Part shown: positions 1 through 64,000 of the stretch, piece after piece | Position numbering within the stretch: the stretch's first letter is position 1 | How the letters are laid out: the number at the start of each line of letters is the position of its first letter | Assembly: GCA_049792755.1 (NCBI GenBank) | Contig: JBARBF010000079.1 | Coordinates: forward strand, 5,218 to 69,217 | DNA: 64,000 nucleotides | Source: Bacteroidales bacterium | Lineage (GTDB): Bacteria; Bacteroidota; Bacteroidia; Bacteroidales; VadinHA17 | Direction: 5' to 3' | Program-made: the position numbers and the translations under genes | The notes under the pieces: generated by a model | The model's database searches: none | Told to the model about the DNA's origin: nothing | Seen by the model: the letters and a program-made list of their open reading frames with translations, nothing else

Positions 1-177
1 TTCCCTGACTGTATTAAAAACAGGAAGATCAAGGTGAACCTGGCCTCCTTTGCCAGGAGTTACACCCCCGACAACTTTTGTGCCATATTCTATCATATTC
101 GTAGCATGGAAAGTTCCTTCACTTCCGGTAAATCCCTGGATAATCACTTTTGAGTCTTTATTTAACAGAACACTCAT
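1..177 (-). CDS. sucD: succinate--CoA ligase subunit alpha, first 59 codons (gene runs off the left edge)
   Basis: My own minus-strand translation from the ATG at 177 gives [59 protein letters not shown]. This is the canonical SucD N-terminus (QGFTG...GGVTPGKGG...PVFNTV). It is missing from the ORF track because it is truncated. Confidence 0.85.
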
Positions 178-324
178 AAACAGTTGGTATTAAGTGATGC
201 TATAATCGCGGTTTCAAAAATACCGAATAATTCCCGGTAAATCATTAAACAAAAATAATATTTATCACAATTTATTGATGCATAGAGCCTCTTGGAAGAT
301 GGTATTAATACGCTTCTTGCCTCT

Positions 325-352
325 TACCTCATACCTCATGCCTCATGCCTCC
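325..352. repeat. 4 tandem heptamers (TACCTCA TACCTCA TGCCTCA TGCCTCC)
   Basis: Read directly from the sequence. The array overlaps the ORF-track ATG at 345. It is the reverse-orientation relative of the heptamer array at 12235-12268. Confidence 0.8.
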
Positions 353-407
353 TTTCTTACTCTTGTTTTCAAATAAGTTTCATACATTTACTGCAAATCG
401 GATTACA

Positions 408-1814
408 TTGGTGATCAGACCTGAAGATACTATATGTGCACCTGCCACAGCGGTCGGCGGAGCAATCGCTGTAATAAGAATTAGCGGTTTGCAAAGTCTT
501 AATATTTGTGAAAAGATCTTTTATCCTCTGGATAAAAAGATAAAGCTGGTTGAGTCAAAAGGATATACGGTCATACTGGGTGAAATAAAGTCAGGAGACA
601 GAGTTATAGACGAAGTACTTCTTACAGTTTTCAGAGCGCCTCACTCCTATACAGGTGAGAATTCAGTTGAAATTTCATGTCATGCCTCTGTATATATAAT
701 CAGAAAAATTATTGAGTTGTTGATCATTAATGGAGCCGTCTCAGCAAAACCCGGAGAATTCACACAGAGAGCTTTCTTTAATGGGAAGATGGATCTTTCA
801 CAGGCTGAAGCTGTTGCAGATATTGTAGCTTCAAGGACCAGTTCATCACATAAGATTGCTCTGAATCAGATGAGGGGAGGTTTTTCTGAAGAGATAAAGA
901 GACTGAGGAATGAATTACTGAATTTTGCCTCTCTGATAGAACTTGAACTGGATTTTGGGGAAGAAGATGTTGAATTTGCGGACAGGAATAAGCTGAAAGC
1001 AATAATCGTCATGGTAAAGGATCTTGCAGACAGACTGGTAAATTCTTTTAAACTTGGTAATGCTTTGAAAAACGGCATTCCGGTTGCTATCGTAGGAAAA
1101 CCAAATTCAGGTAAATCAACTTTGCTGAATGCCCTGCTGATGGAGGAAAAGGCAATAGTGTCAGAATTCCCCGGAACTACCCGTGATACAATTGAAGATA
1201 CTATCGTCATTGAAAGTATTGAGTACAGGTTTATTGACACTGCGGGACTTCGGGAAACATCTGACATAATTGAGGTGATGGGAATTAAAAAGACGCACGA
1301 GAAGATCAGCCAGGCATCTGTAATAATGTTGATAGATGAAATTTCAGACTCAGCCGAATCTATTAATAAAAGGTTAGCTTCGATCAGAGAGATGATAACG
1401 GGATCAGAAAAGCGTCTGATTCTCCTGATAAATAAAACTGATACCGTGCCAGTTAATCGTCAGGCGGAACTTAAGGGCAAAATCAGACTGGAGGATAATG
1501 ACAAGCTTCTTTTTATCTCGGCTAAAGAGAAATCAGGACTTGACGATTTAAGGTTGAAACTAGGTGAAATGGTAATGAAGGATAAGTTGAGTTCAGAAGA
1601 TGTAATAATCACAAATATAAGACATTATGAAGCACTTAACCATGTTTCTGAAAGTCTTGGAAGAGTGATTACAGGTCTTGAGGATAAAATCCCTGAAGAT
1701 CTTATTGCAATTGATATCCGCCAGGCGATTCATTATCTTGGGGAAATTACCGGAGAAATAACATCAGAGGAGATACTAGGTAATATCTTCAGGAATTTCT
1801 GTATCGGGAAATAA
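408..1814 (+). CDS. mnmE: tRNA modification GTPase MnmE/TrmE
   Basis: G1 motif GKPNSGKS, DTAG, NKTD and the diagnostic C-terminal CIGK are present. The N-terminus DTICAPATAVGGAIAVIRISG matches the family. The ORF is open from 345, but that ATG lies inside the heptamer repeat. An in-frame TTG (408) or GTG (411) gives the usual ~468 aa length, so the exact start is uncertain. Confidence 0.9.
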   Translation: MVIRPEDTICAPATAVGGAIAVIRISGLQSLNICEKIFYPLDKKIKLVESKGYTVILGEIKSGDRVIDEVLLTVFRAPHSYTGENSVEISCHASVYIIRKIIELLIINGAVSAKPGEFTQRAFFNGKMDLSQAEAVADIVASRTSSSHKIALNQMRGGFSEEIKRLRNELLNFASLIELELDFGEEDVEFADRNKLKAIIVMVKDLADRLVNSFKLGNALKNGIPVAIVGKPNSGKSTLLNALLMEEKAIVSEFPGTTRDTIEDTIVIESIEYRFIDTAGLRETSDIIEVMGIKKTHEKISQASVIMLIDEISDSAESINKRLASIREMITGSEKRLILLINKTDTVPVNRQAELKGKIRLEDNDKLLFISAKEKSGLDDLRLKLGEMVMKDKLSSEDVIITNIRHYEALNHVSESLGRVITGLEDKIPEDLIAIDIRQAIHYLGEITGEITSEEILGNIFRNFCIGK

Positions 1815-1966
1815 TCTATGTTCTATTCTATTTTTATGATTTAACGGCTTTTCTTAAAAAGTTGTTAATTAAAGGTCTTGTTTTTATAATAAGATAATAC
1901 TCAAAATTGCAGATATTTGATATTGATTAGAATTTATAATTCAAATAATGATAATACATAAGTTTT

Positions 1967-4399
1967 ATGAAAACCAGGAAAACTAATATTCGTCAACTGA
2001 AGTATCTTATTTTAGTGCTCCCAATAATCCTCTTTAAATATTCGCCCCTGGGGGCTCAGATTCCAATCTACTCTCCGGACAAAAATCAGGAGTTGTTGAA
2101 TGAGCCCTTTGATATCAGCGGTGATTTTCGAAATTTTTCAAACACATATTATTTAGCGGATAGTCTATCTTCTTTCGATCCTAAGTCAGGAAAAGGCGAG
2201 ATTACCTATCGTCGTTATGAAAACATCACACGGCAGGCATTTAATAATATGATGGGAGTTTTAAGACCTGTTGAGCCAAATGAGTTTCCGACAGGAGAAT
2301 ATGCCATTTCACCTTCACTCCCATTTGCAATTGAGTTTATCTCCCCGCGGACCATTCGCCTTCGGACAAGTTCCCGTTTCCAGGTTAAGCCCGATAAAGA
2401 ATCACTTATGCTTGTCAATGGGAAACCACCTCATGACAATAGTTCATGGCTATATAAAATGATCGATGGCGGTTACAGTTATACCGGTCCGTTCGGTTCA
2501 GTAACTATTACAAAATATCCGTGGCATGTTGTAATACGCGATGCGGCAGGAAAAGTGCTTACTCATACAATACATAATTTAGACGGTACAGAGACATTTA
2601 TTCCAATATTGCCTTTTTCATTTGTCCGCAGAGCATCGGATTATTCAACAAGTATGTCAGCGGTCTTTTCATTGTCGCCCGACGAAAAAATATTTGGCTG
2701 TGGAGAGTCCTTCACGGAATTTAATAAAAGAGGTCAGAAAGTTGTGTTGTGGGCTGACGATGCCAACGGTGCACAGAATGAGGCTATGTATAAGCCAATC
2801 CCGTTTTTTATGAGCAACCGCGGATATGGAGTCTTCATGCATACCTCATCACCCATAACATGCGATTTCGGAAAGTATTATAGTGGTAATTATTCGCTCA
2901 TGATTGGCGATGATGAAGCTGACCTGTTTATTTTTCTCGGAGAGCCTAAAGATATCCTTAATGAGTACACCAATCTGACCGGTAAAGCAGCGATGCCACC
3001 TCTATGGTCTTTTGGTTTCTGGATGAGCCGGATTAGCTATTTTTCTGAAGCTGAAGGACGTGCGGTCACAAAGAAACTCAGAGATAACCTTATCCCGAGT
3101 GATGTCCTGCATTTCGACACAGGATGGTTTGAGAAAGACTGGAGATGCGATTATCAGTTCTCGAAAACACGTTTCACCGATGCTGCCAAAATGATGGCTG
3201 ATTTTAAGAAAATCGGGTTCCAGACCAGCTTATGGCAACTTCCCTATTTCGTACCTAAGAATACGTTGTTCCCGGAAATAATAGAAAATGGTCTTTATGT
3301 GAAAGATGCTAAAGGAAATCTTCCGTTTGAAGATGCTGTTCTTGATTTTTCAAATCCCGCCACAGTTACCTGGTACCAGGATAAGATAGCTGGATTATTA
3401 AAACAGGGTGTAGGAGTTATAAAGGTGGATTTTGGGGAAGCCGCTCCGAAGAACGGATTATACTTTTCGGGACAAACCGGATTTTATGAACACAATCTTT
3501 ATCCGCTCCGGTATAATAAAGCTGTTGCTGAGATTACAAAACAAGTGACCGGGGAGACAATTATCTGGGCACGCAGTGCATGGGCCGGAAGTCAGCGTTA
3601 TCCGGTCCATTGGGGTGGTGATGCCGAAAACACTAACACGGCAATGGCAGCAACTCTGAGAGCCGGATTATCTTTTGGTCTTTCCGGATTTTCATTCTGG
3701 TCGCATGACATCGGTGGATTCGTAAATAAAAAGCCTGAAGATCTTTATCGCCGCTGGACACCATTCGGTATGCTTTCTTCCCATACCAGAAGTCATGGTT
3801 CCCCACCCACTGAACCATGGGAATACGGTCAGGATTTTATGAATTCTTTCAGGCTTGCGGATAACATGAGATACGAACTGATGCCTTATATTTATTCCCA
3901 GGCAAAAGACTGCACCGAAAGAGGTCTGCCAATGGTACGAGCACTTTTTATAGAATATCCTTCAGATCCGGGTTCATGGCTGGTTGATAATGAGTATCTG
4001 TTTGGTACAGATATGCTCGTAGCCCCACTGATGGAAAACGTTACAAAACGAGATGTCTATCTGCCGCCAGGACAATGGATCGACTACCAGACCGGGAAAA
4101 TATATTCAGCTGGCTGGCATAATATTGAGGCAGGAAAAATTCCGATTATTATTCTGGTACATAACGGTTCGGTTATTCCGCATATCGCTCTTGCTCAATC
4201 TACTTCTCAGATGGACTGGTCAAAACTCGAGCTGGTTGTTTATGCTTCAGATTCGCAAAAAGCCGATGGTATTATTTGCCTTCCGTCGGACCAGGTGCTT
4301 CATAAAATAACCCTGATTAAGAAAAATGGTAGTTTCTTACTTGAAACTGACCCGTTTGCAGGGAAAGTTGCCTGGAGAATAAGGATGTATTCTAAATGA
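1967..4399 (+). CDS. glycoside hydrolase family 31 (alpha-xylosidase/alpha-glucosidase-like), secreted
   Basis: 810 aa with an N-terminal signal-like segment. GH31 motifs are present: WADDANG, IKVDFGE (nucleophile region) and HWGGDAEN (acid/base region). Confidence 0.85.
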   Translation: MKTRKTNIRQLKYLILVLPIILFKYSPLGAQIPIYSPDKNQELLNEPFDISGDFRNFSNTYYLADSLSSFDPKSGKGEITYRRYENITRQAFNNMMGVLRPVEPNEFPTGEYAISPSLPFAIEFISPRTIRLRTSSRFQVKPDKESLMLVNGKPPHDNSSWLYKMIDGGYSYTGPFGSVTITKYPWHVVIRDAAGKVLTHTIHNLDGTETFIPILPFSFVRRASDYSTSMSAVFSLSPDEKIFGCGESFTEFNKRGQKVVLWADDANGAQNEAMYKPIPFFMSNRGYGVFMHTSSPITCDFGKYYSGNYSLMIGDDEADLFIFLGEPKDILNEYTNLTGKAAMPPLWSFGFWMSRISYFSEAEGRAVTKKLRDNLIPSDVLHFDTGWFEKDWRCDYQFSKTRFTDAAKMMADFKKIGFQTSLWQLPYFVPKNTLFPEIIENGLYVKDAKGNLPFEDAVLDFSNPATVTWYQDKIAGLLKQGVGVIKVDFGEAAPKNGLYFSGQTGFYEHNLYPLRYNKAVAEITKQVTGETIIWARSAWAGSQRYPVHWGGDAENTNTAMAATLRAGLSFGLSGFSFWSHDIGGFVNKKPEDLYRRWTPFGMLSSHTRSHGSPPTEPWEYGQDFMNSFRLADNMRYELMPYIYSQAKDCTERGLPMVRALFIEYPSDPGSWLVDNEYLFGTDMLVAPLMENVTKRDVYLPPGQWIDYQTGKIYSAGWHNIEAGKIPIIILVHNGSVIPHIALAQSTSQMDWSKLELVVYASDSQKADGIICLPSDQVLHKITLIKKNGSFLLETDPFAGKVAWRIRMYSK

Positions 4400-4446
4400 G
4401 AGTTAGTAGTGAAGTACAGTGCCTTAGTCCTTTAATAGATTCATAG

Positions 4447-4496
4447 GATTCCTCACTTCGTTACTAATGACAACATTTGTAACGAAGTGAGGAATC
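4447..4496. terminator. bidirectional hairpin between convergent genes
   Basis: Perfect 18-bp stem GATTCCTCACTTCGTTAC (4447-4464) / GTAACGAAGTGAGGAATC (4479-4496) with a 14-nt loop. It lies between the GH31 stop and the oxidoreductase stop. Confidence 0.7.
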
Positions 4497-4562
4497 TCCT
4501 GCTCACCGAAGGTAATCTCATGGAGTATTAATGATACCCTATTTCATTAATTTGCAAAGCAA

Positions 4563-5564
4563 TTATTCTACTTTAACCATCATTTTTCCCAGATTGTTGC
4601 CGCTGAAAAGCCCTAAAAATGCCTCAGGAAGTTTATCGAAGCCTTCAGTTATGGTTTCGATATATTTGAGTTTTCCCTCATTCACCCATTGAGTGAGCTG
4701 TGAAATAGCTTCACCGAAGCGATCGCTGTAGTTGCTTACAATAAATCCCTGCAACATAACACTCCTGGTCAGAAGATGCGGTAAGATTGAATACCCTATA
4801 TACGGTTTGGTGTTGTTATACTGTGAAATTTGACCGCATAATGCAATTCTGGCATGAAAATCCAGATTGGCAGCAACAGCCTCGGTGATTTCTCCTCCTA
4901 CATTATCAAAATAAACATCTACACCGTCAGGGCACAGGGTTGTTAACTCTTTTCTTATCGATTTTGAGGTTTTATAATTAATTGTTTCATTATATCCGAA
5001 CTGTTCTTTAAGTAATCTGCATTTTTCATCACTGCCGGTTATTCCGATAACCCGAGCTCCCTGTAATTTTGCAATTTGTCCTGCAACAATTCCAACAGCG
5101 CCTGCTGCACCTGACACTACAACTGTATCCCCTTTTTTTGGCTTCCCTATTTCCATCATTCCAATGAAAGCAGTAATTCCAGGCATTCCCAGGATACCCA
5201 GATAGTAGCCTGGCGGGATTGTTTGAATATTAACTTTTCTCAGATTTTCAGCTTTTTCAACTGAATAGCTAGCCCAGGGCAACGTGCCGACAACCGTATC
5301 ACCTTCAACTATCACTTTACTTTTGCTTTTGATGACTTTTGCTACAATAGCCCCTCTTATTGGCTGATCGACCTCATATGATGCGGCGTAAGACTTTGCC
5401 CTATTCATCCGGCCTCTCATGTACGGATCAACAGAAATGTACCAGGACTTTAACAAAAGTTCATTCTCCTGTAATTCTTTAAGTACTGTTTTTACCATTC
5501 TGAAGTTGTCGGATGATGGCATTCCGGTTGGTCTTGACGCTAAAACAAATTGTGAACTCTCCAT
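4563..5564 (-). CDS. NADP-dependent oxidoreductase, medium-chain dehydrogenase family (YncB/CurA/alkenal reductase-like)
   Basis: 333 aa with Rossmann motif SGAAGAVGIVAGQIAKLQGARVIGITGSDEKC. No zinc-ligand Cys pattern is present. Confidence 0.8.
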   Translation of the reverse strand: MESSQFVLASRPTGMPSSDNFRMVKTVLKELQENELLLKSWYISVDPYMRGRMNRAKSYAASYEVDQPIRGAIVAKVIKSKSKVIVEGDTVVGTLPWASYSVEKAENLRKVNIQTIPPGYYLGILGMPGITAFIGMMEIGKPKKGDTVVVSGAAGAVGIVAGQIAKLQGARVIGITGSDEKCRLLKEQFGYNETINYKTSKSIRKELTTLCPDGVDVYFDNVGGEITEAVAANLDFHARIALCGQISQYNNTKPYIGYSILPHLLTRSVMLQGFIVSNYSDRFGEAISQLTQWVNEGKLKYIETITEGFDKLPEAFLGLFSGNNLGKMMVKVE

Positions 5565-5723
5565 AATTAGCTGTATAATATATAATTATTTTAACAACAG
5601 TTTCAAAGAAAATGTTCATTGGAACAGCATTATAATGTTTTAAATGAAAAAATATTCAATAGAACTTTTTATCTAAACTGTTGTTAACCTGATCAAAGAA
5701 TTTATAAACTAAAATATCCAGAT

Positions 5724-6542
5724 ATGAAAAAGTGTCTTTTTTCAAATAGAATCTTAATCTGTTTAATCATGTTAGGTATATCTTCAATTGGGAAATCCGG
5801 GTCTTTGTCTCCAAACATAAAGGAAGTAAATGTAGCCTACATATCGGGTGGTGTTACCTATAAAGGATTTATCGCCTATGATGATAATATCAAAGGGAAA
5901 CGACCTGCTATACTGATTGTTCCTGAATGGTGGGGGCTGAACGACTATCCGAGAATGAGGGCGCGGAAATTAGCAGAGCTTGGTTATGTGGCAATGGCAG
6001 CAGATGTATTCGGTAATGGGAAAATTGCCGTAAATCCTACTGAAGCCCAGGAATTTACGACTCCTTTCTATAAGGATCCCACTCTTTCAAAAAAGCTTTT
6101 GGATGCTGCTCTCCGGAAATTGAAAGAATTACCCCAGACTGATGTCAATAATGTTGCGGCAATTGGTTATTGTTTTGGCGGATATATGGTCCTGAACTAT
6201 GCCAAACTTGGTGCTGATGTCAAAGGAGTAGTAAGTTTTCATGGCGGAATGGGCGGAGTCCCGGTAGACAAGAAATTGTTAAAAGCCAAAATACTTGTTT
6301 GTCAGGGAGGAAGCGATAAATTTGTCTCTCAGAAAGATGTGGACAAGTTTAAAAATCAGCTGGATTCCATTGGAGCCATAAACAGCGTAAAAGTCTATGC
6401 CAATGCTACCCATGCCTTCACTAATCCGGATGCGACAGCGACGGGTATAAAATTTAGTCTTCCGATTGGGTATAATGCCGAAGCCGATAAAGCATCCTGG
6501 GATGATATGAAAATGTTCTTCGGAAAAATCTTCAATAAATAG
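5724..6542 (+). CDS. dienelactone hydrolase family protein, secreted
   Basis: 272 aa with a signal peptide. Contains PAILIVPEWWGLNDY and the nucleophile motif GYCFGG. Confidence 0.8.
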   Translation: MKKCLFSNRILICLIMLGISSIGKSGSLSPNIKEVNVAYISGGVTYKGFIAYDDNIKGKRPAILIVPEWWGLNDYPRMRARKLAELGYVAMAADVFGNGKIAVNPTEAQEFTTPFYKDPTLSKKLLDAALRKLKELPQTDVNNVAAIGYCFGGYMVLNYAKLGADVKGVVSFHGGMGGVPVDKKLLKAKILVCQGGSDKFVSQKDVDKFKNQLDSIGAINSVKVYANATHAFTNPDATATGIKFSLPIGYNAEADKASWDDMKMFFGKIFNK

Positions 6543-6550
6543 TGATCCCT

Positions 6551-6658
6551 TAACCACAAAGATCACAATACCGAGTACTCGGGATACGCAAAGTTCACAA
6601 AGGATAAGCAATTCTTTTATTTGTGTACTTTGTGTCTTCTTTGAGAGCTTTGTGGTTA
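6551..6658. repeat. 108-bp palindromic intergenic element with 11-bp terminal inverted repeats (CACAAAG family)
   Basis: TAACCACAAAG at 6551-6561 and CTTTGTGGTTA at 6648-6658. Internal copies of CACAAAG/CTTTGTG are present. The architecture matches 62591-62692. Confidence 0.8.
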
Positions 6659-6823
6659 CTAAAGAATCTTGACCAGCAGTAATTGTAATGTATTCAACTG
6701 TCCATACAAATCTGTGCGGACTTTTTTTATGCACAAAATCGGACATTTCAATAATATTTCGGTTTTGGATGTAACCATTTGTACCTTTACGAGTAATCAA
6801 TACAGAAGACCAAAAAAATAAAA

Positions 6824-7363
6824 GTGGCTGAGATAACAGATGAAATATTAATGCAGAATGTAAAGGAAGGCAATCTCTCCGGGATGTCTGTTCTTTTTGA
6901 AAGGTATCATCTCAGAATATATAATTTTTTCTTCAGACTTACTTTTAACATGGATGTAAGCCAGGACCTTACGCAGAATTTATTTTACAGAATGATCAAA
7001 TATAAAAACAGTTTTAACAGTGATTACTCTGTGAAATCCTGGATATTTCAGATCGCCAGGAATCTTCACTTAGATTATTGCAATGAAGAGAAGCGTTCCG
7101 GGGAACTGTTCCTGAAAACCAGCAGGTATGAGGTTGAGCCGGCTGACGAGCAGGATGGCTATCACGAAGATGATTATAACCGGCTTGAAAAGGCTATGTC
7201 AGATCTTAGTGCCGATCAGAAAGAACTGATTGTCCTCAACAGGTATCAGGGATTAAAATATGAAGAGATCTCTGTAATAACTAATCAGTCTGTCGCTGCC
7301 ATTAAAGTTGCCATGTACAGGGCAATTAAACAACTCAGGGGTATCTATTTTAAACAGATTTAA
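6824..7363 (+). CDS. RNA polymerase ECF-type sigma-70 factor
   Basis: 179 aa with a GTG start. Region 2 (RYHLRIYNFFFRLT...) and region 4 (LSADQKELIVLNRYQGLKYEEISVITNQSVAAIKVAMYRAIKQLR) are recognisable. Confidence 0.85.
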   Translation: MAEITDEILMQNVKEGNLSGMSVLFERYHLRIYNFFFRLTFNMDVSQDLTQNLFYRMIKYKNSFNSDYSVKSWIFQIARNLHLDYCNEEKRSGELFLKTSRYEVEPADEQDGYHEDDYNRLEKAMSDLSADQKELIVLNRYQGLKYEEISVITNQSVAAIKVAMYRAIKQLRGIYFKQI

Positions 7364-7373
7364 GCGAAAAATT

Positions 7374-8180
7374 ATGAAATGTGAGGATGTTGAATTAAAA
7401 ATGATCGATTATCTCGACAGGAATCTTGAAGAAAGCGTTCGCCAGGAGATTGAAAAGCATCTTGAAACCTGTGAAAAATGCATTGACGAATTAAAGGATA
7501 TTCAGCAGGTACTTAATCTTATTTCAAAGGACGAGATGACAAAACCGGATGATTCACTGAGGATTAATTTTTACCATATGCTCCACAGCGAGATTAAAAA
7601 AAGTGAAGAAAGAAAAGGTGTATCAGATAGTAAACCAATTACTCCATGGTATTTTGTAAGCGGGTATCGTATTGCAGCGGCAGTTGCTCTTCTTATATGC
7701 GGAACATTCATAGGGATGTCAGTGCGCAGCGGACTTAATAATAAATATGCTTCAAGTGAGTTGAAACAGCTTCATTCAGAAGTTACGGAATTGAAAAAGA
7801 CCGCCATGTTCACAATGCTTAAAGGTGAATCCTCGAGTGACAGGATCCAGGCAGTGAATTATGCCGGAGAACTTGATAAGACGGACCAAAATGTGATAGA
7901 AGTCCTGATTAATACTCTGAATACCGACAAAAATGTTAACGTACGTATGGCAGCAGCCTATGCTCTTACCAAGTTCACGGATCAACATGCTGTAAGTGAT
8001 TCGCTTGTCAAATCACTGGCTCTTCAGACAGATCCGATCCTGCAGGTTACGCTTATTAACATACTTGCTGAAAGAAAAGAAAAAAGCGCCTTAAGAACGA
8101 TACAGGAGATTATATCAAACAGGAGTACATTAAAGGAGGTAAGAGCTGTAGCAGAAAACAGTTTGAGAGTTCTTATTTAA
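7374..8180 (+). CDS. anti-sigma factor: zf-HC2 N-terminus, one TM helix, C-terminal HEAT repeats
   Basis: The ATG at 7374 gives MKCEDVELKMIDYLD...HLETCEKC (H-x3-C-x2-C). A TM segment YRIAAAVALLICGTFIGM follows. HEAT-like repeats (DRIQAVNYAG, NVNVRMAAAYALTKF) are present. The track start at 7308 would overlap the sigma gene. Confidence 0.75.
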   Translation: MKCEDVELKMIDYLDRNLEESVRQEIEKHLETCEKCIDELKDIQQVLNLISKDEMTKPDDSLRINFYHMLHSEIKKSEERKGVSDSKPITPWYFVSGYRIAAAVALLICGTFIGMSVRSGLNNKYASSELKQLHSEVTELKKTAMFTMLKGESSSDRIQAVNYAGELDKTDQNVIEVLINTLNTDKNVNVRMAAAYALTKFTDQHAVSDSLVKSLALQTDPILQVTLINILAERKEKSALRTIQEIISNRSTLKEVRAVAENSLRVLI

Positions 8181-8273
8181 AATTAATTAGAAGAAATTGA
8201 ATTCAATCTAAGATAAATCGTGACAGATTCCGGGTCTGTCTGATCGAAGTACTAATTTTTTAATAATAATATC

Positions 8274-9053
8274 ATGAAAAAAATAAAAATCAGCTTAATT
8301 GCACTGTTATTATTCTTTACTGCAGGAATTTTATCTGCACAGGAATATAAAATCACAACCCAGAATAACAAAGAAGGAAGACTTATCCTTAAAGACTTCA
8401 GTGATGAATTACCCATCGAAGGTTATAACGGAAATGATATAATAATTACTTCAACCTCCGGAGAACTTACTCCTCCTGAGAAAGCCAAAGGTTTAAAGCC
8501 GGTATTTCCTGCCGGCACAGATAATACAGGATTAGGCCTCGACGTTGAGAAATCAGACAACCTGATTACCATTACTTGTCTTTTGCCGTTCACAAGAGGC
8601 GGTGAATATAAAATCAAAGTTCCCGAAAACCTGTCAATTGAGCTTTCAAGCGGATGTGAAAGAAATAATGATATCTCCATTTCAAACATGAAAAACGAGA
8701 TTGATATTAAGAGCTGCCACAATATTGATCTTAAGAATGTAACTGGGCCACTCGTACTTTCAACTATAAGCGGTGATATAAATATAACTTATAGCAGCAT
8801 TAATTCATCCAAATCATCTTCTATTAATTCGATAAGCGGTGAAATTGACATTACATTACCTGTAAAAACACCCACAGATCTTGAATTAAGAACGGTTTCC
8901 GGTGCGATATATTCTGATTTTGATTTTTCAGAATCTCAAAAGAATCTGAAAAAAATCGGAGGCAACGAAATGAATTATTCTCTTAATGGAGGTGGTTTCA
9001 AACTAGCCATCGGTAGCGTAAGCGGAAATATTTATCTGAGAAAGGGAAATTAG
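8274..9053 (+). CDS. DUF4097-like beta-strand repeat protein (putative adhesin fold), secreted
   Basis: 259 aa with a signal peptide. Contains repeated ISG(D/E/A/N)I motifs (SGDINITY, SGEIDITLP, VSGAIYSDF, VSGNIYLRK). Confidence 0.65.
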   Translation: MKKIKISLIALLLFFTAGILSAQEYKITTQNNKEGRLILKDFSDELPIEGYNGNDIIITSTSGELTPPEKAKGLKPVFPAGTDNTGLGLDVEKSDNLITITCLLPFTRGGEYKIKVPENLSIELSSGCERNNDISISNMKNEIDIKSCHNIDLKNVTGPLVLSTISGDINITYSSINSSKSSSINSISGEIDITLPVKTPTDLELRTVSGAIYSDFDFSESQKNLKKIGGNEMNYSLNGGGFKLAIGSVSGNIYLRKGN

Positions 9054-9063
9054 AAGAATAAAG

Positions 9064-9159
9064 ATATTTCGGATTGCGGATTTTTAATTACGGGTTTAAG
9101 AATGAATTAAATGTCAAACAATCCGAAGTACAAAATCCGAAATCCAAAATCCGAAATAT
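9064..9159. repeat. simple-repeat hairpin (AATCCGA-type arms)
   Basis: Left arm ATATTTCGGATTGCGGATTTTT (9064-9085). Right arm AAAATCCGAAATCCAAAATCCGAAATAT (9132-9159). The arms are largely complementary. Confidence 0.65.
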
Positions 9160-9196
9160 TGATTCTGAAAGTATAAATCTTTAAACATTTATTTCA

Positions 9197-9826
9197 ATGA
9201 AAACAATTACAATGTTATTTGTAATCTGGCTATGCTATATCCCGATCCAGGCGCAGCAGATAATTGAAAAACACATGGATTTTGCAGGCAAAGAATCACT
9301 TTCCATGAAAATTCAGATTGCTGATTCTATAAATGTCCAGACCTGGAATAAAAATGAAGTTTATATAAAAGCTTCAGTTAATGTAAATGAAAATAAAGAT
9401 AATGAAGCTTATATAACTTCATTTGATGATTCAGGCAAGACGATTTTTGTCAAAGCAAATTTTAAGGATAACTATTTCAAAGGAAAAAAGAATTGCTGTA
9501 ACCAGACTGATATTTACTGGCAAATATATGTACCTGAAAAAACGAAGTTTTCAGTTGAGACCATCAATGCTAATGTCACTATTACAGGTCAGACCACTGA
9601 GATGAATATAAAATCCATCAGCGGCTATATCGACCTTACGGAACCGGCAGGCAAACATGCTGACATAGATTTTTCAACGATATCAGGAAGAATGTATTCG
9701 AATCATGAACTCGCTCTTAATAAAGCTCGTACCGGAATCCCTTTAAAAATAAATGAAAAACTAAACAATGGCGGAGATCCGATAAAGCTCGAAACAATAA
9801 GCGGTGATATCTATTTCAGAAAGTAA
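9197..9826 (+). CDS. DUF4097-like beta-strand repeat protein, secreted (paralogue of 8274-9053)
   Basis: 209 aa with a signal peptide. Contains ISGYIDLTEP, ISGRMYSN and ISGDIYFRK. Confidence 0.6.
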   Translation: MKTITMLFVIWLCYIPIQAQQIIEKHMDFAGKESLSMKIQIADSINVQTWNKNEVYIKASVNVNENKDNEAYITSFDDSGKTIFVKANFKDNYFKGKKNCCNQTDIYWQIYVPEKTKFSVETINANVTITGQTTEMNIKSISGYIDLTEPAGKHADIDFSTISGRMYSNHELALNKARTGIPLKINEKLNNGGDPIKLETISGDIYFRK

Positions 9827-9861
9827 CGTTTTTATAAAGATTACTTTATAAACTGACAGGC

Positions 9862-12234
9862 ATGAAGAAACGCATTATCCAAATAGCGTTACGCAATATC
9901 CAGCGCCACAGGCTGATCTCTTCTATCACAATATTCGGACTGGCTATCGGACTGGCCGGAAGTATGTTCATCTTTTTGTGGGTATCCGATGAACTTAACT
10001 ACGATCATTTCAATAAGCTTGGAGATCGTTTATTCAGGGTTGAAGAGGATCAGCCATACTCAAAAGGAGTTTATCATGTTAATGTGACGCCATGGCCATC
10101 GGGACCAGTGTGGAAAGAGAGCATTCCGGAAATTGAGAACAGCTGCAGAATGACCAGCACCGGAAGTCTTCTTTTCCGAAGAAATGATAAGATTTTTTAT
10201 GAAGATAAAGTTGTTGCAGCTGATTCATCTTTCTTCAGAATGTTCACCTTCCCCCTTCTGGAAGGAGATGTCCGATCTGTTCTCAGAGATCCGCAGTCGA
10301 TTGTGATTAGCGATGAAATGGCCAGAAAGTATTTTGGAAATGAAGACGCCCTGGGGAAGAGTATCGAAATTAATAATTCTGAAGTATTTCAGGTATCAGG
10401 AATTATGAAGAAAATCCCAACCAATAGTTCAATAGATGCTGACTTCCTCATTCCTTTCAGTTATATGAAGAAATCAAGCTGGTATTCCGATAACTGGTCG
10501 AATAACTCGATAGCCACGTATATTTTGAGTGGTAAAGGAACTGATCCGGAAGTGATAAGGACTAAGATTAACAAGGTGGTTAAAGATCATGTTACTCAAG
10601 GAAACACAAAGTTTTTGCTCTTTCCTTTCCTTAAGATCCATCTTCATGAATACTGGGGTTTCGGACATCCTCCCGGGGCTATTGTTAATATATGGATCTT
10701 TTCATCGATAGCAATTCTTGTGCTGATCATTGCCTGTATTAATTTCATGAATCTCAGCACGGCACGATCTGCTTCAAGGGCAAAGGAGACAGGTTTGCGG
10801 AAACTAAACGGTGCCTTCAGGAGAGATCTGGTTTTTCAGTTTCTGGGTGAAAGTTCGCTTCATGCTTTTACCGGGATGATACTGGCAATTGCGCTTGTCG
10901 CTGCACTTCTGGGACCTTTCGATATTCTTACAGGGAAAACATTCAGGGTAAATGACCTGATCGCACCTGTATTCATTATGAGTGCTATGATTATAACAAT
11001 TATTACTTCTCTGATTGCAGGCAGCTATCCTGCATTCATCCTCTCTTCCTTTATGCCGATAAATGTTCTGAAATCGGGCATGACAGGTGGAACAGCCAGA
11101 GTCTACTTCCGGAAGATAACAGTGGTTGTACAGTTCATTATCAGTATTGTTCTTATTCTTTTTACTCTGGTTACATATAGCCAGCTGAAATATATGCAGG
11201 GCAAATCATTGGGGTATGAAAAAGAGAACCTAATATACCTGCAGATGAAAGGAAATATGATAGATAATTATTCTGTCATTAAGCAGGAGTTCTTAAAAAA
11301 TCCCTCTGTTATAACACTTTCAGCGTGTACAAATCCCCCGCAAAATATCGGCAGCAATGCTGATAACATATCATGGGAAGGAAAATCGCCTGATGAGCAT
11401 TCTTTGGTAAGTATGGCCGGGGTGGATTTTGATTATTCTGAGACCATGGGTTTAAAGCTCAAGGTGGGCAGAACTTTTTCAAAGGCTTATTCAATAGATA
11501 TTCCGCACGATTCGTCGGGTACATTCATGATAAATGAGCAACTTGAAAAATTAATGGGAACTGATAACGCAGTGGGAAAACAACTTAAATTCGGAACTAC
11601 CCGGGGTCAGATTGTAGGAGTAATGAAGGATTTCAGTTATCAGTCTCTGCGATCTAAAATAGACCCGCTTGCAGTGTGGATATGGCCTTCCAAATACCTT
11701 AATTTCATCTATTTCAGGGTTAAGCCGGGTAATATGCACGAAACAATAGCCAGTCTTGAGAAAACATGGCAAAAGGTTATGCCTCTTTACCCCTTCGATT
11801 ACAAGTTCCTCGATCAGGAAATTGATAAAATGTACAGGGTTGAAGAACGTACAGGCACTCTTCTGAAGTACTTTTCAGTCCTTGCTATTTTGATTGCATG
11901 CATAGGGCTTTTTGGGCTGGCTACCTTTACTGTTGAGCAGCGAAAACGGGAATTAGGCTTGAGAAAGGTTCTTGGTGCATCAGATAGATCAATATTCAGA
12001 CTTATTTCGAGTGAGTTTGTTCAACTTTTGCTTATTGCCTCTTTCATTTCGGTTCCCGTATCAACATTCCTGCTGCAAAAATACCTGTCTGATTTTGCGT
12101 TCCATATTCAGCTCTCAGCAGGAATATTTGTTCTGGCGCTTTTTCTGACAATAATTGTGACGGGAATTGCAATCAGCTCTCAACTTGTTACTGCAATAAG
12201 GACAAACCCTGCTAAAAGTCTTAAATACGAATAA
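9862..12234 (+). CDS. ABC transporter permease, FtsX/MacB family with two FtsX domains
   Basis: 790 aa with the typical N-terminus IALRNIQRHRLISSITIFGLAIGLA. Two 4-TM blocks are separated by large periplasmic domains. No adjacent ATPase gene. Confidence 0.8.
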   Translation: MKKRIIQIALRNIQRHRLISSITIFGLAIGLAGSMFIFLWVSDELNYDHFNKLGDRLFRVEEDQPYSKGVYHVNVTPWPSGPVWKESIPEIENSCRMTSTGSLLFRRNDKIFYEDKVVAADSSFFRMFTFPLLEGDVRSVLRDPQSIVISDEMARKYFGNEDALGKSIEINNSEVFQVSGIMKKIPTNSSIDADFLIPFSYMKKSSWYSDNWSNNSIATYILSGKGTDPEVIRTKINKVVKDHVTQGNTKFLLFPFLKIHLHEYWGFGHPPGAIVNIWIFSSIAILVLIIACINFMNLSTARSASRAKETGLRKLNGAFRRDLVFQFLGESSLHAFTGMILAIALVAALLGPFDILTGKTFRVNDLIAPVFIMSAMIITIITSLIAGSYPAFILSSFMPINVLKSGMTGGTARVYFRKITVVVQFIISIVLILFTLVTYSQLKYMQGKSLGYEKENLIYLQMKGNMIDNYSVIKQEFLKNPSVITLSACTNPPQNIGSNADNISWEGKSPDEHSLVSMAGVDFDYSETMGLKLKVGRTFSKAYSIDIPHDSSGTFMINEQLEKLMGTDNAVGKQLKFGTTRGQIVGVMKDFSYQSLRSKIDPLAVWIWPSKYLNFIYFRVKPGNMHETIASLEKTWQKVMPLYPFDYKFLDQEIDKMYRVEERTGTLLKYFSVLAILIACIGLFGLATFTVEQRKRELGLRKVLGASDRSIFRLISSEFVQLLLIASFISVPVSTFLLQKYLSDFAFHIQLSAGIFVLALFLTIIVTGIAISSQLVTAIRTNPAKSLKYE

Positions 12235-12268
12235 GGTATGAGGCATCAGGTATCAGGTATCAGGTACA
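12235..12268. repeat. tandem heptamers (GGTATGA GGCATCA GGTATCA GGTATCA GGTACA)
   Basis: Read directly from the sequence. The array starts immediately after the stop codon at 12232-12234. Confidence 0.8.
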
Positions 12269-12431
12269 CATATACTATATATTTCTAACCATCAAATTGT
12301 CTCCAGGTAAAGCATCAGTTCATATTTTTTGAAGTCTTTATAAAGTATTTTGTAACTCCTCCATTAGTTTAGCGTTATCAGACTTGTGACTAGTTAACCC
12401 ATTTGAATTACTCTCTGACATATTTAACCTT

Positions 12432-15080
12432 ATGAATTACAACTTTTTTAAAAAAATAGCTCTCAGCCAGATATTTCTTCTGCAGTTTGTTTGTAGTTAC
12501 GCACATTCAACTGATTCCACAATCGTCAGGAGGACATATCAAACAGCATTTACGAAAACCGTCCCTGTAATTGATGGTATTATGAATGACGATTGCTGGA
12601 ACCTTGTTGAATGGACCTCAGATTTTATTCAGTCTCAACCTGTGGAAAACAAACCTCCGACGCAACAGACGGCCTTTAAAATACTCTACGATAATGATAA
12701 CCTGTATATGCTTGTTCGCTGTTATGATACTGAGCCTGATAAGATTAGCAAGATTATGTCAAGGAGGGATAATTTCAGCGGTGATATGATATTTGTGGAA
12801 TTTGACAGCCACTTAGATAAACAGACAGATTATCTGTTCTCTGCATCAGCATCAGGTGCAAAGAGTGATGCTGCTATATCAGATGACGGCAATAACGAGG
12901 ATGACAACTGGAACCCTATCTGGTATATGAAAACATCTGTTGACGATAAAGGTTGGTGTGCCGAAATGAAAATTCCTTTAAGTCAGCTTCGTTTTGATAA
13001 AAACAGTGAACAGATCTGGGGGCTGCAGGTTACACGTGTCATTTACCGTTTGCAGGAACGTTCTCAATGGCAATATATTCCAAAGGGATCCCCTGGTGTA
13101 ATTCATTTATTTGGTGAACTTCACGGAATAAATAACGTAAGTACAAAACACCAGATCGAATTAATGCCTTACACTGTCGCACGTACCGAAAGATTTCAAA
13201 AAGTCAATGGAGATCCTTTTAATACAGGAAAATTATCAAAAATTTCAGCCGGGCTGGACGGAAAGATTGGCCTCTCTAATAATTTTACACTTGATTTCAC
13301 AATAAATCCCGATTTTGGACAGGTTGAAGCTGACCCGTCCGAGGTAAACCTTACGGCTTTTGAATCATACTTTTCTGAAAAACGTCCTTTTTTTATTGAA
13401 GGTCAGAACATTTACCAGTTTATGCCCGATCAGACAATAGTAATTCATAATATGTATTCCGATAATCTGTTTTACTCCAGGAGAATAGGAAGATATCCTC
13501 AGTATTATCCTTCAGTCGGAGACAGCGTACATGTCAGAATGCCTGAATCAACTACAATTCTTGGTGCTATGAAATTATCAGGAAAAACAAAGAAAGGTCT
13601 TTCTGTAGGTATTCTCGAGAGTCTGACATCGAGGGAAGATGCATTAATAGACAGTGTTGGGACCAGACGAAAGGAGACTGTGGAACCTCTTACGAATTAT
13701 TTTGTTGCAAGAATTCAGCAGGATTTTAATAAAGGGCAAACCATTCTTGGTGCAATGTTTACATCGGTGAACAGAGACATAAAATCGACCAACCTTAATT
13801 TCCTTCATTCGGCAGCCTATACGACCGGATTAGACTTCCAGCATAACTGGAAAGACAGAACCTGGTATATAGCAGGAAATGCCGAATTCAGTAATGTCAG
13901 AGGCTCCACAACATCAATAACTCAAACACAAACATCATCTGCACGCTATTTTCAGAGACCAGATGCTAAATATCTTTCCGTTGATTCATCCCTCACTTCA
14001 CTCTCAGGCTACGGAGGGACAGTTAAATTCGGAAAAACCAGTAAAAAAAGATTGCAGTTCGAGACATGTGTAATTGTGCGGTCTCCAGGACTTGAATTCA
14101 ACGATATTGGCTATATGAGATATTCAGATGTCATTTATCAGGGCAACTGGATGGGTTATTATTTGAGAAATCCATTCTGGATATTTAACAACTTATATCT
14201 TAATACAAATTACTGGATGTACTTTGACTTTGGTGGTCAGCTTTTGTCAAGAAACTATAATACAAATTTTAATTCCCAGTTTAAAAATAAATGGAGGCTC
14301 AACGGGCAATTTAACAGAGAAAGTCAGAATATTTCCACAACTTTGTTACGTGGTGGTCCGTCATTTATTGTTCCCGGGAATCAGAGTTTTAATCTGAACC
14401 TTAGTACAGATCAATCTAAAAAACTCTCATTTTTCATTGGAAATTATCACGGATCAGGTGATGTCAAAAGCATGAGAGGTCATGAATATTATGGCGAAAT
14501 AAATTACAGACCATCAAATTCTATATCTATTTCGGTTGATCCGGATTGGGGTATCCAGAGCTCTGAACTTCAATATGTCAGCACTGCAACAAGTAATGGA
14601 AATCCTCAATATATTTTTGGCAAATTAAATCAAACGACTTTAAGTTTTACATTCCGAGTTAATTATACTATTAATCCTGAATTAAGTATAGAATACTACG
14701 GTCAACCTTTCGTTTCAGCAGGAAAATACTCTGCGTTCAAAAGAATCACCCAGCCGGATGCAGGTACTTTCAAACAAAGATTTTATGAATATTCTCCTGC
14801 GGAATTAACCTTCGATCCTTCAATCAATACCTACAATGTAAATGACGGGGGAACTTATTCCTTTGGAAATCCTGATTTCAATTTCAGACAGTTCCGTTCA
14901 AATCTTGTAGTGCGATGGGAATATTTGCCAGGGTCGACTTTATACCTTGTCTGGTCACAAGGGATAACCAGTACCGATACGAATGGTTTGTTTTCATATG
15001 GGAATGACATCAAGAATCTGTTCAATATGACACCTCATAATATTTTTCTGGTGAAGTTCTCATATTGGTTTGCTCTATAA
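12432..15080 (+). CDS. large secreted/outer-membrane protein, CBM9-like N-terminus plus DUF5916-like beta-rich body
   Basis: 882 aa with a signal peptide. The IDGIMNDDCWNLVEW motif is typical of CBM9-like domains. The remainder is aromatic-rich and beta-strand-rich and ends in ...FSYWFAL. The family assignment is from memory only. Confidence 0.6.
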   Translation: MNYNFFKKIALSQIFLLQFVCSYAHSTDSTIVRRTYQTAFTKTVPVIDGIMNDDCWNLVEWTSDFIQSQPVENKPPTQQTAFKILYDNDNLYMLVRCYDTEPDKISKIMSRRDNFSGDMIFVEFDSHLDKQTDYLFSASASGAKSDAAISDDGNNEDDNWNPIWYMKTSVDDKGWCAEMKIPLSQLRFDKNSEQIWGLQVTRVIYRLQERSQWQYIPKGSPGVIHLFGELHGINNVSTKHQIELMPYTVARTERFQKVNGDPFNTGKLSKISAGLDGKIGLSNNFTLDFTINPDFGQVEADPSEVNLTAFESYFSEKRPFFIEGQNIYQFMPDQTIVIHNMYSDNLFYSRRIGRYPQYYPSVGDSVHVRMPESTTILGAMKLSGKTKKGLSVGILESLTSREDALIDSVGTRRKETVEPLTNYFVARIQQDFNKGQTILGAMFTSVNRDIKSTNLNFLHSAAYTTGLDFQHNWKDRTWYIAGNAEFSNVRGSTTSITQTQTSSARYFQRPDAKYLSVDSSLTSLSGYGGTVKFGKTSKKRLQFETCVIVRSPGLEFNDIGYMRYSDVIYQGNWMGYYLRNPFWIFNNLYLNTNYWMYFDFGGQLLSRNYNTNFNSQFKNKWRLNGQFNRESQNISTTLLRGGPSFIVPGNQSFNLNLSTDQSKKLSFFIGNYHGSGDVKSMRGHEYYGEINYRPSNSISISVDPDWGIQSSELQYVSTATSNGNPQYIFGKLNQTTLSFTFRVNYTINPELSIEYYGQPFVSAGKYSAFKRITQPDAGTFKQRFYEYSPAELTFDPSINTYNVNDGGTYSFGNPDFNFRQFRSNLVVRWEYLPGSTLYLVWSQGITSTDTNGLFSYGNDIKNLFNMTPHNIFLVKFSYWFAL

Positions 15081-15090
15081 TAATCCATGT

Positions 15091-15129
15091 ATGCCTTTGT
15101 TTTACCCAACCAACAAAGGCATAATTTTG
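15091..15129 (+). terminator. rho-independent terminator
   Basis: 11-bp stem ATGCCTTTGTT / AACAAAGGCAT with a 10-nt loop, followed by AATTTTGG. Confidence 0.7.
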
Positions 15130-15143
15130 GATATTGATGAAAG

Positions 15144-15395
15144 CTAAAAGTCCCCCTTGGGGGATTTAGGAGTGAAACGCCGGGTCGTCAGAAAAGCAAT
15201 CAGAGAATAGACCGCTCCGATGATCAGAAGCATGAAAACAAAATTTATCATTGTGTCGCTTACTGAATGTGATCTGCCGTCAATATCCATAAAACTGATA
15301 ACAGCAAACACAACTCCAGCCAAAAATATTATCCAGCCGGCTATGGTGGCCGGTACAAAGAATATTCCAACTCTTTTAAACCAGGGAAACTTCAT
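15144..15395 (-). CDS. small 2-TM membrane protein
   Basis: 83 aa with two hydrophobic helices. The last 8 codons (PKSPKGDF*) are supplied by a copy of the GC-rich repeat at 15147-15172. Confidence 0.5.
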   Translation of the reverse strand: MKFPWFKRVGIFFVPATIAGWIIFLAGVVFAVISFMDIDGRSHSVSDTMINFVFMLLIIGAVYSLIAFLTTRRFTPKSPKGDF

Positions 15396-15406
15396 ATTGA
15401 TGAGTT

Positions 15407-15832
15407 TTAAAGTAGATAGATTAATAATATAAGAGCAGATAAAGCGATTATTGCGACGTTGAACCAGACTATTTCGAGGAAGTTAAATGATTTTGGGCTG
15501 CCGGAAAGAAAATAAATTTTCCTGATGCTGAGCAAATTTACGATTATCAATATGACCGGCGATACAAGAAAAAATATCAGAGATATATATTTTTCACGGC
15601 CTGCCAGCTCATGAATACCGGTCACAAGCGATGTGCCGGGCATATAAACACTCTTCATCAACAGCATCAAAATAATAAATACAGGGACACTTAACCACCA
15701 CCAGCTGACGACAGACTGGTCTTTTGCATTGATGATGGCATCGGCCAGCATTGCTTCGTGTTTTAAATGCGTCAATTCAGGTTTTGTCATTTTTTCAAGT
15801 TTCTTTTCAAAATTTTCCTTTTCCATGACCAA
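15407..15832 (-). CDS. multi-TM membrane protein downstream of an ECF sigma (possible anti-sigma)
   Basis: 141 aa. It starts 12 nt after the sigma gene stop and has 3-4 hydrophobic helices. No recognisable motif. Confidence 0.55.
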   Translation of the reverse strand: MVMEKENFEKKLEKMTKPELTHLKHEAMLADAIINAKDQSVVSWWWLSVPVFIILMLLMKSVYMPGTSLVTGIHELAGREKYISLIFFLVSPVILIIVNLLSIRKIYFLSGSPKSFNFLEIVWFNVAIIALSALILLIYLL

Positions 15833-15844
15833 TAATGTTAAATG

Positions 15845-16405
15845 TTAAATTTGGTTGCACTTTTTCCGCAGTTTTTCAAGTCCTCTTGAGAGTAGAGATT
15901 TTAATGTTCCTTCATTTATATTCAGAATTTTGGTAATTTCTTTGTTAGTTTTTCCTTCGAAATATCTTAAAGCTATTACACCCTGATATTTGACCGGCAT
16001 TGTCTTTAATTCCTTAAGTACAGCAACAAACTGATTATGTTTTTGCAGCTCCGTTTCTATATCATTCCTATCCTCCTCAATGTAATTATTAAAGACATTC
16101 CTGTCTTCAATATTTAATGTATCAAATATTGAGTTATGCTTTTGTTTGTGTCTGAAATAGAGATTTACCTCATTTGTGGCAATGCGATACAACCATACTT
16201 TTACAGAAATACCTGTATATTTAAAGTTGTGAATATGCTGAAAAGCTTTAAGAAAAGTTTCAGCTGCAATATCGGCTGTATTGTCAAAATTGCCGGTCCT
16301 GCGAAGTATGTATCCAAAAATGGGCCGGTAATACAATTTGAAAAGTTCCGAAAATCTTTCAGGCTTGTTTCTAATACTTCTTAAAAGTTCAGCTTCGTTC
16401 AACAT
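15845..16405 (-). CDS. RNA polymerase ECF-type sigma-70 factor
   Basis: 186 aa. Region 2 (YYRPIFGYILRRTGNFDNTADIAAETFLKAF) and region 4 (ALRYFEGKTNKEITKILNINEGTLKSLLSRGLEKLRK) are recognisable. Confidence 0.85.
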   Translation of the reverse strand: MLNEAELLRSIRNKPERFSELFKLYYRPIFGYILRRTGNFDNTADIAAETFLKAFQHIHNFKYTGISVKVWLYRIATNEVNLYFRHKQKHNSIFDTLNIEDRNVFNNYIEEDRNDIETELQKHNQFVAVLKELKTMPVKYQGVIALRYFEGKTNKEITKILNINEGTLKSLLSRGLEKLRKKCNQI

Positions 16406-16505
16406 GAATAAAAATTTGCTAACATCAGGAATTCAAAAAGGTCAGATTGGTTGCATTATCTGAAGAAGTTCAGAAACACCTTAAGGAAAAAACGTATTAT
16501 CTCTT

Positions 16506-17372
16506 TCATTTAACCCTGTTTAGCAGAAAAGGTACATTTAATCTTTTATAATTATTCTCAGCCAGTGTATTATATGGAATATATTCTATAGGAATTCGTG
16601 AATCTGTTTTTTTTACAAATTCCTGAATTGCATTTTTATTTTCTTCACTGTCTGTAATTCCTTCTATCATTGGAATCCGCACTATAACCAGTTTCCCGGA
16701 TTTTGCGATATATCTGAAATTCTCCTTGATACTTTCGTTCGATTTTCCGGTGTACTGTATATGTTGTATCGGGTCTGAAATCTTCAAATCGATTATAAAC
16801 ATATCCACAAAGTCGGAAATACTTGAAAGTGTTTCCCTCTCGCAAAAGAGGGATGTTTCAATTGCCGTATGAATTTTTCTTTTCCTGCAGGCTCCCAGTA
16901 TCTCTGCGGAAAAATCCGGCTGGAAGAGTGGCTCTCCTCCGGTAAGTGTAACTCCGCCACCTGACATCCTGTAATACAAAAGGTCTTTAATTATTTCATC
17001 GATAACTGAAGAAACACTGGTTTTTGTTCCTGTAAATTGAATTGCCCCAGTAGGACAAACATTTACACAATCACCTGATAATGTGCATAATTTTCGGTTT
17101 ATATTTATAAGTGGTTGAGATTGAGATTCAGGTTCAGTAACAAAATTAAGAGCTTTTTCAGGACAGCTTTTAATACATTCACTACATGCTATGCACAGAC
17201 TCTGATCATGACATATTGTAATTTCAGGACTTATCCCTTCGGGACTATGACACCAGATGCAGTTTAGCGGACAGCCTTTAAGAAATACTGTGGTACGAAT
17301 CCCCGGACCATCATGGACCGAAAACCGTTTTATCTTGAAAATAGTTCCATTGGTTTCAGTCAGATTGTCCAT
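16506..17372 (-). CDS. glycyl-radical enzyme activating protein (radical SAM)
   Basis: 288 aa with the CPLNCIWCHSPE radical-SAM cluster motif. Two ferredoxin-like inserts are present (CIACSECIKSCP, CTLSGDCVNVCPTGA). It overlaps the upstream glycyl-radical enzyme (GRE) gene by 17 nt. Confidence 0.9.
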   Translation of the reverse strand: MDNLTETNGTIFKIKRFSVHDGPGIRTTVFLKGCPLNCIWCHSPEGISPEITICHDQSLCIACSECIKSCPEKALNFVTEPESQSQPLININRKLCTLSGDCVNVCPTGAIQFTGTKTSVSSVIDEIIKDLLYYRMSGGGVTLTGGEPLFQPDFSAEILGACRKRKIHTAIETSLFCERETLSSISDFVDMFIIDLKISDPIQHIQYTGKSNESIKENFRYIAKSGKLVIVRIPMIEGITDSEENKNAIQEFVKKTDSRIPIEYIPYNTLAENNYKRLNVPFLLNRVK

Positions 17373-19725
17373 GAGTCGTCCTTTTAATTATCTCATCCTG
17401 CAAATCTTCAGCAAGTTCTGTGAAATAAGCTGTATAACCAGCAACCCTGATTGTAAGACCCCTGTAAGATTCAGGGTCAGCTTTAGCATTGATTAATTCC
17501 TGCGCAGTCACTACATTGAACTGTACATGATGAATCGGAAGACATACAAAACTTTTAAGCAGTAAGCCAAATTTTTCTCTGTCAGAATCATTATTAAAAA
17601 ATGACGGTAGGAATTTCATATTCAGGAGTGTTCCATTAGATGCAAGATTTGACGGTATCCGACTGACAGAATTCAATACTGCAGTCGGACCCAGTTTATC
17701 GCGCCCGTACATAGGAGACATTCCCCCATCGGCCAGGGGCGTCTGTGCAAATCTGCCGTCGGGAGTAGCTGCAACATTTTGTCCCATTGGTACATGCGCC
17801 GAAACCGTATATAAACCCATATGATACCGACCACCTCTGAAATTTTTATACTGTCTGATATTATCTGCAAAATATGTCACCCATTTAGCCCCCAGATTAT
17901 CCACCCAGGCTACATCGTTACCGAATTTAGGAACATGATTTAGGCAAAGCTGTCTTAAAGATTCATCACCATCAAAGTTGTTTCTCAATGCTTTCAGCAT
18001 AGTTTCCTTTGAAACACTTTTATCCTCGAAAACCAGTTTTTTAAGCACTGCTAGACTATCGGCTATATTTGCTACCTGGATTGCCTGAATACCCGAAAAA
18101 TTATATTTTGATCCTCCTGCAGTTACGTCCGTGCCGTTGAAGATGCAGTCATCAACCACACTTGATAAAAAAGGAGATGGAAGATGCGACTGATGACATC
18201 TTTCGACCTGTTCACATGCAATCATCATCTTGTCAATAAAGAAATTGATTTGAGTCCTGAATGCGTTTTCCAAAGAATTATAATCGGGATAATTCTCAAG
18301 ATTTCCAGTGTCTGGTCCGATCTGTTTTCCAGAAATCATACACTTTCCGTTATTCAGTGTTAACTCCAGAACTTTCACAAGGTTGAACATTGCAGCGTCG
18401 CTCCAGCCCAGATAATTTCCCTGGGTGCTTAACTCAACACAGCCAACAAGTGAATAATCAACACAATCTTCAGGAGCAATTCCGATATTCTCCAGAGCCG
18501 GGATTATACTCTCGTCATTGACTATCTGGGGCATCCCGTTGCCCAGACCGATCACCCTGCTGCATTCGGCTATAAACTCATAAGGAGAACCTTTATGAAG
18601 CCGTGCTGTAAGATTAGGCTGGGGCAACCTGTTATGATCCTGAGCTTTAAGTATCAGATATGAAAGTTCATTTGTTGCATCCTGACCGTTTTTTGTTTGT
18701 CCTCCTATAGTTACGTTGAATCCGATAGGAAAACCCGCAAAATACTTTGCGCTGTTCGCATTGCGCATGTATATTATTTGGTTGAACTTAATAAACAGAG
18801 CATCGAGAAGCTCAATAGCAGTCTCTGGTTTGATTCTGCCAGATTCAATATCTCTTTTGAAAAATGGGTATAAATATTGATCCATCCGTCCCGGTGAGAA
18901 GGAAGAGGCATTCGATTCCATTTGAAGAATGACGAACAGAAACCACACTGATTGCAGAGTTTCCCGGAATGTTTCGGGAGGATTTCCTGAAAGCTTTTTA
19001 CAAACAGCTGCAATTTCATTAAGATTTATTTTCAGTAATTGCTGAGGTTGATTTTCAGCCATTCTGGAAGCCAGTTGCCCATATCGGGCGATAAATTTAC
19101 ATGCTGCATCGAGAACTATGCTTAAGCTCCTGTAAAAAACTTTACGATCATCTCCTGCTGTTTCAAGTTTTTCCTTTGCAGTTCTCAGAAGACCGGTCGG
19201 ACCTAGTTTAAGCCAGTCTTCGACCTTAGGACATATATGGCCCTGTGCATGATCTTTCTGATTAATTTTTACCACTTTTTCAATTGCCGAAATCTCATTT
19301 CCATAAGAACTGCGGATCTCGTCTTCAAGTGTTTTTCCAAACCAGTAAGGTTCAATCTTTGTTTTAAAATAGAAGGCGTCTTCTTTTCTTACAAGAAATG
19401 GATCCTGAGGTCTTTCAGGCAGAATATCAATTTCCTTTATCAGCCATTTAATTCCTGCTTCAGGGAACACCACTCCTGCCCTGCTGTCAGAAGTCCGGTT
19501 ACCAACAATAAGCTCTTCAGAATCAATTGCTATTGGCATTTCTGATAATGATGCCGCTAATGCTTTTGCTCTTTTTATGTTTACAGGAAGATTCTCATTC
19601 TCCTGGTATATACGGGTGATTATTTTTGCCTGATCAATTGAGAGATACCTGTCCGCGGTCAGAGTTTTATTCTTTAAAGAAAGAATTCTGGATGTGGGTT
19701 TTAGATATTGGATATTTGAAATCAT
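17356..19725 (-). CDS. glycyl radical enzyme (GRE), PFL2/glycerol-dehydratase-type (eliminase class), substrate unknown
   Basis: 789 aa. The glycyl-radical motif TIRVAGYTAYF lies near the C-terminus. The Cys loop is LVGCVELS (single Cys with Glu at +2, not the CC of pyruvate formate-lyase). Confidence 0.9.
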   Translation of the reverse strand: MISNIQYLKPTSRILSLKNKTLTADRYLSIDQAKIITRIYQENENLPVNIKRAKALAASLSEMPIAIDSEELIVGNRTSDSRAGVVFPEAGIKWLIKEIDILPERPQDPFLVRKEDAFYFKTKIEPYWFGKTLEDEIRSSYGNEISAIEKVVKINQKDHAQGHICPKVEDWLKLGPTGLLRTAKEKLETAGDDRKVFYRSLSIVLDAACKFIARYGQLASRMAENQPQQLLKINLNEIAAVCKKLSGNPPETFRETLQSVWFLFVILQMESNASSFSPGRMDQYLYPFFKRDIESGRIKPETAIELLDALFIKFNQIIYMRNANSAKYFAGFPIGFNVTIGGQTKNGQDATNELSYLILKAQDHNRLPQPNLTARLHKGSPYEFIAECSRVIGLGNGMPQIVNDESIIPALENIGIAPEDCVDYSLVGCVELSTQGNYLGWSDAAMFNLVKVLELTLNNGKCMISGKQIGPDTGNLENYPDYNSLENAFRTQINFFIDKMMIACEQVERCHQSHLPSPFLSSVVDDCIFNGTDVTAGGSKYNFSGIQAIQVANIADSLAVLKKLVFEDKSVSKETMLKALRNNFDGDESLRQLCLNHVPKFGNDVAWVDNLGAKWVTYFADNIRQYKNFRGGRYHMGLYTVSAHVPMGQNVAATPDGRFAQTPLADGGMSPMYGRDKLGPTAVLNSVSRIPSNLASNGTLLNMKFLPSFFNNDSDREKFGLLLKSFVCLPIHHVQFNVVTAQELINAKADPESYRGLTIRVAGYTAYFTELAEDLQDEIIKRTTHGQSD

Positions 19726-19778
19726 TAAGTTTCAATTCTTGCCCAAATTAAGAAAGAAATCCCTTAACCACAATAATC

Positions 19779-19938
19779 CACCCCCTAAATCCCCCCAAGG
19801 GGGGACTTTAAGAACCATCTTCAGCTAGCGCGGTTTTGCAATCGGTCCTAAGTTAGGTGTGAGAGCAAAGCTGGTCAGATATGAAACAGTAACTTATCAA
19901 TTACACAGTATTAAGCCCCCTTGGGGGGTTTGGGGGGT
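19779..19938. repeat. inverted pair of GC-rich repeats flanking ~100 bp (MITE-like unit)
   Basis: CCACCCCCTAAATCCCCCCAAGGGGGGACTTTA at 19779-19810 and AAGCCCCCTTGGGGGGTTTGGGGGGT at 19913-19938, in opposite orientations. Confidence 0.75.
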
Positions 19939-20022
19939 AAAAACAACAATTAAATTGGTTACGCTATGGCGTGACCCTACAGGCTGCCATGTTAGACGGT
20001 AGGGCCATGCCATGGCAAAGCC

Positions 20023-21690
20023 TTATTTATACGAATCGTTATGCACGCTTTTTACTGCTCTTCCTGAAGGATCAATCATATTTTTAAATGAAGCATCCCA
20101 GGCAATTGCTTCAGGAGTACTGCATGCAACTGAAGGTACTGACGGCACACAGGATGCTGCTGAGTCGGAAGGGAAATGCTCTGTAAAGATGCATCTGTAG
20201 AAATATTCTTCCTTCGACATCGGTGGATTGATCGGAAAGCGATATTTGGCGTTGACAAGCTGTTCATCAGTAACTTCTTTTGAAGAAAGGGCTCTTAATG
20301 TATCAATCCAGTTGTATCCAACTCCATCTGAAAACTGTTCTTTTTGTCTCCACGCTACACTTGCAGGCAGGTAGTCTTCAAAAGCTTTTCTAAGCACCCA
20401 TTTTTCCATTCGATCCTTTCTGATCATTTTATCTTTTGGATTCAGACGCATAGCTATATCCATAAATTCTTTATCAAGAAATGGGACACGGCCTTCTACA
20501 CCCCATGCTGCCAGTGATTTATTTGCACGCAGACAATCATATAAATGTAATTTACCTATTTTTCTGATGGTTTCTTCATGAAACGCTTTTGCATCAGGTG
20601 CTTTGTGAAAATAGAGATAACCGCCAAAAATTTCATCAGCACCTTCGCCAGAGAGAACCATCTTTACTCCCATCGATTTGATCACTCTTGCAAGCAGGTA
20701 CATTGGAGTGGACGCCCTGATAGTTGTAACATCGTATGTTTCAATGTGATATATGACATCCCGAATAGAATCCAATCCTTCCTGAACTGTAAAATTAATT
20801 TCGTGATGTATTGTTCCAATATGATCTGCCACCTTCCGGGCAGCAGCAAGATCGGGAGACCCTTCAAGTCCTACAGCGAATGAGTGCAACTGAGGCCACC
20901 ATGCCTCACTCATATCATACGATTCAATTCTTTTTGGAGCAAATTTCTTGGCAATTGCAGACACAACAGATGAATCGAGACCTCCTGAAAGGAGAACACC
21001 ATATGGAACGTCTGACATAAGCTGACGGTGAACTGATGCTTCCAGAGCTTCTTTTAATTCCTCAATGCTTGTTCCATTGTTTTCAACTGCAGAATAATTC
21101 TCCCAGTCCCTTTTGTACCATTTAGTCATTACGCCATCTTTGCTGTAAAGATAATGTCCTGGCAAAAACTCCTGAATCTTATTGCATACACCTTCCAGGG
21201 CCTTAAGCTCCGAGGCTACATAGAAATTTCCAAAGGGATCCCAGCCAATGTAGAGCGGCACAATTCCGATATGATCACGGGCAATCAGATAGCAATCCTT
21301 CAGCCTGTCATATAAAGCGAACGCAAATATTCCGTTTAATTCTTCTATAAAAGCCGGCCCTTTGTCGCGATAGAGTGGCAGTATAACCTCACAATCGGAA
21401 TGAGTCTGAAAATCATAAGAGCTTTCGTACCGTTTTCTTATCTCCTGATGATTGTATATTTCACCGTTTACCGCAAGAATAAGATTGCAATCCTTGCTGT
21501 ATAATGGTTGTTTGCCCGACTGAGGATCGACAATCGATAACCTCTCATGTGCAAGTATCGCCTTTTCACAATAGAATATTCCTGACCAGTCCGGTCCACG
21601 GTGCCTTACTTTTTTGGACATTTTAAGGACTGTCGACCTCAACTCCATATGATTGACTTTCAAATCAAATACGCCTACAATTCCACACAT
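20023..21690 (-). CDS. asnB: asparagine synthase (glutamine-hydrolysing)
   Basis: 555 aa. The N-terminal nucleophile MCGI is present, as is the PP-loop LLSGGLDSSVVSAIA. Confidence 0.92.
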   Translation of the reverse strand: MCGIVGVFDLKVNHMELRSTVLKMSKKVRHRGPDWSGIFYCEKAILAHERLSIVDPQSGKQPLYSKDCNLILAVNGEIYNHQEIRKRYESSYDFQTHSDCEVILPLYRDKGPAFIEELNGIFAFALYDRLKDCYLIARDHIGIVPLYIGWDPFGNFYVASELKALEGVCNKIQEFLPGHYLYSKDGVMTKWYKRDWENYSAVENNGTSIEELKEALEASVHRQLMSDVPYGVLLSGGLDSSVVSAIAKKFAPKRIESYDMSEAWWPQLHSFAVGLEGSPDLAAARKVADHIGTIHHEINFTVQEGLDSIRDVIYHIETYDVTTIRASTPMYLLARVIKSMGVKMVLSGEGADEIFGGYLYFHKAPDAKAFHEETIRKIGKLHLYDCLRANKSLAAWGVEGRVPFLDKEFMDIAMRLNPKDKMIRKDRMEKWVLRKAFEDYLPASVAWRQKEQFSDGVGYNWIDTLRALSSKEVTDEQLVNAKYRFPINPPMSKEEYFYRCIFTEHFPSDSAASCVPSVPSVACSTPEAIAWDASFKNMIDPSGRAVKSVHNDSYK

Positions 21691-21982
21691 ATTTCTTCTT
21701 TTTAATGATTTATTAAAGGTTGAAAAATTTCAAAAGCTCCGGATGCAAAGCTAATAATATTTTACTGACTGTTATTCAAATTGATATATTTTATGATATA
21801 AAATGCATTTTAATTAAGTAAATGATTATAATGTCTAAATAAATGATATTTAATGTCTGTATTTATTGAATATTATTAAAATAATACAATTATGTGCTAA
21901 ATATTTAGATTCATTTAACATTTGAAGAAAATTTTCTACTGAATAAAATAATAAATTTGCCGGTCAACAAATCTTCTTAAAA

Positions 21983-22405
21983 ATGAAAAACTGTCTCTTG
22001 ACAATTTTATCTGTTTTTTTTTCAGTACAAACAATTGAATGTCAGCAAATCAGCGAATGGAGACTTGAAAACAGAACAGGTGTATCTGCCGAAATTGGCT
22101 TATTGAAGTCCTGGACTGAAACTGGTCCTGAAATGTTATGGTTTAATCAGGAATTGCCTACCGGATTTTCTTCTGTTACTTTTGGCAATAGTTCAATCTA
22201 CATTACGGGTAATCGGGATAAAAATGACGTTCTGGTTGCGATGGATACACTGGGCAAGATAAAATGGCAAACTCCATATGGCCGTTCATGGGAACAATCA
22301 TATCCCGACAGCAGGTGTGCTCATACTGTGGAGGTAATTCATAATAAGAAGCTCTATATCCGTCACGGCAAAGTGCTCATGGCATATGATATTAAAGACA
22401 AGTAG
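21983..22405 (+). pseudogene. truncated PQQ-like beta-propeller paralogue (N-terminal ~140 aa only)
   Basis: Signal peptide followed by EWRLENRTGVSAEIG...LWFNQELPTGFSSVTFGNSSIYITG. This is collinear with the first blades of the 452-aa paralogues but stops after 140 codons. It could instead be a genuine short protein. Confidence 0.4.
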
Positions 22406-22471
22406 TTAAAATCTTTATTACCTTTGGTGGCTAATGATTAAAATGAGATTAGCAAGTATTTGAAAGATAGG

Positions 22472-23923
22472 ATGTTGCAAGTCAGATATAGGAATATTCT
22501 TGTAGTGGCAGCAGTTGTAGTTTTCGTATCTGTGCTTCTGTGGTGGTTGCTCGTTAGCCAACCTCTTCCTGTAACAGAAAGGATACCAGGTATGGATGAC
22601 CGTCCCAAACAAGAAGCACGGTCTGACTCAGTTATTATAGGTCAGTTCTTTGACACGCTTGGGACTATGGATGCAGCAATTCCCGGAGACTGGCCCAGAT
22701 TCAGAGGGAAAGATCTTGATAATATCAGCAAGGATACTACACCACTCTCAGAATCATGGGATACCTCAGGACCTGCAATAATCTGGAGAACAACGCTTGG
22801 AGAAGGATATGCCGGCCCTTCAGTTCATAACGGCAGAGTTTATCTTCTTGACTATAATGAAAGAAAGAAAGCTGACGCACTCAGATGTTTTTCTCTTTCT
22901 TCAGGAAAGGAACTATGGCGAAGATGGTATTATGTTGATTTGAAAAGAAATCATGGTTACTCCAGAACTATACCTGCTGTAACAGACAAATATGTCGTCA
23001 CAATTGGTCCACGATCGCATGTTATGTGTGTTGATCCTGTCAATGGAAACATGTTATGGTCACATGATCTTGAAAAAGAGTTTGGTATCAGTGGAACAGA
23101 GAAGGGAAGGATCACACCTGATTTCTACACAGGTCAATGTCCCCTGATTGATAACGATGTAACTGTTCTGGCCCCCGGGGGGAAAGCATTGATGATAGGT
23201 GTGGATTGTGCCTCAGGCAAAATAGTATGGCAGACCCCTAACCCCGACTCCCTCAGGATGTCCCATGGTTCTATCATGCCAATGGTGATTCATGATAAAC
23301 GAATGTATGTATATAATGCGGTTGGAGGTGTCTGCGGTGTTTCTGCCGAAAAGCCAGATCTGGGCAAGTTATTGTGGATTACCACTGAATGGAGCCCTGC
23401 AACAACTGCAGCCTCTCCCCTTTTTCTTGGAAATAATGAAATAGCTGTCTTTGGGAGTTATGGAGCCGGTGGAGCAAGAATATCAATAAATTATGACGGA
23501 TCAAAATATTCAGCAACTGTCAGGGAACAGCATAAGGCAACCAATGGCCTTGCCAGCGATCAGCAGACACCTGTAATTATAGGTAATTACATATGGAGTG
23601 TTCTGCCTGAGAATGCAGGTGCATTGAAAAAGCAGCTGGTTTGTTATAAGAAATCTGATCTTTTGACAGCTGTCTGGTCTAGCGGAAAAGAAAACAGATT
23701 TGGACGGGGACTGGGTCCATACATTGTAAGCGGAGATAAACTATATCTTCTTGATGATGACGGAAACCTTTACTTTTATAAGATGGATGAGAATAAGGTC
23801 ATGTTAATTGCCAGCCATAAGGTAATAAAAGGCATAGAAGCTTGGGGTCCGATGGCGATCGCAGGTAAATACCTCATTCTGAGGGATGCAAGGAATTTAC
23901 TCTGTCTTAATATTGGTAAATGA
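22472..23923 (+). CDS. membrane-anchored PQQ-like beta-propeller repeat protein
   Basis: One N-terminal TM (ILVVAAVVVFVSVLLWWLLV). The family entry motif DWPRFRGKDLDN and repeated blade motifs (GRVYLLDY, GKELWR, GNMLWSH, GKIVWQT) follow. An ATG at 22472 is preferred to the TTG at 22460. Confidence 0.75.
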   Translation: MLQVRYRNILVVAAVVVFVSVLLWWLLVSQPLPVTERIPGMDDRPKQEARSDSVIIGQFFDTLGTMDAAIPGDWPRFRGKDLDNISKDTTPLSESWDTSGPAIIWRTTLGEGYAGPSVHNGRVYLLDYNERKKADALRCFSLSSGKELWRRWYYVDLKRNHGYSRTIPAVTDKYVVTIGPRSHVMCVDPVNGNMLWSHDLEKEFGISGTEKGRITPDFYTGQCPLIDNDVTVLAPGGKALMIGVDCASGKIVWQTPNPDSLRMSHGSIMPMVIHDKRMYVYNAVGGVCGVSAEKPDLGKLLWITTEWSPATTAASPLFLGNNEIAVFGSYGAGGARISINYDGSKYSATVREQHKATNGLASDQQTPVIIGNYIWSVLPENAGALKKQLVCYKKSDLLTAVWSSGKENRFGRGLGPYIVSGDKLYLLDDDGNLYFYKMDENKVMLIASHKVIKGIEAWGPMAIAGKYLILRDARNLLCLNIGK

Positions 23924-23929
23924 ACTAAA

Positions 23930-24856
23930 ATGAATAAAAAAACTATTACATTCATGTCTGTAGTGATCATTCTCGCTTTTATAGTGTATATGATCATTGA
24001 TATTGTTAAACCTGCAGGATCAGTTAATGCTGATCCGATAATTCCGCAAGGTCAGGATATAGCCGATGCATGGAAGATCTCCGGTGAATTTAAGGTGAAT
24101 GAAGGCTCCCTCAAAGCAGTTTCTGTAGCTCCATCAGGAAAAATTTATCTCGGTGGTGATTCATTTGTATCCTGCTATGACATTTCCATGAAGCTTATCT
24201 GGAATGTGAAAGCTCCCTATCCTGTTACCTCGCTTACGAACTGGGGCGACTCAATTTTTGCATCAACTTCTGAACAGATTCTGGTAATGAGTACTGACGG
24301 CAGAATCTTGAATGAATGGGGACCATTTGAGGATAGCTGTTTGATCACTTCTGTAGCCGCGAACGCAAAATATTTTGCTTTTGCAGATGCAGGAAATAAA
24401 ATAGTTTACGTTCTTGACAAAGGTGGTGAGGTTAAAACGATGATTGGTCAGAATGATAAACACTTTGTTATTCCAAGTCCTTATTTTGAAGTTGCTCTGG
24501 ATAAAAGCAATAATCTTTATGCGGCAAATACAGGCTTGCATCGCATCGAAACTTATACAATTGACGGGGTCTTAAAAAGTCAGTTTGGTGAAGCAGGTAT
24601 CGGCCCCGGAGCTTTTTGTGGCTGTTGTGCCCCACCTCATTTCGCGCTTATTCCTCAAGGCTTCGTGACATCAGAAAAAGGAATTAACAGGATTAAAATT
24701 CTAAATAAAAGTGGTGAATTTGTTGAGTATGTCAATTCAAAGAATAACTTTATTAAATCTGTGCCTCTCGCTCTTGCTTCTGCCGATGGAGTTACTATTT
24801 ATGCAGCCAATCCCGGTGATTCTAAACTTTATGTTTTTAACCGAAAAACCCCCTAA
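23930..24856 (+). CDS. membrane-anchored NHL/six-bladed-propeller-like protein
   Basis: 308 aa with one TM (FMSVVIILAFIVYMIIDIV). Repeated short beta-blade motifs are present (KIYLGGD, NKIVYVLD, NNLYAANTG, VTIYAANPG). It also has an unusual GPGAFCGCCAPPHF segment. It starts 6 nt after the upstream stop. Confidence 0.6.
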   Translation: MNKKTITFMSVVIILAFIVYMIIDIVKPAGSVNADPIIPQGQDIADAWKISGEFKVNEGSLKAVSVAPSGKIYLGGDSFVSCYDISMKLIWNVKAPYPVTSLTNWGDSIFASTSEQILVMSTDGRILNEWGPFEDSCLITSVAANAKYFAFADAGNKIVYVLDKGGEVKTMIGQNDKHFVIPSPYFEVALDKSNNLYAANTGLHRIETYTIDGVLKSQFGEAGIGPGAFCGCCAPPHFALIPQGFVTSEKGINRIKILNKSGEFVEYVNSKNNFIKSVPLALASADGVTIYAANPGDSKLYVFNRKTP

Positions 24857-25044
24857 ATTCCACCAAGGGGGGACTTACTCTCGATCATATTTTCAGCCTC
24901 CATATTGGAGGATAGGTGATCGGAAAAAAGAAAAAATGAAGAACTTACACAACTTGTCCCGCTTAGGCGGGAGAGGTACACAGTGAAGCACAGAGAGCCA
25001 CAGAAGGTAAAAACAAGTTAAGCCCCTCATGGAGGGTTTGGGGT
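24848..25044. repeat. inverted pair of GC-rich repeats flanking ~140 bp with internal hairpins
   Basis: ACCCCCTAAATTCCACCAAGGGGGGACTTA (24848-24877) and AAGCCCCTCATGGAGGGTTTGGGGTG (25019-25044). Internal hairpins are CCTCCATATTGGAGG and CCCGCTTAGGCGGG. Confidence 0.75.
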
Positions 25045-25097
25045 GAAAACAAGGGAGTCTGATGGAATTGAATCTTAAATTTTGAATTTTGAATGTG

Positions 25098-25271
25098 ATG
25101 ACCAGAAACGAACTGCTTAAGAAACTTGGGAGATATATTCTCCTGATACTGATCGCCATAATTGCTATATCACTCGGGAAAAAGGTATCCGGCGCAAATG
25201 AATGCTCAATCTGTCCTGGTAAAGGGATTTGCAATGGAAATGCAGATTGTAATAAGTATAAGGTTCGGTAA
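25098..25271 (+). CDS. small membrane protein with Cys-rich tail
   Basis: 57 aa from the ATG at 25098. One TM (YILLILIAIIAISL) is followed by CSICPGKGICNGNADC (4 Cys). Its stop is 2 nt before the next start. Confidence 0.5.
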   Translation: MTRNELLKKLGRYILLILIAIIAISLGKKVSGANECSICPGKGICNGNADCNKYKVR

Positions 25272-25273
25272 TT

Positions 25274-25843
25274 ATGAGTGAAAGTAAAAATAAATATCAG
25301 TCAAGGCGCGACTTCGTTAAATCTGCAGGAAAGTTGATTGTGGTTTTGCCATTGGTTGTTGTGCCTGTAATACTTATAAAGAAGACCTCGGTGAAAGGCT
25401 ATGTCTGGCAGATAGATCCTTTCAAATGCACTCAATGCGGACAGTGCAAGACTAATTGTGTGCTTACTCCCTCTGCCTCCAAATGTGTCCATGCGTTTCG
25501 TATGTGCGGCTATTGCGATCTTTGCGGAGGTTATCTCAGGCAGGGTGTAAAAAGAATCAGCACCGGTGCAGAGAATCAGTTATGTCCTACGGGGGCAATA
25601 ACTAGAAAATTTGTTGAAGAACCATATTTTGAGTATACCATTAATGAAAAACTATGCGATGGCTGTGCCAAGTGTGTGAAGGGATGCGGGGATTTCGGGA
25701 ACGGATCGCTTTATATGCAGATCAGACATGACAGATGCGTCAATTGCAACGAATGTTCAATTGCCCGTACCTGCCCGTCAAATGCAATATCCAGGATACC
25801 GGCTAGAGTTGCATATTTGCCAAAAGATGCAGTTAAAAAGTAA
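25274..25843 (+). CDS. Tat-signal polyferredoxin, NapG/MauM-like
   Basis: 189 aa. Has a twin-arginine motif SRRDFVKSAG plus a hydrophobic h-region. Four Cys clusters are present: CTQCGQCKTNC, CGYCDLCGG...CPTGAI, CDGCAKCVKGC and CVNCNECSIARTCP. Confidence 0.75.
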   Translation: MSESKNKYQSRRDFVKSAGKLIVVLPLVVVPVILIKKTSVKGYVWQIDPFKCTQCGQCKTNCVLTPSASKCVHAFRMCGYCDLCGGYLRQGVKRISTGAENQLCPTGAITRKFVEEPYFEYTINEKLCDGCAKCVKGCGDFGNGSLYMQIRHDRCVNCNECSIARTCPSNAISRIPARVAYLPKDAVKK

Positions 25844-25860
25844 GTTTTTAGAATTTAAAT

Positions 25861-25960
25861 CCATTAAACACAAAGATCGCAAAGGTTGAAGAACTAAAGT
25901 CACTAAGAAGCACAAATAATATGCCCGAATTACTCCACTTTAGGGGGGAAGGGGAGCAAA
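25861..25960. repeat. degenerate CACAAAG-family copy plus partial GC-rich repeat
   Basis: AACACAAAGATCGCAAAGG...AAGCACAAA, followed by CCACTTTAGGGGGGAAGGGGAGC. Confidence 0.45.
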
Positions 25961-25995
25961 CGTTAAAAGATAAACAAAAAACGAAAACCGATTAA

Positions 25996-27261
25996 ATGAA
26001 GAAAGCCCTTCCATATATAATATTCATTTTGCTTTTATTCTGGCACGTGGCTATTATGGCCCAGGACCGGTTTCCACGTCCTGAATTTGAATCAGGTCAT
26101 GTTTATCCGACCAATCAGATGCCTGTTCCAAGAGCTCAGGTATGGGAATATTTTGACGTGGTCGTCCTAATAGCTGCACTGGCAGTAACAACCTGGCTGG
26201 CATTGAAAAAACGTTCACGACAGGGTTTGGTATGGATGTCACTCTTTTCCCTTGCATATTTTGGCTTCTACAGGGAGGGCTGCATTTGTGCCGTTGGCTC
26301 AGTTCAAAATGTATCCCTCGCATTATTTAATACAGGATATTCTATACCACTTACAGCACTTTTGTTCTTTATAATTCCTTTGTTATTTGCTCTTGCCTAC
26401 GGACGAGTTTTCTGTGCAGGAGTTTGCCCTCTCGGAGCTATCCAGGAACTAACGGGTATTAGGCCGGTCAAGCTTCCAAAATTTATTGAAATATTACTGG
26501 CAGCTGTGCCTTTCATTTATCTTGCGGTTGCAATTCTGTTCTCTTCAACTAACAGTCAATTCATTATATGCAGGTATGATCCTTTCGTTGGGATATTCAG
26601 GCTCGATGCCCCGTATACAATGATAATTTTCGGAGCTCTGTTACTTTTAGCCGGGGTATTTGTAAACAGACCATACTGCAGATTCCTTTGTCCGTATGGC
26701 GTTCTTTTAAATATTTTTTCAAGATTTGCAGGTAAGCATCTGACAATAACCCCTGCAGAATGCACAAATTGCAGGCTTTGTGAGGAGGTTTGCCCTTATA
26801 ATGCTATAATCCCTTCAAATCTGGAAGAAAGATTGGAAGAGCCGGAGAAGTCAAGAAAACATTTCATTCAGTATTTTGTTCTTGTTCCGGTATTTGCAGT
26901 CGCCGGAGCTTTATTACTCTACAACATGGCTCCTGTTTTGTCAGGAGCAAACAGTACTGTAAGACTGGCCAGAGAAATCCGGACAGAAAAGAAAAGCGGT
27001 ATTGAATCACCATTGAAAGATGTAATTGCTTATAAAGAATCGGGGAAAACTGAAACGAAACTATATAATGAAGAAGAATTAATCATCGGACGTTTCAGGA
27101 ATTATTCACCCTGGGCCGGGGCATTCCTTGGAATATCATTCGGAATAGGTATGATATCTCTGACAATAAAGAGCAGACGAACCGAATATAAGCCCAACCA
27201 GGGTAAGTGTTACAGCTGTGGCAGATGTTTTAAATATTGTCCGATTAAAGTAAAGAGCTGA
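25996..27261 (+). CDS. membrane polyferredoxin of the NapH/MauN/NosR/CcoG (CX3CP) superfamily
   Basis: 421 aa with multiple TMs. Two CX3CP motifs are present (RVFCAGVCPLGAIQE, RPYCRFLCPYGVL). Two 4Fe-4S motifs follow (CTNCRLCEEVCP, CYSCGRCFKYCP). Confidence 0.8.
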   Translation: MKKALPYIIFILLLFWHVAIMAQDRFPRPEFESGHVYPTNQMPVPRAQVWEYFDVVVLIAALAVTTWLALKKRSRQGLVWMSLFSLAYFGFYREGCICAVGSVQNVSLALFNTGYSIPLTALLFFIIPLLFALAYGRVFCAGVCPLGAIQELTGIRPVKLPKFIEILLAAVPFIYLAVAILFSSTNSQFIICRYDPFVGIFRLDAPYTMIIFGALLLLAGVFVNRPYCRFLCPYGVLLNIFSRFAGKHLTITPAECTNCRLCEEVCPYNAIIPSNLEERLEEPEKSRKHFIQYFVLVPVFAVAGALLLYNMAPVLSGANSTVRLAREIRTEKKSGIESPLKDVIAYKESGKTETKLYNEEELIIGRFRNYSPWAGAFLGISFGIGMISLTIKSRRTEYKPNQGKCYSCGRCFKYCPIKVKS

Positions 27262-27262
27262 G

Positions 27263-28957
27263 ATGAAGTTTAATTTTAATGAAAAGGATATAAGTATTCT
27301 CAAAGTTGTGAGTCATGTCTCGGGAGGGTTTGCTCTTATTGTAGCATTGACTATGATCTTCAGTCTAGTACAGCTTAAAACAATAAATCCCCTCGATAAT
27401 CCGGTATTGCTATCGGCTAAGGAACAATATGATAAGGATCCTTCGAATGCAGCCAGGGCAGAGCAGGTAAGGGCAATGGATCTGATGGCAAGGAAAGCTT
27501 ACTTCAGTTCAAGATGGCAGGTAGAGACAGGTTCCTACCTGCTTATTGCGGGAGTCGTCATCTTTATTATTTGTCAGAGAATGATCGCAGGGAGCGAAAA
27601 GCTCAAACCTGTTGTTGCTGGTACAAAACCCGACTCAGTACTGAACCGGGAAAAAAACAGAAAATACCTTATTTCAGCAGCTGCTTTTATTCTGACAGCA
27701 GCTATTGTTTCATCGTTTTTCCTGCGCGCCGATTTACCAGATATCTCAGGAAAAGCTCCTGCATCATCGAAGAAACATGAAAGTAGCAATGAAAAAGCCT
27801 CTGCACCGGATAAAACAAACTGGCCTTCTTTTCGCGGACAGGATAGTCGTGGATCAGCTGGAGGAAAAGGATACCCTACTGAATGGGATGCCGCCACAGG
27901 AAGTAATATCGCATGGAAGCTTGAGATACCTAAAAAAGGAAAGAGCTCCCCAGTCATATGGGGAGATAAGCTTTTCTTAACCGGCGCTCAGGATAAGATA
28001 TGTGAAGTCTATTGCATTGATAAAAAATCGGGAAAAATATTATGGACAGGATCTGCCTCTGATATCCCCGGCGAACCTGCTGTTTTGCCTAAAACTGATC
28101 CAGACGCCGGACTTGCTGTTTCAACAACTGCTACTAATGGGAAAGTGGTTTGTGCAGTCTTTTCAAATGGGAACCTGGTATGTTTCGATATGGATGGGAA
28201 AAAGAAATGGATGAAAAATATAGGTGTTCCCGAAAACAGCTATGGCTATGCTTCCTCACTCATGATTTATAAAGATCTTCTGCTTGTACAGTTCGACAGC
28301 AATACAAAAATTTCGCTAAAAGGAATTGATCTGGAGTCGGGTGATCAGAAGTGGGAAACTATCCGACATGGACACGCCGTTTGGTCTTCTCCTGTTCTTG
28401 CTCATTTCAGGGGAAACCCCGAACTGGTTATAAACGGAAATCCTTATGTGAGCGGATATGATCCATTAACTGGCAATTTGCTCTGGGAAGTTGAATGCAT
28501 GAGCGGAGATGTCGCACCTTCAGTAGCTGTAAACAGTACAATGGCGTACGCCGTAACTGACTATGCGAAACTGGTGGCAATTAAACCCGACAATGGCGTA
28601 TCAATTGTATGGGAAGATAATACATATACCCCCGATGTTTCAAGTCCTGTTGCTACCGATCAGTACCTGTTTGTATCAACTGGAAATGGTGATGTTGCAT
28701 GTTATAATGCGATGAAAGGAGATACTTTGTGGACACACTATTTCCAGGATCCTTTCTATGCCTCTCCTTTAATAGCGGACGACATGGTTTATCTTCTTGA
28801 CAGAAGTGGTAAGACGCATATTGTTAAAATTGGACCCACCTTCAAACTTATTGCTGAATCGGCTTTGGGTGAAGCAGCAGACTGTTCACCGGCATTTTCA
28901 GACGGTAAGATATATATCCGGGGCCGGAAGAATCTTTATTGCATTTCTAAAAATTGA
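27263..28957 (+). CDS. 3-TM-anchored PQQ-like beta-propeller repeat protein
   Basis: 564 aa. Three N-terminal hydrophobic helices and a Ser/Lys-rich linker precede NWPSFRGQDSRGSAGG and the blade motifs (GDKLFLTG, GKILWTG, GDQKWET, GNLLWEV, GDTLWTH). The ATG lies 1 nt after the upstream stop. Confidence 0.8.
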   Translation: MKFNFNEKDISILKVVSHVSGGFALIVALTMIFSLVQLKTINPLDNPVLLSAKEQYDKDPSNAARAEQVRAMDLMARKAYFSSRWQVETGSYLLIAGVVIFIICQRMIAGSEKLKPVVAGTKPDSVLNREKNRKYLISAAAFILTAAIVSSFFLRADLPDISGKAPASSKKHESSNEKASAPDKTNWPSFRGQDSRGSAGGKGYPTEWDAATGSNIAWKLEIPKKGKSSPVIWGDKLFLTGAQDKICEVYCIDKKSGKILWTGSASDIPGEPAVLPKTDPDAGLAVSTTATNGKVVCAVFSNGNLVCFDMDGKKKWMKNIGVPENSYGYASSLMIYKDLLLVQFDSNTKISLKGIDLESGDQKWETIRHGHAVWSSPVLAHFRGNPELVINGNPYVSGYDPLTGNLLWEVECMSGDVAPSVAVNSTMAYAVTDYAKLVAIKPDNGVSIVWEDNTYTPDVSSPVATDQYLFVSTGNGDVACYNAMKGDTLWTHYFQDPFYASPLIADDMVYLLDRSGKTHIVKIGPTFKLIAESALGEAADCSPAFSDGKIYIRGRKNLYCISKN

Positions 28958-31362
28958 AAACTGAAAAGACTTCTATATTGAACAATAACTGCAACTGTGA
29001 TGAGACATCAAAGGTAAATATTCCTTCGGTGGTCGAGGAGGTTGTGAACTATACCGGACGTGAATCGGATAAAGTTATTCTTATACTTCAGGAAGTACAG
29101 AAAAAGCTTAACTGGCTTCCTTCTGAAGCACTTAAACATATTTGCGAGATAACCGATATAACAGCAGGTCAGATTTCGGGTGTTTCGACATTTTATACAC
29201 AGTTCAGACATCTTCCGGTTGGAAAACATACCATAAAAATTTGTGCCGGAACTGCATGTCATGTGAAAGGCAGTCCGCTAATATCCGATGCATTTAAAAG
29301 AGTTCTTAAAATTGATGATGCCAGGAATGCTTCACCCGATAATCTTTTTTCAATTGAAGAGGTTGCATGTCTGGGCTGTTGCACACTCGCACCCGTTGTA
29401 CAGATTGATGGCAAAACATACGGGCATGTAAAACCAACCCAGGTGGATGAGATAATTAGTAACTTTCTCAATTCTGCCAGGGTAAGCGATAAAACATCCC
29501 TATCAGAACTAAATGAGGATATTGATGCTGAAATCAGGGTCGGTATAGGATCATGTTGTGTCGCCGGAGGAAGCAGGGAAATTCTCTCCGAGATAATTGA
29601 GATCAGGGAAAAGTATAATCTTAACATCAGACTTAAGCCTGTCGGTTGTGTCGGCGTTTGTAACCAGACACCCCTGATGGAAATAGTTACAGATGATAAT
29701 ATTCATTCGAGATATACAAAAGTCAGTAAACCTCAGGTTGAAGAGATCCTTCTTAAACACGTCAAACCAAGAACATTAAGAAATAAAATCAAGTACAATA
29801 TAAACGATCTGGTTGATTCCTTCCTTTCAGATGATAAAATTACGGGTCAGATCAATGTTTCTGATGGTGTAAGAGAAAAATATCTTAATAATTTTCTTAA
29901 TCACCAGGTTCATATAGCCACCCTGAACAGTGGTAATCTTTCTCCGGAATCATTTGAAGAACATGTTCTGTCGGGCGGATTTGAAGCACTTCGTAAGTGT
30001 TTTTTAGAATCAGACCAGGAATCTATTATCCATACAATCACCTCGAGTGGTTTAAGGGGAAGAGGCGGAGCAGGATTTCCGACAGGGAAAAAGTGGCAAA
30101 TCTCTATGCAATCGTCAGGCTCTACAAAGTACGTTGTATGCAATGGAGATGAAGGCGACCCGGGTGCCTTCATGGACAGGATGCTTCTTGAGTCTTTTCC
30201 TTTCAGAGTCATTGAAGGAATGATAATTGCCGGATATGCTACGGGTTCTTCTGAAGGGATTTTCTATATACGCGCGGAATACCCTTTGGCAGTTGCAAGA
30301 ATAAGACTGGCTATAAGGTTGTGCTATGAAAATAAAACTCTTGGTAACAATATTTTTGGAAGTGCTTTTTCTTTTAATATTTCAGTCTTTGAAGGCGCAG
30401 GTGCTTTTGTATGCGGTGAGGAAACAGCATTGATTGCCTCACTCGAAGGTAAACGCGGAATGCCTCATCTGAGGCCTCCCTACCCTGCTGTTAAAGGATT
30501 CAGACAGAAACCTACTCTCGTAAACAATGTTGAAACTCTTTCATTGGTTCCATGGATAATTACAAACGGAGCTGAGAAATTCGGATCTGTCGGAACAGAA
30601 AAAAGCAAGGGAACAAAAGTATTTGCGCTGGCAGGGAAGATTTCCAAAGGAGGCCTCATTGAGGTTCCGATGGGTCTGACGATACGCAAAATAGTTGAAG
30701 AGATTGGTGACGGTGTAGGAGATAACCAAATTTTTAAGGCAGTTCAGATAGGAGGTCCGTCTGGTGGCTGTATTCCTGCAGATAAAGCTGATACAGCTAT
30801 TGATTACGAAGAACTTACACGATTGGGAGCCATGATGGGTTCCGGAGGCATGGTAGTCCTCGACGACTCTGACTGCATGGTAGATATGGCAAAATATTTT
30901 CTGACGTTCACTCACAAACAATCGTGTGGAAAATGCACATTCTGCAGAGTTGGCACCAAGCACATGCTCAACATTATAACCAGATTAACTGAAGGGAAAG
31001 CAAATAATGAAGATATCAATGAACTGGAAAACCTATCAAGGCTTGTAAAAGCTGGCAGTTTATGCGGACTCGGAAAGACTGCTCCTAATCCTGTACTTAC
31101 AGGTCTTGAATATTTCAGGGAAGAATATGAGGAACATACAAAAGGAATATGCCGGGCTAAGAAATGCAGGGATCTGATTAAGTATACTGTAACTGACAGA
31201 TGTACGGGATGCACTATCTGTTCACAGGAGTGTCCTGTTAAGGCGATTCCTTTTACACCTTATGAAAGACATGAGATAAACCAGTTAATATGCACTAAAT
31301 GTGATAATTGCAGAATTGTTTGTCCTGAAAAAGCTATTGAAATAATAAATATAAATGGTTAA
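28954..31362 (+). CDS. NuoE-NuoF fusion: NADH-binding FMN/Fe-S flavoprotein (HydB/HndC-like)
   Basis: 802 aa with these domains in order: (1) NuoE-type 2Fe-2S (CAGTACHVKG...CLGCCTLAP); (2) a second thioredoxin-like 2Fe-2S (GSCCVAGGS...GCVGVCNQTP); (3) FMN/NADH motifs GLRGRGGAGFPTGKKW and VCNGDEGDPGAFMDR; (4) N3 cluster SCGKCTFCRVG...CGLG; (5) C-terminal 2x4Fe-4S (CTGCTICSQECP, CTKCDNCRIVCP). The TTG start overlaps the upstream TGA, so the start is uncertain. Confidence 0.85.
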   Translation: MKTEKTSILNNNCNCDETSKVNIPSVVEEVVNYTGRESDKVILILQEVQKKLNWLPSEALKHICEITDITAGQISGVSTFYTQFRHLPVGKHTIKICAGTACHVKGSPLISDAFKRVLKIDDARNASPDNLFSIEEVACLGCCTLAPVVQIDGKTYGHVKPTQVDEIISNFLNSARVSDKTSLSELNEDIDAEIRVGIGSCCVAGGSREILSEIIEIREKYNLNIRLKPVGCVGVCNQTPLMEIVTDDNIHSRYTKVSKPQVEEILLKHVKPRTLRNKIKYNINDLVDSFLSDDKITGQINVSDGVREKYLNNFLNHQVHIATLNSGNLSPESFEEHVLSGGFEALRKCFLESDQESIIHTITSSGLRGRGGAGFPTGKKWQISMQSSGSTKYVVCNGDEGDPGAFMDRMLLESFPFRVIEGMIIAGYATGSSEGIFYIRAEYPLAVARIRLAIRLCYENKTLGNNIFGSAFSFNISVFEGAGAFVCGEETALIASLEGKRGMPHLRPPYPAVKGFRQKPTLVNNVETLSLVPWIITNGAEKFGSVGTEKSKGTKVFALAGKISKGGLIEVPMGLTIRKIVEEIGDGVGDNQIFKAVQIGGPSGGCIPADKADTAIDYEELTRLGAMMGSGGMVVLDDSDCMVDMAKYFLTFTHKQSCGKCTFCRVGTKHMLNIITRLTEGKANNEDINELENLSRLVKAGSLCGLGKTAPNPVLTGLEYFREEYEEHTKGICRAKKCRDLIKYTVTDRCTGCTICSQECPVKAIPFTPYERHEINQLICTKCDNCRIVCPEKAIEIINING

Positions 31363-32473
31363 GCTTAAAATAGATAATACCGATTTTGAAGTCAGGGATG
31401 GAATGACTATTTTCGATATTGCGACAGAGGCAGGAATTAAAATCCCTTCCTTATGTCATAATAAGAATCTTCCTCATTACTCCTCATGTATGGTATGTAT
31501 GGTCAGGGATAACACGACCGGGAATTTTTTACCATCATGCTCAGCTCTGGCACAGAATGGAATGGACATTAATTGTACATCTGAGGAGGTTATCTTACTG
31601 AGGCGGAAATCAATTGAACTCCTGTTGTCAGAACACCGTGCTGAATGCGAAGCTCCCTGCCGGGTTGTTTGTCCTGCAGAATATAATATTCCTCTCATGA
31701 ACAGGCTGCTTCATGCCAGGGACTTTGAAGGGGCAATCAGACTTTCAATCACTCAGATTACAGATTCAGAACTGATTTGCACAGATTGCAAGGGATATTG
31801 CGAGAATGCCTGCCGGCGTAAAAAAGTTGATGTTCCGGTCTCAATAAGAAATCTGCAAATATATATTTCACAACGGAGTAAACAGGAAAACTCTGGCTTA
31901 GTTCCTGATAATTTACTTTCTTCATTTAAGAAAAGGAAATCGGAGAAACAGATTAAACGGTTTAAATCCCTCATCGGGAAACTTGAAGAAAATGAACTGC
32001 AGGAATGGTTGAAAGAATGTTCAGGTGAACTTGGACGAGCAAGGGAAATACCCGATTCTGAGGAAGCTGCCATAGAGTCGGGAAGCTGTATGCACTGTGA
32101 TTGCCGTGCTTCAGACAACTGCAATCTTCGTGATATAGCTGATGAATATTCTGTAAAAGATCCCAGGGGCAAGCTGGTAAATTCGCCCATTCAAAAGAAA
32201 ATAAATATAAATACGGGACTTATTTTTGAGAATGCGAAATGTATTAAATGCGGTCTATGCGTCAGGCTGTGTGAAGATTTGCACGAAGAACCCGGCCTTT
32301 GTTTTATAAACAGGGGATTTGTCAGCATTGTCTCGGAACCGCTTACTGAAGATTTTAACAATATTCTTAAAACCAGGAGCCAGGAGGTTATTGATATTTG
32401 CCCGACAGGGGCATTAAGTATGAAGACCCCCCAACCCACCATATGGGGAACCAAAAACCACACGGAGAATTGA
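31355..32473 (+). CDS. NuoG-N-terminal-like 2Fe-2S/4Fe-4S protein without a catalytic domain
   Basis: 372 aa. KLKIDNTDFEVRDGMTIFDIATEAGIKIPSLCH...SSCMVC is a fer2_4-type start. It continues with CEAPCRVVCPAEYNIP (GltD-N-like), CMHCDCRASDNC and CIKCGLCVRLCE...CPTGAL. It overlaps the upstream gene by 8 nt (ATGGTTAA). Confidence 0.75.
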   Translation: MVKLKIDNTDFEVRDGMTIFDIATEAGIKIPSLCHNKNLPHYSSCMVCMVRDNTTGNFLPSCSALAQNGMDINCTSEEVILLRRKSIELLLSEHRAECEAPCRVVCPAEYNIPLMNRLLHARDFEGAIRLSITQITDSELICTDCKGYCENACRRKKVDVPVSIRNLQIYISQRSKQENSGLVPDNLLSSFKKRKSEKQIKRFKSLIGKLEENELQEWLKECSGELGRAREIPDSEEAAIESGSCMHCDCRASDNCNLRDIADEYSVKDPRGKLVNSPIQKKININTGLIFENAKCIKCGLCVRLCEDLHEEPGLCFINRGFVSIVSEPLTEDFNNILKTRSQEVIDICPTGALSMKTPQPTIWGTKNHTEN

Positions 32474-32487
32474 TTAAGAGAAAGCCA

Positions 32488-32518
32488 AAGTCCTCCATTT
32501 GGTGGATTTAGGGGGTGG
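32488..32518. repeat. GC-rich repeat copy
   Basis: AAGTCCTCCATTTGGTGGATTTAGGGGGTGG. Confidence 0.7.
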
Positions 32519-32571
32519 ATGAACAGGGGAAGGGTTGATGATTAAATTGTCAAGGATTAATTTTTTAATAA

Positions 32572-33687
32572 ATGCGATATTATTTTACAATTATCCTGTT
32601 GTTTCTTCTTAATCCTGCTTCTCAGACTCAAAACGGTCAAAACGAATGGCTGCTATTCAGAGGCAAAGCTGACCTTGCTGGTAGAATTGAATCTGAACTG
32701 ACATCCTCACCCAAACTTTTATGGAGCATAAAAACCGGAGCAGCGACAAAATCATCTCCTGTTATAAGTGATGGAACTGTTTATTTTGGAAATGATAAAG
32801 GTTCACTTATTGCAGTGAGTACAGAAGGTAATGTCAGGTGGAAATATGAGGCAGGTTCGTCGATTGATGCTGCCCCGGCAATATTTGGCAATAAGATCAT
32901 ATTTGGTACAAGTGAGGGCATTCTGAAAGCTGTCGACAGGATTTCAGGTAAATTAATATGGTCGTATACCACAGATAATCAAATTGCAGGATCAGCAAAT
33001 GTGTGGATTATCGGAAACAGATCCGGAATTGTTATCGGAAGTTATGATTACTTCCTGCATTGTGTAGATCCTGAAACCGGGAAATCTCTCTGGAAAGTCG
33101 AAACGGAGAATTACATAAACGGGACTCCTTCAATATCTGGCGGTAAAATTGTATTTGGCGGATGCGATGGTATATTGCGGGTTGTGGATCCGATGACAGG
33201 TAAACAGATTGATACGATAAACATAGGGGTTTATATTGCCTCCTCTCCTGCCCTTAAGAATAATATGGCATATTTCGGAGATTATGACGGTACAAAATAC
33301 TGTGTAAACATTAAAACAAAAACAATCGTCTGGAAGATACCGGGAAGCGATGAATCAGGTTCAATAATGGCCATTCCCGCGATAGGAAATAATTCAGTTG
33401 TCATTGGTAGCGAAGATAAATATCTTTATTGCTACAACTCTTCCGATGGAAAACTGTTATGGAAATATCGTACAAACGGAAGGATTGACGGTTCAGCGGT
33501 TTTGAATTCTACAAAAATTCTTTTTACGGGTATGGATGGATATGTTTATATTCTGGGGTTAAACGATGGTAAGAAGATATGGAGCTTTAATGCAGGAACT
33601 CCGATAAGTAGTTCTCCTGCAGTTGTTAATGGCAGGTTTTACATTCTTACAGAAGATGGAAGGTTGCTTGCATTTGGTATTAAGTAG
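32572..33687 (+). CDS. secreted PQQ-like beta-propeller repeat protein (BamB-like fold)
   Basis: 371 aa with a signal peptide. EWLLFRGKADLAGR is followed by regular blades (GTVYFGND, GNVRWKY, GKLIWSY, GKSLWKV, GKLLWKY, GKKIWSF, GRFYILTEDGRLLAF). Confidence 0.8.
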   Translation: MRYYFTIILLFLLNPASQTQNGQNEWLLFRGKADLAGRIESELTSSPKLLWSIKTGAATKSSPVISDGTVYFGNDKGSLIAVSTEGNVRWKYEAGSSIDAAPAIFGNKIIFGTSEGILKAVDRISGKLIWSYTTDNQIAGSANVWIIGNRSGIVIGSYDYFLHCVDPETGKSLWKVETENYINGTPSISGGKIVFGGCDGILRVVDPMTGKQIDTINIGVYIASSPALKNNMAYFGDYDGTKYCVNIKTKTIVWKIPGSDESGSIMAIPAIGNNSVVIGSEDKYLYCYNSSDGKLLWKYRTNGRIDGSAVLNSTKILFTGMDGYVYILGLNDGKKIWSFNAGTPISSSPAVVNGRFYILTEDGRLLAFGIK

Positions 33688-33693
33688 TCGCTC

Positions 33694-33781
33694 GAAAATC
33701 AATTTAATTACCCCAGCCCCAAGGGGAGTAAATTGATTTTCTTCGCTCCCCTTGGGGTCGGGGTAAACGAAGAAAATCAAT
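33694..33781. repeat. interleaved palindromes A-B-A'-B'-A'' built around a GC-rich repeat pair
   Basis: A is GAAAATCAATTT (33694-33705). B is TTACCCCAGCCCCAAGGGGAG (33708-33728). A' is AAATTGATTTTCTTCG (33730-33745). B' is CTCCCCTTGGGGTCGGGGTAA (33746-33766). A'' is CGAAGAAAATCAAT (33768-33781). Confidence 0.75.
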
Positions 33782-33821
33782 GGGGTTCGTTACGAGAGGT
33801 TCATAGAGAATATCACATATT

Positions 33822-35111
33822 ATGAAAATTGTTTATCTTATAACAGGGTCGGGAGGTTCGTTTTATTGCGGTAATTGTTACCGTGATATGATATATCTGA
33901 GGGCGATCCGTAAAGTCCCCGGAACAAAAGCTACCGCTATTCCATTATACCTCCCACCTGATGGGCCGGATATTGAAACCGGCCTTGATAAAAATGTATT
34001 TTTCGGTGCCATTTCCATGTATCTCAGGGAAAAGGTGCCATTTCTAAGGAACATGCCGGTTTTTATCGACAAGCTTGTCGATTCTGCCCCTATGCTAAGG
34101 ATGGCAGCTCGCAGGGCCGGCACAACCCGTACCGAGGGACTTGAAGAGATGACACTAAATATGATCAGGGGCGAAAAGGCCTTTCCCGAAAAGGAGCTTC
34201 AGCGTCTTGTAGATTATCTCTCAAGAGACGGTATACCTGATGTTATCCACCTGTCAAATGCCCTGATAATAGGATTGGCAAGGCAGATCAAGAACAAAAT
34301 GAATGCCAAAATTGTATGCTCTCTCTTAAATGAAGATGACTGGATCAATGAAATGGCAGAACCGTTTCAGTCGCGGGCATGGCGATTAATTTCAAAAGAA
34401 GCGCCCAATGTTGATGCATTCTTAACTCCAAGTAAATATTATAAAGAGCTGTTCATTGGCAAAACCGGTATAAAGGGAGACAATTTTCATGTCGTCCCGC
34501 TTGGGTTTGATCCGGGCGATCTTTCAAAGATTGAAAACGCGGCCAAATGTCCTTCCATCGGTTATTTTTGCAGGATCAATGCTCAGAATGGCTTTGATAA
34601 GCTGGTTGATGCTTTCATTGAACTTAAAAGTAACAATGAGTTGCCCGGGTTGACTCTGCATGTTTCGGGCGGTTACACAAGTGATGACAAGCCGTTTATT
34701 AAGAAGCAGATGAGGAAAATTAAAGCTAAGGGTTATAATAATTTTATCAGAATATATCCTGAATTCCATGGCGACAGCAAGCAGGAGTTTTTCAGCAATA
34801 TAGATGTTATGAGTGTTCCTGTCAGAAAGCATGATGGATACGGACTTTATATTCTCGAAGCAAATTCAGCCGGTATTCCTGTGGTGCAGCCTGCGACCGG
34901 CGCATTCCCTGAAATTATTGAAAGAACTTCAGGCGGAATTACTTATTCCCACGACAATGTTTCCGACCTGGCAAAGAATCTTTTGATTTTGTTAAAGGAT
35001 AATGACTTACGTTTTAAGCTGGGAAAACAGGGAAAAGAAAAGGTACTGACAGAACTCTCTCTTGAAAAAATGTCCGAAGGCCTATCGAAAGTTTATAATT
35101 CTTTAACTTAA
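33822..35111 (+). CDS. glycosyltransferase, GT-B fold (GT4-like)
   Basis: 429 aa. The C-terminal EX7E-type region YGLYILEANSAGIPVVQPATGAFPEII is present. The N-terminus has an unusual GSFYCGNCYRD segment. Confidence 0.75.
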   Translation: MKIVYLITGSGGSFYCGNCYRDMIYLRAIRKVPGTKATAIPLYLPPDGPDIETGLDKNVFFGAISMYLREKVPFLRNMPVFIDKLVDSAPMLRMAARRAGTTRTEGLEEMTLNMIRGEKAFPEKELQRLVDYLSRDGIPDVIHLSNALIIGLARQIKNKMNAKIVCSLLNEDDWINEMAEPFQSRAWRLISKEAPNVDAFLTPSKYYKELFIGKTGIKGDNFHVVPLGFDPGDLSKIENAAKCPSIGYFCRINAQNGFDKLVDAFIELKSNNELPGLTLHVSGGYTSDDKPFIKKQMRKIKAKGYNNFIRIYPEFHGDSKQEFFSNIDVMSVPVRKHDGYGLYILEANSAGIPVVQPATGAFPEIIERTSGGITYSHDNVSDLAKNLLILLKDNDLRFKLGKQGKEKVLTELSLEKMSEGLSKVYNSLT

Positions 35112-35126
35112 TCTATAATATTAATA

Positions 35127-35198
35127 CCTTCGTGTTACTTAGTGCAACCCTTTGAGCGCCTTTGGGATTAATTTTTTTACCACGAAGTAACACAAAGG
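35127..35198. repeat. CACAAAG-family palindromic element
   Basis: CCTTCGTGTTACTTAGTG ... CCACGAAGTAACACAAAGG, forming imperfect inverted arms. Confidence 0.55.
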
Positions 35199-35227
35199 AA
35201 AAACTGTCAACTACTCAGATTAAAAAA

Positions 35228-35893
35228 ATGCTTTTTGTAAAAGAAATATCAAAGTCTTTCGCCCAGAGAGGTCTGGTATTGGACAATCTCTGTCTTGAAG
35301 TGGAAGAAGGTGAAACTGTTGCTATTATGGGTCCTTCAGGATCCGGGAAAACAACACTCATTAACATTATCGGATTACTTGATAAACCGGACACAGGAGA
35401 TATAAGCTTCCGGGGAGTTTCCGTTTTAAGTTTCACAGAAGATGAGGCAGCAGATTACAGGAACTTAAATATAGGTTTTGTATTCCAGGAACATTTGCTC
35501 CTGCCCTATCTTACTGTATCTGAAAATATAGCACTGCCTTTAATGGCATCAAAAAATTCATTGAAAGATATTAAAGCAAAAGAACAGAAATTAAAGGTAT
35601 TAATGGAAAGGACCGGCATTTACAGTCTCAGGGATAGTTATCCTTTCAGAATATCAGGCGGAGAGGCTCAACGGGTTGCTCTTGTCAGAGCACTGTCAAA
35701 TAATCCTTCCATTCTTCTTGCAGATGAACCGACAGGGTCGCTCGACGCAAAAAATGCTGAAAAAATGGGTGAACTTCTTGTTGAGATAAACAGAACATCC
35801 GGAATAGCAATCATTATGGCCACACACTCTGTCAACCTTGCAAACAAAATGTCAAAAACATGGCATCTTGAGGAAGGTAAATTAGTAATCTGA
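35228..35893 (+). CDS. ABC transporter ATP-binding protein (MacB/LolD-type)
   Basis: Walker A GPSGSGKTT, signature ISGGEAQRV and Walker B ILLADEPTGSLD are present. The ATG at 35228 is preferred, because the track extension from 35162 reads through the repeat. Confidence 0.88.
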   Translation: MLFVKEISKSFAQRGLVLDNLCLEVEEGETVAIMGPSGSGKTTLINIIGLLDKPDTGDISFRGVSVLSFTEDEAADYRNLNIGFVFQEHLLLPYLTVSENIALPLMASKNSLKDIKAKEQKLKVLMERTGIYSLRDSYPFRISGGEAQRVALVRALSNNPSILLADEPTGSLDAKNAEKMGELLVEINRTSGIAIIMATHSVNLANKMSKTWHLEEGKLVI

Positions 35894-35917
35894 ATTGAAT
35901 AGAATCACAGAATTACC

Positions 35918-38900
35918 ATGCCACGGGAGCTCGGAATAATTATACAATCAATTAAATTCTATAAAAAGCCTGTTTTATACCAGGTTTTAATAATTGTTTT
36001 GCTTTGTGCTGTTATAACCGGATCACTTCTTACCGGTAACTCTCTCAGACAAAGTCTGAAAAAATCTGCCTCGGAGCGCCTGGGTAATGCTGATATTCTA
36101 ATAAGCTCCGGAATAAGGTATTTTGATGATGGACTTGTTCAGAGAATGAAAAACTTCTCTGACATATTATGCACAGGGGTACTTGAAGCTACAGGTTATT
36201 GCCAAAACCTGAATTCACAAAAAGGAGCTTTCAATACGCATATTTATGGTATAGGAAAAGATTTTTTTATATTTCAGGGACATGATTCATTAACTATCAA
36301 ACCAGGAGAAATTGCTGTTAATAAACAGCTTGCTGATTATCTCAGACTTAAACCGGGCGACGACCTTATAATAAGATTTAAAGCTGTAAGTGATATACCT
36401 GCCGATGCGCCATTTGCGCCGGGAGGAGATGCCGGGATGTCAGTCGTGATGAGGGTCGGATCCATTCTTGGACCTGCTCACACGGGAGATTTTTCCCTGT
36501 CTATTAGTCAGATAACACCCATGAATATCTTTATGAATCTGTCGGATATTGATTCTGACCGGGGAAGCAATCTTAGAATAAACAGATTAATTATAAAAAG
36601 GAAAAACAACAATTCGTTTAAACTGGCAGCTGATGTTTTAAAACATTTTCTGAGACTAAATGATATTGGCTTAAGGCTAAGGTCGATAGAAAAGACCGGA
36701 GAAAATGAAATTATTTCTGACAGGATTTTTATTGATAAATCAGTTTTAAAAGAGATAACTGATCTTTTACCAATGTCCGCTCCAGTTATTACTTACCTGG
36801 GAAACAGGTTTGATGACCGAAACAGATCAACTCCCTATTCATTTATTTCTGCATTGCCTTCTTCTCTGTATTCCGGTATAGCTGAAGGCAATGAGATGAT
36901 AATAAACCGGTGGATGGCAAATGATCTTTCTGCAAAAGAGGGAGATACTATCAAATTGTACTGGTATTCACCTGATTCATTAAATAAGTTAATCGAAAAA
37001 AGCAGTGACTTTATAGTAAAACGGATTGTTGATATGAAGGGGATCTGGTCAGATTCTCTCCTGATGCCTGATTTTCCGGGAATTGCCGGAAAAGAATCAT
37101 GTTCTGACTGGGATGCCGGTGTGCCGATAAAAATGCATCAGATCCGTACGAAAGATGAGGATTACTGGAACAAATACAGGGGCACACCAAAAGCCTTCAT
37201 CAGCTATACCACAGGAAGGAAGATATGGGGAAATAATTTTGGTCCTGCAACATCTATTCGCTATCCTGCAGGCATGACCAAAAAGGCTATTGAAAACAAG
37301 CTTAACGGGTCACTTGATCCTTTGAAGATGGGTTTCATGATGACAGATTTGTCAGGTGAATCTGTAAAAGCGGCAAATGAGAGTGTTGATTTCAGCACCT
37401 TGTTCCTGAGTCTTGGTTTTTTTCTGATTCTTTCTTCATTGGTCTTATTGTCATTTGCAGTCTCCTTGTATTTTGATTCTAAAAGAATACATATCAGCGT
37501 TTTACATGCACTTGGTTTTAAGAGCAGCAGGATTTCCCGATTATTATTTATTGAGGCCGCCTTCATCGGAATGGCAGGATGTTCAATTGGAACATTATCA
37601 GGTTACCTGGTAAATATTTTTATTACAAGGGCTCTGAATACCGTTTGGAATGGGGCTGTTCAGACCGACACTCTGAAAGCATACTTTAATCTCTCGCCTC
37701 TTCTTTCAGGTTTTTTTCTGACACTTATTACAATTCTGGTGCTAATGTTTGTGAAGGTTAAGCGATTTCTTAAAATTTTGAATAAAAGCGGAAAAGAGAT
37801 ATACTCTATTCCTTCAGGCAGGAAAAACAGATTTTTTTTGATTATCTCATCAGTTGTTACAGTTTCATTATTTCTGTTCTCACTATTATCCGGTTCCCGG
37901 CAAATCTCTTTCTCATTTGCTTCAGGAACAGCTCTGTTATTGACTTTGGTTTTATTATGGAGGCAGTATTATATAGGGAGTCCAGATACAAACTCAGGCA
38001 GAATTATGAACAGGAAACGGTTGTTGCATCGATATTATTCGCTTAATCCGTCAGGTGCAGTAACTCCAATCCTGTTCATAGCTGCAGGAATTTTTACTCT
38101 TTTCATCACAGGAGTAAACAAGATGAATTCTGATGAAAAAATGATTAAACGGGCAGGCGGTACGGGAGGATATTTACTGTGGTGTGAAAATACAATACCG
38201 GTGAAAGAAGATATGAATTCAGAATCAGGAAAAAAATCATTTGGACTGGACAATGATCAACTTTCGGATTTGAGTTTTGTGCAGATGAAGAAGTATTCGG
38301 GAAATGACGCAAGTTGTCTGAATCTTAACCATATTACCACTCCTCCTCTGATTGGAATTGATCCGGATGATTTCATAGCAAAAAAATCATTCTCATTTTC
38401 AAAAGTACTTGATATTAAAACTTTTAAAAACCCATGGCAATATTTAAATATTCCTCCTGAAAACAATACACTGTATGGCATAGCTGATCAGACTGTCCTT
38501 GACTGGGGGTTGAAACTGAAGCCCGGAGATACTTTGATTTTAAGGGCTGAAAATGGTCAGCCTGTGAGAGTTATTATTGCTGCCGGATTACAATCATCTG
38601 TTTTTCAGGGTAATTTACTCATTGGAAAAGAAAACTTTAGCAGGTATTTTCCTTCTGTTTCAGGTAGTCAGATATTTCTTGCTGATGGCAATAATGCATT
38701 GACTGAACAATATAAGAGCACCTTAGAAGATAGGCTCGAAAGATATGGTACTTACATTGAAAAAACATCTTCTCGTCTGGCATCATTTTACAAAGTCACC
38801 AACACTTACCTCTCTGTCTTTAGTGTCTTCGGAGCTTTCGGAATGATAATCGGCGTTGCAGGACTTGGATTTGTGCTTCTGAGGAACTATAATCAGCGGA

Positions 38901-39181
38901 AAAAAGAATTTGCTGTCATGCTGGCTGCGGGCTTTCGTACAAAAAAAATCCGGAGAATGATTTTGTCTGAACAATTGAAAATTTTGATTGCCGGGGTACT
39001 GGCAGGAGTTATTTCAGCTCTTCTTGCTACTTCATCCTCAATAAAAAATTATCAGGATATTCCCTGGTTGTATTTGTCCCTGATGATTCTTGCAATAATT
39101 TTCACAGGTTTAATTACAATGTTTCTTTCAGTGCGATCAGTTACAAAAGGTACGCTGATCGCCAGCCTGAAAAAAGAATAG
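35918..39181 (+). CDS. very large FtsX-family ABC permease (two FtsX modules, large extracytoplasmic domains)
   Basis: 1087 aa. Ten or more hydrophobic helices fall in two clusters (~480-650 and ~960-1080). It lies immediately downstream of the ATPase gene. Confidence 0.8.
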   Translation: MPRELGIIIQSIKFYKKPVLYQVLIIVLLCAVITGSLLTGNSLRQSLKKSASERLGNADILISSGIRYFDDGLVQRMKNFSDILCTGVLEATGYCQNLNSQKGAFNTHIYGIGKDFFIFQGHDSLTIKPGEIAVNKQLADYLRLKPGDDLIIRFKAVSDIPADAPFAPGGDAGMSVVMRVGSILGPAHTGDFSLSISQITPMNIFMNLSDIDSDRGSNLRINRLIIKRKNNNSFKLAADVLKHFLRLNDIGLRLRSIEKTGENEIISDRIFIDKSVLKEITDLLPMSAPVITYLGNRFDDRNRSTPYSFISALPSSLYSGIAEGNEMIINRWMANDLSAKEGDTIKLYWYSPDSLNKLIEKSSDFIVKRIVDMKGIWSDSLLMPDFPGIAGKESCSDWDAGVPIKMHQIRTKDEDYWNKYRGTPKAFISYTTGRKIWGNNFGPATSIRYPAGMTKKAIENKLNGSLDPLKMGFMMTDLSGESVKAANESVDFSTLFLSLGFFLILSSLVLLSFAVSLYFDSKRIHISVLHALGFKSSRISRLLFIEAAFIGMAGCSIGTLSGYLVNIFITRALNTVWNGAVQTDTLKAYFNLSPLLSGFFLTLITILVLMFVKVKRFLKILNKSGKEIYSIPSGRKNRFFLIISSVVTVSLFLFSLLSGSRQISFSFASGTALLLTLVLLWRQYYIGSPDTNSGRIMNRKRLLHRYYSLNPSGAVTPILFIAAGIFTLFITGVNKMNSDEKMIKRAGGTGGYLLWCENTIPVKEDMNSESGKKSFGLDNDQLSDLSFVQMKKYSGNDASCLNLNHITTPPLIGIDPDDFIAKKSFSFSKVLDIKTFKNPWQYLNIPPENNTLYGIADQTVLDWGLKLKPGDTLILRAENGQPVRVIIAAGLQSSVFQGNLLIGKENFSRYFPSVSGSQIFLADGNNALTEQYKSTLEDRLERYGTYIEKTSSRLASFYKVTNTYLSVFSVFGAFGMIIGVAGLGFVLLRNYNQRKKEFAVMLAAGFRTKKIRRMILSEQLKILIAGVLAGVISALLATSSSIKNYQDIPWLYLSLMILAIIFTGLITMFLSVRSVTKGTLIASLKKE

Positions 39182-39188
39182 CAGAGGA

Positions 39189-40547
39189 TTATTTTTTCCC
39201 TACTGCGACCAGCCATTTCTGAGTTCTGAATATAATCATACCGTCTGTGATAGCAGGAGCTGTCATACAAATATCATTCAAAGGTATCTCAGCCAGAAGT
39301 TTAAAATCATCACCGTCTTTAACGATATAAACCGTTCCCACCTCATCTACAATAAATATCTTTCCATCTGAAGCAACAGGAGAAGCTATAAAGCTTTTTG
39401 TCTGGCCAAGTTTAGCATTATAAATTTCCTTGCCTGTAAGAGGATCGAGACAGATTAAGACTCCATTCCAGTTAACGTTGTAAAGATGATTTTTATAAAG
39501 CAGAAGGGTATGCATATATGAACCCCCTCTTGGCAAACTCCATTTCACGAATTCATTGGATGTTTCAGATTCCTTCAGTGTAATATCTCCAACAGCATTA
39601 GTCTTGACAGCAATTATTGGCGAACTTCTTCCGTGGGCACTGTTGAAATAGATCATATCATTTCCTATTATCGGAGTAGGTATCTGAATATCTCCTCCAC
39701 CTGACATTTTCCAGATCTCCTTTCCTGTCTGGAGATCATATCCGCCACGGTTCTTATAACCGTTTAGTACAACGTATGTTTTACCGGCATTTGTATATAT
39801 GTTTGGAGTGCACCACCCCGGATATTCGTCACGTTGAGTTTTCCAGAGTTCTTTTCCGGTTTTAACATCATATGCCGCAACAAAAGAGTTCTCAAGTACA
39901 TCACACTGGATTATCAAAATACCTTTATAAATTACAGGAGAACTGGCAAATTCCCATTCGGCGGACTTTACCATGAAAAACACTGATTTAAGCAACCCGA
40001 AGTTTTTCTGCCACAGAAGATTCCCTTTCATATTATAACAAAACAGACCTTCCGATCCGAAAAAGGCAACAACATATTTGCCATCGGTAGCAACTGATGA
40101 ATTAGCATGAGTGGATTTCGGATGACGTTTCATCCTGGGGATTCCTTTACAGGCTGTCTTCTCCCAAATTATTTTACCACTTTTCTTATCAATGCAGAAT
40201 ACTTTCCATTCATGAACCGATGAGTCCTGAACCGGTGATATATCTCCATATATCCCGGGTTTAAATCCTTCTTTGTCGGCCTGACTTATAGCACTGGTTA
40301 TGAATATTTTATTATCCCAGATCACCGGACTTGAAATTCCCATACCAGGGATCTCTTTCTTCCATTTTACATTTAGCATTTTAGAAAAATCAAATGAATC
40401 AGGAAGATTGGCGTTATCCAAAACCCCGGATGACATTTTTCCACGATATGAAGTCCATTGCCTGTCAGGATTAACCTGACATGAAACCTCATTTATTATT
40501 AAGATCAAAAAAAATACTATTAATAAGATTTCAAGAAATTTTTTCAT
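39189..40547 (-). CDS. secreted PQQ-like beta-propeller repeat protein (tandem paralogue 1)
   Basis: 452 aa with a signal peptide. Contains QWTSYRGKMSSGVLDN and RHPKSTHANSS, and ends ...TDGMIIFRTQKWLVAVGKK. Confidence 0.8.
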   Translation of the reverse strand: MKKFLEILLIVFFLILIINEVSCQVNPDRQWTSYRGKMSSGVLDNANLPDSFDFSKMLNVKWKKEIPGMGISSPVIWDNKIFITSAISQADKEGFKPGIYGDISPVQDSSVHEWKVFCIDKKSGKIIWEKTACKGIPRMKRHPKSTHANSSVATDGKYVVAFFGSEGLFCYNMKGNLLWQKNFGLLKSVFFMVKSAEWEFASSPVIYKGILIIQCDVLENSFVAAYDVKTGKELWKTQRDEYPGWCTPNIYTNAGKTYVVLNGYKNRGGYDLQTGKEIWKMSGGGDIQIPTPIIGNDMIYFNSAHGRSSPIIAVKTNAVGDITLKESETSNEFVKWSLPRGGSYMHTLLLYKNHLYNVNWNGVLICLDPLTGKEIYNAKLGQTKSFIASPVASDGKIFIVDEVGTVYIVKDGDDFKLLAEIPLNDICMTAPAITDGMIIFRTQKWLVAVGKK

Positions 40548-40571
40548 AGGTTAAATTATAAAGAAAATATG

Positions 40572-41930
40572 CTACTTTTTTCCCACGGCTATAAGGTAAT
40601 TCTGAGTTCTGAAGAAGATCATTCCATCAGTGATGGCAGGAGCTGTTAAACATACATCATTCATAGGTATTTCGGCAAGTTGTTTAAAAGAAACACCATC
40701 TTCGATAATGAAGACAGTTCCCTGTTCGTTGACAATGTATATTTTCCCGTCTGAAGCGACAGGAGAAGCAATAAAGCTTTGAGTATTTCCGAGTTTAGCA
40801 TTGTAAAGAATTTTTCCCGAGAGAGCTTCATAGCATACTATTGTACCGTTCCAGTTAACATTATAAAGATGATCTTTATAAAAAAGCAAAGTATGTATAT
40901 ATGAGCCTCCGTGAGGAATGCTCCATACAACATATTCGTTAAGAATACCTGTTGGTTTAGTCGTAATATCACCTGACGCATTTGTTTTAATTGCGTATAT
41001 AGGTGATGAAGGACCGTGGGCACTGTTGAAAAATATCAGATTGTCACCGGTAACCGGAGTCGGTATTGGAACATCTCCCCCGCCTGACATTCTCCATATT
41101 TCATTCCCTGTTTCAAAATCATATCCTCCACGATGTTTGTATCCATTTACTGCGATTCGTATTTTATCGCCGTCTTTATAAATATTTGGTGTACACCAGC
41201 AGGGATATTCATCTCTTTTGATTTTCCATTTTTCCTTTCCTGTTTTCAAATCGTAGGCAGCCAGAAATGAATTTTCCAGAACATCACATTGAATGATAAC
41301 AATACCATTATATATAATAGGTGAACTGGCAAACTCCCATTCGGCTGCGGGATAATCGTATGCAACAGATTTCAGCACTCCAAAATTCTTCTTCCAGATA
41401 AGATTTCCCTCATAATCATAACAATACAATCCTTCGGATCCGAAAAAGGCTACTGCAAATCTGCCATCGGTAGCCATTGAAGCATTTGCATGTGTCGATT
41501 TAGGATGACGTCTGATTTTAGGAATACCAGTGTATGCTGTTCTTTTCCATATTGTTTTACCTGAGTATTTATCAATACAGATAACTTTCCATTCATGAAC
41601 TGAGCTGTCAGCTACCGGCATACCTTCTCCGTAAATACCTGTCTTTATTCCCTGATTATCTGATTTACTTACTGAAGTTGTAATAAATAGTTTATCGCCC
41701 CAAATTACAGGGCTCGACAAACCAAGACCCGGTATCCTGGTTTTCCACCTGACATTTATCATTTTCCGGAAGTCAAATGATTCAGGGAGGTTAGCATTAT
41801 CGAGCACACCTGAAGCCAAATATCCCCTGAATCCTGTCCATTGACGTTCAGGCTTTATTTGTCCGTCAATGCATATTGTCAGAGTTAACAATGCAATAAT
41901 TGATCCTGCCGACAGTATATTGATTTTCAT
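40572..41930 (-). CDS. secreted PQQ-like beta-propeller repeat protein (tandem paralogue 2)
   Basis: 452 aa. By eye it is collinear with 39189-40547 without indels and roughly two-thirds identical. Contains QWTGFRGYLASGVLDN and RHPKSTHANAS. Confidence 0.8.
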   Translation of the reverse strand: MKINILSAGSIIALLTLTICIDGQIKPERQWTGFRGYLASGVLDNANLPESFDFRKMINVRWKTRIPGLGLSSPVIWGDKLFITTSVSKSDNQGIKTGIYGEGMPVADSSVHEWKVICIDKYSGKTIWKRTAYTGIPKIRRHPKSTHANASMATDGRFAVAFFGSEGLYCYDYEGNLIWKKNFGVLKSVAYDYPAAEWEFASSPIIYNGIVIIQCDVLENSFLAAYDLKTGKEKWKIKRDEYPCWCTPNIYKDGDKIRIAVNGYKHRGGYDFETGNEIWRMSGGGDVPIPTPVTGDNLIFFNSAHGPSSPIYAIKTNASGDITTKPTGILNEYVVWSIPHGGSYIHTLLFYKDHLYNVNWNGTIVCYEALSGKILYNAKLGNTQSFIASPVASDGKIYIVNEQGTVFIIEDGVSFKQLAEIPMNDVCLTAPAITDGMIFFRTQNYLIAVGKK

Positions 41931-42220
41931 ATTTTTACAGGGATTATTGCCCGGACATAACTGACACTTTAATTCTATTCAATATCCAGTTGATATATGA
42001 AATAAGTCTTATAAGCATTTCTAATTATGATAGCTGAGCTGATTTTTTTCTGTTAAAAGGCGTCAATTAATATGGATAGTTAAAAAACATCAGGTGTAAA
42101 AATAATCTAAATGTGCATTATGTCAGCAAAGCATTAAAATAAATTAATTATCATTGAAGATTATTGAATCCTATATTTAGGAGTTGTGAAAATCAAAACA
42201 TTTAATGATATATGCCTTAA

Positions 42221-44167
42221 ATGAACGTTAAAATTAATCATTTTATTAATCTGTTAATAATCTTTGGTTTTGGATTGATTCCAGCTATTATTTGCCAGTT
42301 TTTTACCGAAAAACCTGTCAGCAGGCATATTCATATAAGGAGTTTCAGGTATGGGAAGGATCCTTATGTTATAAGATGCAACAGGGGAGACACTCTTCTT
42401 TTGACTTTTTCAACAGACGATACCGGACATTCCTTTTTTCTGCAGGAGTTTGACATTGATGTCAAAATCAGCCCTTCCAGCGATGAGGTTACAGTTTTTA
42501 AAACAAGTGATCCGTCCAGTAGACCGGTTATTATGAAAGAAGTAACACTTGTAGCCAGGCATAACGGGATATATAATTACATAGTATCAAAAAGCAACTA
42601 CCGCTGCCATGTCTGGTGCGGGCCAATGCATGCATTTGAACAAGGCAAGCTTATCCTGTTGCCTAATACACTGCTGATATTCAGTCTTGGAAGCCTTATC
42701 GGGATATTTTTTATCTGGCTTGTAGCAATTTTCAGAAATGTCAAAAAGGAAAATATTACAGACAACGGGAAAGAAGGGTACAAAGATATATTATCGGGTC
42801 ACTCTTTCCTGAGGAAAATAGTTATATCGAGGTACACACAGGCGACTCTGACAATTATTACGATGGTAATGATTTACATTGTGATCCTGACTTCTGTTTT
42901 TGGCACCAAAGTTTCAGGGAGGAACATAGGAGTACTTCTGATGTGGGCCGTATGGTTATTTGCACTTGTAGCGGTTATTACCCCGTTTTTTGGAAGATTC
43001 TGGTGCACTATCTGTCCATTACCGTTTTTCGGTGATCTTATTCAGAGAAAATCATTCTTTAATCCGATTAAAGGCAAAACAAAAAAATATAACAATAAAT
43101 TTTCAGGGCTGTTCCTGAAGTGGCCAGAGTGGCTAAAAAATGACTGGTTAAGATTGCTGGTCTTTTTGATTCTTGCAACTTTTTCAACAACCCTGGTTGC
43201 AACTCCTTTTATTTCAGGTGTGACAGTAATTATGCTTATGGTTGTTCCAACGATTATGTCTGGAATATGGGAACTGAGAGCATTTTGTCGTTATGTGTGC
43301 CCGGTAAGTGTCTTTGTCGGACCTTTTTCGAGGATGAGTACATTATCGCTCAGAAATAAGTCGCAGGATGTCTGCGACCAGTGCAAGCCGCACTATTGTG
43401 AGAAAGGAAATACAGCAGGATGGGCTTGTCCATATGGCCTCAATGTCGGGAAAATGAGGGAGAACTCTGATTGCGGACTTTGCCTGGAATGTCTGAGAAG
43501 CTGCTCTTATAATAATGTATCTCTGTATGCCCGGCCTTTTGCGACAGAAAAAGGGTCACGGAATTTAAGTGAAGGATGGATGACGATGGCAAGTTTTACA
43601 ATTTCTATAATATATAGTATTCTGTACCTGGGACCGTGGCCTGTAGTTCGCGACTATGTAAACATTATGGATAAACATAACTGGGGTTTATTCGGGATAT
43701 ATACTCTTGTTATGTGGGCATTTGTTCTGATAATTGTTCCGGGGATTATATATCTCCTTTCATATGCCGGTTTGCGACTTTCAAAATATAAAAGATCCGT
43801 GAAACAGGTATTTCTTGAGAATGCGGGCTCCCTCCTTCCTTTCGCACTCATGAACTGGATAGCATTTGTAATTCCAATGCTATTCGTGAATGTTACTTTT
43901 ATAAAACAATCATTATCCGATCCGTTCGGATGGGGATGGGATTTTTTCGGAACAGCTAATACACCTTGGCATCAATTTATACCTCAATATATTCCCTGGC
44001 TTCAGGCAATAGCTGTACTGGCCGGGTTATACCTTAGTTTAAGAAACATCAGAAGGTCGGCCATAGTCCTTGAATTGAATCCAAAGAAGACTTTAATGCT
44101 TAGTTTACCGATAAGTTTTTTTCTGGCAGGTGTGACTACACTAATGTTGTTCTTCTTCACAAACTGA
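42221..44167 (+). CDS. membrane polyferredoxin (CX3CP family) with an N-terminal periplasmic CuA/COX2-like cupredoxin domain
   Basis: 648 aa. After the N-terminal TM come DDTGHSFFLQEFDIDVK and YRCHVWCGPMHAFEQGKLIL (C-x3-C-x3-H-x2-E). CX3CP motifs RFWCTICPLPFFGD and RAFCRYVCPVSVF follow. Fe-S motifs CDQCKPHYCEKG...CPYG and CGLCLECLRSC are present, with about 5 further TMs after them. Confidence 0.7.
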   Translation: MNVKINHFINLLIIFGFGLIPAIICQFFTEKPVSRHIHIRSFRYGKDPYVIRCNRGDTLLLTFSTDDTGHSFFLQEFDIDVKISPSSDEVTVFKTSDPSSRPVIMKEVTLVARHNGIYNYIVSKSNYRCHVWCGPMHAFEQGKLILLPNTLLIFSLGSLIGIFFIWLVAIFRNVKKENITDNGKEGYKDILSGHSFLRKIVISRYTQATLTIITMVMIYIVILTSVFGTKVSGRNIGVLLMWAVWLFALVAVITPFFGRFWCTICPLPFFGDLIQRKSFFNPIKGKTKKYNNKFSGLFLKWPEWLKNDWLRLLVFLILATFSTTLVATPFISGVTVIMLMVVPTIMSGIWELRAFCRYVCPVSVFVGPFSRMSTLSLRNKSQDVCDQCKPHYCEKGNTAGWACPYGLNVGKMRENSDCGLCLECLRSCSYNNVSLYARPFATEKGSRNLSEGWMTMASFTISIIYSILYLGPWPVVRDYVNIMDKHNWGLFGIYTLVMWAFVLIIVPGIIYLLSYAGLRLSKYKRSVKQVFLENAGSLLPFALMNWIAFVIPMLFVNVTFIKQSLSDPFGWGWDFFGTANTPWHQFIPQYIPWLQAIAVLAGLYLSLRNIRRSAIVLELNPKKTLMLSLPISFFLAGVTTLMLFFFTN

Positions 44168-44226
44168 TGATTGTCTATAGTATACGTTCATCAGGCAATT
44201 CTGTTGAAAAATAATTTGATCATAAA

Positions 44227-44268
44227 CTGACCATTTGAACAAATTAGTCAGAGAGATTGTTATATTTG
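44227..44268 (+). promoter_or_regulatory. candidate TetR operator overlapping a Bacteroidetes-type promoter
   Basis: Imperfect palindrome CTGACCATTTG-AA-CAAATTAGTCAG (44227-44251). It contains TTTG (44234-44237). A TAnnTTTG-type -7 box TATATTTG (44261-44268) lies 17 nt before the ATG at 44286. Confidence 0.35.
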
Positions 44269-44285
44269 CAACTTTTAAATTTAAA

Positions 44286-44912
44286 ATGAGCAGTATAAAA
44301 TCCGGTTCTGATAAAAGTGACAGAGTCAGGCTGATAATCGAAGCATCGCAGAGACGCTTCGGATTATACGGGATTGAGAAAACTTCGATGCGTGAAATTG
44401 CCGATGATCTTAAATTATCAAAGGCATCACTCTATTACTATTTTCCCGATAAAGAGAGCCTTTATTCTGCTGTAGTTAAGAAAGAACAAGCCGAATTTCT
44501 CGATAAGATTTCAGAGAGGATTTTAAGTTTCCATAAACCTGAACAATTGCTGCTGGAGTATGCTAACGGGCGCCTGTCATACTTCAGGACATTGCTGAAC
44601 CTTAGCAGATTAAGATTCGAAGACTATTCTGACCTCAAACCTGCATTCAGGGATACAATTCTGCTTTTTAAAGAAAAGGAAAAGGAGATTATTATAAAAA
44701 TATTTGAGAAAGGCATAAACAAAGGAATATTCTTTATTAAAGATACTGATTCAACTGCATCGCTTTTTCTCGACTTATTAAAGGGGCTCAGGATTTCTGT
44801 TGTTAATAATAAAAAAACCTTATTCATTGAACAGGAAGAGTTTGCAAAGCTGCTTGAAAACACAAACGCATTTACCAGAATATTCATTAACGGCTTAAAA
44901 TTCAAACATTAA
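44286..44912 (+). CDS. TetR/AcrR family transcriptional regulator
   Basis: The helix-turn-helix region is RFGLYGIEKTSMREIADDLKLSKASLYYYFPDKESLY. The ATG at 44286 is preferred to the track start at 44235. Confidence 0.88.
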   Translation: MSSIKSGSDKSDRVRLIIEASQRRFGLYGIEKTSMREIADDLKLSKASLYYYFPDKESLYSAVVKKEQAEFLDKISERILSFHKPEQLLLEYANGRLSYFRTLLNLSRLRFEDYSDLKPAFRDTILLFKEKEKEIIIKIFEKGINKGIFFIKDTDSTASLFLDLLKGLRISVVNNKKTLFIEQEEFAKLLENTNAFTRIFINGLKFKH

Positions 44913-44949
44913 GAAACAATTGACATTTAAATAAATTCAGAACAATCTT

Positions 44950-45954
44950 ATGAAAGAAGAAACAAAAAACAACAGGCTCAAAGTCTACATTCCGCTGGCA
45001 ATAGTTTTTATTATCGTGATAGCCGGTGCATGGTACTGGTACAGGGATTATTCGATGTACATAACTACGGATGATGCCCATGTGGATGCTGACAACGTCA
45101 GTGTAGCGTCAAAGATAATGGGCAGAATATCATCTGTTTATGCTGATGAAGGCTCTATTGTTAAAAATGGCGCGCTACTGGCTGACATCGACAGTACCGA
45201 TCTGGTTGCCCAGAGAAACCAAACACTTGCTGTCAGGGCCCAGTCTCAAGCCAATCTGGCCCAGGCTGAAGTCAAGTATAGTTCTGATCAGATGGGTATT
45301 AAAGTTCTGGAAATAAATCTTGACAGGGCAAGTGAAGATTTGACAAGAGCTAAAAAACAATCAGAAGGAGGCGTTATAACAACTGAACAGTTCGATCATA
45401 TTAAGAAATCATATGAATCTGCATCAGCGCAGATGGAGGCTGCAAAGGCTCAGCTACTGGTTTCAAAATCGATGATTTCAAGTGCCTCTGCTTCTGTTGA
45501 AACAGCCGGTGCACAGATTAAAGTGCTGGATGCACAGCTAAGGAATACAAGACTTTATGCTCCGGCAGATGGGATTGTTGCAAGGCGATGGTTACTGCCA
45601 GGCGATGTGGTTCAGCCCAGTCAGGCTGTGTTTACTCTTACAATCAGCAAAAACCTTTGGATCGTTGCCTTCCTTGAAGAAACAAAAATTTCGGATATTC
45701 ATATCGGACAAAATGTAAGGTATACTATTGATGCATTTCCTGATCTGAAATTTACAGGTAAAGTTTTTTTGGTCGGATCAAGTACTGCATCTGTTTTTTC
45801 CCTTATACCGGCCAATAATGCTTCCGGAAACTTTACAAAAGTCACCCAGAGAATTCCGGTCCGTATTTCGATAGATGGAACGCTGAATAATAAGAAAATT
45901 TCAACGCTGAACATTTTGTCCGGCATGTCAGCTGTGGTTAAGATTATAAAATGA
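44950..45954 (+). CDS. HlyD/EmrA-family membrane fusion protein
   Basis: 334 aa. It has an N-terminal TM, a coiled-coil region (QAEVKY...AKAQLL), then RLYAPADGIVARRWLLPGDVV. Confidence 0.85.
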   Translation: MKEETKNNRLKVYIPLAIVFIIVIAGAWYWYRDYSMYITTDDAHVDADNVSVASKIMGRISSVYADEGSIVKNGALLADIDSTDLVAQRNQTLAVRAQSQANLAQAEVKYSSDQMGIKVLEINLDRASEDLTRAKKQSEGGVITTEQFDHIKKSYESASAQMEAAKAQLLVSKSMISSASASVETAGAQIKVLDAQLRNTRLYAPADGIVARRWLLPGDVVQPSQAVFTLTISKNLWIVAFLEETKISDIHIGQNVRYTIDAFPDLKFTGKVFLVGSSTASVFSLIPANNASGNFTKVTQRIPVRISIDGTLNNKKISTLNILSGMSAVVKIIK

Positions 45955-45958
45955 CAAG

Positions 45959-47581
45959 ATGGAAAAACGAAGAACACCATCTCACCGTGTCAGATATTTT
46001 ATAAGGAACAGTAATTCTGCCTTTCATCCTAAACATTTGTCATACAAATGGTTCCTGCTGGCTAATATTATGCTTGGAACCTTCATGGCAGTGCTTGATG
46101 CTACTATTGTAAATGTAGGTTTACCAAAAATCATGGCATCATTCGGAGTCGGGCTTGATAAAATTGAATGGGTTGTGACAGCATATATGCTCGCTATGGC
46201 TGTTGCGCTTCCTACATCGGGGTGGCTTGCGGATAAATTCGGTTATAAACGATTGTATTTCATTGGTTTATTTTTGTTTACTCTGGGATCAATGCTGTGC
46301 GGAAGGTCTTCAGATGAGAACATGCTGATCTTCTCCAGGGTAATCCAGGGTTTTGGAGCCGGTACTATCCAGCCTTTGGGTATGGCAATTATTACTCGTG
46401 AATTTCCTCCTCACCAGCGGGGTATTGCACTTGGATTCTGGGGCATTTCTGCAGCAGCTTCTGTTTCATTCGGACCATTGATTGGCGGTTTTCTGATCGA
46501 CAAGTTCAGCTGGCCCCTGATATTTGATGTGAATATACCCGTTGGAATCTTGGCAATGATATTCACAATAATTATTCAAAGCGAATACATAAACAGAAAA
46601 ACACGTAAATTCGATATTGTCGGCTTCATTTCCGTGACGATTTTTCTTCCTCTGACTCTTTACATCCTTTCACAGGGAAATGCGGCTACCAACTCAGCCG
46701 GCTGGCATGCTCCTTTTATACTTGCATACGGTGCGATAGCTTTAATTGCCCTTGCGGTTTTTATAACCGCCGAGCTGACAGTCAAAGAGCCTCTGCTGGA
46801 TTTAAGGCTGCTAAAAAATCACAATTTTGGTATAGCTAATATCATCCTGGTCATATTTAGTCTTGGAATGTTCGGGAGTACTTTTTTATTGCCTATCTAT
46901 CTTCAGAATTCACTGGGTTATACTGCTCTTCAGGCTGGTTCAGTTTTTCTTCCCGTAGGTATTATTCAGGGAACAATTGCTCCTATTTCTGGTAGAATTT
47001 CTGATAAATTCAATCCAAAGCTGCCACTTTTTATCGGGGTTGTGCTGTTTGCTTTCAGTTTCTACCTTAACTCCAATCTTTCATGGCTGACTGAACTGCA
47101 TTTCATTATGTTGTCATTGTATCTCAGGGGTGTTGCTATGGGACTGATGTTTACTGCTCTGACAACTGTCTCCCTCTCGGAGATACCGCGTGAAAAAATG
47201 GCCCAGGCCTCAGCAATTACAAATTCAATCAGACAATTGGGAGGAAGTCTGGGTGTTGCTTTGCTTGCGACATTACTGACCACAAGAGTCAACTATCATG
47301 CGCAGGTATTTGGAAATGCCGTAAAACCCGGTTCAGAGATTTACCAGCAGACTTCGACTAAAATAAAATATTATCTGCAGAATGATGCCGGAAGTTCTCC
47401 GGCCAATGCAGCAAGGCAAAGCCAGGCAATGCTTCTTTCAAATCTTAGTAAACAGGCTTACATACAAGGCATTGATGACGATTTTCTACTGGCAGGCATT
47501 ATAACTCTTATGGGAGGAATACCGATAATATTTCTGCATACAAAAAAATTAAAAATTAAAAATCTTCCGGCAAATGAATAA
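45959..47581 (+). CDS. MFS transporter, DHA2 (EmrB/QacA, 14-TMS) family
   Basis: 540 aa. Contains FMAVLDATIVNVGLPKI and WLADKFGYKRLY, and has about 14 hydrophobic helices. Confidence 0.88.
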   Translation: MEKRRTPSHRVRYFIRNSNSAFHPKHLSYKWFLLANIMLGTFMAVLDATIVNVGLPKIMASFGVGLDKIEWVVTAYMLAMAVALPTSGWLADKFGYKRLYFIGLFLFTLGSMLCGRSSDENMLIFSRVIQGFGAGTIQPLGMAIITREFPPHQRGIALGFWGISAAASVSFGPLIGGFLIDKFSWPLIFDVNIPVGILAMIFTIIIQSEYINRKTRKFDIVGFISVTIFLPLTLYILSQGNAATNSAGWHAPFILAYGAIALIALAVFITAELTVKEPLLDLRLLKNHNFGIANIILVIFSLGMFGSTFLLPIYLQNSLGYTALQAGSVFLPVGIIQGTIAPISGRISDKFNPKLPLFIGVVLFAFSFYLNSNLSWLTELHFIMLSLYLRGVAMGLMFTALTTVSLSEIPREKMAQASAITNSIRQLGGSLGVALLATLLTTRVNYHAQVFGNAVKPGSEIYQQTSTKIKYYLQNDAGSSPANAARQSQAMLLSNLSKQAYIQGIDDDFLLAGIITLMGGIPIIFLHTKKLKIKNLPANE

Positions 47582-48917
47582 TAAAATAATCATGAGATCA
47601 ATTCTTTCTGGCTTAATACTCTTTATCTTTTTCAGTGATATTATCATTGGCCAGGTCAATTCAGAAACTCAGGTGAAAACTTCCACTGATTCACTTTCAT
47701 TAAAAAATGTAATTAAAAATGTAGTTTCCTCATACCCTACAGTCAAGGTTGCAGAAGAAGCTATCAATAATGCAGATGCAAAAATTGGTCTGGCAAAAAC
47801 CGGGTATAACCCTGTAGTAGATATAAGTGCAAGTTTTGCCAACATGGCGCCTGTCATTAAATTTACTTTCCCGGGCTTGGGAACATTTCAGCTTAATCCA
47901 AATAACAATTATTCCGCGGCTGTTAATTACCAGCAACTTATCTATGACTTCGGGCGGACGCGGCAGTACATAAAACTAGAAAATGAGAACAAGGCTCTGG
48001 GTGAACAGACACTGGAACAGGTAAAACAAAAACTATCGCTCTATGCAATCAATAACTTCTATACTCTGGATTTCCTTCAGAGTGCAATTAAGATAAAAGA
48101 TGAGGAATTAGATGCATTAAATGAGCATCTAAGTTATATTGAAAAAATGATGGCTACCGGTTCTGCTACGGAATACCAGGTTCTATCGACTAAAGTCAAA
48201 ATATCGACAGTTGAAAGTCAGAAAGTAGACCTTGAGGCTTCTTTGATTGCTCAACAGGCATCGCTGAACTCGCTGCTAGGTAATAATCAATCTTCCGTCC
48301 CTGTTGTGAAAAACGAATTATCAGCGGAGCTTCCTGTTGTCCCTTCCGATTCATTATTGTCATTTGCTTTTCGTAACAGGGATGAAGTGCTTATAGTACA
48401 AAGGAGAAAGTCGCTTGCCGAGTTAAGCTATGGAATGACAAAATTGCAGAATAAACCTGTAATAGGTCTTCAGGCATCAGCCGGAGCAAAAAACGGATAT
48501 ATACCCGATCTTAACAAGTTCACGCCAAATTATGTCATCGGCCTTGGATTGAGTGTTCCTATATTTGATGGAATGAAGAACAGGTACAATCTTTTACAGG
48601 CTAAATCTGCAGTTACGTCTTTGTCGTATGAATCTGAAACTATCAAAAGAAATATATCGAATGAAGTTTACGAAGCTGAAGCATATCTGTCGGCAGCAGT
48701 GAAAAAAGTAACCCAGTTCGAGCTCCAGCTGAAACAGGCCCTGAAGGCTTATTCTCTGGCTGAGACAAGCTTTAGATCGGGAGTAATAACAAACCTCGAT
48801 CTTCTTGATGCAAATACATCAGTTTCCGAAAGCAGGCTGATGCTTCTAAAATCGAAAATTGATTATGCTGCAAGCATCTATAAACTTAAGGCTGCAATGG
48901 GTGAAAGAGTTTATTGA
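47574..48917 (+). CDS. TolC-family outer membrane efflux protein
   Basis: 447 aa with a signal peptide and the two-repeat OEP pattern. It overlaps the MFS gene stop by 8 nt. Confidence 0.85.
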   Translation: MNNKIIMRSILSGLILFIFFSDIIIGQVNSETQVKTSTDSLSLKNVIKNVVSSYPTVKVAEEAINNADAKIGLAKTGYNPVVDISASFANMAPVIKFTFPGLGTFQLNPNNNYSAAVNYQQLIYDFGRTRQYIKLENENKALGEQTLEQVKQKLSLYAINNFYTLDFLQSAIKIKDEELDALNEHLSYIEKMMATGSATEYQVLSTKVKISTVESQKVDLEASLIAQQASLNSLLGNNQSSVPVVKNELSAELPVVPSDSLLSFAFRNRDEVLIVQRRKSLAELSYGMTKLQNKPVIGLQASAGAKNGYIPDLNKFTPNYVIGLGLSVPIFDGMKNRYNLLQAKSAVTSLSYESETIKRNISNEVYEAEAYLSAAVKKVTQFELQLKQALKAYSLAETSFRSGVITNLDLLDANTSVSESRLMLLKSKIDYAASIYKLKAAMGERVY

Positions 48918-48936
48918 TAAGAGCCAGAGTACTTAA

Positions 48937-50289
48937 TTAATTTCTGCATCTGGTAATACCAAGGTTCAGTGAGGAATTAGAACCCGAAACAACAAGGGCC
49001 GCTCCCAACGCTGATGCGTTAGCTATTTCTGAAGTATAAACAAATTTTGAAGGATATGCTTTTGATATTTGATTCTGGAAAAGTTTATTTTTTGAAAAAC
49101 CTCCTGTTATATAGATGTTTTCAGTCTCGTCATATTCGGATAGAACAAGATTGACGGCCTCTATGGTAAGATCACCTAATTCATTCATTAGTTGATAATA
49201 TGCCTCTTCAAAATTATTGAATTCATACATGTCAATAAAATCTTTCAATTCCCTTGAATATGCACCAGCTTGAAAGAATGCCTTTTTACCATTGAATTTT
49301 GACTTTAAAAGAGTTGAAAACTGACTATCGGCTTTGATTTTTTTATAATAATCTTCAGGTTTTCTGAAATGATCACAAATTTTTTTTAATGCCGTTTCGT
49401 GCAGATGTCCGAGGAATAATCTTGAAGATTTTACCGGTTGTCTGGTTATACTCATATAACAAAGGCAATCTTTATCGAGCTGATCAGCTGTTAATTTCTC
49501 GGAATTGAATGGATTCATGTTTATGCACCAGGTGCCTGTTGAAATCAAAATAAACTTTCCTTTACTGCTTGAGAAATATGGCGCCAGCGAAGATGAACTG
49601 TCGTGAATACCAATTCCGATACTGACTTTTTTCCCATCAACCTCTGTTTCATTTAATGTTTCAACAGGTACAGGTTCAGGGAAGTTCAGACCGTGAGTGT
49701 TAATCCAAGGATGATAATTCATATTATCAAAATCCCATAGAGAGGTATGACAACCGATAGAAGTATGTTCGGAATAGATTTTTCCGGTCATTATGTATGA
49801 TAGGTACTGAGGAAAATGAAGTATATGTTTTATTTTGGCAAATACTTCGGGTTTAGCTGCCTTAAGCCAAAGTGGCTGCAATCCGGAATTTAACATTCCC
49901 AGTGCGGGAGAAGCCGTTCTTCTGCAAAATTCATCTCTTCCTCCATGTCTCTTGTACAGGCTCTCAGGGATCTTTTCATCCATTGGTTTCAGATAATTAT
50001 AAACAGGAGTCAGTCTTTTTCCATTTTCATCAAGATAGACAAGAGTTGCCCCATAGGTGGTAAAATTTACAGCTTTAAGTTCATATTTATCTGAATGTAC
50101 CAGTTTTATCAGAGATTCTTTTATCCATTTTTCAATATGCTCAATATCATCACATTCAAAGCCATCATCGTCCTGAATTTCATCAAATTTCTCCTCAATT
50201 TCTGATACTATTTTAAAATCTTCATTAAAGAGAATTATCTTCTTGTTTGTTTTTCCGATGTCATAAATAGCTGTAACAGTCTCTTTCAT
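48937..50289 (-). CDS. FGGY-family sugar kinase, probable rhamnulokinase by context
   Basis: 450 aa. N-terminal IYDIGKTNKK matches the actin-ATPase phosphate-1 region, and C-terminal ITGGFSKN is present. It is the last gene of the rha operon. Confidence 0.7.
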   Translation of the reverse strand: MKETVTAIYDIGKTNKKIILFNEDFKIVSEIEEKFDEIQDDDGFECDDIEHIEKWIKESLIKLVHSDKYELKAVNFTTYGATLVYLDENGKRLTPVYNYLKPMDEKIPESLYKRHGGRDEFCRRTASPALGMLNSGLQPLWLKAAKPEVFAKIKHILHFPQYLSYIMTGKIYSEHTSIGCHTSLWDFDNMNYHPWINTHGLNFPEPVPVETLNETEVDGKKVSIGIGIHDSSSSLAPYFSSSKGKFILISTGTWCINMNPFNSEKLTADQLDKDCLCYMSITRQPVKSSRLFLGHLHETALKKICDHFRKPEDYYKKIKADSQFSTLLKSKFNGKKAFFQAGAYSRELKDFIDMYEFNNFEEAYYQLMNELGDLTIEAVNLVLSEYDETENIYITGGFSKNKLFQNQISKAYPSKFVYTSEIANASALGAALVVSGSNSSLNLGITRCRN

Positions 50290-50296
50290 AGAATTT

Positions 50297-51562
50297 CTAC
50301 CTCTTTATAAGCACCTCTTTTTCGTACTTTACAATCTCATTAATGTAATCCTGTCCTACCGGAACTTTGTTCTTCTGACAATAGTAATCATAAACAGCAC
50401 CGAAAGGCTTTGTTTTAAGGAGCTCAAGCAATGCCAGTCTTTCGAAGTTTTTTCCTTTTTCTTCATTTTTAACAAGAATATTGAAAGGCTCAAGCAAAGC
50501 ATACAAAAAAGCCAGTTGAGCAGAACGTATTCCAATAACATAGGCCCCTATCCGGTTTAAACTTGCGTCAAAGAAATCCAGACCCACATTAACACGGTTC
50601 AGAGCTTTTGTTCTGACTATTTCCTGAGTAATCAGCAACAGTTCTTCGTTAAGCGTAAGAACATGATCGCTGTCCCAGCGAACGCCCCGAGTTAAATGCA
50701 ACAGTATCTCATCAACAAAATGCAAAATAGAGGAAATCTTATCTCCTACCGATTCAGTCGGATGAAAATGGCCATTATCAAGTGTAATTAAAATATTGTT
50801 TTTTATTGCATAACCCAGATAGAAATCGTGCGATCCTACTACCATTGACTCAGAACCAATTCCAAACAACTTGCTTTCCACCGAATCTTTAAGATGTTTT
50901 TTCGGATATTTAACCGCGAAAATCTCATCTAATGATTTTTTCAGTTGTTTTCGCAATGTATTCCTGTCAACAGGAGTATCTTTCATTCCATCAGGTATCC
51001 AGATATTATGTACAGCCGGAGTCCCGAGTTGTTTCCCCATTTCTGCCCCAATAGCACGACATCTCTTGGTATGCTCAACCCAGAATTTTCTGATCTTTTC
51101 ATCCTTACTTGAAAGTGTAAAGCCATCATCGGCCAGGGGATGAGAAAAACAGGTACAGTTGAAATCAAGACCAATACCCTTTTTTTTAGCCCAGTCTATC
51201 CATCCCTGGAAATGTTTTGGCTCGATCTGATCACGATCAATAATCTTGCCCTCGAATTCACCATAAATTGCGTGGAGATTTAGTCTTTGTTTTCCGGGAA
51301 CAAGTGACATCACCTTATCGAGATCAGATCTCATCTGTTCTATAGTTTTTGCTTTCCCGGGAAAGTTTCCGGTAGCCTGTATACCACCTCCACCCAGGAC
51401 AGATCCGGGTTTCTCAAAACCACCAACATCATCCGTTTGCCAGCAATGCAAACTTATAACTATCTTGTCCATTTCAGAGATTACCTTGTCGGTGTCAACT
51501 CCCAGTTCAGCATATTGTCCTTTAGCAAGCTGATAAGATTCTTCAATTAATTCCTTGTTCAT
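50297..51562 (-). CDS. rhaA: L-rhamnose isomerase
   Basis: From the ATG at 51562: MNKELIEESYQLAKGQYAELGVDTDKVISEMDKIVISLHCWQTDDVGGFE. This parallels E. coli RhaA (...SMHCWQGDDVSGFE). Confidence 0.9.
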   Translation of the reverse strand: MNKELIEESYQLAKGQYAELGVDTDKVISEMDKIVISLHCWQTDDVGGFEKPGSVLGGGGIQATGNFPGKAKTIEQMRSDLDKVMSLVPGKQRLNLHAIYGEFEGKIIDRDQIEPKHFQGWIDWAKKKGIGLDFNCTCFSHPLADDGFTLSSKDEKIRKFWVEHTKRCRAIGAEMGKQLGTPAVHNIWIPDGMKDTPVDRNTLRKQLKKSLDEIFAVKYPKKHLKDSVESKLFGIGSESMVVGSHDFYLGYAIKNNILITLDNGHFHPTESVGDKISSILHFVDEILLHLTRGVRWDSDHVLTLNEELLLITQEIVRTKALNRVNVGLDFFDASLNRIGAYVIGIRSAQLAFLYALLEPFNILVKNEEKGKNFERLALLELLKTKPFGAVYDYYCQKNKVPVGQDYINEIVKYEKEVLIKR

Positions 51563-51617
51563 AATTATTGTATTTATAATATTCCTTTCTTTGATTTTGG
51601 GCTCGCCCAAATCCTCG

Positions 51618-51665
51618 CTTCGGTTCTTTGTTTACCCCGGCCCCAGGTGGAGCTAAGAACCGAAG
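51618..51665. repeat. intra-operon hairpin carrying a GC-rich repeat in its loop
   Basis: Perfect 11-bp stem CTTCGGTTCTT / AAGAACCGAAG. The loop TGTTTACCCCGGCCCCAGGTGGAGCT resembles repeat arm B at 33708-33728. Confidence 0.7.
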
Positions 51666-51695
51666 ACTCGAATTGCAGATTTTAAGTTGCTCGTT

Positions 51696-52016
51696 TTATT
51701 CCATATAAAACACCTGTTCCAATGGAATTGATACCGGAGAACTATCAGAGTTTGTCTCCATAATATCGGCCATAAATTTCCACCATTTTTTTACTATTTC
51801 AGTATTTCCCAGATCCTGTGAAGAGCTCTCTCCTGATTGCTCCTGATATGCAAATAGAGTGTTTGTATCTTCATCGAGGAAAATAGAATAATTTCCAATA
51901 CCTTCGTTTTTCAATAGTTGTACAAGTTCAGGCCATATTTCACTATGGCGTTTTTTATATTCCTCCTTGAAACCCGGAAGCATTTTCATTTTAAAACCAA
52001 ATCTTTTTGTCTCCAT
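51696..52016 (-). CDS. rhaM: L-rhamnose mutarotase
   Basis: From the ATG at 52016: METKRFGFKMKMLPGFKEEYKKRHSEIWPELVQLLKNEGIGNYSIF..., the RhaM/YiiL family pattern. About 106 aa. Confidence 0.88.
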   Translation of the reverse strand: METKRFGFKMKMLPGFKEEYKKRHSEIWPELVQLLKNEGIGNYSIFLDEDTNTLFAYQEQSGESSSQDLGNTEIVKKWWKFMADIMETNSDSSPVSIPLEQVFYME

Positions 52017-52020
52017 TTTT

Positions 52021-53049
52021 CTAACCCAATTTAACGACAAACGTTGAAAGAATAAGAATAATTATTCCGATTGAAAGTACAATTATAGTTTTTCTTTTGG
52101 CTCCCTTCCATTCATTCAGGAAGATACCCCAGATATTGCTTATTGCAATATTCAAAGCCATTAATATACTCCAGCCAAAAACAGCCATACCCTGCGGAAG
52201 TCTGCTGGAGCCCATACCAAAGAAATGAAATTGCAGGAACCATAGGATACCAGCCAGAAATGTAAAAAACAAATTATTCAGAAGAACACTGCCAGAAACA
52301 GAAAAATAGTCCCTGTAGGTTTTGTTTTTAATATTCAGATAACCGCAATAAATTAGATTTGTGATGAAACCCCCGAACAGGATAAAAATAAGGGATGGAT
52401 TTTTTTGAAAAAGAGGATTTGTTCCGTGTGCAAGAGCTACATTTTCTATTGGTTTGGCATATTCGAATCCGAAATTAAAACAGGCACTCATCACGCCTGC
52501 GAAGATAGCAATAAGTATTCCCTTTTTCAGAGCGAATTCTTTAACTGCAGCTTTTTTTTCCTCCTCCGTCATCTCCTTGCTCTTTAGTGAACCTGCATAA
52601 CCGATAACTGCAATACCGACCACAGTAATTGATACACCAACTATCGTAAGAATTCCGGCAGGCGATGAAAAAAGGTTGCCACCAGAGATTATAGGAGGTA
52701 TTAAAGTTCCGAATGCAGCACAAAGGCCTAAAGCAATACTCTGTCCGAGAGCTACACCCAGATATCTGATGCTCAAGCCAAATGTCAGTCCGCCAAAGCC
52801 CCATAAAGCTCCAAAAAACATTGCCATAAGTTTAGCAGAAGAGGGAGCTTCATGAATAATCGGCAAAAGCTCACCCTTGGGCACAAAAATCAACGCGAAC
52901 AACACGGGTGCAATAAGCCAGGCAGCAACCCCCTGACTTATCCAATATGATTCCCATGCCCATAATCTGACTTTTTTAAATGGTACATAAAAGCTTGCAG
53001 CGCCTATGCTTCCCAATGCAATAAGTAGTATACCTGCTATCGGATTCAT
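52021..53049 (-). CDS. rhaT: L-rhamnose/proton symporter
   Basis: From the ATG at 53049: MNPIAGILLIALGSIGAASFYVPFKKV...WESYW. About 10 TMs, matching the RhaT family pattern. Confidence 0.85.
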   Translation of the reverse strand: MNPIAGILLIALGSIGAASFYVPFKKVRLWAWESYWISQGVAAWLIAPVLFALIFVPKGELLPIIHEAPSSAKLMAMFFGALWGFGGLTFGLSIRYLGVALGQSIALGLCAAFGTLIPPIISGGNLFSSPAGILTIVGVSITVVGIAVIGYAGSLKSKEMTEEEKKAAVKEFALKKGILIAIFAGVMSACFNFGFEYAKPIENVALAHGTNPLFQKNPSLIFILFGGFITNLIYCGYLNIKNKTYRDYFSVSGSVLLNNLFFTFLAGILWFLQFHFFGMGSSRLPQGMAVFGWSILMALNIAISNIWGIFLNEWKGAKRKTIIVLSIGIIILILSTFVVKLG

Positions 53050-53176
53050 GCAAAATTCTTTAATGAAAGTGATTTGCAATTTATAAACTTTCAGGCATGA
53101 AAAAGACTTTTGAGATGTTTTTTTATTCAGACAATTTTTTATAATCTTGATAGTAATTATAAAACATTCCTAAACT

Positions 53177-55909
53177 ATGAAATCACTTAAACTTATACTC
53201 GCTTTTCTTTCGCTTTTCGGAGTAACTTTTGCCCAGGATCCATCTTTAAAGGATTTGACTGTGGATCATAAGATAAATCCTATAGGAACAGAAAATAAAC
53301 ATCCAAGATTTTCGTGGAAAATAATCGAGGCCGGATATAATATCATGCAATCTGCTTATTCAGTAAGGGTTGCTACAGATGTGAAATTTTCATCTTCAAA
53401 AATTATCTGGCAATCAGGCAAAGTTGTATCTGATGAATCTATCCTTCAACCATATAATGGCCCTGAGCTTAAGTCAGGGCAGCGGTATTACTGGCAGGTT
53501 AAAATATGGGACAACAAAGGTAAAGAATCAAAATGGAGTTCCACTGCATACTTTGAAATGGGATTGCTTTCACTATCTGATTGGAAAGCAAAATGGATTG
53601 AAATGGAGGGCGACACAATAAGATATTCTCCTTCACCGCATTTCAGAAAGGAATTCCTGTCAAATAAAACAGTTGCCAGTGCCAGAGTCTATGTTACATC
53701 CCATGGCTTTTATGAGTTATGGCTGAATGGGAAAAAAGTTGGTGACCAGGTACTTACTCCAGGTTGGACTTCTTATGGTAAAAGACTTCAATATCAAGTA
53801 TATGATGTCACCAATATGATCTTAAAAGGCACCAATGCTGTTGGAGCCGTTCTTGGTGATGGTTGGTACAGAGGTACTCTCGCCTGGGGAGATAATTGGG
53901 CAATTTATGGAAAACGGCTTGGAATTCTTTTCCAGTTAGCAATTACATATACGGATGGTTCCGAAGCTGTGATGATAAGCGATGAGACATGGAAGGCTTC
54001 AAACGACGGACCAGTCAGAATGAATGATATTTACAACGGCGAGATATACGATGCAACTAAAAAACTTACAGGTTGGACCATAGCAGGTTATGATGACAAA
54101 AACTGGCAAAATGTTAAAATCGGAAATTATAATTACAATAACATTATTGCTTCTGAAGGATCCCCAATCAGGAAGATTCAGGAAATTAAGCCGGTTAAAA
54201 TATTCAGAACACCAAAAGGCAATCTGATAGTGGATATGGGTCAAAACATGGTCGGGTGGTTAAAATTAAAAGTTTCAGGCAATAAAGGAACCGTTATCAC
54301 ATTACGGCATGCCGAAGTTCTGGATAAATTCGGTGAATTTTATACAACAAATCTCCGGGCAGCAAAATGTCAGTTGACATATACTTTGGACGGAAGCGGT
54401 GAAGAGATTTATGAACCAAGGTTTACTTTCATGGGCTTCAGATTTGTTGAAGTCACAGGATTTCCCGGGGAACTTACCGCAGATAATCTTACAGGAGTGG
54501 TTGTACATTCAGACATGGCAGTTACAGGAAGTTATGAATGTTCCAATCCACTTATTAATCAGTTACAACATAACATTCAATGGGGTCAGAAGGGCAATTT
54601 TGTAGATGTTCCGACTGACTGCCCCCAGAGAGACGAACGGCTTGGCTGGACCGGAGATGCTCAGGCATTCTGCAGGACAGCTGCTTTTAATATGGATGTA
54701 TCATCCTTTTTTACGAAGTGGTTAAAAGACATAGCTGCTGATCAGAAACCGGGAGGTGAAGTACCGGATGTAATCCCTGATATTCTGAACAAACAGGGTT
54801 CTGCAATTGCTCAACCTTCAGCCGGCTGGGGAGACGTTTCAGTTATTGCACCCTGGACCATGTACATGATATATGGCGACAAGAATTTCCTGGAAAACCA
54901 GTATCAGAGTATGAAAGCATGGGTCGAATATATAAGAAAGAAAGCAGGAAATACATTTATATGGAAGGGAGGAAGCAAATATGGCGACTGGTTATTTTAT
55001 CATCCTCCGGTTAACAATCACACAGAACCGGATGGCTATACTGATCATGATTTTATTGCTACTGCATTTTACGCATATTCCACAAGAATTGTAGCAGAAG
55101 CTGCGAAGATGCTTGGCAAAACAGATGATGCAAAAATGTACTCAGATCTTTTTAATAAAATTAAGGAAGTGTTTATTAATGAATATGTTACTAAAGCTGG
55201 CCGGGTGGGAACAAATTCACAGACATCTTATGTTCTCGCCTTAAAATTTAATCTTTTACCTGAAAACCTCAGGTCCAAAGCTGCGGAGTTTTTGGCCAAT
55301 GATATAAAAAGCAGGAATAATCATCTTTCAACCGGTTTCCTGGGGACACCTTATCTGTGTCATGTTTTATCCGATAATGGATATACGGATACTGCGTACG
55401 ATTTGTTACTTCAGGAAACCTATCCCTCATGGTTGTACCCTGTTAAAATGGGTGCAACAACAATCTGGGAACGCTGGGATGGAGAGAAAACCGACAGCAC
55501 TTTTCAGGATCCTGGGATGAATTCATTTAACCATTACGCATACGGTGCCATCGGCGATTGGATGTACAGGGTTTCAGCAGGAATTGAAATAATGGGGCCC
55601 GGATATAAACACATGATTATTCAACCGCACCCTTCAGGGAAGTTGACTTATTCTAAAGCTTCTTTTGAAAGCTCCTATGGTACAATTGCTTCAGGATGGG
55701 AAAAGAAGGATGGAAAAGTTGTGGTAAAGGTCAGAATACCTGCAAATACCACAGCTACAATTATTTTGCCGGCCAAAGATGAGAATAAAGTTACTGAGGA
55801 AGGGAAAGTATTATCGCAGAATGTTTATTTAAGAGATATAAAGGCTTCTGATAATAAGATTATTATGCTAGCAGGTTCAGGAGAATATACTTTTGAGATT
55901 GCGGAATGA
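53177..55909 (+). CDS. alpha-L-rhamnosidase, GH78, secreted
   Basis: 910 aa with a signal peptide. Contains NPIGTENKHPRFSWK and the catalytic-domain motif DCPQRDERLGWTGDAQ. Confidence 0.9.
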   Translation: MKSLKLILAFLSLFGVTFAQDPSLKDLTVDHKINPIGTENKHPRFSWKIIEAGYNIMQSAYSVRVATDVKFSSSKIIWQSGKVVSDESILQPYNGPELKSGQRYYWQVKIWDNKGKESKWSSTAYFEMGLLSLSDWKAKWIEMEGDTIRYSPSPHFRKEFLSNKTVASARVYVTSHGFYELWLNGKKVGDQVLTPGWTSYGKRLQYQVYDVTNMILKGTNAVGAVLGDGWYRGTLAWGDNWAIYGKRLGILFQLAITYTDGSEAVMISDETWKASNDGPVRMNDIYNGEIYDATKKLTGWTIAGYDDKNWQNVKIGNYNYNNIIASEGSPIRKIQEIKPVKIFRTPKGNLIVDMGQNMVGWLKLKVSGNKGTVITLRHAEVLDKFGEFYTTNLRAAKCQLTYTLDGSGEEIYEPRFTFMGFRFVEVTGFPGELTADNLTGVVVHSDMAVTGSYECSNPLINQLQHNIQWGQKGNFVDVPTDCPQRDERLGWTGDAQAFCRTAAFNMDVSSFFTKWLKDIAADQKPGGEVPDVIPDILNKQGSAIAQPSAGWGDVSVIAPWTMYMIYGDKNFLENQYQSMKAWVEYIRKKAGNTFIWKGGSKYGDWLFYHPPVNNHTEPDGYTDHDFIATAFYAYSTRIVAEAAKMLGKTDDAKMYSDLFNKIKEVFINEYVTKAGRVGTNSQTSYVLALKFNLLPENLRSKAAEFLANDIKSRNNHLSTGFLGTPYLCHVLSDNGYTDTAYDLLLQETYPSWLYPVKMGATTIWERWDGEKTDSTFQDPGMNSFNHYAYGAIGDWMYRVSAGIEIMGPGYKHMIIQPHPSGKLTYSKASFESSYGTIASGWEKKDGKVVVKVRIPANTTATIILPAKDENKVTEEGKVLSQNVYLRDIKASDNKIIMLAGSGEYTFEIAE

Positions 55910-55926
55910 ATCCTTGGCAGGATAAC

Positions 55927-56673
55927 TTATTTGATTCTTTTCTGGACTTTCTTCCAGGAATCAGTAATAAGGAAACTCTGATCCATATAGCTTATCATTT
56001 TGCTGAACTTGACCATTGGAACAGAAAAAGTAAGAATCCCATCAGGGACACATGGCCTGGCAGAAACGTCAAACATTCCGATTACAGCCTTTGGTTGCAT
56101 TGATTCTTTTTCAAGGTATGGGAAATAGACCATCGATCCGCATCCTGCAGCAAATGGGGTTATAGTACCGTTTGGCTCAGACTGGTCATAGTTTGCGAGG
56201 GTAAAAAGTCCGGAAAGAATATCTGGTGCAGAGAAGAATATTGCAACCTCAGGATTATCATTTTCATTCAGCTTGTCCCATCTTTTAAAGACAATATATT
56301 TCCCTGGAATTTCTAACTTTTCCTGCTTTTTCATCAGTTCCACAACTAATTCAGGAGTTTGTTTATATCTCTCTCCTTCCATTTTATTTTCAATTCCGCA
56401 TGAAAGGAAATATTCAAAATTCGGACGCATTTTATCTGTAAATCCCATATAACGTTTTGCTCCACCACATTTCACTGATTCGGAGCTAAAGGCTAATGAT
56501 TCCCCCGACCTTACCTTTTGAAGCTGGCAAATTATGCAGTTCCACTTCCCTGATGATGGAACAATGTCAGCATAAGACGGAGAGTCAGTATAATAAAAAG
56601 TAACAGGAAGATCTGCATTATTAAAATACTTCTTCCATTGAGTGATAAAATGATCTCTGATTTCAGTATTCAT
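55927..56673 (-). CDS. DUF169-like protein
   Basis: 248 aa, soluble. The pattern ...CGGAKRYMGF... and ...AAGCGS... recalls DUF169. The assignment is from memory only. Confidence 0.55.
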   Translation of the reverse strand: MNTEIRDHFITQWKKYFNNADLPVTFYYTDSPSYADIVPSSGKWNCIICQLQKVRSGESLAFSSESVKCGGAKRYMGFTDKMRPNFEYFLSCGIENKMEGERYKQTPELVVELMKKQEKLEIPGKYIVFKRWDKLNENDNPEVAIFFSAPDILSGLFTLANYDQSEPNGTITPFAAGCGSMVYFPYLEKESMQPKAVIGMFDVSARPCVPDGILTFSVPMVKFSKMISYMDQSFLITDSWKKVQKRIK

Positions 56674-56728
56674 GATTACTTTCTTTTAATTCCATATACA
56701 TATATTTCTGCATAATTCGTACTTTCTA

Positions 56729-56830
56729 TCTTTGTGTCACTTTGTGTTTTACTTATTGTTCCTTTGTGATCAAATTGTTTTTCTTTTGACCCGAAGGTAC
56801 ACAAAGGTTATCACTGAGGCTCACAAAGAT
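56729..56830. repeat. CACAAAG-family element
   Basis: CTTTGTGTCACTTTGTG...CCTTTGTGATC...GTACACAAAGG...CTCACAAAG, with the motif clustered in both orientations. Confidence 0.65.
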
Positions 56831-56927
56831 GTTTTAAACAACCGTAGTCGGAAATTCCTGATAATTTACCATAAAAAATTTTAATTTTACCGGCCATTAA
56901 AGATAATTACTACTCTCTTAAATTAAA

Positions 56928-57830
56928 ATGAATTTCTTTAATCATCATCTGGGTGAATTTGCCGCTCTGCTGACGGCGATATTCTGGACAATTACCTCAC
57001 TTTCATTTGAGTTTGCCAGTCACAAAATCGGTTCTGTTGCCGTGAATATTATAAGACTTATAATCGGATTTGCCTTCCTGAGCGTATTCAATCTTATAAG
57101 GAGAGGTTTGGTTTTACCGGTTGATGCCGGTATTGAGAACTGGATATGGTTATCGTTGTCGGGACTGGTTGGTTTTGTGTTCGGAGATTTATTCCTCTTT
57201 AAATCGTATACAATGATTGGCTCAAGATTTTCAATGCTGATCATGACTCTGGTCCCTCCTATTACTGCCTTTTTCAGCTTTGTTATTCTCGATGAACGGC
57301 TTACGTTGTTTCATTATCTTGGCATGACCCTGACATTTTCGGGAATTGCAATGGCAATTTTCAGCCGGCAGGCCAAAGGTGACAAATTATCTTTAAAACT
57401 AGCTCCAAGAGGAATATTGTATGCTTTCGGCGGCGCTATCGGACAGGCTCTTGGTCTTGTCCTGAGTAAATTTGGAATGAAAAACTACGACCCCTTTGCC
57501 GCGACGGAAATCAGGATTATTGCCGGGATATTTGGATATATAATCCTGGTAACTTTTCTTGCACGGTGGAAAACTATTGGAAAGGCTACTCACAATAAGT
57601 CGGGCATGATGTTAACCAGCCTTGGCGCATTTTTCGGACCTTTTCTGGGCGTATCATTCTCACTTATTGCTATTAAATATACCGAAGCTGGTATTGCATC
57701 AACAATTATGGCTCTTGTTCCGGTATTCATAATCCTTCCGGCAGTTATAATATATAAACAAAAAGTTACACTTCCCGAAATACTTGGCGCCCTGGTAAGT
57801 GTGGGAGGTGTTGCTCTGTTTTTTCTATAG
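56928..57830 (+). CDS. DMT-superfamily (EamA-like) transporter
   Basis: 300 aa with 10 hydrophobic helices arranged as two 5-TM halves. Confidence 0.8.
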   Translation: MNFFNHHLGEFAALLTAIFWTITSLSFEFASHKIGSVAVNIIRLIIGFAFLSVFNLIRRGLVLPVDAGIENWIWLSLSGLVGFVFGDLFLFKSYTMIGSRFSMLIMTLVPPITAFFSFVILDERLTLFHYLGMTLTFSGIAMAIFSRQAKGDKLSLKLAPRGILYAFGGAIGQALGLVLSKFGMKNYDPFAATEIRIIAGIFGYIILVTFLARWKTIGKATHNKSGMMLTSLGAFFGPFLGVSFSLIAIKYTEAGIASTIMALVPVFIILPAVIIYKQKVTLPEILGALVSVGGVALFFL

Positions 57831-57845
57831 CTAATATATAAAGTT

Positions 57846-58271
57846 ATGATTCAGGAAGAACTGAAATGCCGGAACCTTGATAAAGAATTTATCTTCTCAA
57901 GTTCAAGAAGCAGCGGACCCGGAGGTCAGAATGTAAACAAAGTAAGTACTAAAGTTGAGTTAAGGTTTAACCTGCTTCTGACAACCTCCTTCTCTGATAA
58001 TGAAAAAGAGCTTATTTTTAACAAGTTAAAGAATAAAATAAATTCAGATGGTGAAATAATACTTGTGTCGCAATCAGAAAGGAGCCAGTTAATGAATAAG
58101 TTGGCAGTAACCGAAAAGTTCTACGATCTTGTTTCAAAAGCTCTGACAATTCAAAAAAGACGCAGGCCTACAAGACCGACATTGTCATCAAAAATCAAGA
58201 GACTCGAAGGAAAGCGCATCAGAGGAATAATTAAAAAGACGCGAAAAGATTATGGGGAGTCACTTGAATAG
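57846..58271 (+). CDS. arfB: alternative ribosome-rescue factor / peptidyl-tRNA hydrolase ArfB
   Basis: 141 aa. The GGQ motif region SSGPGGQNVNKVSTKVELRF is present, with a basic C-terminal tail. Confidence 0.9.
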   Translation: MIQEELKCRNLDKEFIFSSSRSSGPGGQNVNKVSTKVELRFNLLLTTSFSDNEKELIFNKLKNKINSDGEIILVSQSERSQLMNKLAVTEKFYDLVSKALTIQKRRRPTRPTLSSKIKRLEGKRIRGIIKKTRKDYGESLE

Positions 58272-58861
58272 TATTCAGTAATGCCTTTTAATCTTGCCTC
58301 TAAACGAATTCACCGGCACCATTCCAAGGCCATAAGCAACAAAACCAATGGTTATAATCCTAAGTCCCTGTATTCCGGACTTAATAATGATATAATTATA
58401 AGTTTGGTTCAGGGTCAGAAGATAACGAACAAAACCATCTGGTTAATGTTTAAGTTTTTTAATTGCAGTAACGAGAATTAATTAAAAAAAAATTGTGGCA
58501 CGATTATTGAAAATCTCTGTATCAAAAATTTCAATGTTAAACAAAGAGGATTCAGAATGAATTAATTTTAAGATTTAAGTATGATTCGAAATTTTAATAT
58601 CAAAAAACTACCAAATTTATTTATATTCTGCTTTTATTGAGTAATCAACGTAATATGTTATTAATCAATATTATAAGATAGATAAAAACCTTACGGAAAA
58701 AATCGATTGTTAATAAAATGCCAATAGTGTTAATATTTCTGGTGGTCAAATGACACATTGTATTTATAGATTATATATTTTCGTGGCTAATTATTTTGAA
58801 TAAACAGTATTAATTTAAAACAATTAAACTAAAAAGAAAAGGTGAAAATTTTCATCATCTG

Positions 58862-59013
58862 CTATGAACGCTAACAATAATGAGGCTACGACGCTCCACG
58901 GAGAGAGTCGCCTCGTGGGTTGCTCTTCTGATGAAGAGCCTGGCGCGAAAACCACGATTTTTTCGCAAAACGAAATCCCAATTCCGTTAGTTAGCAACCG
59001 AAGTTCGGAGTTC
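58862..59013 (+). promoter_or_regulatory. candidate structured 5' leader of the KamA-like gene (alternatively a 50-codon N-terminal extension)
   Basis: A locally GC-richer block sits in a 740-bp AT-rich gap. Hairpins include GAGGC-TA-CGAC...GTCGCCTC. GCTCTTC-TGAT-GAAGAGC is nested in CGTGG...CCACG. CCGA-AGTT-TCGG lies just before the ATG at 59014. Confidence 0.3.
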
Positions 59014-60105
59014 ATGCACCGCTACTTCCCCCTAACGACTATCGATTCCTGGAATGATTGGAAATGGCAACTTCGGAATGCTTTCACCAGCATCGAAGAT
59101 CTAAAGAAAATCATGAAATTGTCCGAGAAGGAGATTATGGCTATTAACAATCTAAAAGGCCGTCTGCCGATAAGGATTACACCCTATTTTGCTTCATTGA
59201 TTTACGACAGCAAACCATCGCATCCTTTGCGCCGCAATGTTATACCTGTTGTAGAAGAACTGCTGGAAACAAGTAGTGAACAGTCTGATCCTCTGCATGA
59301 AAAATCATTTTCACCTGTTAAAGGAATCGTTCATAGGTACCCCGACAGGGTGTTATTTACAGTAACCCAGGTTTGTTCAAATTATTGCAGATATTGTACG
59401 CGATCACATTCGGTAGGGAGACTGGATAAACTTGGTAGACAGGATTTCGAAAAGGCATTTAATTATATTGCCGCTCATAAGGAGGTACGTGATGTGCTTA
59501 TAAGTGGTGGTGATCCGCTGACATTAAATGACGAGACACTCGATTACATCCTTTCCAATATCAGAAGTATTGAGCATGTTGAAATAATAAGAATAGGAAC
59601 CAGGATTCCTGTTGTACTGCCACAGCGAATTACCGATAATCTGATAACTATTCTTAGAAAATATCACCCGCTTTTCATCAGTCTGCATTTCTCGCACCCT
59701 GATGAGATAACGGATGAATGTGCAAAAGCCTGTATCAAACTGGCCGATGGGGGATTTCCTCTTGGAAGCCAGACAGTTCTTTTAAAAGGTATAAATGATA
59801 ATGTTCCTGTTATGAAGGAACTTATGCATAGATTACTAAAGATAAGGGTAAGGCCTTATTATCTTTATCAATGTGATTTAATACCAGGATCAGGGCATTT
59901 CAGAACTACTGTTAAAAAAGGTCTTGAAATAATAAAAGGACTCAGAGGCTTCACAAGTGGTTATGCCGTACCTACGTTTGTTGTTGATGCTCCCGGTGGC
60001 GGAGGAAAAATTCCATTGCTCCCAAACTATGTTGTTGAACACAATGATGAACGGATAGTATTGCGTAACTACAAAGGTGTGTTATGCGAATATCCTGAAA
60101 AATAG
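59014..60105 (+). CDS. KamA-family radical SAM/PLP aminomutase (lysine 2,3-aminomutase-like, short form)
   Basis: From the ATG at 59014 it aligns from residue 1 with the clostridial lysine 2,3-aminomutase (KamA), as I recall that sequence: WNDWKWQLRN, CSNYCRYCTRS, PYYLYQCDL..GHFRT and FVVDAPGGGGK. It ends about 50 aa earlier, so the C-terminal Cys-rich segment is missing. Confidence 0.85.
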   Translation: MHRYFPLTTIDSWNDWKWQLRNAFTSIEDLKKIMKLSEKEIMAINNLKGRLPIRITPYFASLIYDSKPSHPLRRNVIPVVEELLETSSEQSDPLHEKSFSPVKGIVHRYPDRVLFTVTQVCSNYCRYCTRSHSVGRLDKLGRQDFEKAFNYIAAHKEVRDVLISGGDPLTLNDETLDYILSNIRSIEHVEIIRIGTRIPVVLPQRITDNLITILRKYHPLFISLHFSHPDEITDECAKACIKLADGGFPLGSQTVLLKGINDNVPVMKELMHRLLKIRVRPYYLYQCDLIPGSGHFRTTVKKGLEIIKGLRGFTSGYAVPTFVVDAPGGGGKIPLLPNYVVEHNDERIVLRNYKGVLCEYPEK

Positions 60106-60114
60106 GGCTTTTAA

Positions 60115-61083
60115 ATGAAAGTTGGTTTAACGTTTGATCTGCGGTCATGGTATACTGATCGTGGATATTCCATGGATGAAACTGCCGAATTCGACAAGCA
60201 GGAAACTGTCGACGCACTTGAAAATTCATTGAAACAGATGGGATACGAAACAGAACCCATCGGAAATGCTTTTCAATTGATAGATGCTCTTGCTGCAGGA
60301 AAGAGATGGGATATTGTTTTTAACATTGCAGAAGGATTGTACGGCGACGGAAGAGAATCTGTGGTTCCTGCTATTCTTGATCAATACAAAGTCCCCTATG
60401 TATTCAGTGGACCAGTAATAATGGGATTATCACTTAACAAGCATCTGGCAAAACTCGTGGTTGCTTCTGCAGGAGTGCCGGTTAGTCCCGGTTACCTGAT
60501 AACTGAGTTCAAAGATCTCAGCAAATGCAATCTCAAATATCCTCTCTTTGTTAAACCGGTGTCTGAAGGTACGGGCAAGGGAATTACCGAGAAAAGTCAT
60601 GTTCACACCCTTATTGAACTTGAGAAAATGGTCGAATGGATTCTTAAGGAATTCCATCAACCTGCACTCGTTGAAGAATATCTGCCCGGAAGGGAATTTA
60701 CTGTCGGTGTTGTAGGATATGGTGAGGATGCAATTGCAATTGGAGGCATGGAAGTAATGACTAAAAACAACCTGCCGTATTCGGTCGAAGTAAAAGAGAA
60801 TTATCAGAATTATTGTAGTTACAAACCTCTTGACGCTGATATTATTGACGAATGCAAATCCGTTGCACTAGGCGCCTGGAAAGCATTGAATGCAGTCGAT
60901 GCCGGAAGAGTCGATCTGAAAGCCGACCGTAACGGTAAGATATGTTTTATAGAAGCGAATCCACTTGCCGGATTAAACCCCATTCATTCAGACCTGCCCA
61001 TTTTATCAAGAATGTATGGTATTGATTACCAGTCATTAATGGAGATGATAATGAAGGCTGCTCTTAAGAGGATCGAGGGGTAA
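60115..61083 (+). CDS. ATP-grasp ligase, D-Ala-D-Ala-ligase-like (1)
   Basis: 322 aa. Contains LNKHLAKLVVASAGVPVSPG, EEYLPGREFTVGVVG and GRVDLKADRNGKICFIEANPLAGL. Confidence 0.8.
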   Translation: MKVGLTFDLRSWYTDRGYSMDETAEFDKQETVDALENSLKQMGYETEPIGNAFQLIDALAAGKRWDIVFNIAEGLYGDGRESVVPAILDQYKVPYVFSGPVIMGLSLNKHLAKLVVASAGVPVSPGYLITEFKDLSKCNLKYPLFVKPVSEGTGKGITEKSHVHTLIELEKMVEWILKEFHQPALVEEYLPGREFTVGVVGYGEDAIAIGGMEVMTKNNLPYSVEVKENYQNYCSYKPLDADIIDECKSVALGAWKALNAVDAGRVDLKADRNGKICFIEANPLAGLNPIHSDLPILSRMYGIDYQSLMEMIMKAALKRIEG

Positions 61084-61122
61084 CAATCTTAAAGTTTATA
61101 TTAATGCAGAGTGTGGAAAAGT

Positions 61123-62088
61123 ATGAGGAGATGTTGTATTATCTATAACGAACCAGGTGAAGGCGCTTTAGCTGATGAACTTGATGTACTTGATCAGGTG
61201 GCTCATATTGAAAAACACCTGGCAGATCTTGGAATATCTGTATATAGAAAAGGCATCACGGAACAATTCATGTTTGAGATTGCAGAAATGGTTAAAGAGA
61301 AACCCGATTTTGTTTTTAACCTGGTTGAATCGATCAACAATAAAGGTGAACTGATTTATTTTGTTCCGGCTCTTCTGAATTTATATTCTATTCAATATTC
61401 TGGTAATTCACTTGAATCAATATTTCTTACAACAAATAAGACTATCTGCAGTAATATGATGAAAAAGGCAGGAATCAAAAACCCCGGGGCCTACCTGCCT
61501 TCAAAACCAAAACTTCTTAAACCTGGTAGAAAATATATCATTAAACCAATCTGGGAGGATGGTTCTCTGGGAATAACTTCTGAATCAGTATTTGAATGCA
61601 AACCAGGCTTTGAAACCAGATTAAAAGGACTCGATGATTCTCACTGGTTCATTGAAGATTATATCGATGGAAGGGAATTCAATATAAGTGTATTGGCTGG
61701 TAAAGACGGTCCTGAAGTGCTGCCTCCTGCCGAGATAATTTTTGTGGACTATGATGCAGGCAGACCAAGAATCATCGATTTTAAAGCTAAATGGGAGATG
61801 GATAGTTTTGAATATATAAATACGGTAAGGGAGTTTCCGGGAAGCAAAATCAGCAATCAACTGGCATCAAATCTAAAAGAAGCAGCTCTTTCATGCTGGC
61901 ATTTATTTGGATTAAAAGGTTATGCAAGAGTGGATGTCAGAACAGATAGTGATGATAATGTTTATGTGATTGAAATAAACGGGAATCCATGCATTTCACC
62001 TGATGGTGGTTTTGTTGCTGCTACAAGGGAAGCGGGATATCCTTTCACAGAAGTTTTGCAGAGAATAATTGATGATTTGAACTGGTAG
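61123..62088 (+). CDS. ATP-grasp ligase, D-Ala-D-Ala-ligase-like (2)
   Basis: About 321 aa from the ATG at 61123 (the track start is a GTG at 61111). Contains EDYIDGREFNISVLAG and ARVDVRTDSDDNVYVIEINGNPCISPD. Confidence 0.8.
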   Translation: MRRCCIIYNEPGEGALADELDVLDQVAHIEKHLADLGISVYRKGITEQFMFEIAEMVKEKPDFVFNLVESINNKGELIYFVPALLNLYSIQYSGNSLESIFLTTNKTICSNMMKKAGIKNPGAYLPSKPKLLKPGRKYIIKPIWEDGSLGITSESVFECKPGFETRLKGLDDSHWFIEDYIDGREFNISVLAGKDGPEVLPPAEIIFVDYDAGRPRIIDFKAKWEMDSFEYINTVREFPGSKISNQLASNLKEAALSCWHLFGLKGYARVDVRTDSDDNVYVIEINGNPCISPDGGFVAATREAGYPFTEVLQRIIDDLNW

Positions 62089-62112
62089 AGACGCCCAATT
62101 TGGGCGTCTCTA
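62086..62112. terminator. shared bidirectional terminator hairpin containing both stop codons
   Basis: Perfect 12-bp stem TAGAGACGCCCA / TGGGCGTCTCTA with loop ATT. TAG (62086-62088) ends the plus-strand gene, and CTA (62110-62112) is the minus-strand stop. Confidence 0.7.
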
Positions 62113-62559
62113 CTTAATAAGATTTGCATTATAATATTGAGGAATGCCGGTAACTTCCTCTCCCAGCCATGACGGTTTGTCGAAAAGCTCATCATCAGAA
62201 CCAAGCTCAATTTCCGCAATAATCAGGCCTTCATTCTTTTCATGAAAGACATCGACCTCGAATATGTGTTTTCCAGACTGTATAAGATATCGTGTTTTGA
62301 CAATTCTTCCAGGTATACATATACCCATCATTCCTTCGGCATCTGTCACAGGTATCTGAACTTCCCATTCGTTTCTGGTTATTGAGTTCTTATGAGGTCT
62401 CGATTTAACTGTAAGAAAAGCTTTATCATCAGCAATCCTTAGTCTGATGGTTTTTTCGGCATCTATCGTCAGGTATGATTGAAATATTTTTATCTCTTTG
62501 AATGCCAGGTGTCTGAATTCGCTTTTGACCAGAAATTTACGTTCTGTTTCCGTTGCCAT
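62110..62559 (-). CDS. CYTH domain protein (CyaB/thiamine-triphosphatase fold)
   Basis: From the ATG at 62559: MATETERKFLV (the ExExK signature), followed by ...IAEIEL... Confidence 0.8.
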   Translation of the reverse strand: MATETERKFLVKSEFRHLAFKEIKIFQSYLTIDAEKTIRLRIADDKAFLTVKSRPHKNSITRNEWEVQIPVTDAEGMMGICIPGRIVKTRYLIQSGKHIFEVDVFHEKNEGLIIAEIELGSDDELFDKPSWLGEEVTGIPQYYNANLIK

Positions 62560-62590
62560 TTTTATTGTAAAGCTAAAAAACAAAATCCAA

Positions 62591-62692
62591 TAACCACAAA
62601 GGTCACCAAGGCTTTCTCAAAAACGGCAAAGCATAGATTTTTAATGCTTTGTCTTTGTGTACTTTGTGCCTCCTTCGCGTCCTTTGTGGTTA
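62591..62692. repeat. 102-bp palindromic element with 12-bp terminal inverted repeats (CACAAAG family)
   Basis: TAACCACAAAGG at 62591-62602 and CCTTTGTGGTTA at 62681-62692. An internal 8-bp hairpin CAAAGCAT...ATGCTTTG is present. Confidence 0.8.
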
Positions 62693-62726
62693 GATGATCT
62701 TATATTTTTTTAACTTAGCAAAAAAA

Positions 62727-63392
62727 ATGGAAGTGAGAATCGAACCGACCTGGAAGTCAAGACTTCATGCAGAATTTGAAAAGGAATACTTTATCAGACT
62801 TACTGAATTTGTTAAAGAAGAATACAGGCTAAAAACCATCTATCCTCCCGGAAGTCTGATTTTTAATGCATTCAACCTTTGTCCTTTTCAGAATGTCAAA
62901 GCCGTGATAATAGGCCAGGATCCTTACCATGGTCCGGGACAAGCGCATGGGTTATGCTTTTCCGTAAGAGAAGGTGTCGAATTTCCTCCTAGTTTGGTGA
63001 ATATATTCAAAGAAATAGAATCGGATCTGGGCATTCAAAAACCTATAAATGGAAACCTTGACAGGTGGGCTGCCCAGGGTGTTCTACTTCTAAACGCTAC
63101 ACTGACCGTAAGAGCTCATCAGGCCGGATCACATCAGAAAAAAGGCTGGGAACAATTTACTGATAGTGTCATTAATACACTTAATAATGAAAAGCAGCAT
63201 ATTGTTTTTTTTCTGTGGGGGGCATATGCTCAGAAAAAGGGTGAAGCAATTGACAGATCAAAACAACTGGTGTTAGAATCTGTTCACCCCTCTCCTCTCT
63301 CCGCCACAAGAGGTTTCTTTGGAAACAAACATTTCAGCAGATGCAATGAATACCTTGAAGCACACGGCGTTGAACCCATAAACTGGCAATAA
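62727..63392 (+). CDS. ung: uracil-DNA glycosylase (family 1)
   Basis: From the ATG at 62727. GQDPYHGPGQAHGLCFSV and HPSPLSA motifs are present. Confidence 0.92.
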   Translation: MEVRIEPTWKSRLHAEFEKEYFIRLTEFVKEEYRLKTIYPPGSLIFNAFNLCPFQNVKAVIIGQDPYHGPGQAHGLCFSVREGVEFPPSLVNIFKEIESDLGIQKPINGNLDRWAAQGVLLLNATLTVRAHQAGSHQKKGWEQFTDSVINTLNNEKQHIVFFLWGAYAQKKGEAIDRSKQLVLESVHPSPLSATRGFFGNKHFSRCNEYLEAHGVEPINWQ

Positions 63393-63394
63393 AT

Positions 63395-63555
63395 AAGGTT
63401 AAGGCTGAGGCTGAAGCTGAGGCTGAGGTTGAGGTTGAGGTTGAGGTTAAGAATACCAATACCAATACCAATACCAATACCTAAGACTCAACCTTAACCT
63501 TAACCTTAACCTTAACCTTAACCTTAACCTTAACCTTAACCTTAACCTTAACCTT
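63395..63555. repeat. three abutting hexamer microsatellites forming a long hairpin
   Basis: About 9 x (A/G)AGG(C/T)T at 63395-63450, 5 x AATACC at 63451-63480, and 11 x AACCTT at 63490-63555. The array fills the entire gap between two convergent genes. Confidence 0.9.
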
Positions 63556-64000
63556 ATATCTTATTTAGAGCCTTTGAGATTGTATCTTCAAGTTCGGAGT
63601 AAGTCTCAAACCCTACAGATAGCCTTATCATTCCAGGTTCGGGATATTTAGTGCCCCAGATAGCTTCAACCGGCATAAGTATAGTATGTGAGTCTCCAAG
63701 TGTTGGTATAAGTTTAATTTTCCCCGATACCAGTTCAATAAATTTGTCCCGCCTGCTTCTTTTTTCATTTTTATCCTTCCCGTCAAAATCAAAAGTAATC
63801 ATGGCACCAAATCCTTTGCTTCCGAATAATTTTTCAGCTATCGTATGTGTCGGATGATTTTTCAATCCTGGAAACCAGACATTTTTAATAATTTGTTGTC
63901 CATTAAGATATCCTGCAAGTTTAGATGCATTGCTGCATTGCCGCTGGAACCTCAACTCAAATGATTGTAACTGAGTCTGCAATCTGTAGGCGTCATCAGG
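63554..64000 (-). CDS. Cys/Met-metabolism PLP-dependent enzyme (trans-sulfuration family), C-terminal part; runs off the right edge
   Basis: C-terminus ...LIPTLGDSHTILMPVEAIWG...IRLSVGFETYSELEDTISKAL. The frame stays open to 64000 (upstream residues PDDAYR...), so the track start at 63982 is not the real start. Confidence 0.8.
   Translation of the reverse strand, partial: PDDAYRLQTQLQSFELRFQRQCSNASKLAGYLNGQQIIKNVWFPGLKNHPTHTIAEKLFGSKGFGAMITFDFDGKDKNEKRSRRDKFIELVSGKIKLIPTLGDSHTILMPVEAIWGTKYPEPGMIRLSVGFETYSELEDTISKALNKI

Follow-up and report, generated by a model that had tools for sequence, protein, structure and literature searches.

The genes at 22460-39181 of the window, the 64,000-nt stretch of Bacteroidales DNA analysed here, probably encode a single membrane-spanning multi-subunit oxidoreductase, in which electrons would pass from a cytoplasmic core of the Bfu electron-bifurcating family through a NapH-like membrane polyferredoxin (g06) and an exported ferredoxin (g05) to periplasmic propellers. 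The original prediction was of a dedicated conduit between cytoplasm and propellers that lacks a known catalytic enzyme. It held when gene co-localisation, BamB orthology and catalytic families were checked, but the simple NADH or quinol link that it assumed proved too narrow: given that, by sequence, g08 and g09 form a Bfu-type (HydBC/NfnBC/StnBC) core, ferredoxin is a likely partner, joined by NADPH outside Bacteroidales. No description of this cluster was found in the literature that could be searched.

A compact gene cluster conserved across phyla

Gene-neighbourhood comparison placed the conserved unit at ~22460-39181, as part of a 22-kb island with the following genes:

g01, 21983..22405, + strand: 140-aa N-terminal remnant of an accessory secreted PQQ_2-type propeller, with a degenerate entry motif (EWRLENR)
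g02, 22460..23923, + strand: 487-aa strongly diverged PQQ_2 propeller with an N-terminal TM anchor
g03, 23930..24856, + strand: 308-aa six-bladed NHL propeller, TM-anchored, with a vicinal Cys-Cys (G-C-C-N/A-P)
g04, 25098..25271, + strand: 57-aa membrane peptide with a Tat-like N-terminus and four Cys (CxxCPGxGxCxGxxDC)
g05, 25274..25843, + strand: Tat-exported periplasmic ferredoxin with four [4Fe-4S] motifs
g06, 25996..27261, + strand: NapH/NosR-like integral membrane polyferredoxin
g07, 27263..28957, + strand: 564 aa, conserved 3-TM N-terminal domain (DLMARKAY motif) and periplasmic PQQ_2 propeller
g08, 28954..31362, + strand: predicted fused BfuC-BfuB core (Pfam domains and structure-profile matches)
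g09, 31355..32473, + strand: BfuA-like Fe-S subunit with an N-terminal [2Fe-2S] (Fer2_4), Fer4_20 and a C-terminal Fer4_Nqo3
g10, 32572..33687, + strand: secreted 371-aa generic eight-repeat PQQ_2/ACSF4-type propeller
g11, 33822..35111, + strand: GT4 (GT-B) glycosyltransferase
g12-g13, 35162..39181, + strand: MacB/LolCDE-type ABC exporter, an ATPase and a 1087-aa 10-TM duplicated FtsX permease
g14 and g15, 39189..41930, − strand: two 452-aa secreted PQQ_2 propeller paralogues
g16, 42221..44167, + strand: 648 aa, cupredoxin-like N-terminal domain and NapH-like membrane domain

The gene cluster is real and tightly packed, with core junctions of +6 (g02/g03), +2 (g04/g05), +1 (g06/g07), −4 (g07/g08) and −8 nt (g08/g09), in keeping with the short or overlapping junctions first noted. 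The island holds six PQQ_2-type propellers, one of which is the truncated remnant g01, and one NHL propeller; seven and an NHL-like eighth had originally been counted, and the NHL protein stood but the count did not. The propellers carry TM anchors or signal peptides. Non-propeller genes encode a 4-Cys peptide, a Tat ferredoxin, a NapH-like polyferredoxin, NuoEF-like and NuoG-N-like proteins, a GT4 glycosyltransferase and a MacB-type ABC exporter, and their domains bore out the Fe-S, glycosyltransferase and exporter genes where the original prediction had placed them. The sequence W-x-x-[FY]-R-G, described there as an entry motif shared by the propellers, occurs six times in the six-frame translation, compared with 0.33 in shuffled sequence, and five of the six instances lie at propeller entries; in g01 the motif is degenerate.

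CxxCH is absent from all island proteins, and Pfam scans of most large ORFs of the window (a few ORFs lay outside the scan) returned no pqq genes, cytochromes, or molybdopterin or hydrogenase domains. Together with the lack of a known catalytic enzyme family in any genomic context compared, this agrees with the initial view of an island devoid of a recognisable catalytic redox enzyme, of CxxCH cytochromes and of PQQ biosynthesis genes.

The signature gene of the system is g07, which was found in 238 GTDB species genomes and whose N-terminal domain is common to 138 of the 150 top clusters (50% identity clusters). Counted per gene, with loci long enough to show that gene as the denominator, Bacteroidales loci carry beside g07 the genes g02 (61/61), g03 (63/63), g05 (68/68), g06 (70/70), g08 (67/68), g09 (59/64), g10 (58/58), g11 (54/55) and g12 (55/55), and the conserved unit is colinear in essentially every sufficiently long Bacteroidales locus. 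The g07 family is also found in Planctomycetota, KSB1 and Aminicenantes/Acidobacteriota, where the redox core recurs (Planctomycetaceae included), as it does in other lineages, and eight distant contexts, independent of one another, keep the order g02-g03-(small peptide)-g05-g06-g07-BfuBC-BfuA at 30-59% identity. Propeller and Fe-S genes thus remain together both in Bacteroidales loci and in these eight contexts. The cluster is present in at least four phyla of anaerobes, and all carriers seen are uncultured.

Loci L084, L087, L169 and L170 also contain g10 and a linked g11, while in L171 the GT4-ABC-FtsX trio is shifted upstream of the cluster and still linked; in Aminicenantes, g12-g13 are translationally coupled to the redox genes. 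The glycosyltransferase and the exporter, initially taken as merely interleaved, are present as described but are themselves conserved accessory members. The claim of one 22-kb island did not survive beyond ~39181, where the conserved unit ends, as everything at 39189-44167 is either specific to the lineage or part of a different module. The propellers g14 and g15 occur after g13 in this lineage's relatives alone and are lineage-specific additions outside the conserved core. The membrane protein g16, which matches Fer4_5 and, weakly, NapH, adjoins the island only in close relatives; it is usually partnered (44 of 51 loci) by a divergent FG-GAP propeller of 465 aa, a gene that the window lacks, and g16 is a separate module outside the conserved cluster.

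A Bfu-type core in the cytoplasm

Judged from its sequence, the "NuoEF" protein g08 belongs to the Bfu (HydABC/NfnABC/StnABC) electron-bifurcating family, as a core in which BfuC and BfuB are fused. That family is defined by its BfuBC core, and 17 of its BfuB clades have no function assigned to them (Schut et al. 2022, PMC9304861). The layout of g08 comprises a NuoE-like [2Fe-2S] domain, a Trx-like [2Fe-2S] domain, a NuoF-like FMN/NADH site, a [4Fe-4S] site and two C-terminal [4Fe-4S] sites. An end-to-end alignment pairs residues 194-798 with NfnB of C. saccharolyticus (9n5u_B, 3.8e-206), 9bov_B and 8oh5_B come next, then the bifurcating-hydrogenase B subunits 7t2r_B, 7q4v_B and 8a6t_B, and the Cys-containing motifs of g08 coincide with those of the aligned structures.

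In g09, residues 1-181 correspond to the N-terminal parts of 9bov_A, 8oh5_C and NfnA (9n5u_A), and the protein lacks a catalytic domain here. By contrast, its counterpart in other phyla is 524-558 aa long with a Pyr_redox_2 FAD/NADP domain, and beyond Bacteroidales the g08-g09 pair has the look of an entire NfnABC transhydrogenase, self-sufficient and perhaps able to work independently. No published example was found in which a Bfu core passes electrons to a NapH-type protein.

A putative Fe-S relay

The ferredoxin g05 has an SRRDFVK Tat signal and 16 Cys, all invariant, matches Fer4 families in Pfam, is 46-65% identical across phyla and resembles NapG in its architecture. The polyferredoxin g06 has two Fer4_5 domains, with two CX3CP, two CxxCxxCxxxCP and one CxC motif, all invariant across phyla, and two extra C-terminal TM helices; its matches to NapH (9e-17) and NosR (3e-14) are both under the curated cut-offs. 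The peptide g04 was found in 65 related loci with all four Cys invariant, and its counterparts in other phyla combine SRREFLK, TRREWL or NRREFL with Cx5-6CxxCx5C. To our knowledge, the path of electrons across the membrane has yet to be established for NapH-type proteins, those of Nap and Nos included. There is precedent for NapH-like modules that work for periplasmic propeller enzymes, among them NirS and ExaA (PMC8238504).

Periplasmic propellers

Among the propellers, g02 appears to be the best candidate for the catalytic periplasmic subunit. It matches PQQ_2 at 7.8e-30, is 36-50% identical across phyla and has 120 positions invariant among 67 orthologues, including H165, R169, H187, M189, C190, Q226, C227, M267, H269, S271, M275 and Q368, each of which immediately precedes the innermost strand of a blade. 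Because the AF2 model of g02 is poor (pLDDT 63), the clustering of these residues was taken from repeat periodicity alone, which suggests that the invariant His/Cys/Met/Arg set lies at the central channel. A profile search against the PDB returned almost no relative of g02, the best at 4e-5.

A second candidate for the site of chemistry may be g03, in which the vicinal pair C232-C233 is invariant across phyla; its AF2 model (pLDDT 86) had the NHL domains of TRIM2/3/71 and Brat as top Foldseek matches, and a search for enzyme relatives found none. In Planctomycetota-type loci, another propeller is fused to that of g07, suggesting that the propellers associate physically. The profile of g10 resembles designed propellers (Cake, Bagel, Scone) and BamB, under the BamB cut-off. 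Only 423 nt of g01, which has no Pfam match, are left ahead of g02, and its counterparts at the same position in related and distant loci are full-length (~405-437 aa). A cofactor or metal site was assignable to none of the propellers.

A proposed electron conduit and its alternatives

Taking these observations together, we propose that the fused BfuC-BfuB flavoprotein (FMN, NADH site, six Fe-S clusters) and the BfuA-like Fe-S subunit form a cytoplasmic core that would bind NAD(H) and ferredoxin and exchange electrons with a third partner, which may be the cytoplasmic [4Fe-4S] domain of g06 in place of a soluble catalytic domain. From g06, electrons would cross the membrane to the four-cluster ferredoxin g05, possibly assisted by the small Tat-type peptide g04, and from there would pass to membrane-anchored propellers assembled in the periplasm, with g02 or, as second choice, g03 as the likely site of chemistry and the 3-TM propeller g07 probably docking the periplasmic parts to the membrane proteins. 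Less firmly, the flow is most likely outward, from NADH and reduced ferredoxin to a periplasmic acceptor, and NADPH may be a donor in phyla whose BfuA retains the FAD domain.

Were the same complex to run in reverse, the propellers would oxidise a substrate, and its electrons would run by way of g05 and g06 into the Bfu core, there to be bifurcated to yield NADH and reduced ferredoxin. Reducing both NAD+ and ferredoxin requires a donor near or below ~ −385 mV, such as H2, formate, CO or aldehydes. Although the reversibility of Bfu enzymes (PMC9304861), the association of periplasmic oxidases such as ExaA with NapH-like modules (PMC8238504) and the PQQ-like superfamily membership of the propellers are consistent with this direction, no cofactor family known for such low-potential donors occurs in the cluster, the propellers score 22-70 bits with the PQQ-dehydrogenase model against its 480-bit cut-off, and no pqq genes are among the scanned ORFs, making reversed flow unlikely.

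The Fe-S chain could instead serve maintenance or maturation, keeping a propeller cofactor, metal centre or thiol pair active while the chemistry of the propellers is itself non-redox. Such roles have been proposed for NosR/NosGH, MauM/MauN, CcoG and DsbD, and the NapGH/MauMN/NosGH-like architecture would suit them, as would the vicinal Cys-Cys of g03 and the four Cys of g04, which fit thiol redox control, and the exporter and glycosyltransferase of the operon, which hint at envelope work. However, a full Bfu-type core with FMN and ~10 Fe-S clusters would be a heavy investment for this purpose, the known maintenance systems use quinol or thioredoxin and not a bifurcating flavoprotein, and the propellers showed no signature of a non-redox enzyme, leaving a maintenance role a small chance of being right.

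Still less probably, separate systems may have come to lie side by side by chance or inheritance: on one side an envelope-biogenesis set of propeller scaffolds, GT4 and ABC exporter, on the other a soluble Nfn/Hyd-like flavoprotein together with a NapGH-like quinol module. The resemblance of g08 and g09 to a complete NfnABC outside Bacteroidales would fit such a patchwork, as would one Bacteroidia locus, L068, where g10 directly follows g07 with no Bfu genes between, loci L083, L086 and L088, where GT4 and ABC genes do not adjoin the cluster, and the likeness of generic PQQ_2 propellers like g10 to BamB-type scaffolds. Yet gene order is kept across the phyla at the identities given above, translational coupling spans the presumed divide (1 nt lies between g06 and g07, and the window shares a 4-nt g07/g08 overlap with L083, L084 and L087), and linkage outlasts both the rearrangement in L171 and transposase insertions in L086 and L088. 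Finally, we rejected the reading of the propellers as ordinary BamB orthologues or PQQ-dependent dehydrogenases, which pipeline annotations ("outer membrane protein assembly factor BamB" or "PQQ-binding-like") and Pfam PQQ_2 matches suggest, as their scores fall far under the cut-offs of both the TIGR03300 BamB equivalog (30-132 bits against 285) and the PQQ alcohol dehydrogenase model (22-70 against 480), TM helices anchor g02 and g07 in the inner membrane, g02, g07 and g10 lack a lipobox Cys, and the scanned ORFs include no pqq genes.

For the preferred reading, a single oxidoreductase carrying electrons outward, the leading guess at the acceptor is a sulfur, polysulfide or disulfide compound, because the periplasmic parts are thiol-rich. 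If the outward flow is true, fermentative anaerobes would gain an electron sink other than H2.

Gene content of the island

ORF listing together with Pfam and NCBIfam scans bore out the gene inventory that the original prediction, a reading of the sequence alone, had placed between positions 21983 and 44167 of the window.

Genes of the island (window coordinates, strand and content)
g01, 21983-22405, plus strand: 140-aa propeller remnant
g02, 22460-23923, plus strand: 487 aa, PQQ_2 propeller with a TM anchor
g03, 23930-24856, plus strand: 308 aa, TM-anchored propeller with no Pfam match
g04, 25098-25271, plus strand: membrane peptide of 57 aa containing four Cys
g05, 25274-25843, plus strand: Tat-signal (SRRDFVK) ferredoxin containing 16 Cys
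g06, 25996-27261, plus strand: NapH/NosR-like polyferredoxin of the membrane, two Fer4_5 domains
g07, 27263-28957, plus strand: three TM helices and a PQQ_2 propeller
g08, 28954-31362, plus strand: NuoE, thioredoxin-like [2Fe-2S], NuoF and two [4Fe-4S]
g09, 31355-32473, plus strand: Fer2_4, Fer4_20 and Fer4_Nqo3
g10, 32572-33687, plus strand: secreted propeller
g11, 33822-35111, plus strand: GT4 glycosyltransferase
g12 and g13, 35162-39181, plus strand: ABC ATPase; duplicated 10-TM FtsX permease
g14 and g15, 39189-41930, minus strand: two 452-aa propellers
g16, 42221-44167, plus strand: 648-aa NapH-like protein

Seven propellers and an eighth of NHL type had been counted; the truncated member and the NHL type stood, but the count did not, the actual set being six PQQ_2-type propellers, one of them truncated, and one NHL-type propeller. 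Six copies of the W-x-x-[FY]-R-G entry motif read in these genes appeared in a six-frame translation, where shuffled sequence gives 0.33, and all but one stand at the N-terminus of a propeller; the tight gene junctions were likewise recovered, with core spacings of +6, +2, +1, −4 and −8 nt. The longest non-coding stretch within the core is the 241-nt gap between g03 and g04 (24857-25097), which has no Rfam match and opens with a strong G+C-rich hairpin at ~24849-24870 that overlaps the g03 stop codon. An Rfam scan of the whole window gave no match, and a sigma-70 promoter and terminator scan gave promoter-like matches at about the level of shuffled sequence, with a consensus that is not that of Bacteroidota, whose promoters differ from the sigma-70 type scanned.

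The CxxCH cytochrome motif was absent from every island protein in a motif scan, as had been predicted, and neither pqq genes nor cytochromes were found by the Pfam scan, which covered most large ORFs of the window, those scanned outside the island encoding MnmE, GH31, pyruvate formate-lyase, AsnB, an efflux operon and rhamnose genes. Exact sequence look-ups of the window proteins returned no database record. Away from the island, positions 58864-62088 carry a lysine-2,3-aminomutase-like radical SAM gene followed by two D-Ala-D-Ala-ligase-like ATP-grasp genes, which may form a small beta-lysine or peptide-ligation cluster, while an anti-sigma-like zf-HC2/HEAT protein, two DUF4097 proteins and a second MacB_PCD/FtsX permease at 7308-12234 look like a separate envelope-stress or efflux unit. 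Within the island, the N-terminus of g11 (33822-33900) contains a CGNC motif (GSFYCGNCYRD) atypical of GT4 enzymes.

Conservation within Bacteroidales

The signature gene of the system, g07, had 1779 relatives at E ≤ 1e-10, the best 120 of which share 70-91% identity, are nearly all 564 aa long and, where a source is named, belong to MAGs of Bacteroidales or Bacteroidia. Scanning the GTDB species genomes gave 238 with a g07 orthologue; the best 80 of these are nearly all labelled uncultured Bacteroidota MAGs, with one labelled Chloroflexota, and originate from fens, permafrost, lake sediment, soils and digesters. We then counted, among the loci long enough for each position, orthologues of at least 40% identity on the same strand as g07.

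Synteny with g07 (loci with an orthologue among loci long enough)
g02: 61 of 61
g03: 63 of 63
g05: 68 of 68
g06: 70 of 70
g08: 67 of 68
g09: 59 of 64
g10: 58 of 58
g11: 54 of 55
g12: 55 of 55

The small membrane peptide g04 was present in 65 related loci with its four Cys invariant. The single clear exception to this arrangement is L068, a locus of a Bacteroidia MAG (493-3400), in which g10 directly follows g07 and neither g08 nor g09 is at its usual position.

The original prediction had taken the whole 22-kb span as one unit, which is ruled out because g14 to g16 are not conserved with the rest; the conserved unit spans ~22460-39181. The propeller pair g14 and g15 follows g13 only in relatives of the window's lineage. 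For g16, only those of its 227 metagenomic relatives with at least 70% identity adjoin island genes, and its usual neighbor is a divergently transcribed, TM-anchored 465-aa FG-GAP propeller; 51 loci extended far enough upstream to show it, and 44 of them had it immediately before g16 and most of the others close by. As this partner is near-universal elsewhere and left no trace in the window, g16 is one half of an independent two-gene module whose other half has been lost here. It scored 29.4 bits against the NapH model, and a cupredoxin-like N-terminal domain (motifs TGHSFFL and CGPMHAFEQG, identified by eye) stands ahead of the NapH-like domain; together with the FG-GAP propeller seen among loci L089-L168, g16 constitutes a second, independent NapH-like/propeller pairing. 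At the other end of the island, full-length counterparts of g01 (~405-437 aa) occupy the same position in related and distant loci and only the 140-aa N-terminal remnant is left in the window, so most of g01 has been deleted there.

Conservation across phyla

An exhaustive g07 search of 50%-identity representatives returned 7210 matches at E ≤ 1e-10, and an N-terminal three-helix domain with a DL(L/M)ARKAY motif was common to 138 of the 150 top clusters. With a g07 profile search, carriers were located in Planctomycetaceae, Sedimentisphaerales, candidate division KSB1, Aminicenantes and Acidobacteriota. Eight independent distant contexts were compared with the window (L083, L084/L085, L086, L087, L088, L169, L170 and L171). 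All eight kept the gene order (soluble propeller)-g02-g03-(small peptide)-g05-g06-g07-g08-g09. In six of the eight, the g04-type peptide was either called as a gene (L084/L085, L087, L088 and L171) or recovered by translation (L083 and L086). In five distant contexts, identity to the window was 36-50% for g02, 31-38% for g03, 46-65% for g05, 40-54% for g06, 30-40% for g07 and 53-59% for g08, and the 4-nt overlap of g07 and g08 recurred in L083, L084 and L087.

Several departures from the common layout were observed. In the Planctomycetota-type loci L083, L088 and L171, the g07 counterparts are 994-1019 aa long and have another propeller fused on, which possesses a W-P-x-F-R-G entry motif of its own. 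Two phyla have a Y1_Tnp (IS200-like) transposase within the cluster, at the g07/g08 junction of L086 (11937-12371) and at the g08/g09 junction of L088 (16575-17414). L088 also has two small uncharacterised ORFs between g07 and g08, and the cluster is otherwise intact around both insertions.

Counterparts of g10 were found in L084, L087, L169 and L170, a linked GT4 in L084, L087, L169, L170 and L171, and an ABC-FtsX exporter in L084, L087, L170 and L171. Rearrangement has not broken this linkage, as L171 has the GT4-ABC-FtsX trio on the upstream side of the cluster. Both the GT4 and the MacB-type exporter are conserved accessory members. A role of the GT4 g11 in low-molecular-weight thiol synthesis was rejected on its scores for BshA (45 bits against 274) and MshA (43 bits against 463).

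Co-localisation of the propeller and Fe-S genes, on whose absence the original prediction would have fallen, was thus present in Bacteroidales and in all eight distant contexts. The island had also been predicted to hold no catalytic redox enzyme, and none was recognisable in any of the eight contexts either; of the three outcomes that the prediction had set against itself, namely loss of co-localisation, BamB orthology and a known catalytic family, none was observed. On the comparative sequence evidence used throughout, these genes make up one conserved operon-like unit, in which a flavoprotein core of the Bfu type, for NAD(H) and ferredoxin, is combined with a membrane Fe-S protein resembling NapH, a Tat-exported ferredoxin and propellers that are periplasmic or membrane-anchored. 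Every carrier of the cluster seen is an uncultured organism.

The cytoplasmic flavoprotein core

The FMN/NADH domain of g08 matched Complex1_51K (3.7e-43) and NADH_4Fe-4S (2.3e-31) in Pfam, a feature of BfuB, the NuoF-like subunit of the electron-bifurcating Bfu flavoproteins (HydABC, NfnABC/StnABC, Wor-Bfu and others), and the N3-type [4Fe-4S] is present. Fused to this BfuB part, residues 28-170 constitute a [2Fe-2S] domain of the NuoE/BfuC type (2Fe-2S_thioredx, 2.1e-48). The closest solved relative of g08 is NfnB of the NfnABC transhydrogenase (9n5u_B, 3.8e-206), followed at ~1e-199 by the 584-aa B subunits 9bov_B and 8oh5_B, deposited as 'NADH dehydrogenase (Quinone)' and 'NAD-reducing hydrogenase subunit HoxF', the 8oh5 complex being what we take to be the StnABC transhydrogenase of Sporomusa ovata. 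Next came a NiFe hydrogenase B subunit (7t2r_B) and HydB in 7q4v_B and 8a6t_B (deposited as electron-bifurcating) and in 7p5h_B, and complex I NuoF ranked behind all of these B subunits. Residues 194-798 of g08 align with residues 7-595 of the 602-aa NfnB 9n5u_B, nearly the whole protein, including the N-terminal [2Fe-2S] Cys, SCGKCTFCR...LCGLG, the CxxxC pair and both C-terminal CxxCxxCxxxCP motifs. The motifs for the extra BfuB clusters B2-B5, comprising the N-terminal [2Fe-2S] and the two C-terminal [4Fe-4S], are accordingly present in g08.

The Bfu family is defined by its BfuBC core, and non-bifurcating homologues are without clusters B2-B5 (Schut et al. 2022, PMC9304861). With this domain and motif content, g08 is a fused BfuC-BfuB, a Bfu-type core. 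The NuoE-NuoF fusion and NuoG-N-like protein of the original prediction were correct as domains, but are now read as a Bfu-type core, g08 being closer to NfnB than to NuoF.

The Bfu core binds NAD(H) and ferredoxin, the third substrate enters via BfuA, and 17 BfuB clades have no assigned function (PMC9304861). Residues 1-181 of g09 correspond to the N-terminal parts of three A subunits, 9bov_A, 8oh5_C and NfnA, and the rest of the protein, in the window lineage and in L084, is a two-[4Fe-4S] Fer4_Nqo3 domain with no catalytic domain. BfuA-like proteins of the cluster occur in two forms. The 358-372 aa form of Bacteroidales and the L084 lineage is all-Fe-S, whereas the 524-558 aa form of KSB1, Aminicenantes and Planctomycetota (L083, L086, L087, L088, L169, L170 and L171) carries a GltD/NfnB-type, Nfn-type Pyr_redox_2 FAD/NADP domain, in whose place the short form has Fer4_Nqo3. 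Outside Bacteroidales, g08 and g09 could possess a self-contained NfnABC activity. For the core in the window we infer that the third-substrate partner is the membrane polyferredoxin g06.

Membrane and periplasmic Fe-S proteins

Across phyla, g06 keeps the CxC, both CX3CP and both CxxCxxCxxxCP motifs; the invariant C140xxxC144P, C228xxxC232P, C256xxCxxCxxxCP and C405xxCxxCxxxCP make up the NapH/MauN-type motif set. Its periplasmic N-terminus is conserved, and two extra TM helices precede the last cluster motif. Its scores against the NapH/MauN models, 61.4 bits for TIGR02163 (cut-off 213) and 60.1 bits for NF007013 (cut-off 234), fall below threshold, and it is also well under the NosR cut-off. 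The Tat ferredoxin g05 contains four complete [4Fe-4S] motifs with 16 invariant Cys and matched no NapG-type model in NCBIfam, so that its likeness to NapG/NosG/MauM appears to be one of architecture only.

In other phyla, the counterparts of g04 begin with the twin-arginine sequences SRREFLK, TRREWL or NRREFL followed by Cx5-6CxxCx5C, which suggests that g04 is a small Tat-handled, cofactor-loaded subunit; the twin-arginine position reads T-R-x-E-F-L-K in Bacteroidales. FMN_bind and ApbE had no match among the cluster proteins in Pfam and NCBIfam, nor in the distant contexts.

Propellers

That the propellers are ordinary BamB orthologues, one of the outcomes set against the original prediction, was rejected: their scores against the BamB equivalog TIGR03300 were 30, 68, 132, 48 and 48 bits with a cut-off of 285, and, as to a lipoprotein signal, g02 and g07 are TM-anchored and g10 is without a lipobox cysteine. 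Identity with PQQ alcohol or glucose dehydrogenases was likewise rejected, with TIGR03075 scores of 22-70 bits against a cut-off of 480 and no pqq genes in the scanned ORFs; the propeller domains span ~370-400 aa, compared with 470-690 aa in the solved PQQ dehydrogenases matched. A small Cys-rich subunit of the methylamine- or quinohemoprotein-amine-dehydrogenase type matured by radical SAM chemistry can be dismissed for a cluster without a radical SAM enzyme or protease, and a NosZ-like His-rich center because no such pattern was seen.

The individual propellers differ in character. g10 is a generic eight-repeat PQQ_2 propeller, whose profile matched the designed "Cake" proteins (1e-121), BamB (1e-27), PQQ alcohol dehydrogenases (1e-19) and tetrathionate hydrolase (3.5e-15) in the PDB. 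g03 was modeled as a six-bladed NHL propeller (AF2 with database homologues, pLDDT 86), and the top Foldseek matches of the model were TRIM2/3/71 and Brat, only non-enzymatic NHL domains; profile search against the PDB provided no enzyme lead. It contains an invariant vicinal Cys pair, G-C-C-(N/A)-P, and invariant polar residues including T247, E249, K250, R254 and K256. In g07, the N-terminal domain is as conserved as the propeller.

A conspicuous degree of invariance was seen in g02, with 120 invariant positions across 67 orthologues from several phyla, including H165, S168, R169, T170, H187, M189, C190, Q226, C227, M267, H269, S271, M275 and Q368. Its invariant residues fall at the x-x-P position before the innermost strand of successive blades, a placement with which the AF2 secondary structure agrees (a poor model, pLDDT 63, the alignment comprising paralogues only). 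As the x-x-P position of propeller blades lines the mouth of the central channel, the invariant set of g02 probably does so too. A g02 profile found almost no relative among solved structures, the best match being at 4e-5.

Discussion

Compared with the Bfu family, g08 has the same FMN, NADH site, N-terminal [2Fe-2S] and two C-terminal [4Fe-4S] and aligns with NfnB end to end, and BfuA outside Bacteroidales keeps the Nfn-type FAD/NADP domain. By contrast, the window lineage has no catalytic BfuA domain, and the genes lie amid those for membrane, Tat-exported and periplasmic proteins. Schut et al. predict membrane-bound Bfu types that are linked to Mbh and Nuo, and do not mention a periplasm, propeller or PQQ (PMC9304861). 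Like NapGH, NosGH and MauMN, the cluster combines a Tat-exported four-[4Fe-4S] ferredoxin (g05) with a CX3CP membrane polyferredoxin (g06), but g06 is under the NapH cut-off and has extra TM helices and a conserved periplasmic N-terminus, g05 has no NapG match, the input is a cytoplasmic flavoprotein rather than quinol only, and a known terminal enzyme is absent.

In a survey of flavinylation, NapH-like modules equipped with FMN-binding domains and ApbE were paired with the periplasmic propeller enzymes NirS and ExaA (Meheust et al. 2021, PMC8238504). The island shares with such flavinylated NapH-like/NosR/PceC systems the use of a NapH-like protein as a modular transmembrane carrier for varied periplasmic oxidoreductases, but has no FMN-binding domain or ApbE, its periplasmic carrier being an Fe-S ferredoxin. 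Its PQQ_2 propellers have the eight-repeat fold and W-x-x-F-R-G entry strand of BamB, PQQ alcohol dehydrogenases and tetrathionate hydrolase, but they score below the BamB and PQQ dehydrogenase cut-offs, g02 and g07 have TM anchors in place of lipoprotein signals, and g02 has a His/Cys/Met/Arg set of its own. A full-text literature search found no description of this cluster, although papers outside that search may hold one. Taking these comparisons together, the system would act as a cross between a Bfu enzyme and a conduit of the NapGH/NosGH/MauMN type, and is most readily read as a complex of the Bfu family whose third module is new and directed to the periplasm, with a real chance of new periplasmic chemistry.

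In the mechanism we propose, the Bfu core (g08 and g09) would dock on the cytoplasmic clusters of g06, from which electrons would cross to g05, possibly with g04, and then pass to the propeller assembly, where the chemistry may take place on g02 and/or the g03 dithiol, with g07 serving as a membrane dock. Outward flow would be favored on thermodynamic grounds, because inward bifurcation to NAD+ and ferredoxin needs a very low-potential periplasmic donor, for which a suitable cofactor is absent. Since the periplasmic parts are thiol-rich, sulfur, polysulfide or disulfide compounds are our first guess for the acceptor, with humic quinones and metals as alternatives. The fullest version of this scheme, which we offer tentatively and consider less likely than not, is that the complex is the first periplasm-directed member of the Bfu family, performing flavin-based confurcation or bifurcation in which low-potential NAD(P)H and ferredoxin electrons pass through the inner membrane to a novel propeller reductase free of heme and molybdopterin, built from the g02 His/Cys/Met channel set and the NHL vicinal dithiol.

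If true, this would represent an unrecognised mode of anaerobic electron disposal, either respiration or facilitated fermentation, widespread among the uncultured members of Bacteroidales, Aminicenantes, KSB1 and Planctomycetota that inhabit peat, permafrost, sediments and digesters. Within one Bacteroidales lineage, 238 GTDB species genomes contain the orthologous cluster, and several other phyla have related ones. The organisms that carry it are uncultured anaerobes that abound in fens, thawing permafrost, lake and marine sediments and digesters, and they are usually modeled as plain fermenters. The system offers a candidate function for one Bfu group still without an assigned third substrate, a test case for transmembrane electron transfer by NapH-type proteins, and two periplasmic propeller families with conserved, unexplained active-site-like features. 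If a dedicated complex sends reducing power out to the periplasm, both the energy metabolism of these organisms and their links to sulfur, iron or humic cycling might have to be read differently.

Follow-up and report, generated by a model that had tools for sequence, protein, structure and literature searches.

Does a cytoplasmic flavin and Fe-S module that is encoded among membrane and periplasmic proteins form one electron-transfer system with them, and where would its electrons go? This question is raised by a stretch of 64,000 nt from a Bacteroidales bacterium (VadinHA17; assembly GCA_049792755.1, contig JBARBF010000079.1, positions 5,218-69,217 of the forward strand), which is called the window here. 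In a preliminary description six of its genes were read as an NADH module joined to a NapGH-type module with no terminal enzyme. The analysis covered the genes of the locus with their order and overlaps, cofactor motifs, deleted domains and gene fusions, the phyletic pattern and a topology predicted from sequence. The reading favored here, with a probability of about 50%, is that the operon encodes a relay from cytoplasm to periplasm that would consist of flavin and Fe-S proteins only. The genes concerned are the following:

21983..22405, + strand, short propeller paralogue (140 aa, signal peptide; open reading frame of 423 bp in the window)
22460..23923, + strand, prop487, 8-bladed PQQ_2/BamB-like propeller with N-terminal membrane anchor (Pfam PF13360)
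23930..24856, + strand, NHL308, membrane-anchored NHL-type propeller (weak NHL-family match in NCBIfam)
25098..25271, + strand, cys57 (57 aa), basic N-terminus, one TM helix and a tail C-x2-C-x5-C-x5-C
25274..25843, + strand, NapG-like Tat-type poly-ferredoxin (189 aa), about four cluster motifs (Pfam Fer4 families)
25996..27261, + strand, NapH-like membrane polyferredoxin (421 aa), N-terminal signal/anchor and about seven TM helices
27263..28957, + strand, TMprop564 (564 aa), three TM helices and a periplasmic 8-bladed BamB-like propeller (AF2)
28954..31362, + strand, BfuC-BfuB fusion, BfuCB (802 aa, TTG start; Pfam, NCBIfam and alignment to NfnB/StnB)
31355..32473, + strand, minimal BfuA (372 aa) with [2Fe-2S], two NfnL-type [4Fe-4S] and a NuoG-type [4Fe-4S] domain
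32572..33687, + strand, prop371, secreted 8-bladed BamB-like propeller (Pfam)
33822..35111, + strand, GT4-family glycosyltransferase, syntenic (GT4-type matches only, NCBIfam)
35162-35893, + strand, ABC ATPase (Pfam; synteny in Bacteroidales)
35918-39181, + strand, double FtsX permease (1087 aa; Pfam; synteny in Bacteroidales)

All of the six genes from cys57 to BfuA were confirmed at the coordinates first given for them by an ORF check. Among the four junctions that had been listed, three are as described: the stop of cys57 (25269-25271) is separated by 2 nt from the ATG at 25274, the TTG at 28954 overlaps the TGA of TMprop564 (28955-28957), and the ATG of BfuA at 31355 gives an overlap of 8 nt with BfuCB, which ends with the stop at 31360-31362. 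The fourth, from the stop at 27259-27261 to the ATG at 27263, is 1 nt and not 2 nt. The unlisted NapG-like/NapH-like junction is a loose gap of 152 bp in the window, and its length varies in relatives, with a median of 33 nt. Across the 80 Bacteroidales loci retrieved, the genes recur in the order prop487, NHL, small Cys protein, NapG-like, NapH-like, TM-propeller, BfuCB, BfuA, propeller, GT4, ABC and FtsX; judged by synteny, the conserved unit is wider than the six genes and extends over ~22460-39181. The region is read here as one long operon. At the site of the short paralogue relatives have a gene of ~1.2-1.4 kb or no gene, and the 140-aa protein is probably a remnant and a variable cluster member. 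The cluster is a conserved, previously undescribed operon of wetland anaerobes, and no paper that describes it was found in a literature search. A glycyl-radical enzyme, a glycoside hydrolase and rhamnose genes lie near the cluster.

The membrane part of the operon was predicted to face both sides of the membrane. The NapG-like protein starts with SRRDFVK followed by 17 Cys, and R11, R12, F14 and 15 of the 17 Cys are at least 97% conserved, the twin-arginine motif being in agreement with the periplasmic location proposed for it. All four Cys of cys57 are kept in ~65 loci; its distant homologues combine them with Tat-type motifs (DRREFLK, DRREFLR or NRKEFLL), while the small Cys protein of the Bacteroidales has no true RR pair. 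Probably, cys57 is a periplasm-facing mini Fe-S or thiol protein and a partner of the NapG-like ferredoxin. The NapH-like protein contains two Fer4_5 motifs plus Fer4 (Pfam). Hydropathy and charge place both of its CX3CP motifs and both 4Fe-4S ferredoxin motifs in the cytoplasm and the conserved C96, C98 and C192 in periplasmic loops. The 4Fe-4S motifs had been described as C-terminal and cytoplasmic, of which the location holds; only C405-C415 is C-terminal, however, and C256-C266 lies two TM helices upstream. The NapH Fe-S domain and the Bfu fusion are thus predicted on the same, cytoplasmic side and not on opposite sides, and none of the observations named in the preliminary description as contrary to it turned up. 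In TMprop564 the TM1-TM2 loop is highly conserved and the model matches BamB in Foldseek (TM-score up to 0.78, normalized to target). The TM-propeller is found in every locus that reaches far enough beyond NapH, in one of them (L065) hidden by masked sequence, and by this distribution the NapG/NapH-like pair always has it as a partner.

As in NapGH, NosGH/NosR, MauMN and PceC, a Tat-type periplasmic poly-ferredoxin accompanies a membrane protein with two CX3CP motifs (Fer4_5) and cytoplasmic 2x[4Fe-4S], and a propeller protein serves as periplasmic partner; NosZ, NirS, MauB and ExaA are propellers as well. Unlike in NapGH, additional TM helices are present here and the ferredoxin domain is split; NapA, NosZ and other known catalytic subunits are missing, and there is a dedicated cytoplasmic NADH/ferredoxin donor. 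The scores are far under the family cut-offs, and membership was rejected both for NapG/MauM (TIGR00397, 13.5 bits vs. 178.85) and for NapH/MauN (61 bits vs. 213).

The absence of a terminal enzyme, as originally claimed, is unsupported and is an artefact, because the borders had been chosen too narrowly: conserved periplasmic partners flank the six genes, with prop487 and NHL308, which have invariant polar and Cys residues, upstream, and prop371, GT4 and ABC/FtsX downstream. The best candidate for a periplasmic catalytic or binding subunit is prop487 (AF2 model with pLDDT 72 and pTM 0.75), which keeps the motifs KRNHGxSRT, HVMC, GQCPLI, MSHxS, QQTP and RD down to 29-45% identity and has a family-wide polar pocket. 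Residues 232-235 of NHL308 form a vicinal Cys-Cys-(N/A)-Pro motif, with C232, C233 and P235 conserved to 97% or more; this motif is invariant in distant lineages with a contig G+C of 0.35-0.70. In all loci prop371 follows BfuA or, where the Bfu pair is missing, the TM-propeller; as only structural residues are conserved (21 of 371 residues at 97% or above, nearly all G, W or P), it is likely a scaffold. The only Foldseek matches of the two propeller models, prop487 and TMprop564, were BamB and tetrathionate hydrolase, which are free of cofactors. CxxCH is missing from all proteins of the cluster, and window positions 345-55909 gave no FMN_bind, ApbE, molybdopterin or hydrogenase domain.

These flanking genes also bear on an alternative, in which the relay is non-respiratory and supplies reducing power to build or repair an envelope structure or to keep periplasmic thiols or metals reduced, e.g., the NHL Cys pair, with the propellers as BamB-like scaffolds that would cooperate with glycosyltransferase and ABC/FtsX exporter. 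In Bacteroidales the redox genes are in synteny with those for GT4, ABC ATPase and FtsX permease, ABC/FtsX lies next to the cluster also in the high-G+C contigs L084/L085, upstream of a prop487::NHL fusion, the propellers resemble the scaffold BamB, and the conservation pattern of prop371 fits as well. A purely respiratory role leaves GT4 and ABC/FtsX unexplained, which counts against the relay. CcoG, a member of the NapH family, is a cupric reductase in maturation and likewise counts for the envelope function. NHL propellers of electron-transfer clusters were moreover taken as adhesion or stabilizing factors (bioRxiv 10.1101/2022.05.06.490989). However, a full bifurcation-type NADH/ferredoxin module would be a heavy cost for a maintenance flux, the pocket of prop487 resembles a substrate site and known disulfide-relay proteins of the DsbD/CcdA type are not present, leaving this explanation doubtful.

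The cytoplasmic donor of the favored respiratory relay was originally termed a NuoEF/NuoG module; the cofactor domains are indeed present, but its identity is that of a Bfu (HydBC/NfnBC-like) core closest to NfnB/StnB. Reference structures were NfnABC from Thermococcus sibiricus (PDB 9n5u) and StnABC from Sporomusa ovata (PDB 8oh5, 9bov), both of the electron-bifurcating Bfu family. BfuCB comprises a NuoE-type 2Fe-2S_thioredx domain, a second thioredoxin-like 2Fe-2S region, Complex1_51K, NADH_4Fe-4S and a C-terminal 2x[4Fe-4S] (Pfam, NCBIfam) and carries the NuoF FMN/NADH site and the N3-type [4Fe-4S]. Its residues 194-798 align to NfnB (9n5u_B) with 690 bits and all Cys motifs in register, and the scores toward NfnB/StnB are 660-690 bits, the StnB Cys motifs likewise being in register. 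In analogy to Nfn-Bfu/Stn, ~600 residues of BfuB can be aligned with FMN/NADH site, N-terminal 2Fe-2S and C-terminal 2x[4Fe-4S], all features needed for bifurcation are present, and a NuoE-type BfuC is found too; in contrast, BfuC and BfuB are fused and the genes lie within a membrane/periplasm operon. As the module is a Bfu core nearest to NfnB/StnB, ferredoxin is probably a co-substrate alongside NADH. Neither a signal peptide nor a real TM helix was found in BfuCB by sequence-based topology, and it is the predicted cytoplasmic site for both.

BfuA (Fer2_4, Fer4_20 and Fer4_Nqo3 in Pfam/NCBIfam) shares with its Nfn-Bfu/Stn counterparts the N-terminal 2Fe-2S, the two NfnL-type 4Fe-4S and the NuoG-type cluster domain; the alignment to StnC pairs residues 1-175 with 3-177 and 235-359 with 552-676. 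It has conserved Cys and His. Compared with NfnA/StnC, it has lost the region that binds FAD/NADPH and the MopB-like C-terminus, a GxGxxG/A remnant being still present in the homologues of two distant contigs (L087, L091). Because these domains are lost, BfuA is a predicted bare Fe-S wire without substrate site and NADP(H) cannot be the third substrate; the StnC alignment thereby bears out the view of the NuoG-like protein as one that lacks its own catalytic domain.

Bfu enzymes are reversible, and Nfn/Stn physiologically transfer electrons from a mid-potential donor to NAD+ and ferredoxin (PMC12018979, PMC9304861). With all bifurcation features present in BfuB, the flow could run inward, a periplasmic low-potential donor being oxidized at the propeller/NHL proteins and its electrons passing NapG and NapH to be bifurcated by Bfu to NADH and reduced ferredoxin. 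This is quite unlikely, as a donor potential near -400 mV would be required, domains for hydrogenase, formate dehydrogenase, CO dehydrogenase, haem or molybdopterin are missing from the cluster, and the hosts, which look like fermenters from the glycyl-radical enzyme, glycoside hydrolase and rhamnose genes near it, would need electron sinks and not sources.

That the cytoplasmic module belongs with the NapGH-type pair is borne out by order and overlaps in 52 Bacteroidales loci, in which the sequence TM-propeller, BfuCB, BfuA and next propeller is kept with overlapping genes, and in L087 and L091, whose genes overlap as well. TM-propeller and BfuCB overlap in 51 of these 52 loci (by 4 nt in 44), BfuCB and BfuA in at least 47 (by 8, 14 or 20 nt in 45). 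The NapH/TM-propeller junction does not exceed 10 nt in 92% of 64 loci, and the same holds for the prop487/NHL308 junction in 87% of loci. The tight junctions are thus no chance feature of the window. L087 (G+C 0.65) shares the cluster order with Bacteroidales as far as GT4, and L091 (G+C 0.445) has the NapH-to-propeller stretch in identical order. Fusions were found for NapH::TM-propeller (L084/L085, a single protein of 980 aa) and for prop487::NHL (at least five representative clusters, other lineages). One monophyletic Bacteroidales clade (7 loci) and L084/L085 lack the Bfu pair and have kept the Cys motifs on the cytoplasmic side of NapH. As this clade and this lineage keep everything else, the comparison identifies the Bfu pair as an accessory add-on donor outside the core; docking of BfuA on NapH is not obligatory, and the relay would work with another donor in these loci, possibly quinol as in NapGH. 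It is very unlikely that two unrelated units share the operon, i.e., a NapGH-like quinol dehydrogenase for the propellers and a soluble Bfu with a diffusible carrier encoded elsewhere, for although the Bfu pair was lost without loss of the remaining cluster or large sequence change in NapH, NapG or TM-propeller, and the NapGH of E. coli oxidizes quinol as a dehydrogenase (Brondijk et al., 2002, as cited in PMC8238504), the pair lies between the two propellers with overlapping frames even where NapH identity is down to 35-41%, BfuA has no catalytic or nucleotide domain left and no candidate soluble partner is encoded nearby.

The Bfu classification allows extra subunits feeding BfuA and predicts membrane-bound forms (PMC9304861). 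As in the predicted Nuo-Bfu and Mbh-Bfu, the BfuABC genes lie in the middle of the cluster of a membrane complex, and the argument that gene arrangement implies a single enzyme is common to both (Schut et al., 2022; PMC9304861); here, however, the membrane partner is a NapH-like polyferredoxin with a TM-propeller instead of an ion-pumping module of the complex-I/Mbh type, and the product side is periplasmic. A NapH-like modular transmembrane conduit to varied periplasmic oxidoreductases is known from extracytosolic systems (Meheust et al., 2021; PMC8238504), which are defined by an ApbE-flavinylated FMN-binding domain, whereas this cluster has no FMN_bind or ApbE gene; NuoF-like partners were reported there for MsrQ-like and not for NapH-like systems. 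With the Rnf complex (ferredoxin:NAD+ oxidoreductase) the operon has in common a membrane Fe-S/flavin complex joining the ferredoxin and NADH pools, and a TM helix, a 4-Cys site and poly-ferredoxin domains resemble RnfB (weak NCBIfam matches). It has no homologues of RnfA, RnfD, RnfE or RnfG, and the proposed electron flow is to periplasmic proteins, while Rnf exchanges electrons between two cytoplasmic carriers.

For the relay, we infer docking, flow direction, ferredoxin requirement and acceptor as follows. NADH would bind at the FMN site of BfuC-BfuB and reduced ferredoxin probably at its C-terminal 2x[4Fe-4S] domain. The mid-potential path of Nfn runs FAD-A7-A6-A3-A2-A1-B1-FMN (PMC12018979); as the FAD/NADPH site of NfnABC/StnABC is deleted here, the electrons would exit via the stripped-down BfuA, with a chain that should end at an exposed cluster. 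This end may dock on the cytoplasmic 4Fe-4S domain of the NapH-like protein, which would be paired with the three-helix anchor of the TM-propeller and through which the electrons would cross the membrane, a route that, as first proposed, may bypass the quinone pool. Putative receivers in the periplasm are the NapG-like ferredoxin, a four-cluster protein exported by Tat, and the 4-Cys protein cys57. The final acceptor may be held or processed by the propeller proteins, with prop487 and NHL308 with its vicinal Cys pair as lead candidates. Outward flow is the most likely physiological sense, in which NADH and reduced ferredoxin from fermentation would be re-oxidized together (confurcation) on a periplasmic oxidant. 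If this is true, fermentation electrons would cross the membrane of these bacteria without haem proteins.

The cluster forms a conserved unit that extends from about 22460 to 39181 in the window, because the same gene order is found across related loci. A scan with one genome per species identified 363 stretches encoding relatives of the NapH-like protein, and the best 80 of these 363 loci belong to uncultured Bacteroidales or Bacteroidota MAGs, except one labelled Chloroflexota, with fens, peat, soils, lake sediment and digesters as sources. The gene order shared by these best 80 starts with prop487, NHL308, the small Cys protein, the NapG-like and NapH-like proteins and the TM-propeller and continues with BfuCB, BfuA, prop371, a GT4 glycosyltransferase, an ABC ATPase and an FtsX permease. 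The preliminary description had drawn the borders around six genes, which is too narrow; its six open reading frames, from the small Cys protein to BfuA, are all present on the + strand.

Genes of the conserved unit (window coordinates)
22460-23923, + strand, propeller protein prop487
23930-24856, + strand, NHL protein NHL308
25098-25271, + strand, small four-Cys protein cys57
25274-25843, + strand, NapG-like protein
25996-27261, + strand, NapH-like protein
27263-28957, + strand, TM-propeller TMprop564
28954-31362, + strand, BfuCB (802 aa)
31355-32473, + strand, BfuA (372 aa)
32572-33687, + strand, propeller protein prop371
33822-35111, GT4 glycosyltransferase
35162-39181, ABC ATPase and FtsX permease

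The four tight junctions noted before are borne out in the sequence, and the spacing is largely kept among relatives.

Gene junctions in the window and in related loci
Small open reading frame to NapG-like gene, + strand, 2-nt gap
NapH-like gene to TM-propeller gene, + strand, 1-nt gap; at most 10 nt in 92% of 64 loci
TM-propeller gene to BfuCB gene, 28954-28957, + strand, TTGA start/stop overlap; 4-nt overlap in 44/52 loci
BfuCB gene to BfuA gene, 31355-31362, + strand, 8-nt overlap; 8-, 14- or 20-nt overlap in 45/52 loci
prop487 gene to NHL308 gene, at most 10 nt in 87% of 62 loci

The junction between the NapG-like and NapH-like genes is loose, with a short G+C-rich repeat element within its 152 bp. 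No convincing + strand terminator was found within the intergenic gaps of the operon, the scan being weak evidence; the promoter/terminator scan was uninformative and its sigma-70 model is ill-suited to Bacteroidota. Hairpin-like short G+C-rich intergenic elements of the form CCCCCTAAAT..GGGGG are located at 19781-19803, 19916-19937 and 24849-24871, with resembling elements at about 25024, 25932 and 32490. The pattern has five exact matches against a chance expectation of 0.13, and several such elements lie in gaps of the operon, including the 152-bp gap. The first propeller gene of the cluster (21983-22405) encodes only 140 aa, where relatives have a full-length paralogue or none, and is probably a deletion remnant.

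A second propeller/NapH unit follows at 39189-44167.

Second propeller/NapH unit
39189-40547, - strand, 452-aa PQQ_2 propeller
40572-41930, - strand, 452-aa PQQ_2 propeller
42221-44167, facing both propellers, 648-aa NapH-like protein (Fer4_5)

The N-terminal domain of the 648-aa protein carries a CuA-like motif H...C-x3-C-x3-H, CHVWCGPMHAFE, and has weak matches only, to the CuA domains of cytochrome oxidase subunit II (E about 0.03). The first 452-aa propeller is also found 3' of FtsX in three relatives' loci (L061, L071, L075). Beyond this unit, 44235-48917 encodes a TetR regulator and an HlyD/MFS/OEP efflux set and 48937-55909 a rhamnose utilisation block with RhaA, RhaT, an FGGY kinase and a GH78 rhamnosidase, which fits a polysaccharide-fermenting host. 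A pyruvate-formate-lyase-like glycyl radical enzyme is encoded with its activase at 16506-19725, and such an enzyme is also found near the cluster in several Bacteroidales loci and in two unrelated high-G+C contigs (L084 21200-22241 and L085 16552-17593); this proximity may be a coincidence or a metabolic link.

A prop487 profile was run against 1.84 billion representative proteins, and the contigs of distant relatives were then examined. Contig L087 (G+C 0.65) encodes a propeller, prop487, NHL, a 69-aa protein, the NapG-like and NapH-like proteins, the TM-propeller, BfuCB (764 aa), a BfuA-like protein (450 aa), a propeller and a GT4, with overlap at almost all gene junctions. Contig L091 (G+C 0.445), whose NapH is 35% identical, has overlapping genes for the NapH-like protein, the TM-propeller, BfuCB (764 aa), a BfuA-like protein (468 aa) and a propeller; its NHL gene is absent, and a radical-SAM-like protein and an extra propeller are encoded between its NapG-like and NapH-like genes (12338-13426). 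In L084/L085 (G+C 0.70), a single polypeptide of 980 aa comprises the NapH-like protein and the TM-propeller, another of 746 aa comprises prop487 and NHL, and prop487::NHL fusions occur in several further representatives. L084 also encodes, at 1447-6029 ahead of its ABC/FtsX genes, two large secreted proteins with MopE-type putative metal-binding repeats, the first of which has right-handed beta-helix and NosD-like regions too.

The Bfu pair is absent from seven Bacteroidales loci, in which the TM-propeller directly precedes prop371. In a neighbour-joining tree built without support values, these seven group as a single clade among Bfu-positive lineages, which suggests that the pair was lost once in Bacteroidales; L084/L085 lack it too. 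The Bfu-negative clade keeps the cytoplasmic Cys motifs of NapH, and no large change in NapH, NapG or the TM-propeller tracks the loss, the only differences found being a few point substitutions. From gene content, the invariant core consists of the NapG-like and NapH-like proteins and the TM-propeller, usually with prop487 and NHL, and the Bfu pair is an accessory module, the putative donor, that is dispensable in some lineages.

The 802-aa protein contains, by Pfam and NCBIfam, a NuoE-type 2Fe-2S domain, a second thioredoxin-like 2Fe-2S region, a NuoF part with FMN and 4Fe-4S sites and a C-terminal 2x[4Fe-4S] domain. It is a BfuC-BfuB fusion, because the NuoE-like [2Fe-2S] BfuC domain (PF01257, residues 28-170) precedes the BfuB part with its PF01512, PF10589 and Fer4 families. 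Among solved structures, residues 194-798 match best to NfnB of an archaeal Nfn-Bfu transhydrogenase (9n5u_B, 690 bits) and to StnB of Sporomusa (9bov, 8oh5; about 665 bits), followed by the bifurcating hydrogenase subunit HydB and then complex I NuoF (about 335 bits). Every Cys motif is kept in the NfnB/StnB alignment, including those of the N-terminal 2Fe-2S domain and of the two C-terminal 4Fe-4S clusters; in the Bfu literature, the non-bifurcating homologues are those without clusters B2-B5 (PMC9304861). The 372-aa protein carries Fer2_4, Fer4_20 and Fer4_Nqo3 domains (Pfam). Both proteins lack a signal peptide and any convincing TM segment, in agreement with the cytoplasmic location assigned before. 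Both had been read as a NuoEF/NuoG module, of which the NADH-side type stands and the Nuo identity gives way to a Bfu/ferredoxin type, as the best matches are NfnB and StnB. By domain criteria the module belongs to the Bfu family (Schut et al., 2022), and it may bifurcate or confurcate electrons with NAD(H) and ferredoxin.

BfuA aligns in two blocks to StnC/NfnA, residues 1-175 to StnC 3-177 and residues 235-359 to StnC 552-676. The FAD/NADPH-binding part of StnC (about 178-551) has no counterpart and is replaced by a 60-residue linker, the C-terminal MopB-like domain of StnC/NfnA is also missing, and the window BfuA contains no GxGxxG motif. The conservation of its Cys and His ligands is 97% or more. 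Nfn-Bfu has a mid-potential path in the order FAD-A7-A6-A3-A2-A1-B1-FMN (PMC12018979). BfuA thus keeps the Nfn-type cluster chain and has lost the FAD/NADPH end, and therefore the module lacks a third substrate site of its own and needs a protein partner. In the BfuA-like proteins of L087 (450 aa, 12604-13956) and L091 (468 aa, 19964-21370), the GltD-type FAD domain survives as a GxGxxG/A Rossmann remnant; these proteins may therefore be intermediates, which suggests stepwise reduction from an Nfn/Stn-type (NfnA/StnC) ancestor.

The partner proteins on the membrane side resemble NapH and NapG in architecture. The 421-aa NapH-like protein has two Fer4_5 motifs and a Fer4 domain (Pfam), with conserved CX3CP motifs (C140/C144 and C228/C232) and ferredoxin motifs (C256-266 and C405-415). 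An exact look-up of this protein gave no existing record. Hydropathy and charge indicate about seven TM helices in addition to an N-terminal signal or anchor. They place the KKRSRQG loop on one side together with the CX3CP and ferredoxin motifs, two of each; this side is taken to be the cytoplasm, and the conserved C96, C98 and C192 fall in predicted periplasmic loops. The assigned sidedness reportedly agrees with the topology that Brondijk et al. published for E. coli NapH in 2004. The NapG-like protein (189 aa) has SRRDFVK at its start, and its 17 Cys fall into four groups; R11, R12 and F14 are conserved at 97% or more, consistent with a twin-arginine signal and predicted export. TMprop564 is modelled with three long helices and an 8-bladed propeller (AF2, pLDDT 72.6) that superposes on BamB with a target-normalised TM-score of up to 0.78 (Foldseek), and its predicted orientation has the N-terminus inside and the propeller outside. 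The TM1-TM2 loop is one of its best-conserved parts, which fits a specific contact. The small protein cys57 is a real gene product, as judged from about 65 loci in which a basic N-terminus, one TM helix and four Cys are kept. Its distant homologues combine canonical or near-canonical Tat motifs (DRREFLK, DRREFLR, NRKEFLL) with the four Cys, which argues for a folded, possibly cluster-bearing protein facing the periplasm; the Bacteroidales proteins have R-N or R-x in place of the RR pair, a degeneration that makes their export route uncertain.

As to the acceptor side, a CxxCH motif is absent from all cluster proteins, and a domain search between 345 and 55909 gave no molybdopterin, hydrogenase, FMN_bind or ApbE domain. 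The preliminary description had concluded that there is no terminal enzyme, which does not hold in this form, given that candidate terminal proteins are present: from their conservation, prop487 and NHL308 look like more than scaffolds. In prop487, 107 of the 487 residues are conserved at 97% or more, with the motifs KRNHGYSRTIP, GPRSHVMC, GQCPLI, RMSHGSIMP, DQQTP, QLVC and RD. Residues H165, G166, R169, P172, Q226, P228, N261, H269, S271, T370, P371 and R475 are near-invariant across 55 representatives of 29-45% identity and precede innermost strands by blade register, from which alone we infer a position at the mouth of the central channel. Across every lineage examined, NHL308 has an invariant Cys-Cys-(N/A)-Pro motif with its two Cys vicinal. 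In prop371, only 21 residues are conserved, nearly all G, W or P. At the level of a guess, the prop487/NHL chemistry could be thiol-based or oxyanion-directed. Members of the prop487 family also occur as fusions with a squalene-hopene-cyclase-like alpha/alpha toroid, with HEAT repeats or with a BlaR1-type M56 membrane domain (P0364, P0370, P0376, P0388), and toroid-domain genes adjoin the L091 cluster too (L091 683-3491).

Foldseek PDB matches of the TMprop564 and prop487 AF2 models (moderate pLDDT of 72-73) are the generic 8-bladed propellers BamB, YxaL and tetrathionate hydrolase and include no cofactor-bearing enzyme. Against PDB sequences, the prop487 profile has a single match, a partial one to tetrathionate hydrolase (E 4e-6), which serves as a weak lead and not to classify the protein. 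Measured by HMM cut-offs, the cluster proteins are not NapH, NapG, BamB or PQQ dehydrogenase. The NapH-like protein scores 61.4 bits against 213.05 (TIGR02163) and 60.1 against 234 (NF007013) for NapH/MauN, and the NapG-like protein 13.5 against 178.85 (TIGR00397) and 12.1 against 269 (NF007012) for NapG/MauM. For BamB (TIGR03300/NF008351), TMprop, prop371 and prop487 reach 67.7, 132.4 and 30.2 bits against 285.2, and the models indicate that the propellers share only the fold with BamB; for PQQ dehydrogenase (TIGR03075), the propellers reach 52, 70 and 22 bits against 480.

The module is not an Nfn/Stn enzyme, because the NfnL/GltD-type FAD and NADPH domains that Nfn-Bfu/Stn enzymes have in BfuA are absent here. 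Unlike complex I NuoG with its molybdopterin-like C-terminal domain, the 372-aa protein stops after the Nqo3 ferredoxin-like domain, and no NuoBCDHI or antiporter-type Nuo membrane genes lie between 345 and 55909. In its working the system would be comparable to Type 2/3 Bfu enzymes that have extra subunits, and there is similarity to the predicted membrane-bound Nuo-Bfu and Mbh-Bfu (PMC9304861) and to the modular conduits of NapH-like type described by Meheust et al. (PMC8238504). The NapH-like systems of Meheust et al. (2021) have an FMN-binding domain and/or ApbE, neither of which is among the Pfam matches of the cluster. The NapH-like protein shares with NapH/MauN the two CX3CP (Fer4_5) motifs and the 2x[4Fe-4S] domain, cytoplasmic here by hydropathy and charge only, and the NapG-like protein shares with NapG/MauM the twin-arginine signal and four Cys clusters. 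NapH/MauN are encoded with NapA/NapB or methylamine dehydrogenase, in contrast to the cluster and the region 345-55909, which have no molybdopterin or MADH domain. An analogy to MauMN and methylamine dehydrogenase, with a propeller and a small Cys-rich subunit, was rejected, as the small protein is a 4-Cys peptide of TM/Tat type and radical-SAM and amine dehydrogenase genes are absent from the window cluster. An N2O-reductase-like reading (propeller, NapGH, ABC) was dropped as well, there being no His-rich CuZ-type motifs, NosZ or NosDFY and the ABC genes being of FtsX type. As a precedent for a propeller beside NapGH, NapL of the epsilonproteobacterial nap operon was set aside, its source paper being silent on the fold. 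No published description of the cluster was found in the literature searched; the cluster is real, is conserved across very different lineages and is a new arrangement built out of known parts.

The best-supported reading, with a probability of about 0.5, is a path from NADH and ferredoxin through the Bfu module and NapH to the periplasm. BfuCB would oxidise NADH, and probably reduced ferredoxin as well, and electrons would pass down the truncated BfuA to the cytoplasmic clusters of NapH, paired with the TM-propeller as anchor. They would then cross the membrane, arrive at the 4-Cys protein and the NapG-like ferredoxin and be delivered to a periplasmic acceptor at prop487/NHL. A role in envelope biogenesis or repair would account for the GT4 and ABC/FtsX genes and is unlikely. 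Electron flow in the reverse direction through the same proteins is distinctly unlikely. That two systems are merely co-located is about as unlikely. Comparative evidence supports the wiring of an NADH-side module to a NapGH-type module proposed before; some lineages dispense with the Bfu pair. Returning to the path from NADH and ferredoxin to the periplasm, its furthest-reaching form is doubtful: a new class of membrane-bound confurcating oxidoreductase, in which a Bfu core using NADH and reduced ferredoxin would feed a haem-free, possibly quinone-independent Fe-S wire (NapH-like protein, 4-Cys protein, NapG-like protein) and a new periplasmic propeller/NHL reductase with a vicinal-dithiol site, serving anoxic-wetland fermenters of several phyla as an external electron sink that replaces H2 production.

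The cluster supplies four defined, testable parts: a naturally minimal BfuA, a fusion of NapH with the propeller, a 4-Cys mini-protein of Tat type and an NHL domain whose vicinal Cys pair is invariant. Should the coupling be real, the Bfu family would gain an enzyme whose third substrate lies across the membrane, and low-potential electrons would be exported using flavin and Fe-S cofactors alone. Its carriers are uncultured Bacteroidales that are abundant in fens, peat, soils and lake sediments, and contigs of unknown lineage and widely differing G+C have the cluster too. For the NapH-like protein by itself, metagenomic relatives number in the thousands. If such organisms have a new electron sink, it would accordingly matter for carbon and electron flow in methane-producing wetlands.

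Follow-up and report, generated by a model that had tools for sequence, protein, structure and literature searches.

A CuA-type cupredoxin with glutamate at the axial methionine position, fused to a NosR/NapH-like polyferredoxin in Bacteroidales

To our knowledge, CuA centres occur only as electron entry sites, in haem-copper oxidases, NosZ and a few NO reductases, and always with Met as the axial ligand. This Met is one of the ligands that define CuA, and protein chemists have explored its position by mutagenesis. NosZ, a periplasmic enzyme that combines a propeller with a CuA domain, is fed by the polyferredoxin NosR. Here we describe a family in which a CuA-type domain is wired directly to a NosR/NapH-type Fe-S core, with no oxidase, and in which a Met-to-Glu change has been fixed by natural selection in one clade found in at least six phyla. 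Literature searches, which also covered CuA axial mutants, NapH/cupredoxin/FG-GAP combinations and CcoG/NosR, returned no description of a natural Glu-type CuA, of the cupredoxin–polyferredoxin fusion or of its pairing with a propeller. Both the family and its Met-type sister clade appear to be undescribed.

The gene in question (c0) lies in a 64,000-nt window, the whole stretch of DNA that was analysed. It has more than 1000 homologues, named in their sources only 'polyferredoxin' or '4Fe-4S binding protein', and its whole-gene dN/dS relative to relatives is 0.07–0.08. A preliminary description, made from the sequence, proposed that a CuA/COX2-like cupredoxin, periplasmic and with Glu in the place of Met, is fused to a polyferredoxin of the NapH/NosR type. 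The gene and the features of its N-terminal part are as follows.

42221–44167, + strand: whole gene, encoding the cupredoxin–polyferredoxin fusion of 648 aa (open reading frame)
42233–42307, + strand: TM1, a signal anchor at about residues 5–29 (hydropathy; helix 5–26 in the full-length model)
42308–42670, + strand: periplasmic CuA-type cupredoxin domain, residues 30–150 (AF2, Foldseek, PDB profiles, domain search)
42428–42430, + strand: His70 in TGHSF, equivalent of the first CuA His (aligned to His114 of Thermus ba3 subunit II; invariant in alignment A5)
42605–42640, + strand: ligand loop C129-H-V-W-C133-G-P-M-H137-A-F-E140, with Glu at the axial Met position (sequence, alignments)
42662–42733, + strand: TM2, which takes the chain back to the cytoplasmic side (hydropathy, full-length model helices)

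Residues 30–150 are a genuine CuA-type cupredoxin. The AlphaFold (AF2) model of this head domain has a pLDDT of 88.9, and its best Foldseek matches are the CuA domains of ba3 oxidase and NosZ (probability 1.0, TM ~0.63), so that the fold check suggested in the preliminary description was passed; the top 50 comprise ba3 CuA, NosZ CuA, AcoP and Cupredoxin_1. When the PDB was searched with the single sequence, the best matches were CuA domains only, with H70 aligned to the ba3 CuA His. A profile built from the Glu clade alone again retrieved only CuA domains (E 2.7e-5), and so did a profile that included Met-type relatives (E 7e-17). Profile searches had been proposed as a check, and in the PDB they found CuA domains, but the domain falls under the Pfam gathering thresholds for COX2 and Cupredoxin_1, with no match to either at E <= 1, and goes unrecognised by both Pfam and NCBIfam. 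Among its relatives, 21/39 Glu-clade domains match Cupredoxin_1 weakly, and Met-clade members exceed the threshold for Pfam COX2 (PF00116). The database searched with the head domain held 1.84 billion representatives.

The strings on which the CuA assignment was first based, TGH70SFF and YRC129HVWC133GPMH137AFE140QGK, are present in the protein encoded at 42221–44167, with the spacing H...C-x3-C-x3-H-x2-E. The full CuA set, H...C-x3-C-x3-H-x2-M, is thus incomplete, the Met position being occupied by Glu140. Conservation of the C, C, H, H and E positions had been suggested as a check, and all five (H70, C129, C133, H137, E140) proved invariant across 39 Glu-clade sequences from at least six phyla (alignment A5), along with H130 and M136, while the surface around these ligands varies. 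Taken together, the ligand pattern, the CuA-only matches in the PDB, the fold and this invariance amount to more than chance, and the assignment of a CuA-like cupredoxin with Glu in place of Met stands. In the relative P0155 the H, C and C have all been lost, so at least one lineage can do without the site. This loss, the missing Met ligand and the sub-threshold Pfam scores would fit a degenerate, metal-free cupredoxin whose sole role is to dock or structurally support the propeller described below or the C-terminal loop; CyoA of quinol oxidases, a CuA domain without copper, offers a precedent. We consider such degeneration very unlikely, given that the four remaining ligands together with E140, H130 and M136 are invariant amid a variable surface, and given a head-domain dN/dS of 0.02–0.07. 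The head domain is under strong purifying selection. Most likely, Glu140 and the clade-specific His130 tune the copper centre to a lower potential, suiting anaerobic electron flow.

The Glu form is a single clade. A well-supported branch divides the tree into a Glu clade and a Met clade, and a single change accounts for the difference. As outgroups we used the COX2 of the host genome and a CuA–cytochrome c protein, whose branches are too long to polarise the change; we infer that Met is ancestral because it is universal in other CuA domains. At the ligand-loop columns, Met-type relatives read RCSxTCGxxHPFM. Their cupredoxin is either fused to the polyferredoxin or an anchored protein in its own right, whose gene immediately precedes that of the polyferredoxin, and these fused and split forms are a Rosetta-stone link between the two proteins.

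Beyond TM2, the protein comprises a membrane core, a cytoplasmic Fe-S domain and an additional membrane module.

42830–43564, + strand: NapH-like core, TM3–TM6 plus the cytoplasmic Fe-S domain, residues 204–448 (Fer4_5, TIGR02163)
43004–43018, + strand: C262-T-I-C265-P motif (C-x2-C-P), with C262, C265 and P266 invariant
43286–43303, + strand: C356-R-Y-V-C360-P motif (C-x3-C-P) (sequence, family alignment)
43373–43432, + strand: first 4Fe-4S motif, C385-x2-C388-x4-C393-x9-C403-P (sequence, family alignment)
43472–43504, + strand: second 4Fe-4S motif, C418-x2-C421-x2-C424-x3-C428 (invariant)
43565–44164, + strand: C-terminal 5-TM module, residues 449–648 (helices from the full-length model)
43916–43975, + strand: conserved periplasmic loop S566-DPFGWGWDFFGTANTPWHQ, a candidate docking surface (conservation; no K/R)

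Across the whole protein, Pfam and NCBIfam gave only Fer4_5 (28.5 bits against a cut-off of 22, in two stretches) and a sub-threshold NapH match, the best NCBIfam model being TIGR02163 (NapH/MauN; E 5e-7, 29.4 bits against a cut-off of 213). Pfam detected neither FMN_bind (at E <= 1) nor a FixG_C domain. A PDB profile search with the full-length family yielded matches for the head domain alone; neither the membrane core nor the C-terminal module has a relative of solved structure there. The 4Fe-4S motifs and the architecture support a fusion to a NapH/NosR-type polyferredoxin. Of the two CX3CP motifs originally described, C356RYVC360P is as stated, but the first is C-x2-C-P throughout the family. 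The two Cys clusters are indeed conserved 4Fe-4S motifs; in the first, some Met-clade members have His at the position of C388.

Judged by hydropathy, K/R counts and helix positions in the full-length model, the protein has about 11 TM helices. Five of these separate the cupredoxin from the Fe-S domain, which puts the two on opposite sides of the membrane, and all K/R-rich loops are on the Fe-S side. A cytoplasmic location of the head would have spoken against the original proposal; the head instead lies opposite the K/R-rich Fe-S side, and its placement in the periplasm holds. The full-length AlphaFold model (27 close homologues, mean pLDDT 50) was used for helix positions only, being too poor to relate the copper site geometrically to the CXnCP motifs or the Fe-S clusters. 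The C-terminal 5-TM module has no family match in Pfam, NCBIfam or the PDB. One of its loops, rich in Trp and strictly conserved, is exposed to the periplasm, a placement based on its lack of K/R. In alignment A2, S566, D567 and P568 of this loop are invariant and G570, W571, G572 and W573 are retained at >=90%, even at 28–40% overall identity; the loop served as the search pattern for family members.

Across phyla, the only conserved neighbours of c0 encode an FG-GAP propeller and a TPR protein. The gene for the membrane-anchored, 7-blade propeller (c1) is the immediate neighbour in 62 of 79 loci and occurs frame-split in 5 more, and the TPR protein often accompanies the pair. The propeller gene is co-directional with c0 (c0-c1-c2) in Planctomycetota, Desulfobacterota and Acidobacteriota and divergent from it in Bacteroidales. 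Co-occurrence is perfect, in that the identical 9/41 related genomes carry both c0 and the propeller gene. The propeller is 49–60% identical across phyla, with four conserved His and conserved acidic B-C loops, and has no relative of known function by PDB profile search (uninformative) or NCBIfam (empty).

This strict co-inheritance with one propeller points to a dedicated partner, though possibly one that is itself metallated by c0. The latter possibility belongs to a CcoG-like role in metal reduction or copper handling, in which the cupredoxin would bind copper or another metal ion as substrate rather than cofactor, and the Fe-S core would reduce it, as from Cu(II) to Cu(I), so that it could be taken up, detoxified or inserted into a cuproprotein, the propeller being one candidate. 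The core does belong to the same Fer4_5/NapH-like superfamily as CcoG, the carboxylate and extra His (E140, H130) would make a harder, possibly more exchangeable site, and the genome encodes a caa3-type oxidase subunit II that needs copper. However, no CopA, CopZ, CusF, Sco or PCuAC-type genes were found among the conserved neighbours, c0 is devoid of FixG_C, and the Met-type sister clade has the full canonical CuA ligands, typical of a fixed electron-transfer cofactor. We regard metal handling as unlikely.

A monohaem cytochrome c gene adjoins c0 in 13 loci, as expected for an electron-transfer cupredoxin. Such a neighbour would also suit an inward or reversible conduit, in which cytochrome c, or a propeller with dehydrogenase activity, would reduce the copper domain from the periplasmic side and the electrons would then reach the quinone pool or the cytoplasmic Fe-S clusters. 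In line with this, Met-clade loci sit with Cyc2-like porin-cytochromes, a kind known from iron oxidisers, and NapH-type proteins are thought to exchange electrons with quinol (PMC5449189). On the other hand, Glu-clade hosts are mostly fermentative or anaerobic wetland taxa, and no dehydrogenase signature was found in the propeller. By established potentials, moreover, moving electrons from a copper centre onto ferredoxin-type clusters is energetically uphill. These considerations make inward flow quite improbable.

Within the window, c0 is flanked by propellers, a TetR regulator and an efflux pump. There are no nos, nir or rdh genes near it, and no NapG-like gene adjoins it. The preliminary description had cast the protein as an electron entry or exit point for a nearby island (NuoEF/NapGH/propeller). 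That idea fails as a general link on phyletic pattern, and we rejected the island as a conserved partner: its NapH-like gene is present in 25/25 sampled genomes of the genus and c0 in 9/25. In 5/8 relatives carrying c0, the gene does not lie within ~17 kb of the island copy.

The locus appears rearranged in this genome, as two stretches just upstream of c0 illustrate.

41935–42095, unstranded: ~160 nt in place of the relatives' 1.46-kb FG-GAP propeller gene (blastn of the window against loci L062, L003 and L001)
42096–42160, unstranded: conserved ~65-nt non-coding element, from the ancestral c1/c0 divergent intergenic region (near-identical in relatives)

The propeller gene is gone from its usual slot and is found on another contig (C161, 6.7 kb), which could be mis-binned; the TPR gene is on contig C162, and c0 is thus unlinked from its partner genes. 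Intact, constrained copies of both c0 and the propeller gene are present, and no second copy or remnant of c0 was found beside the propeller gene (C161) or the TPR gene (C162). The ~65-nt element is near-identical in relatives whose genes share ~77–87% DNA identity, and the propeller gene on C161 has another copy of it upstream. Neither Rfam nor an inverted-repeat scan gave a match for this element, and a sigma-70/terminator scan, which says little about a Bacteroidota promoter, gave promoters at or near background.

The reading we prefer, at a probability of roughly 0.55, is that c0 is a NosR-like transmembrane electron conduit that ends in a modified CuA centre and serves the FG-GAP propeller. 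In a small redox module that faces the periplasm, the protein would be the membrane subunit responsible for electron transfer. Its N-terminal anchor helix puts the cupredoxin in the periplasm, and five more helices, with one CX2CP and one CX3CP motif among them, lead to the cytoplasmic domain with its two 4Fe-4S motifs. Electrons from the cytoplasmic side, perhaps derived from ferredoxin or NAD(P)H, or from menaquinol as proposed for NapH, would reach the copper centre by way of the Fe-S clusters and the membrane core. This centre is probably binuclear and CuA-like, formed by H70, C129, C133 and H137 with Glu140 for the axial Met, and would deliver electrons to the propeller, the likely catalytic or substrate-binding partner. 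The TPR protein may be a scaffold or assembly factor. Against the conduit we count the absent axial Met, the ligand loss in P0155, the sub-threshold Pfam scores, the poor full-length model, the unlinked partner genes in this genome and a propeller lacking a relative of known function.

A bolder proposal, which we think improbable, is that c0 and the propeller together make up a new metalloenzyme of the periplasm, a 'split NosZ with its own NosR', in which the propeller would bear a catalytic metal site and the re-ligated CuA (Cys2His2 plus Glu and His) would feed it directly from the cytoplasmic Fe-S clusters. If true, this would be an unrecognised terminal or extracellular-substrate reductase of anaerobic wetland and sediment bacteria, and the first CuA-type site in nature whose axial ligand is a carboxylate. 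At least 567 of ~185,000 species genomes carry the module, and most of these come from fens, peat, permafrost, sediments or digesters. One carrier, Prolixibacter bellariivorans ATCC BAA-1284 (locus L052), is in culture, making the function of c0 testable, and identification of the substrate could reveal a new way for anaerobes to bring electrons to the periplasm that does not depend on multihaem cytochromes.

Among known systems, NosR/NirI/RdhC (PceC) are laid out like c0: an anchor at the N-terminus precedes a redox head in the periplasm, the helices carry CXnCP motifs, and two 4Fe-4S motifs lie in the cytoplasm. The proposed division between cupredoxin and propeller recalls NosZ. The head of the NosR class is an FMN-binding domain, however, whereas that of c0 is a CuA-type cupredoxin; c0 also has CX2CP as its first motif and adds the C-terminal 5-TM module with the SDPFGWGW loop. 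NapH/NosH/MauN likewise carry two 4Fe-4S motifs at the C-terminal, cytoplasmic end, and c0 matches their Fer4_5 membrane repeats in part, with one CX2CP and one CX3CP motif, but they have 4 TM helices rather than 11, an adjacent NapG-type partner that c0 lacks, and no fused periplasmic copper-type domain. CcoG (FixG/RdxA) likewise joins a NapH-like polyferredoxin to an extracytoplasmic beta-sandwich domain and has a functional link to copper. In CcoG, this domain is a C-terminal, Ig-like FixG_C rather than an N-terminal cupredoxin, and the c0 locus is without ccoHIS or copper-ATPase context. The CuA domains of Thermus thermophilus ba3 (PDB 2cua/1ehk_B) and NosZ resemble the head in cupredoxin fold, C-x3-C-x3-H loop and first His in a D-x-x-H-S/G-F context. 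Compared to these, the c0 head has an invariant Glu for the axial Met, an extra invariant His after the first Cys and two insertions of ~15 and 7 residues, and is attached to neither an oxidase subunit I nor a CuZ propeller. Closest is the Met-type sister clade (loci L075, L078 and L080), with homologous cupredoxin, polyferredoxin, C-terminal module and SDPFGWGW loop. It differs in its canonical C-x3-C-x3-H-x2-M loop, in often being encoded by two genes, and in its neighbours: in place of the FG-GAP propeller and TPR protein there are further cupredoxins, a CuA–cytochrome c fusion and a Cyc2-like porin-cytochrome.

The fusion of a cupredoxin with a polyferredoxin has the following layout, drawn from hydropathy, K/R counts and helix positions in a full-length model of low confidence.

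42221..44167, + strand: open reading frame of the fusion, 648 aa
Residues ~5–29: TM1
Residues 30–150: soluble domain (120 residues) between TM1 and TM2
TM3–TM4, after a K/R-rich loop: followed by GRFWC262TIC265P
TM5–TM6, after a K/R-rich loop: followed by FC356RYVC360P
C385/388/393/403 and C418/421/424/428: Cys-rich domain
C-terminal end: five more helices, with an uncharged loop S566-DPFGWGWDFFGTANTPWHQ

The soluble and Fe-S domains are five helices apart, and the K/R-rich loops all lie on the Fe-S side. The Fe-S clusters of NapH are cytoplasmic (PMC5449189); if the same holds here, the soluble domain is periplasmic. Two CX3CP motifs had been proposed in the preliminary description. The second stands (C356RYVC360P), but the first is C-x2-C-P throughout the family. 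In the family alignment, the first 4Fe-4S motif has His instead of its second Cys (C388) in three relatives with the canonical Met axial ligand, P0223, P0260 and P0192 (CREH, CLKH and CIDH), which suggests that the first cluster is ligated differently in their lineage.

Pfam and NCBIfam returned Fer4_5 (28.5 bits) and a NapH/MauN match far below threshold, and nothing else; the head domain and the C-terminal module both fall outside all curated families. With phmmer, the best PDB matches are to Thermus ba3 subunit II, H70 aligning with a CuA histidine. When residues 30–150 were searched exhaustively against 1.84 billion cluster representatives, 201 relatives of two types came up at E ≤ 1e-3. 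The close type reads HSFF...RCHV[WY]CGxMH[AG]FE. The more distant type, 30–40% identical (E about 1e-11 to 1e-7 across the entire domain), reads HGF[FY]LEG...RCSxTCGxxHPFM, the canonical C-x3-C-x3-H-x2-M, and includes members that exceed Pfam's cut-off for COX2 and that match the NosZ and CoxB models at the CuA end. Against the PDB, a profile of the Glu type only (39 sequences, at least six phyla) found CuA domains exclusively (E 2.7e-5), and a combined Glu and Met profile reached E 7e-17. The structure predicted from a 118-sequence alignment is confident (pLDDT 88.9), and its closest structural matches are the CuA domains of ba3 oxidase and NosZ. Judged by sequence and model, the head is a CuA-type cupredoxin, as first proposed; fold and score, ligand conservation and periplasmic topology were all checked, and no outcome spoke against this assignment.

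H70, C129, H130, C133, G134, M136, H137, F139 and E140 are invariant in 27 close homologues, 70-odd genome loci and the 39-sequence cross-phylum alignment. The early claim that Glu replaces the axial Met is thus borne out across at least six phyla. When 118 domains are placed on a tree, Glu-type and Met-type sequences lie on opposite sides of one branch (SH-aLRT 96 and 92), with a single state change between them; the tree is unrooted, outgroup branches being too long. To our knowledge, all other CuA domains have Met at this position, and we infer from this that Met is the ancestral state. Two insertions also set the Glu clade apart, as does a change from Ser to His in the residue that follows the first Cys. 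In one full-length Glu-clade relative (P0155, 651 aa) the first His and the two Cys are replaced by Q, N and N, with H137 and E140 retained, indicating that a CuA-type site can be lost. That the head of the fusion is itself a metal-free docking domain seems improbable beside the invariant ligand set. Mutation of the axial ligand alters the reduction potential of CuA (PMC6115626). By analogy with type-1 copper, a carboxylate ligand would be expected to lower it.

The Met sister clade can show the same parts in separate genes. At three loci (L075, L078 and L080), an anchored CuA cupredoxin lies immediately upstream of a ~490-aa polyferredoxin with the C-terminal module; a plastocyanin-like protein precedes the cupredoxin, and a CuA–cytochrome c fusion follows the polyferredoxin. 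At L080 and L078, a ~430–500-aa protein also precedes the cupredoxin; none was seen at L075. The copy at L080, possibly a porin-cytochrome, carries CxxCH near its N-terminus and matches no Pfam family. The operon (5294–10902 at L080) lies downstream of a sigma-54-type response regulator. No oxidase subunit I was seen in the flanks of the operon at L080, L078 or L075. The alternation of fused and split forms supports direct functional contact between cupredoxin and polyferredoxin. The fusion could also be read as a metal reductase of the CcoG kind, or as a metallation factor, which we regard as unlikely.

Of 185,579 species genomes scanned, at least 567 have a relative of the fusion, and we clustered the gene neighbours of the best 80 loci. 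A gene for an N-terminally anchored 465-aa protein with seven FG-GAP blades (Pfam FG-GAP_3) directly adjoins the fusion gene in 62, and in five more with gene calls split by frameshifts; an N-terminally anchored TPR protein is encoded within five genes in 44. The order fusion–propeller(–TPR) is co-directional in Planctomycetota, Desulfobacterota, Acidobacteriota and Gemmatimonadota; in Bacteroidales the propeller gene is divergent. Propeller proteins are 49–60% identical across phyla, with His146, His243, His339 and His418 conserved and acidic and aromatic B–C loops strongly kept. Neither PDB nor NCBIfam holds an informative relative. Fusion and propeller occur together in the same 9 of 41 related genomes, the other 32 having neither; in a 300-genome sample of the phylum, the source genome alone has the fusion.

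The fusion had also been proposed to serve the upstream NuoEF/NapGH/propeller island, whose NapH-like gene lies at 25996–27261 of the window. All 25 genomes sampled in the genus have that gene (G320 has it twice), versus only 9 with the fusion–propeller pair, which makes the island core and the pair accessory. It lies within ~17 kb of the fusion only in the source genome and three of eight fusion-carrying relatives. Given these differing phyletic patterns and infrequent proximity, service to the island is not supported as a rule. The conserved partner is the FG-GAP propeller, not the island.

Other neighbours were noted. A subset of loci, of Prolixibacteraceae type (L011, L017, L027, L028, L034, L036, L044, L045 and L048), have immediately beside the fusion a ~140-aa monohaem cytochrome c and a ~350–380-aa protein with an aromatic C-terminal residue and no Pfam match, possibly an outer-membrane barrel. 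P0268 (686 aa, a weak match) has two tandem canonical CuA-type cupredoxin domains and then a beta-propeller-like region, a further 'CuA plus propeller' architecture belonging to neither NosZ nor the fusion family.

In the window, the propeller gene is absent from its usual position, which lies between the fusion and the second PQQ-like propeller gene: ~160 nt (41935–42095) replace the 1.46-kb gene of relatives (L062, L003, L001). The remaining elements in the source genome are as follows.

Contig C161:270–1703: its only propeller gene, on a 6.7-kb contig with context as in L005
Contig C162:23159–24964: TPR gene
Window 42096–42160 and C161 locus L081 214–277: non-coding core of ~65 nt, from the ancestral divergent propeller/fusion intergenic region

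No second fusion gene, whole or remnant, lies on C161 or C162. Fusion and propeller genes are both intact and under constraint (dN/dS 0.07–0.08 for the fusion, 0.056 for the propeller). The module could be dispersed in this genome, or the short contig C161 mis-binned. The core (GTAAAAATAATCTAAATGTGC.TTATG.CAGCA..GCATTAAAATAAATTAATTATCAT), which has no Rfam match, is more conserved among relatives than the flanking genes and is retained upstream of both unlinked genes. This suggests a common control element, possibly an operator or promoter region that the two genes share. The same genome has one canonical haem-copper oxidase subunit II (C32:38389–38604), of caa3 type, which carries CAEYCGLQHSYM and ends in a cytochrome c domain; a normal CuA centre is therefore already made, and by gene content the organism is not a strict anaerobe.

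The best-supported reading, to which we assign a probability of roughly 0.55, makes the fusion a transmembrane electron conduit of the NosR kind with a Glu-ligated CuA-like centre, serving the FG-GAP propeller. The analysis itself establishes the architecture and topology, the homology and conservation, and the partnership. Cytoplasmic 2x[4Fe-4S] clusters would connect with the CXnCP membrane core, which would lead to the periplasmic CuA-like centre and its Glu ligand, and this centre would in turn serve the propeller. Copper binding, nuclearity, direction of flow, donor and substrate are what we infer within this scheme. The same chain run inward or reversibly is a doubtful variant, slightly less probable than the metal reductase. 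Source databases name relatives only 'polyferredoxin' or '4Fe-4S binding protein', and the searchable literature yielded no description of the fusion, of its partner propeller or of a CuA site with a natural Glu ligand. The architecture is one shared with NosR and NapH, from which the fusion differs by its re-ligated copper head.
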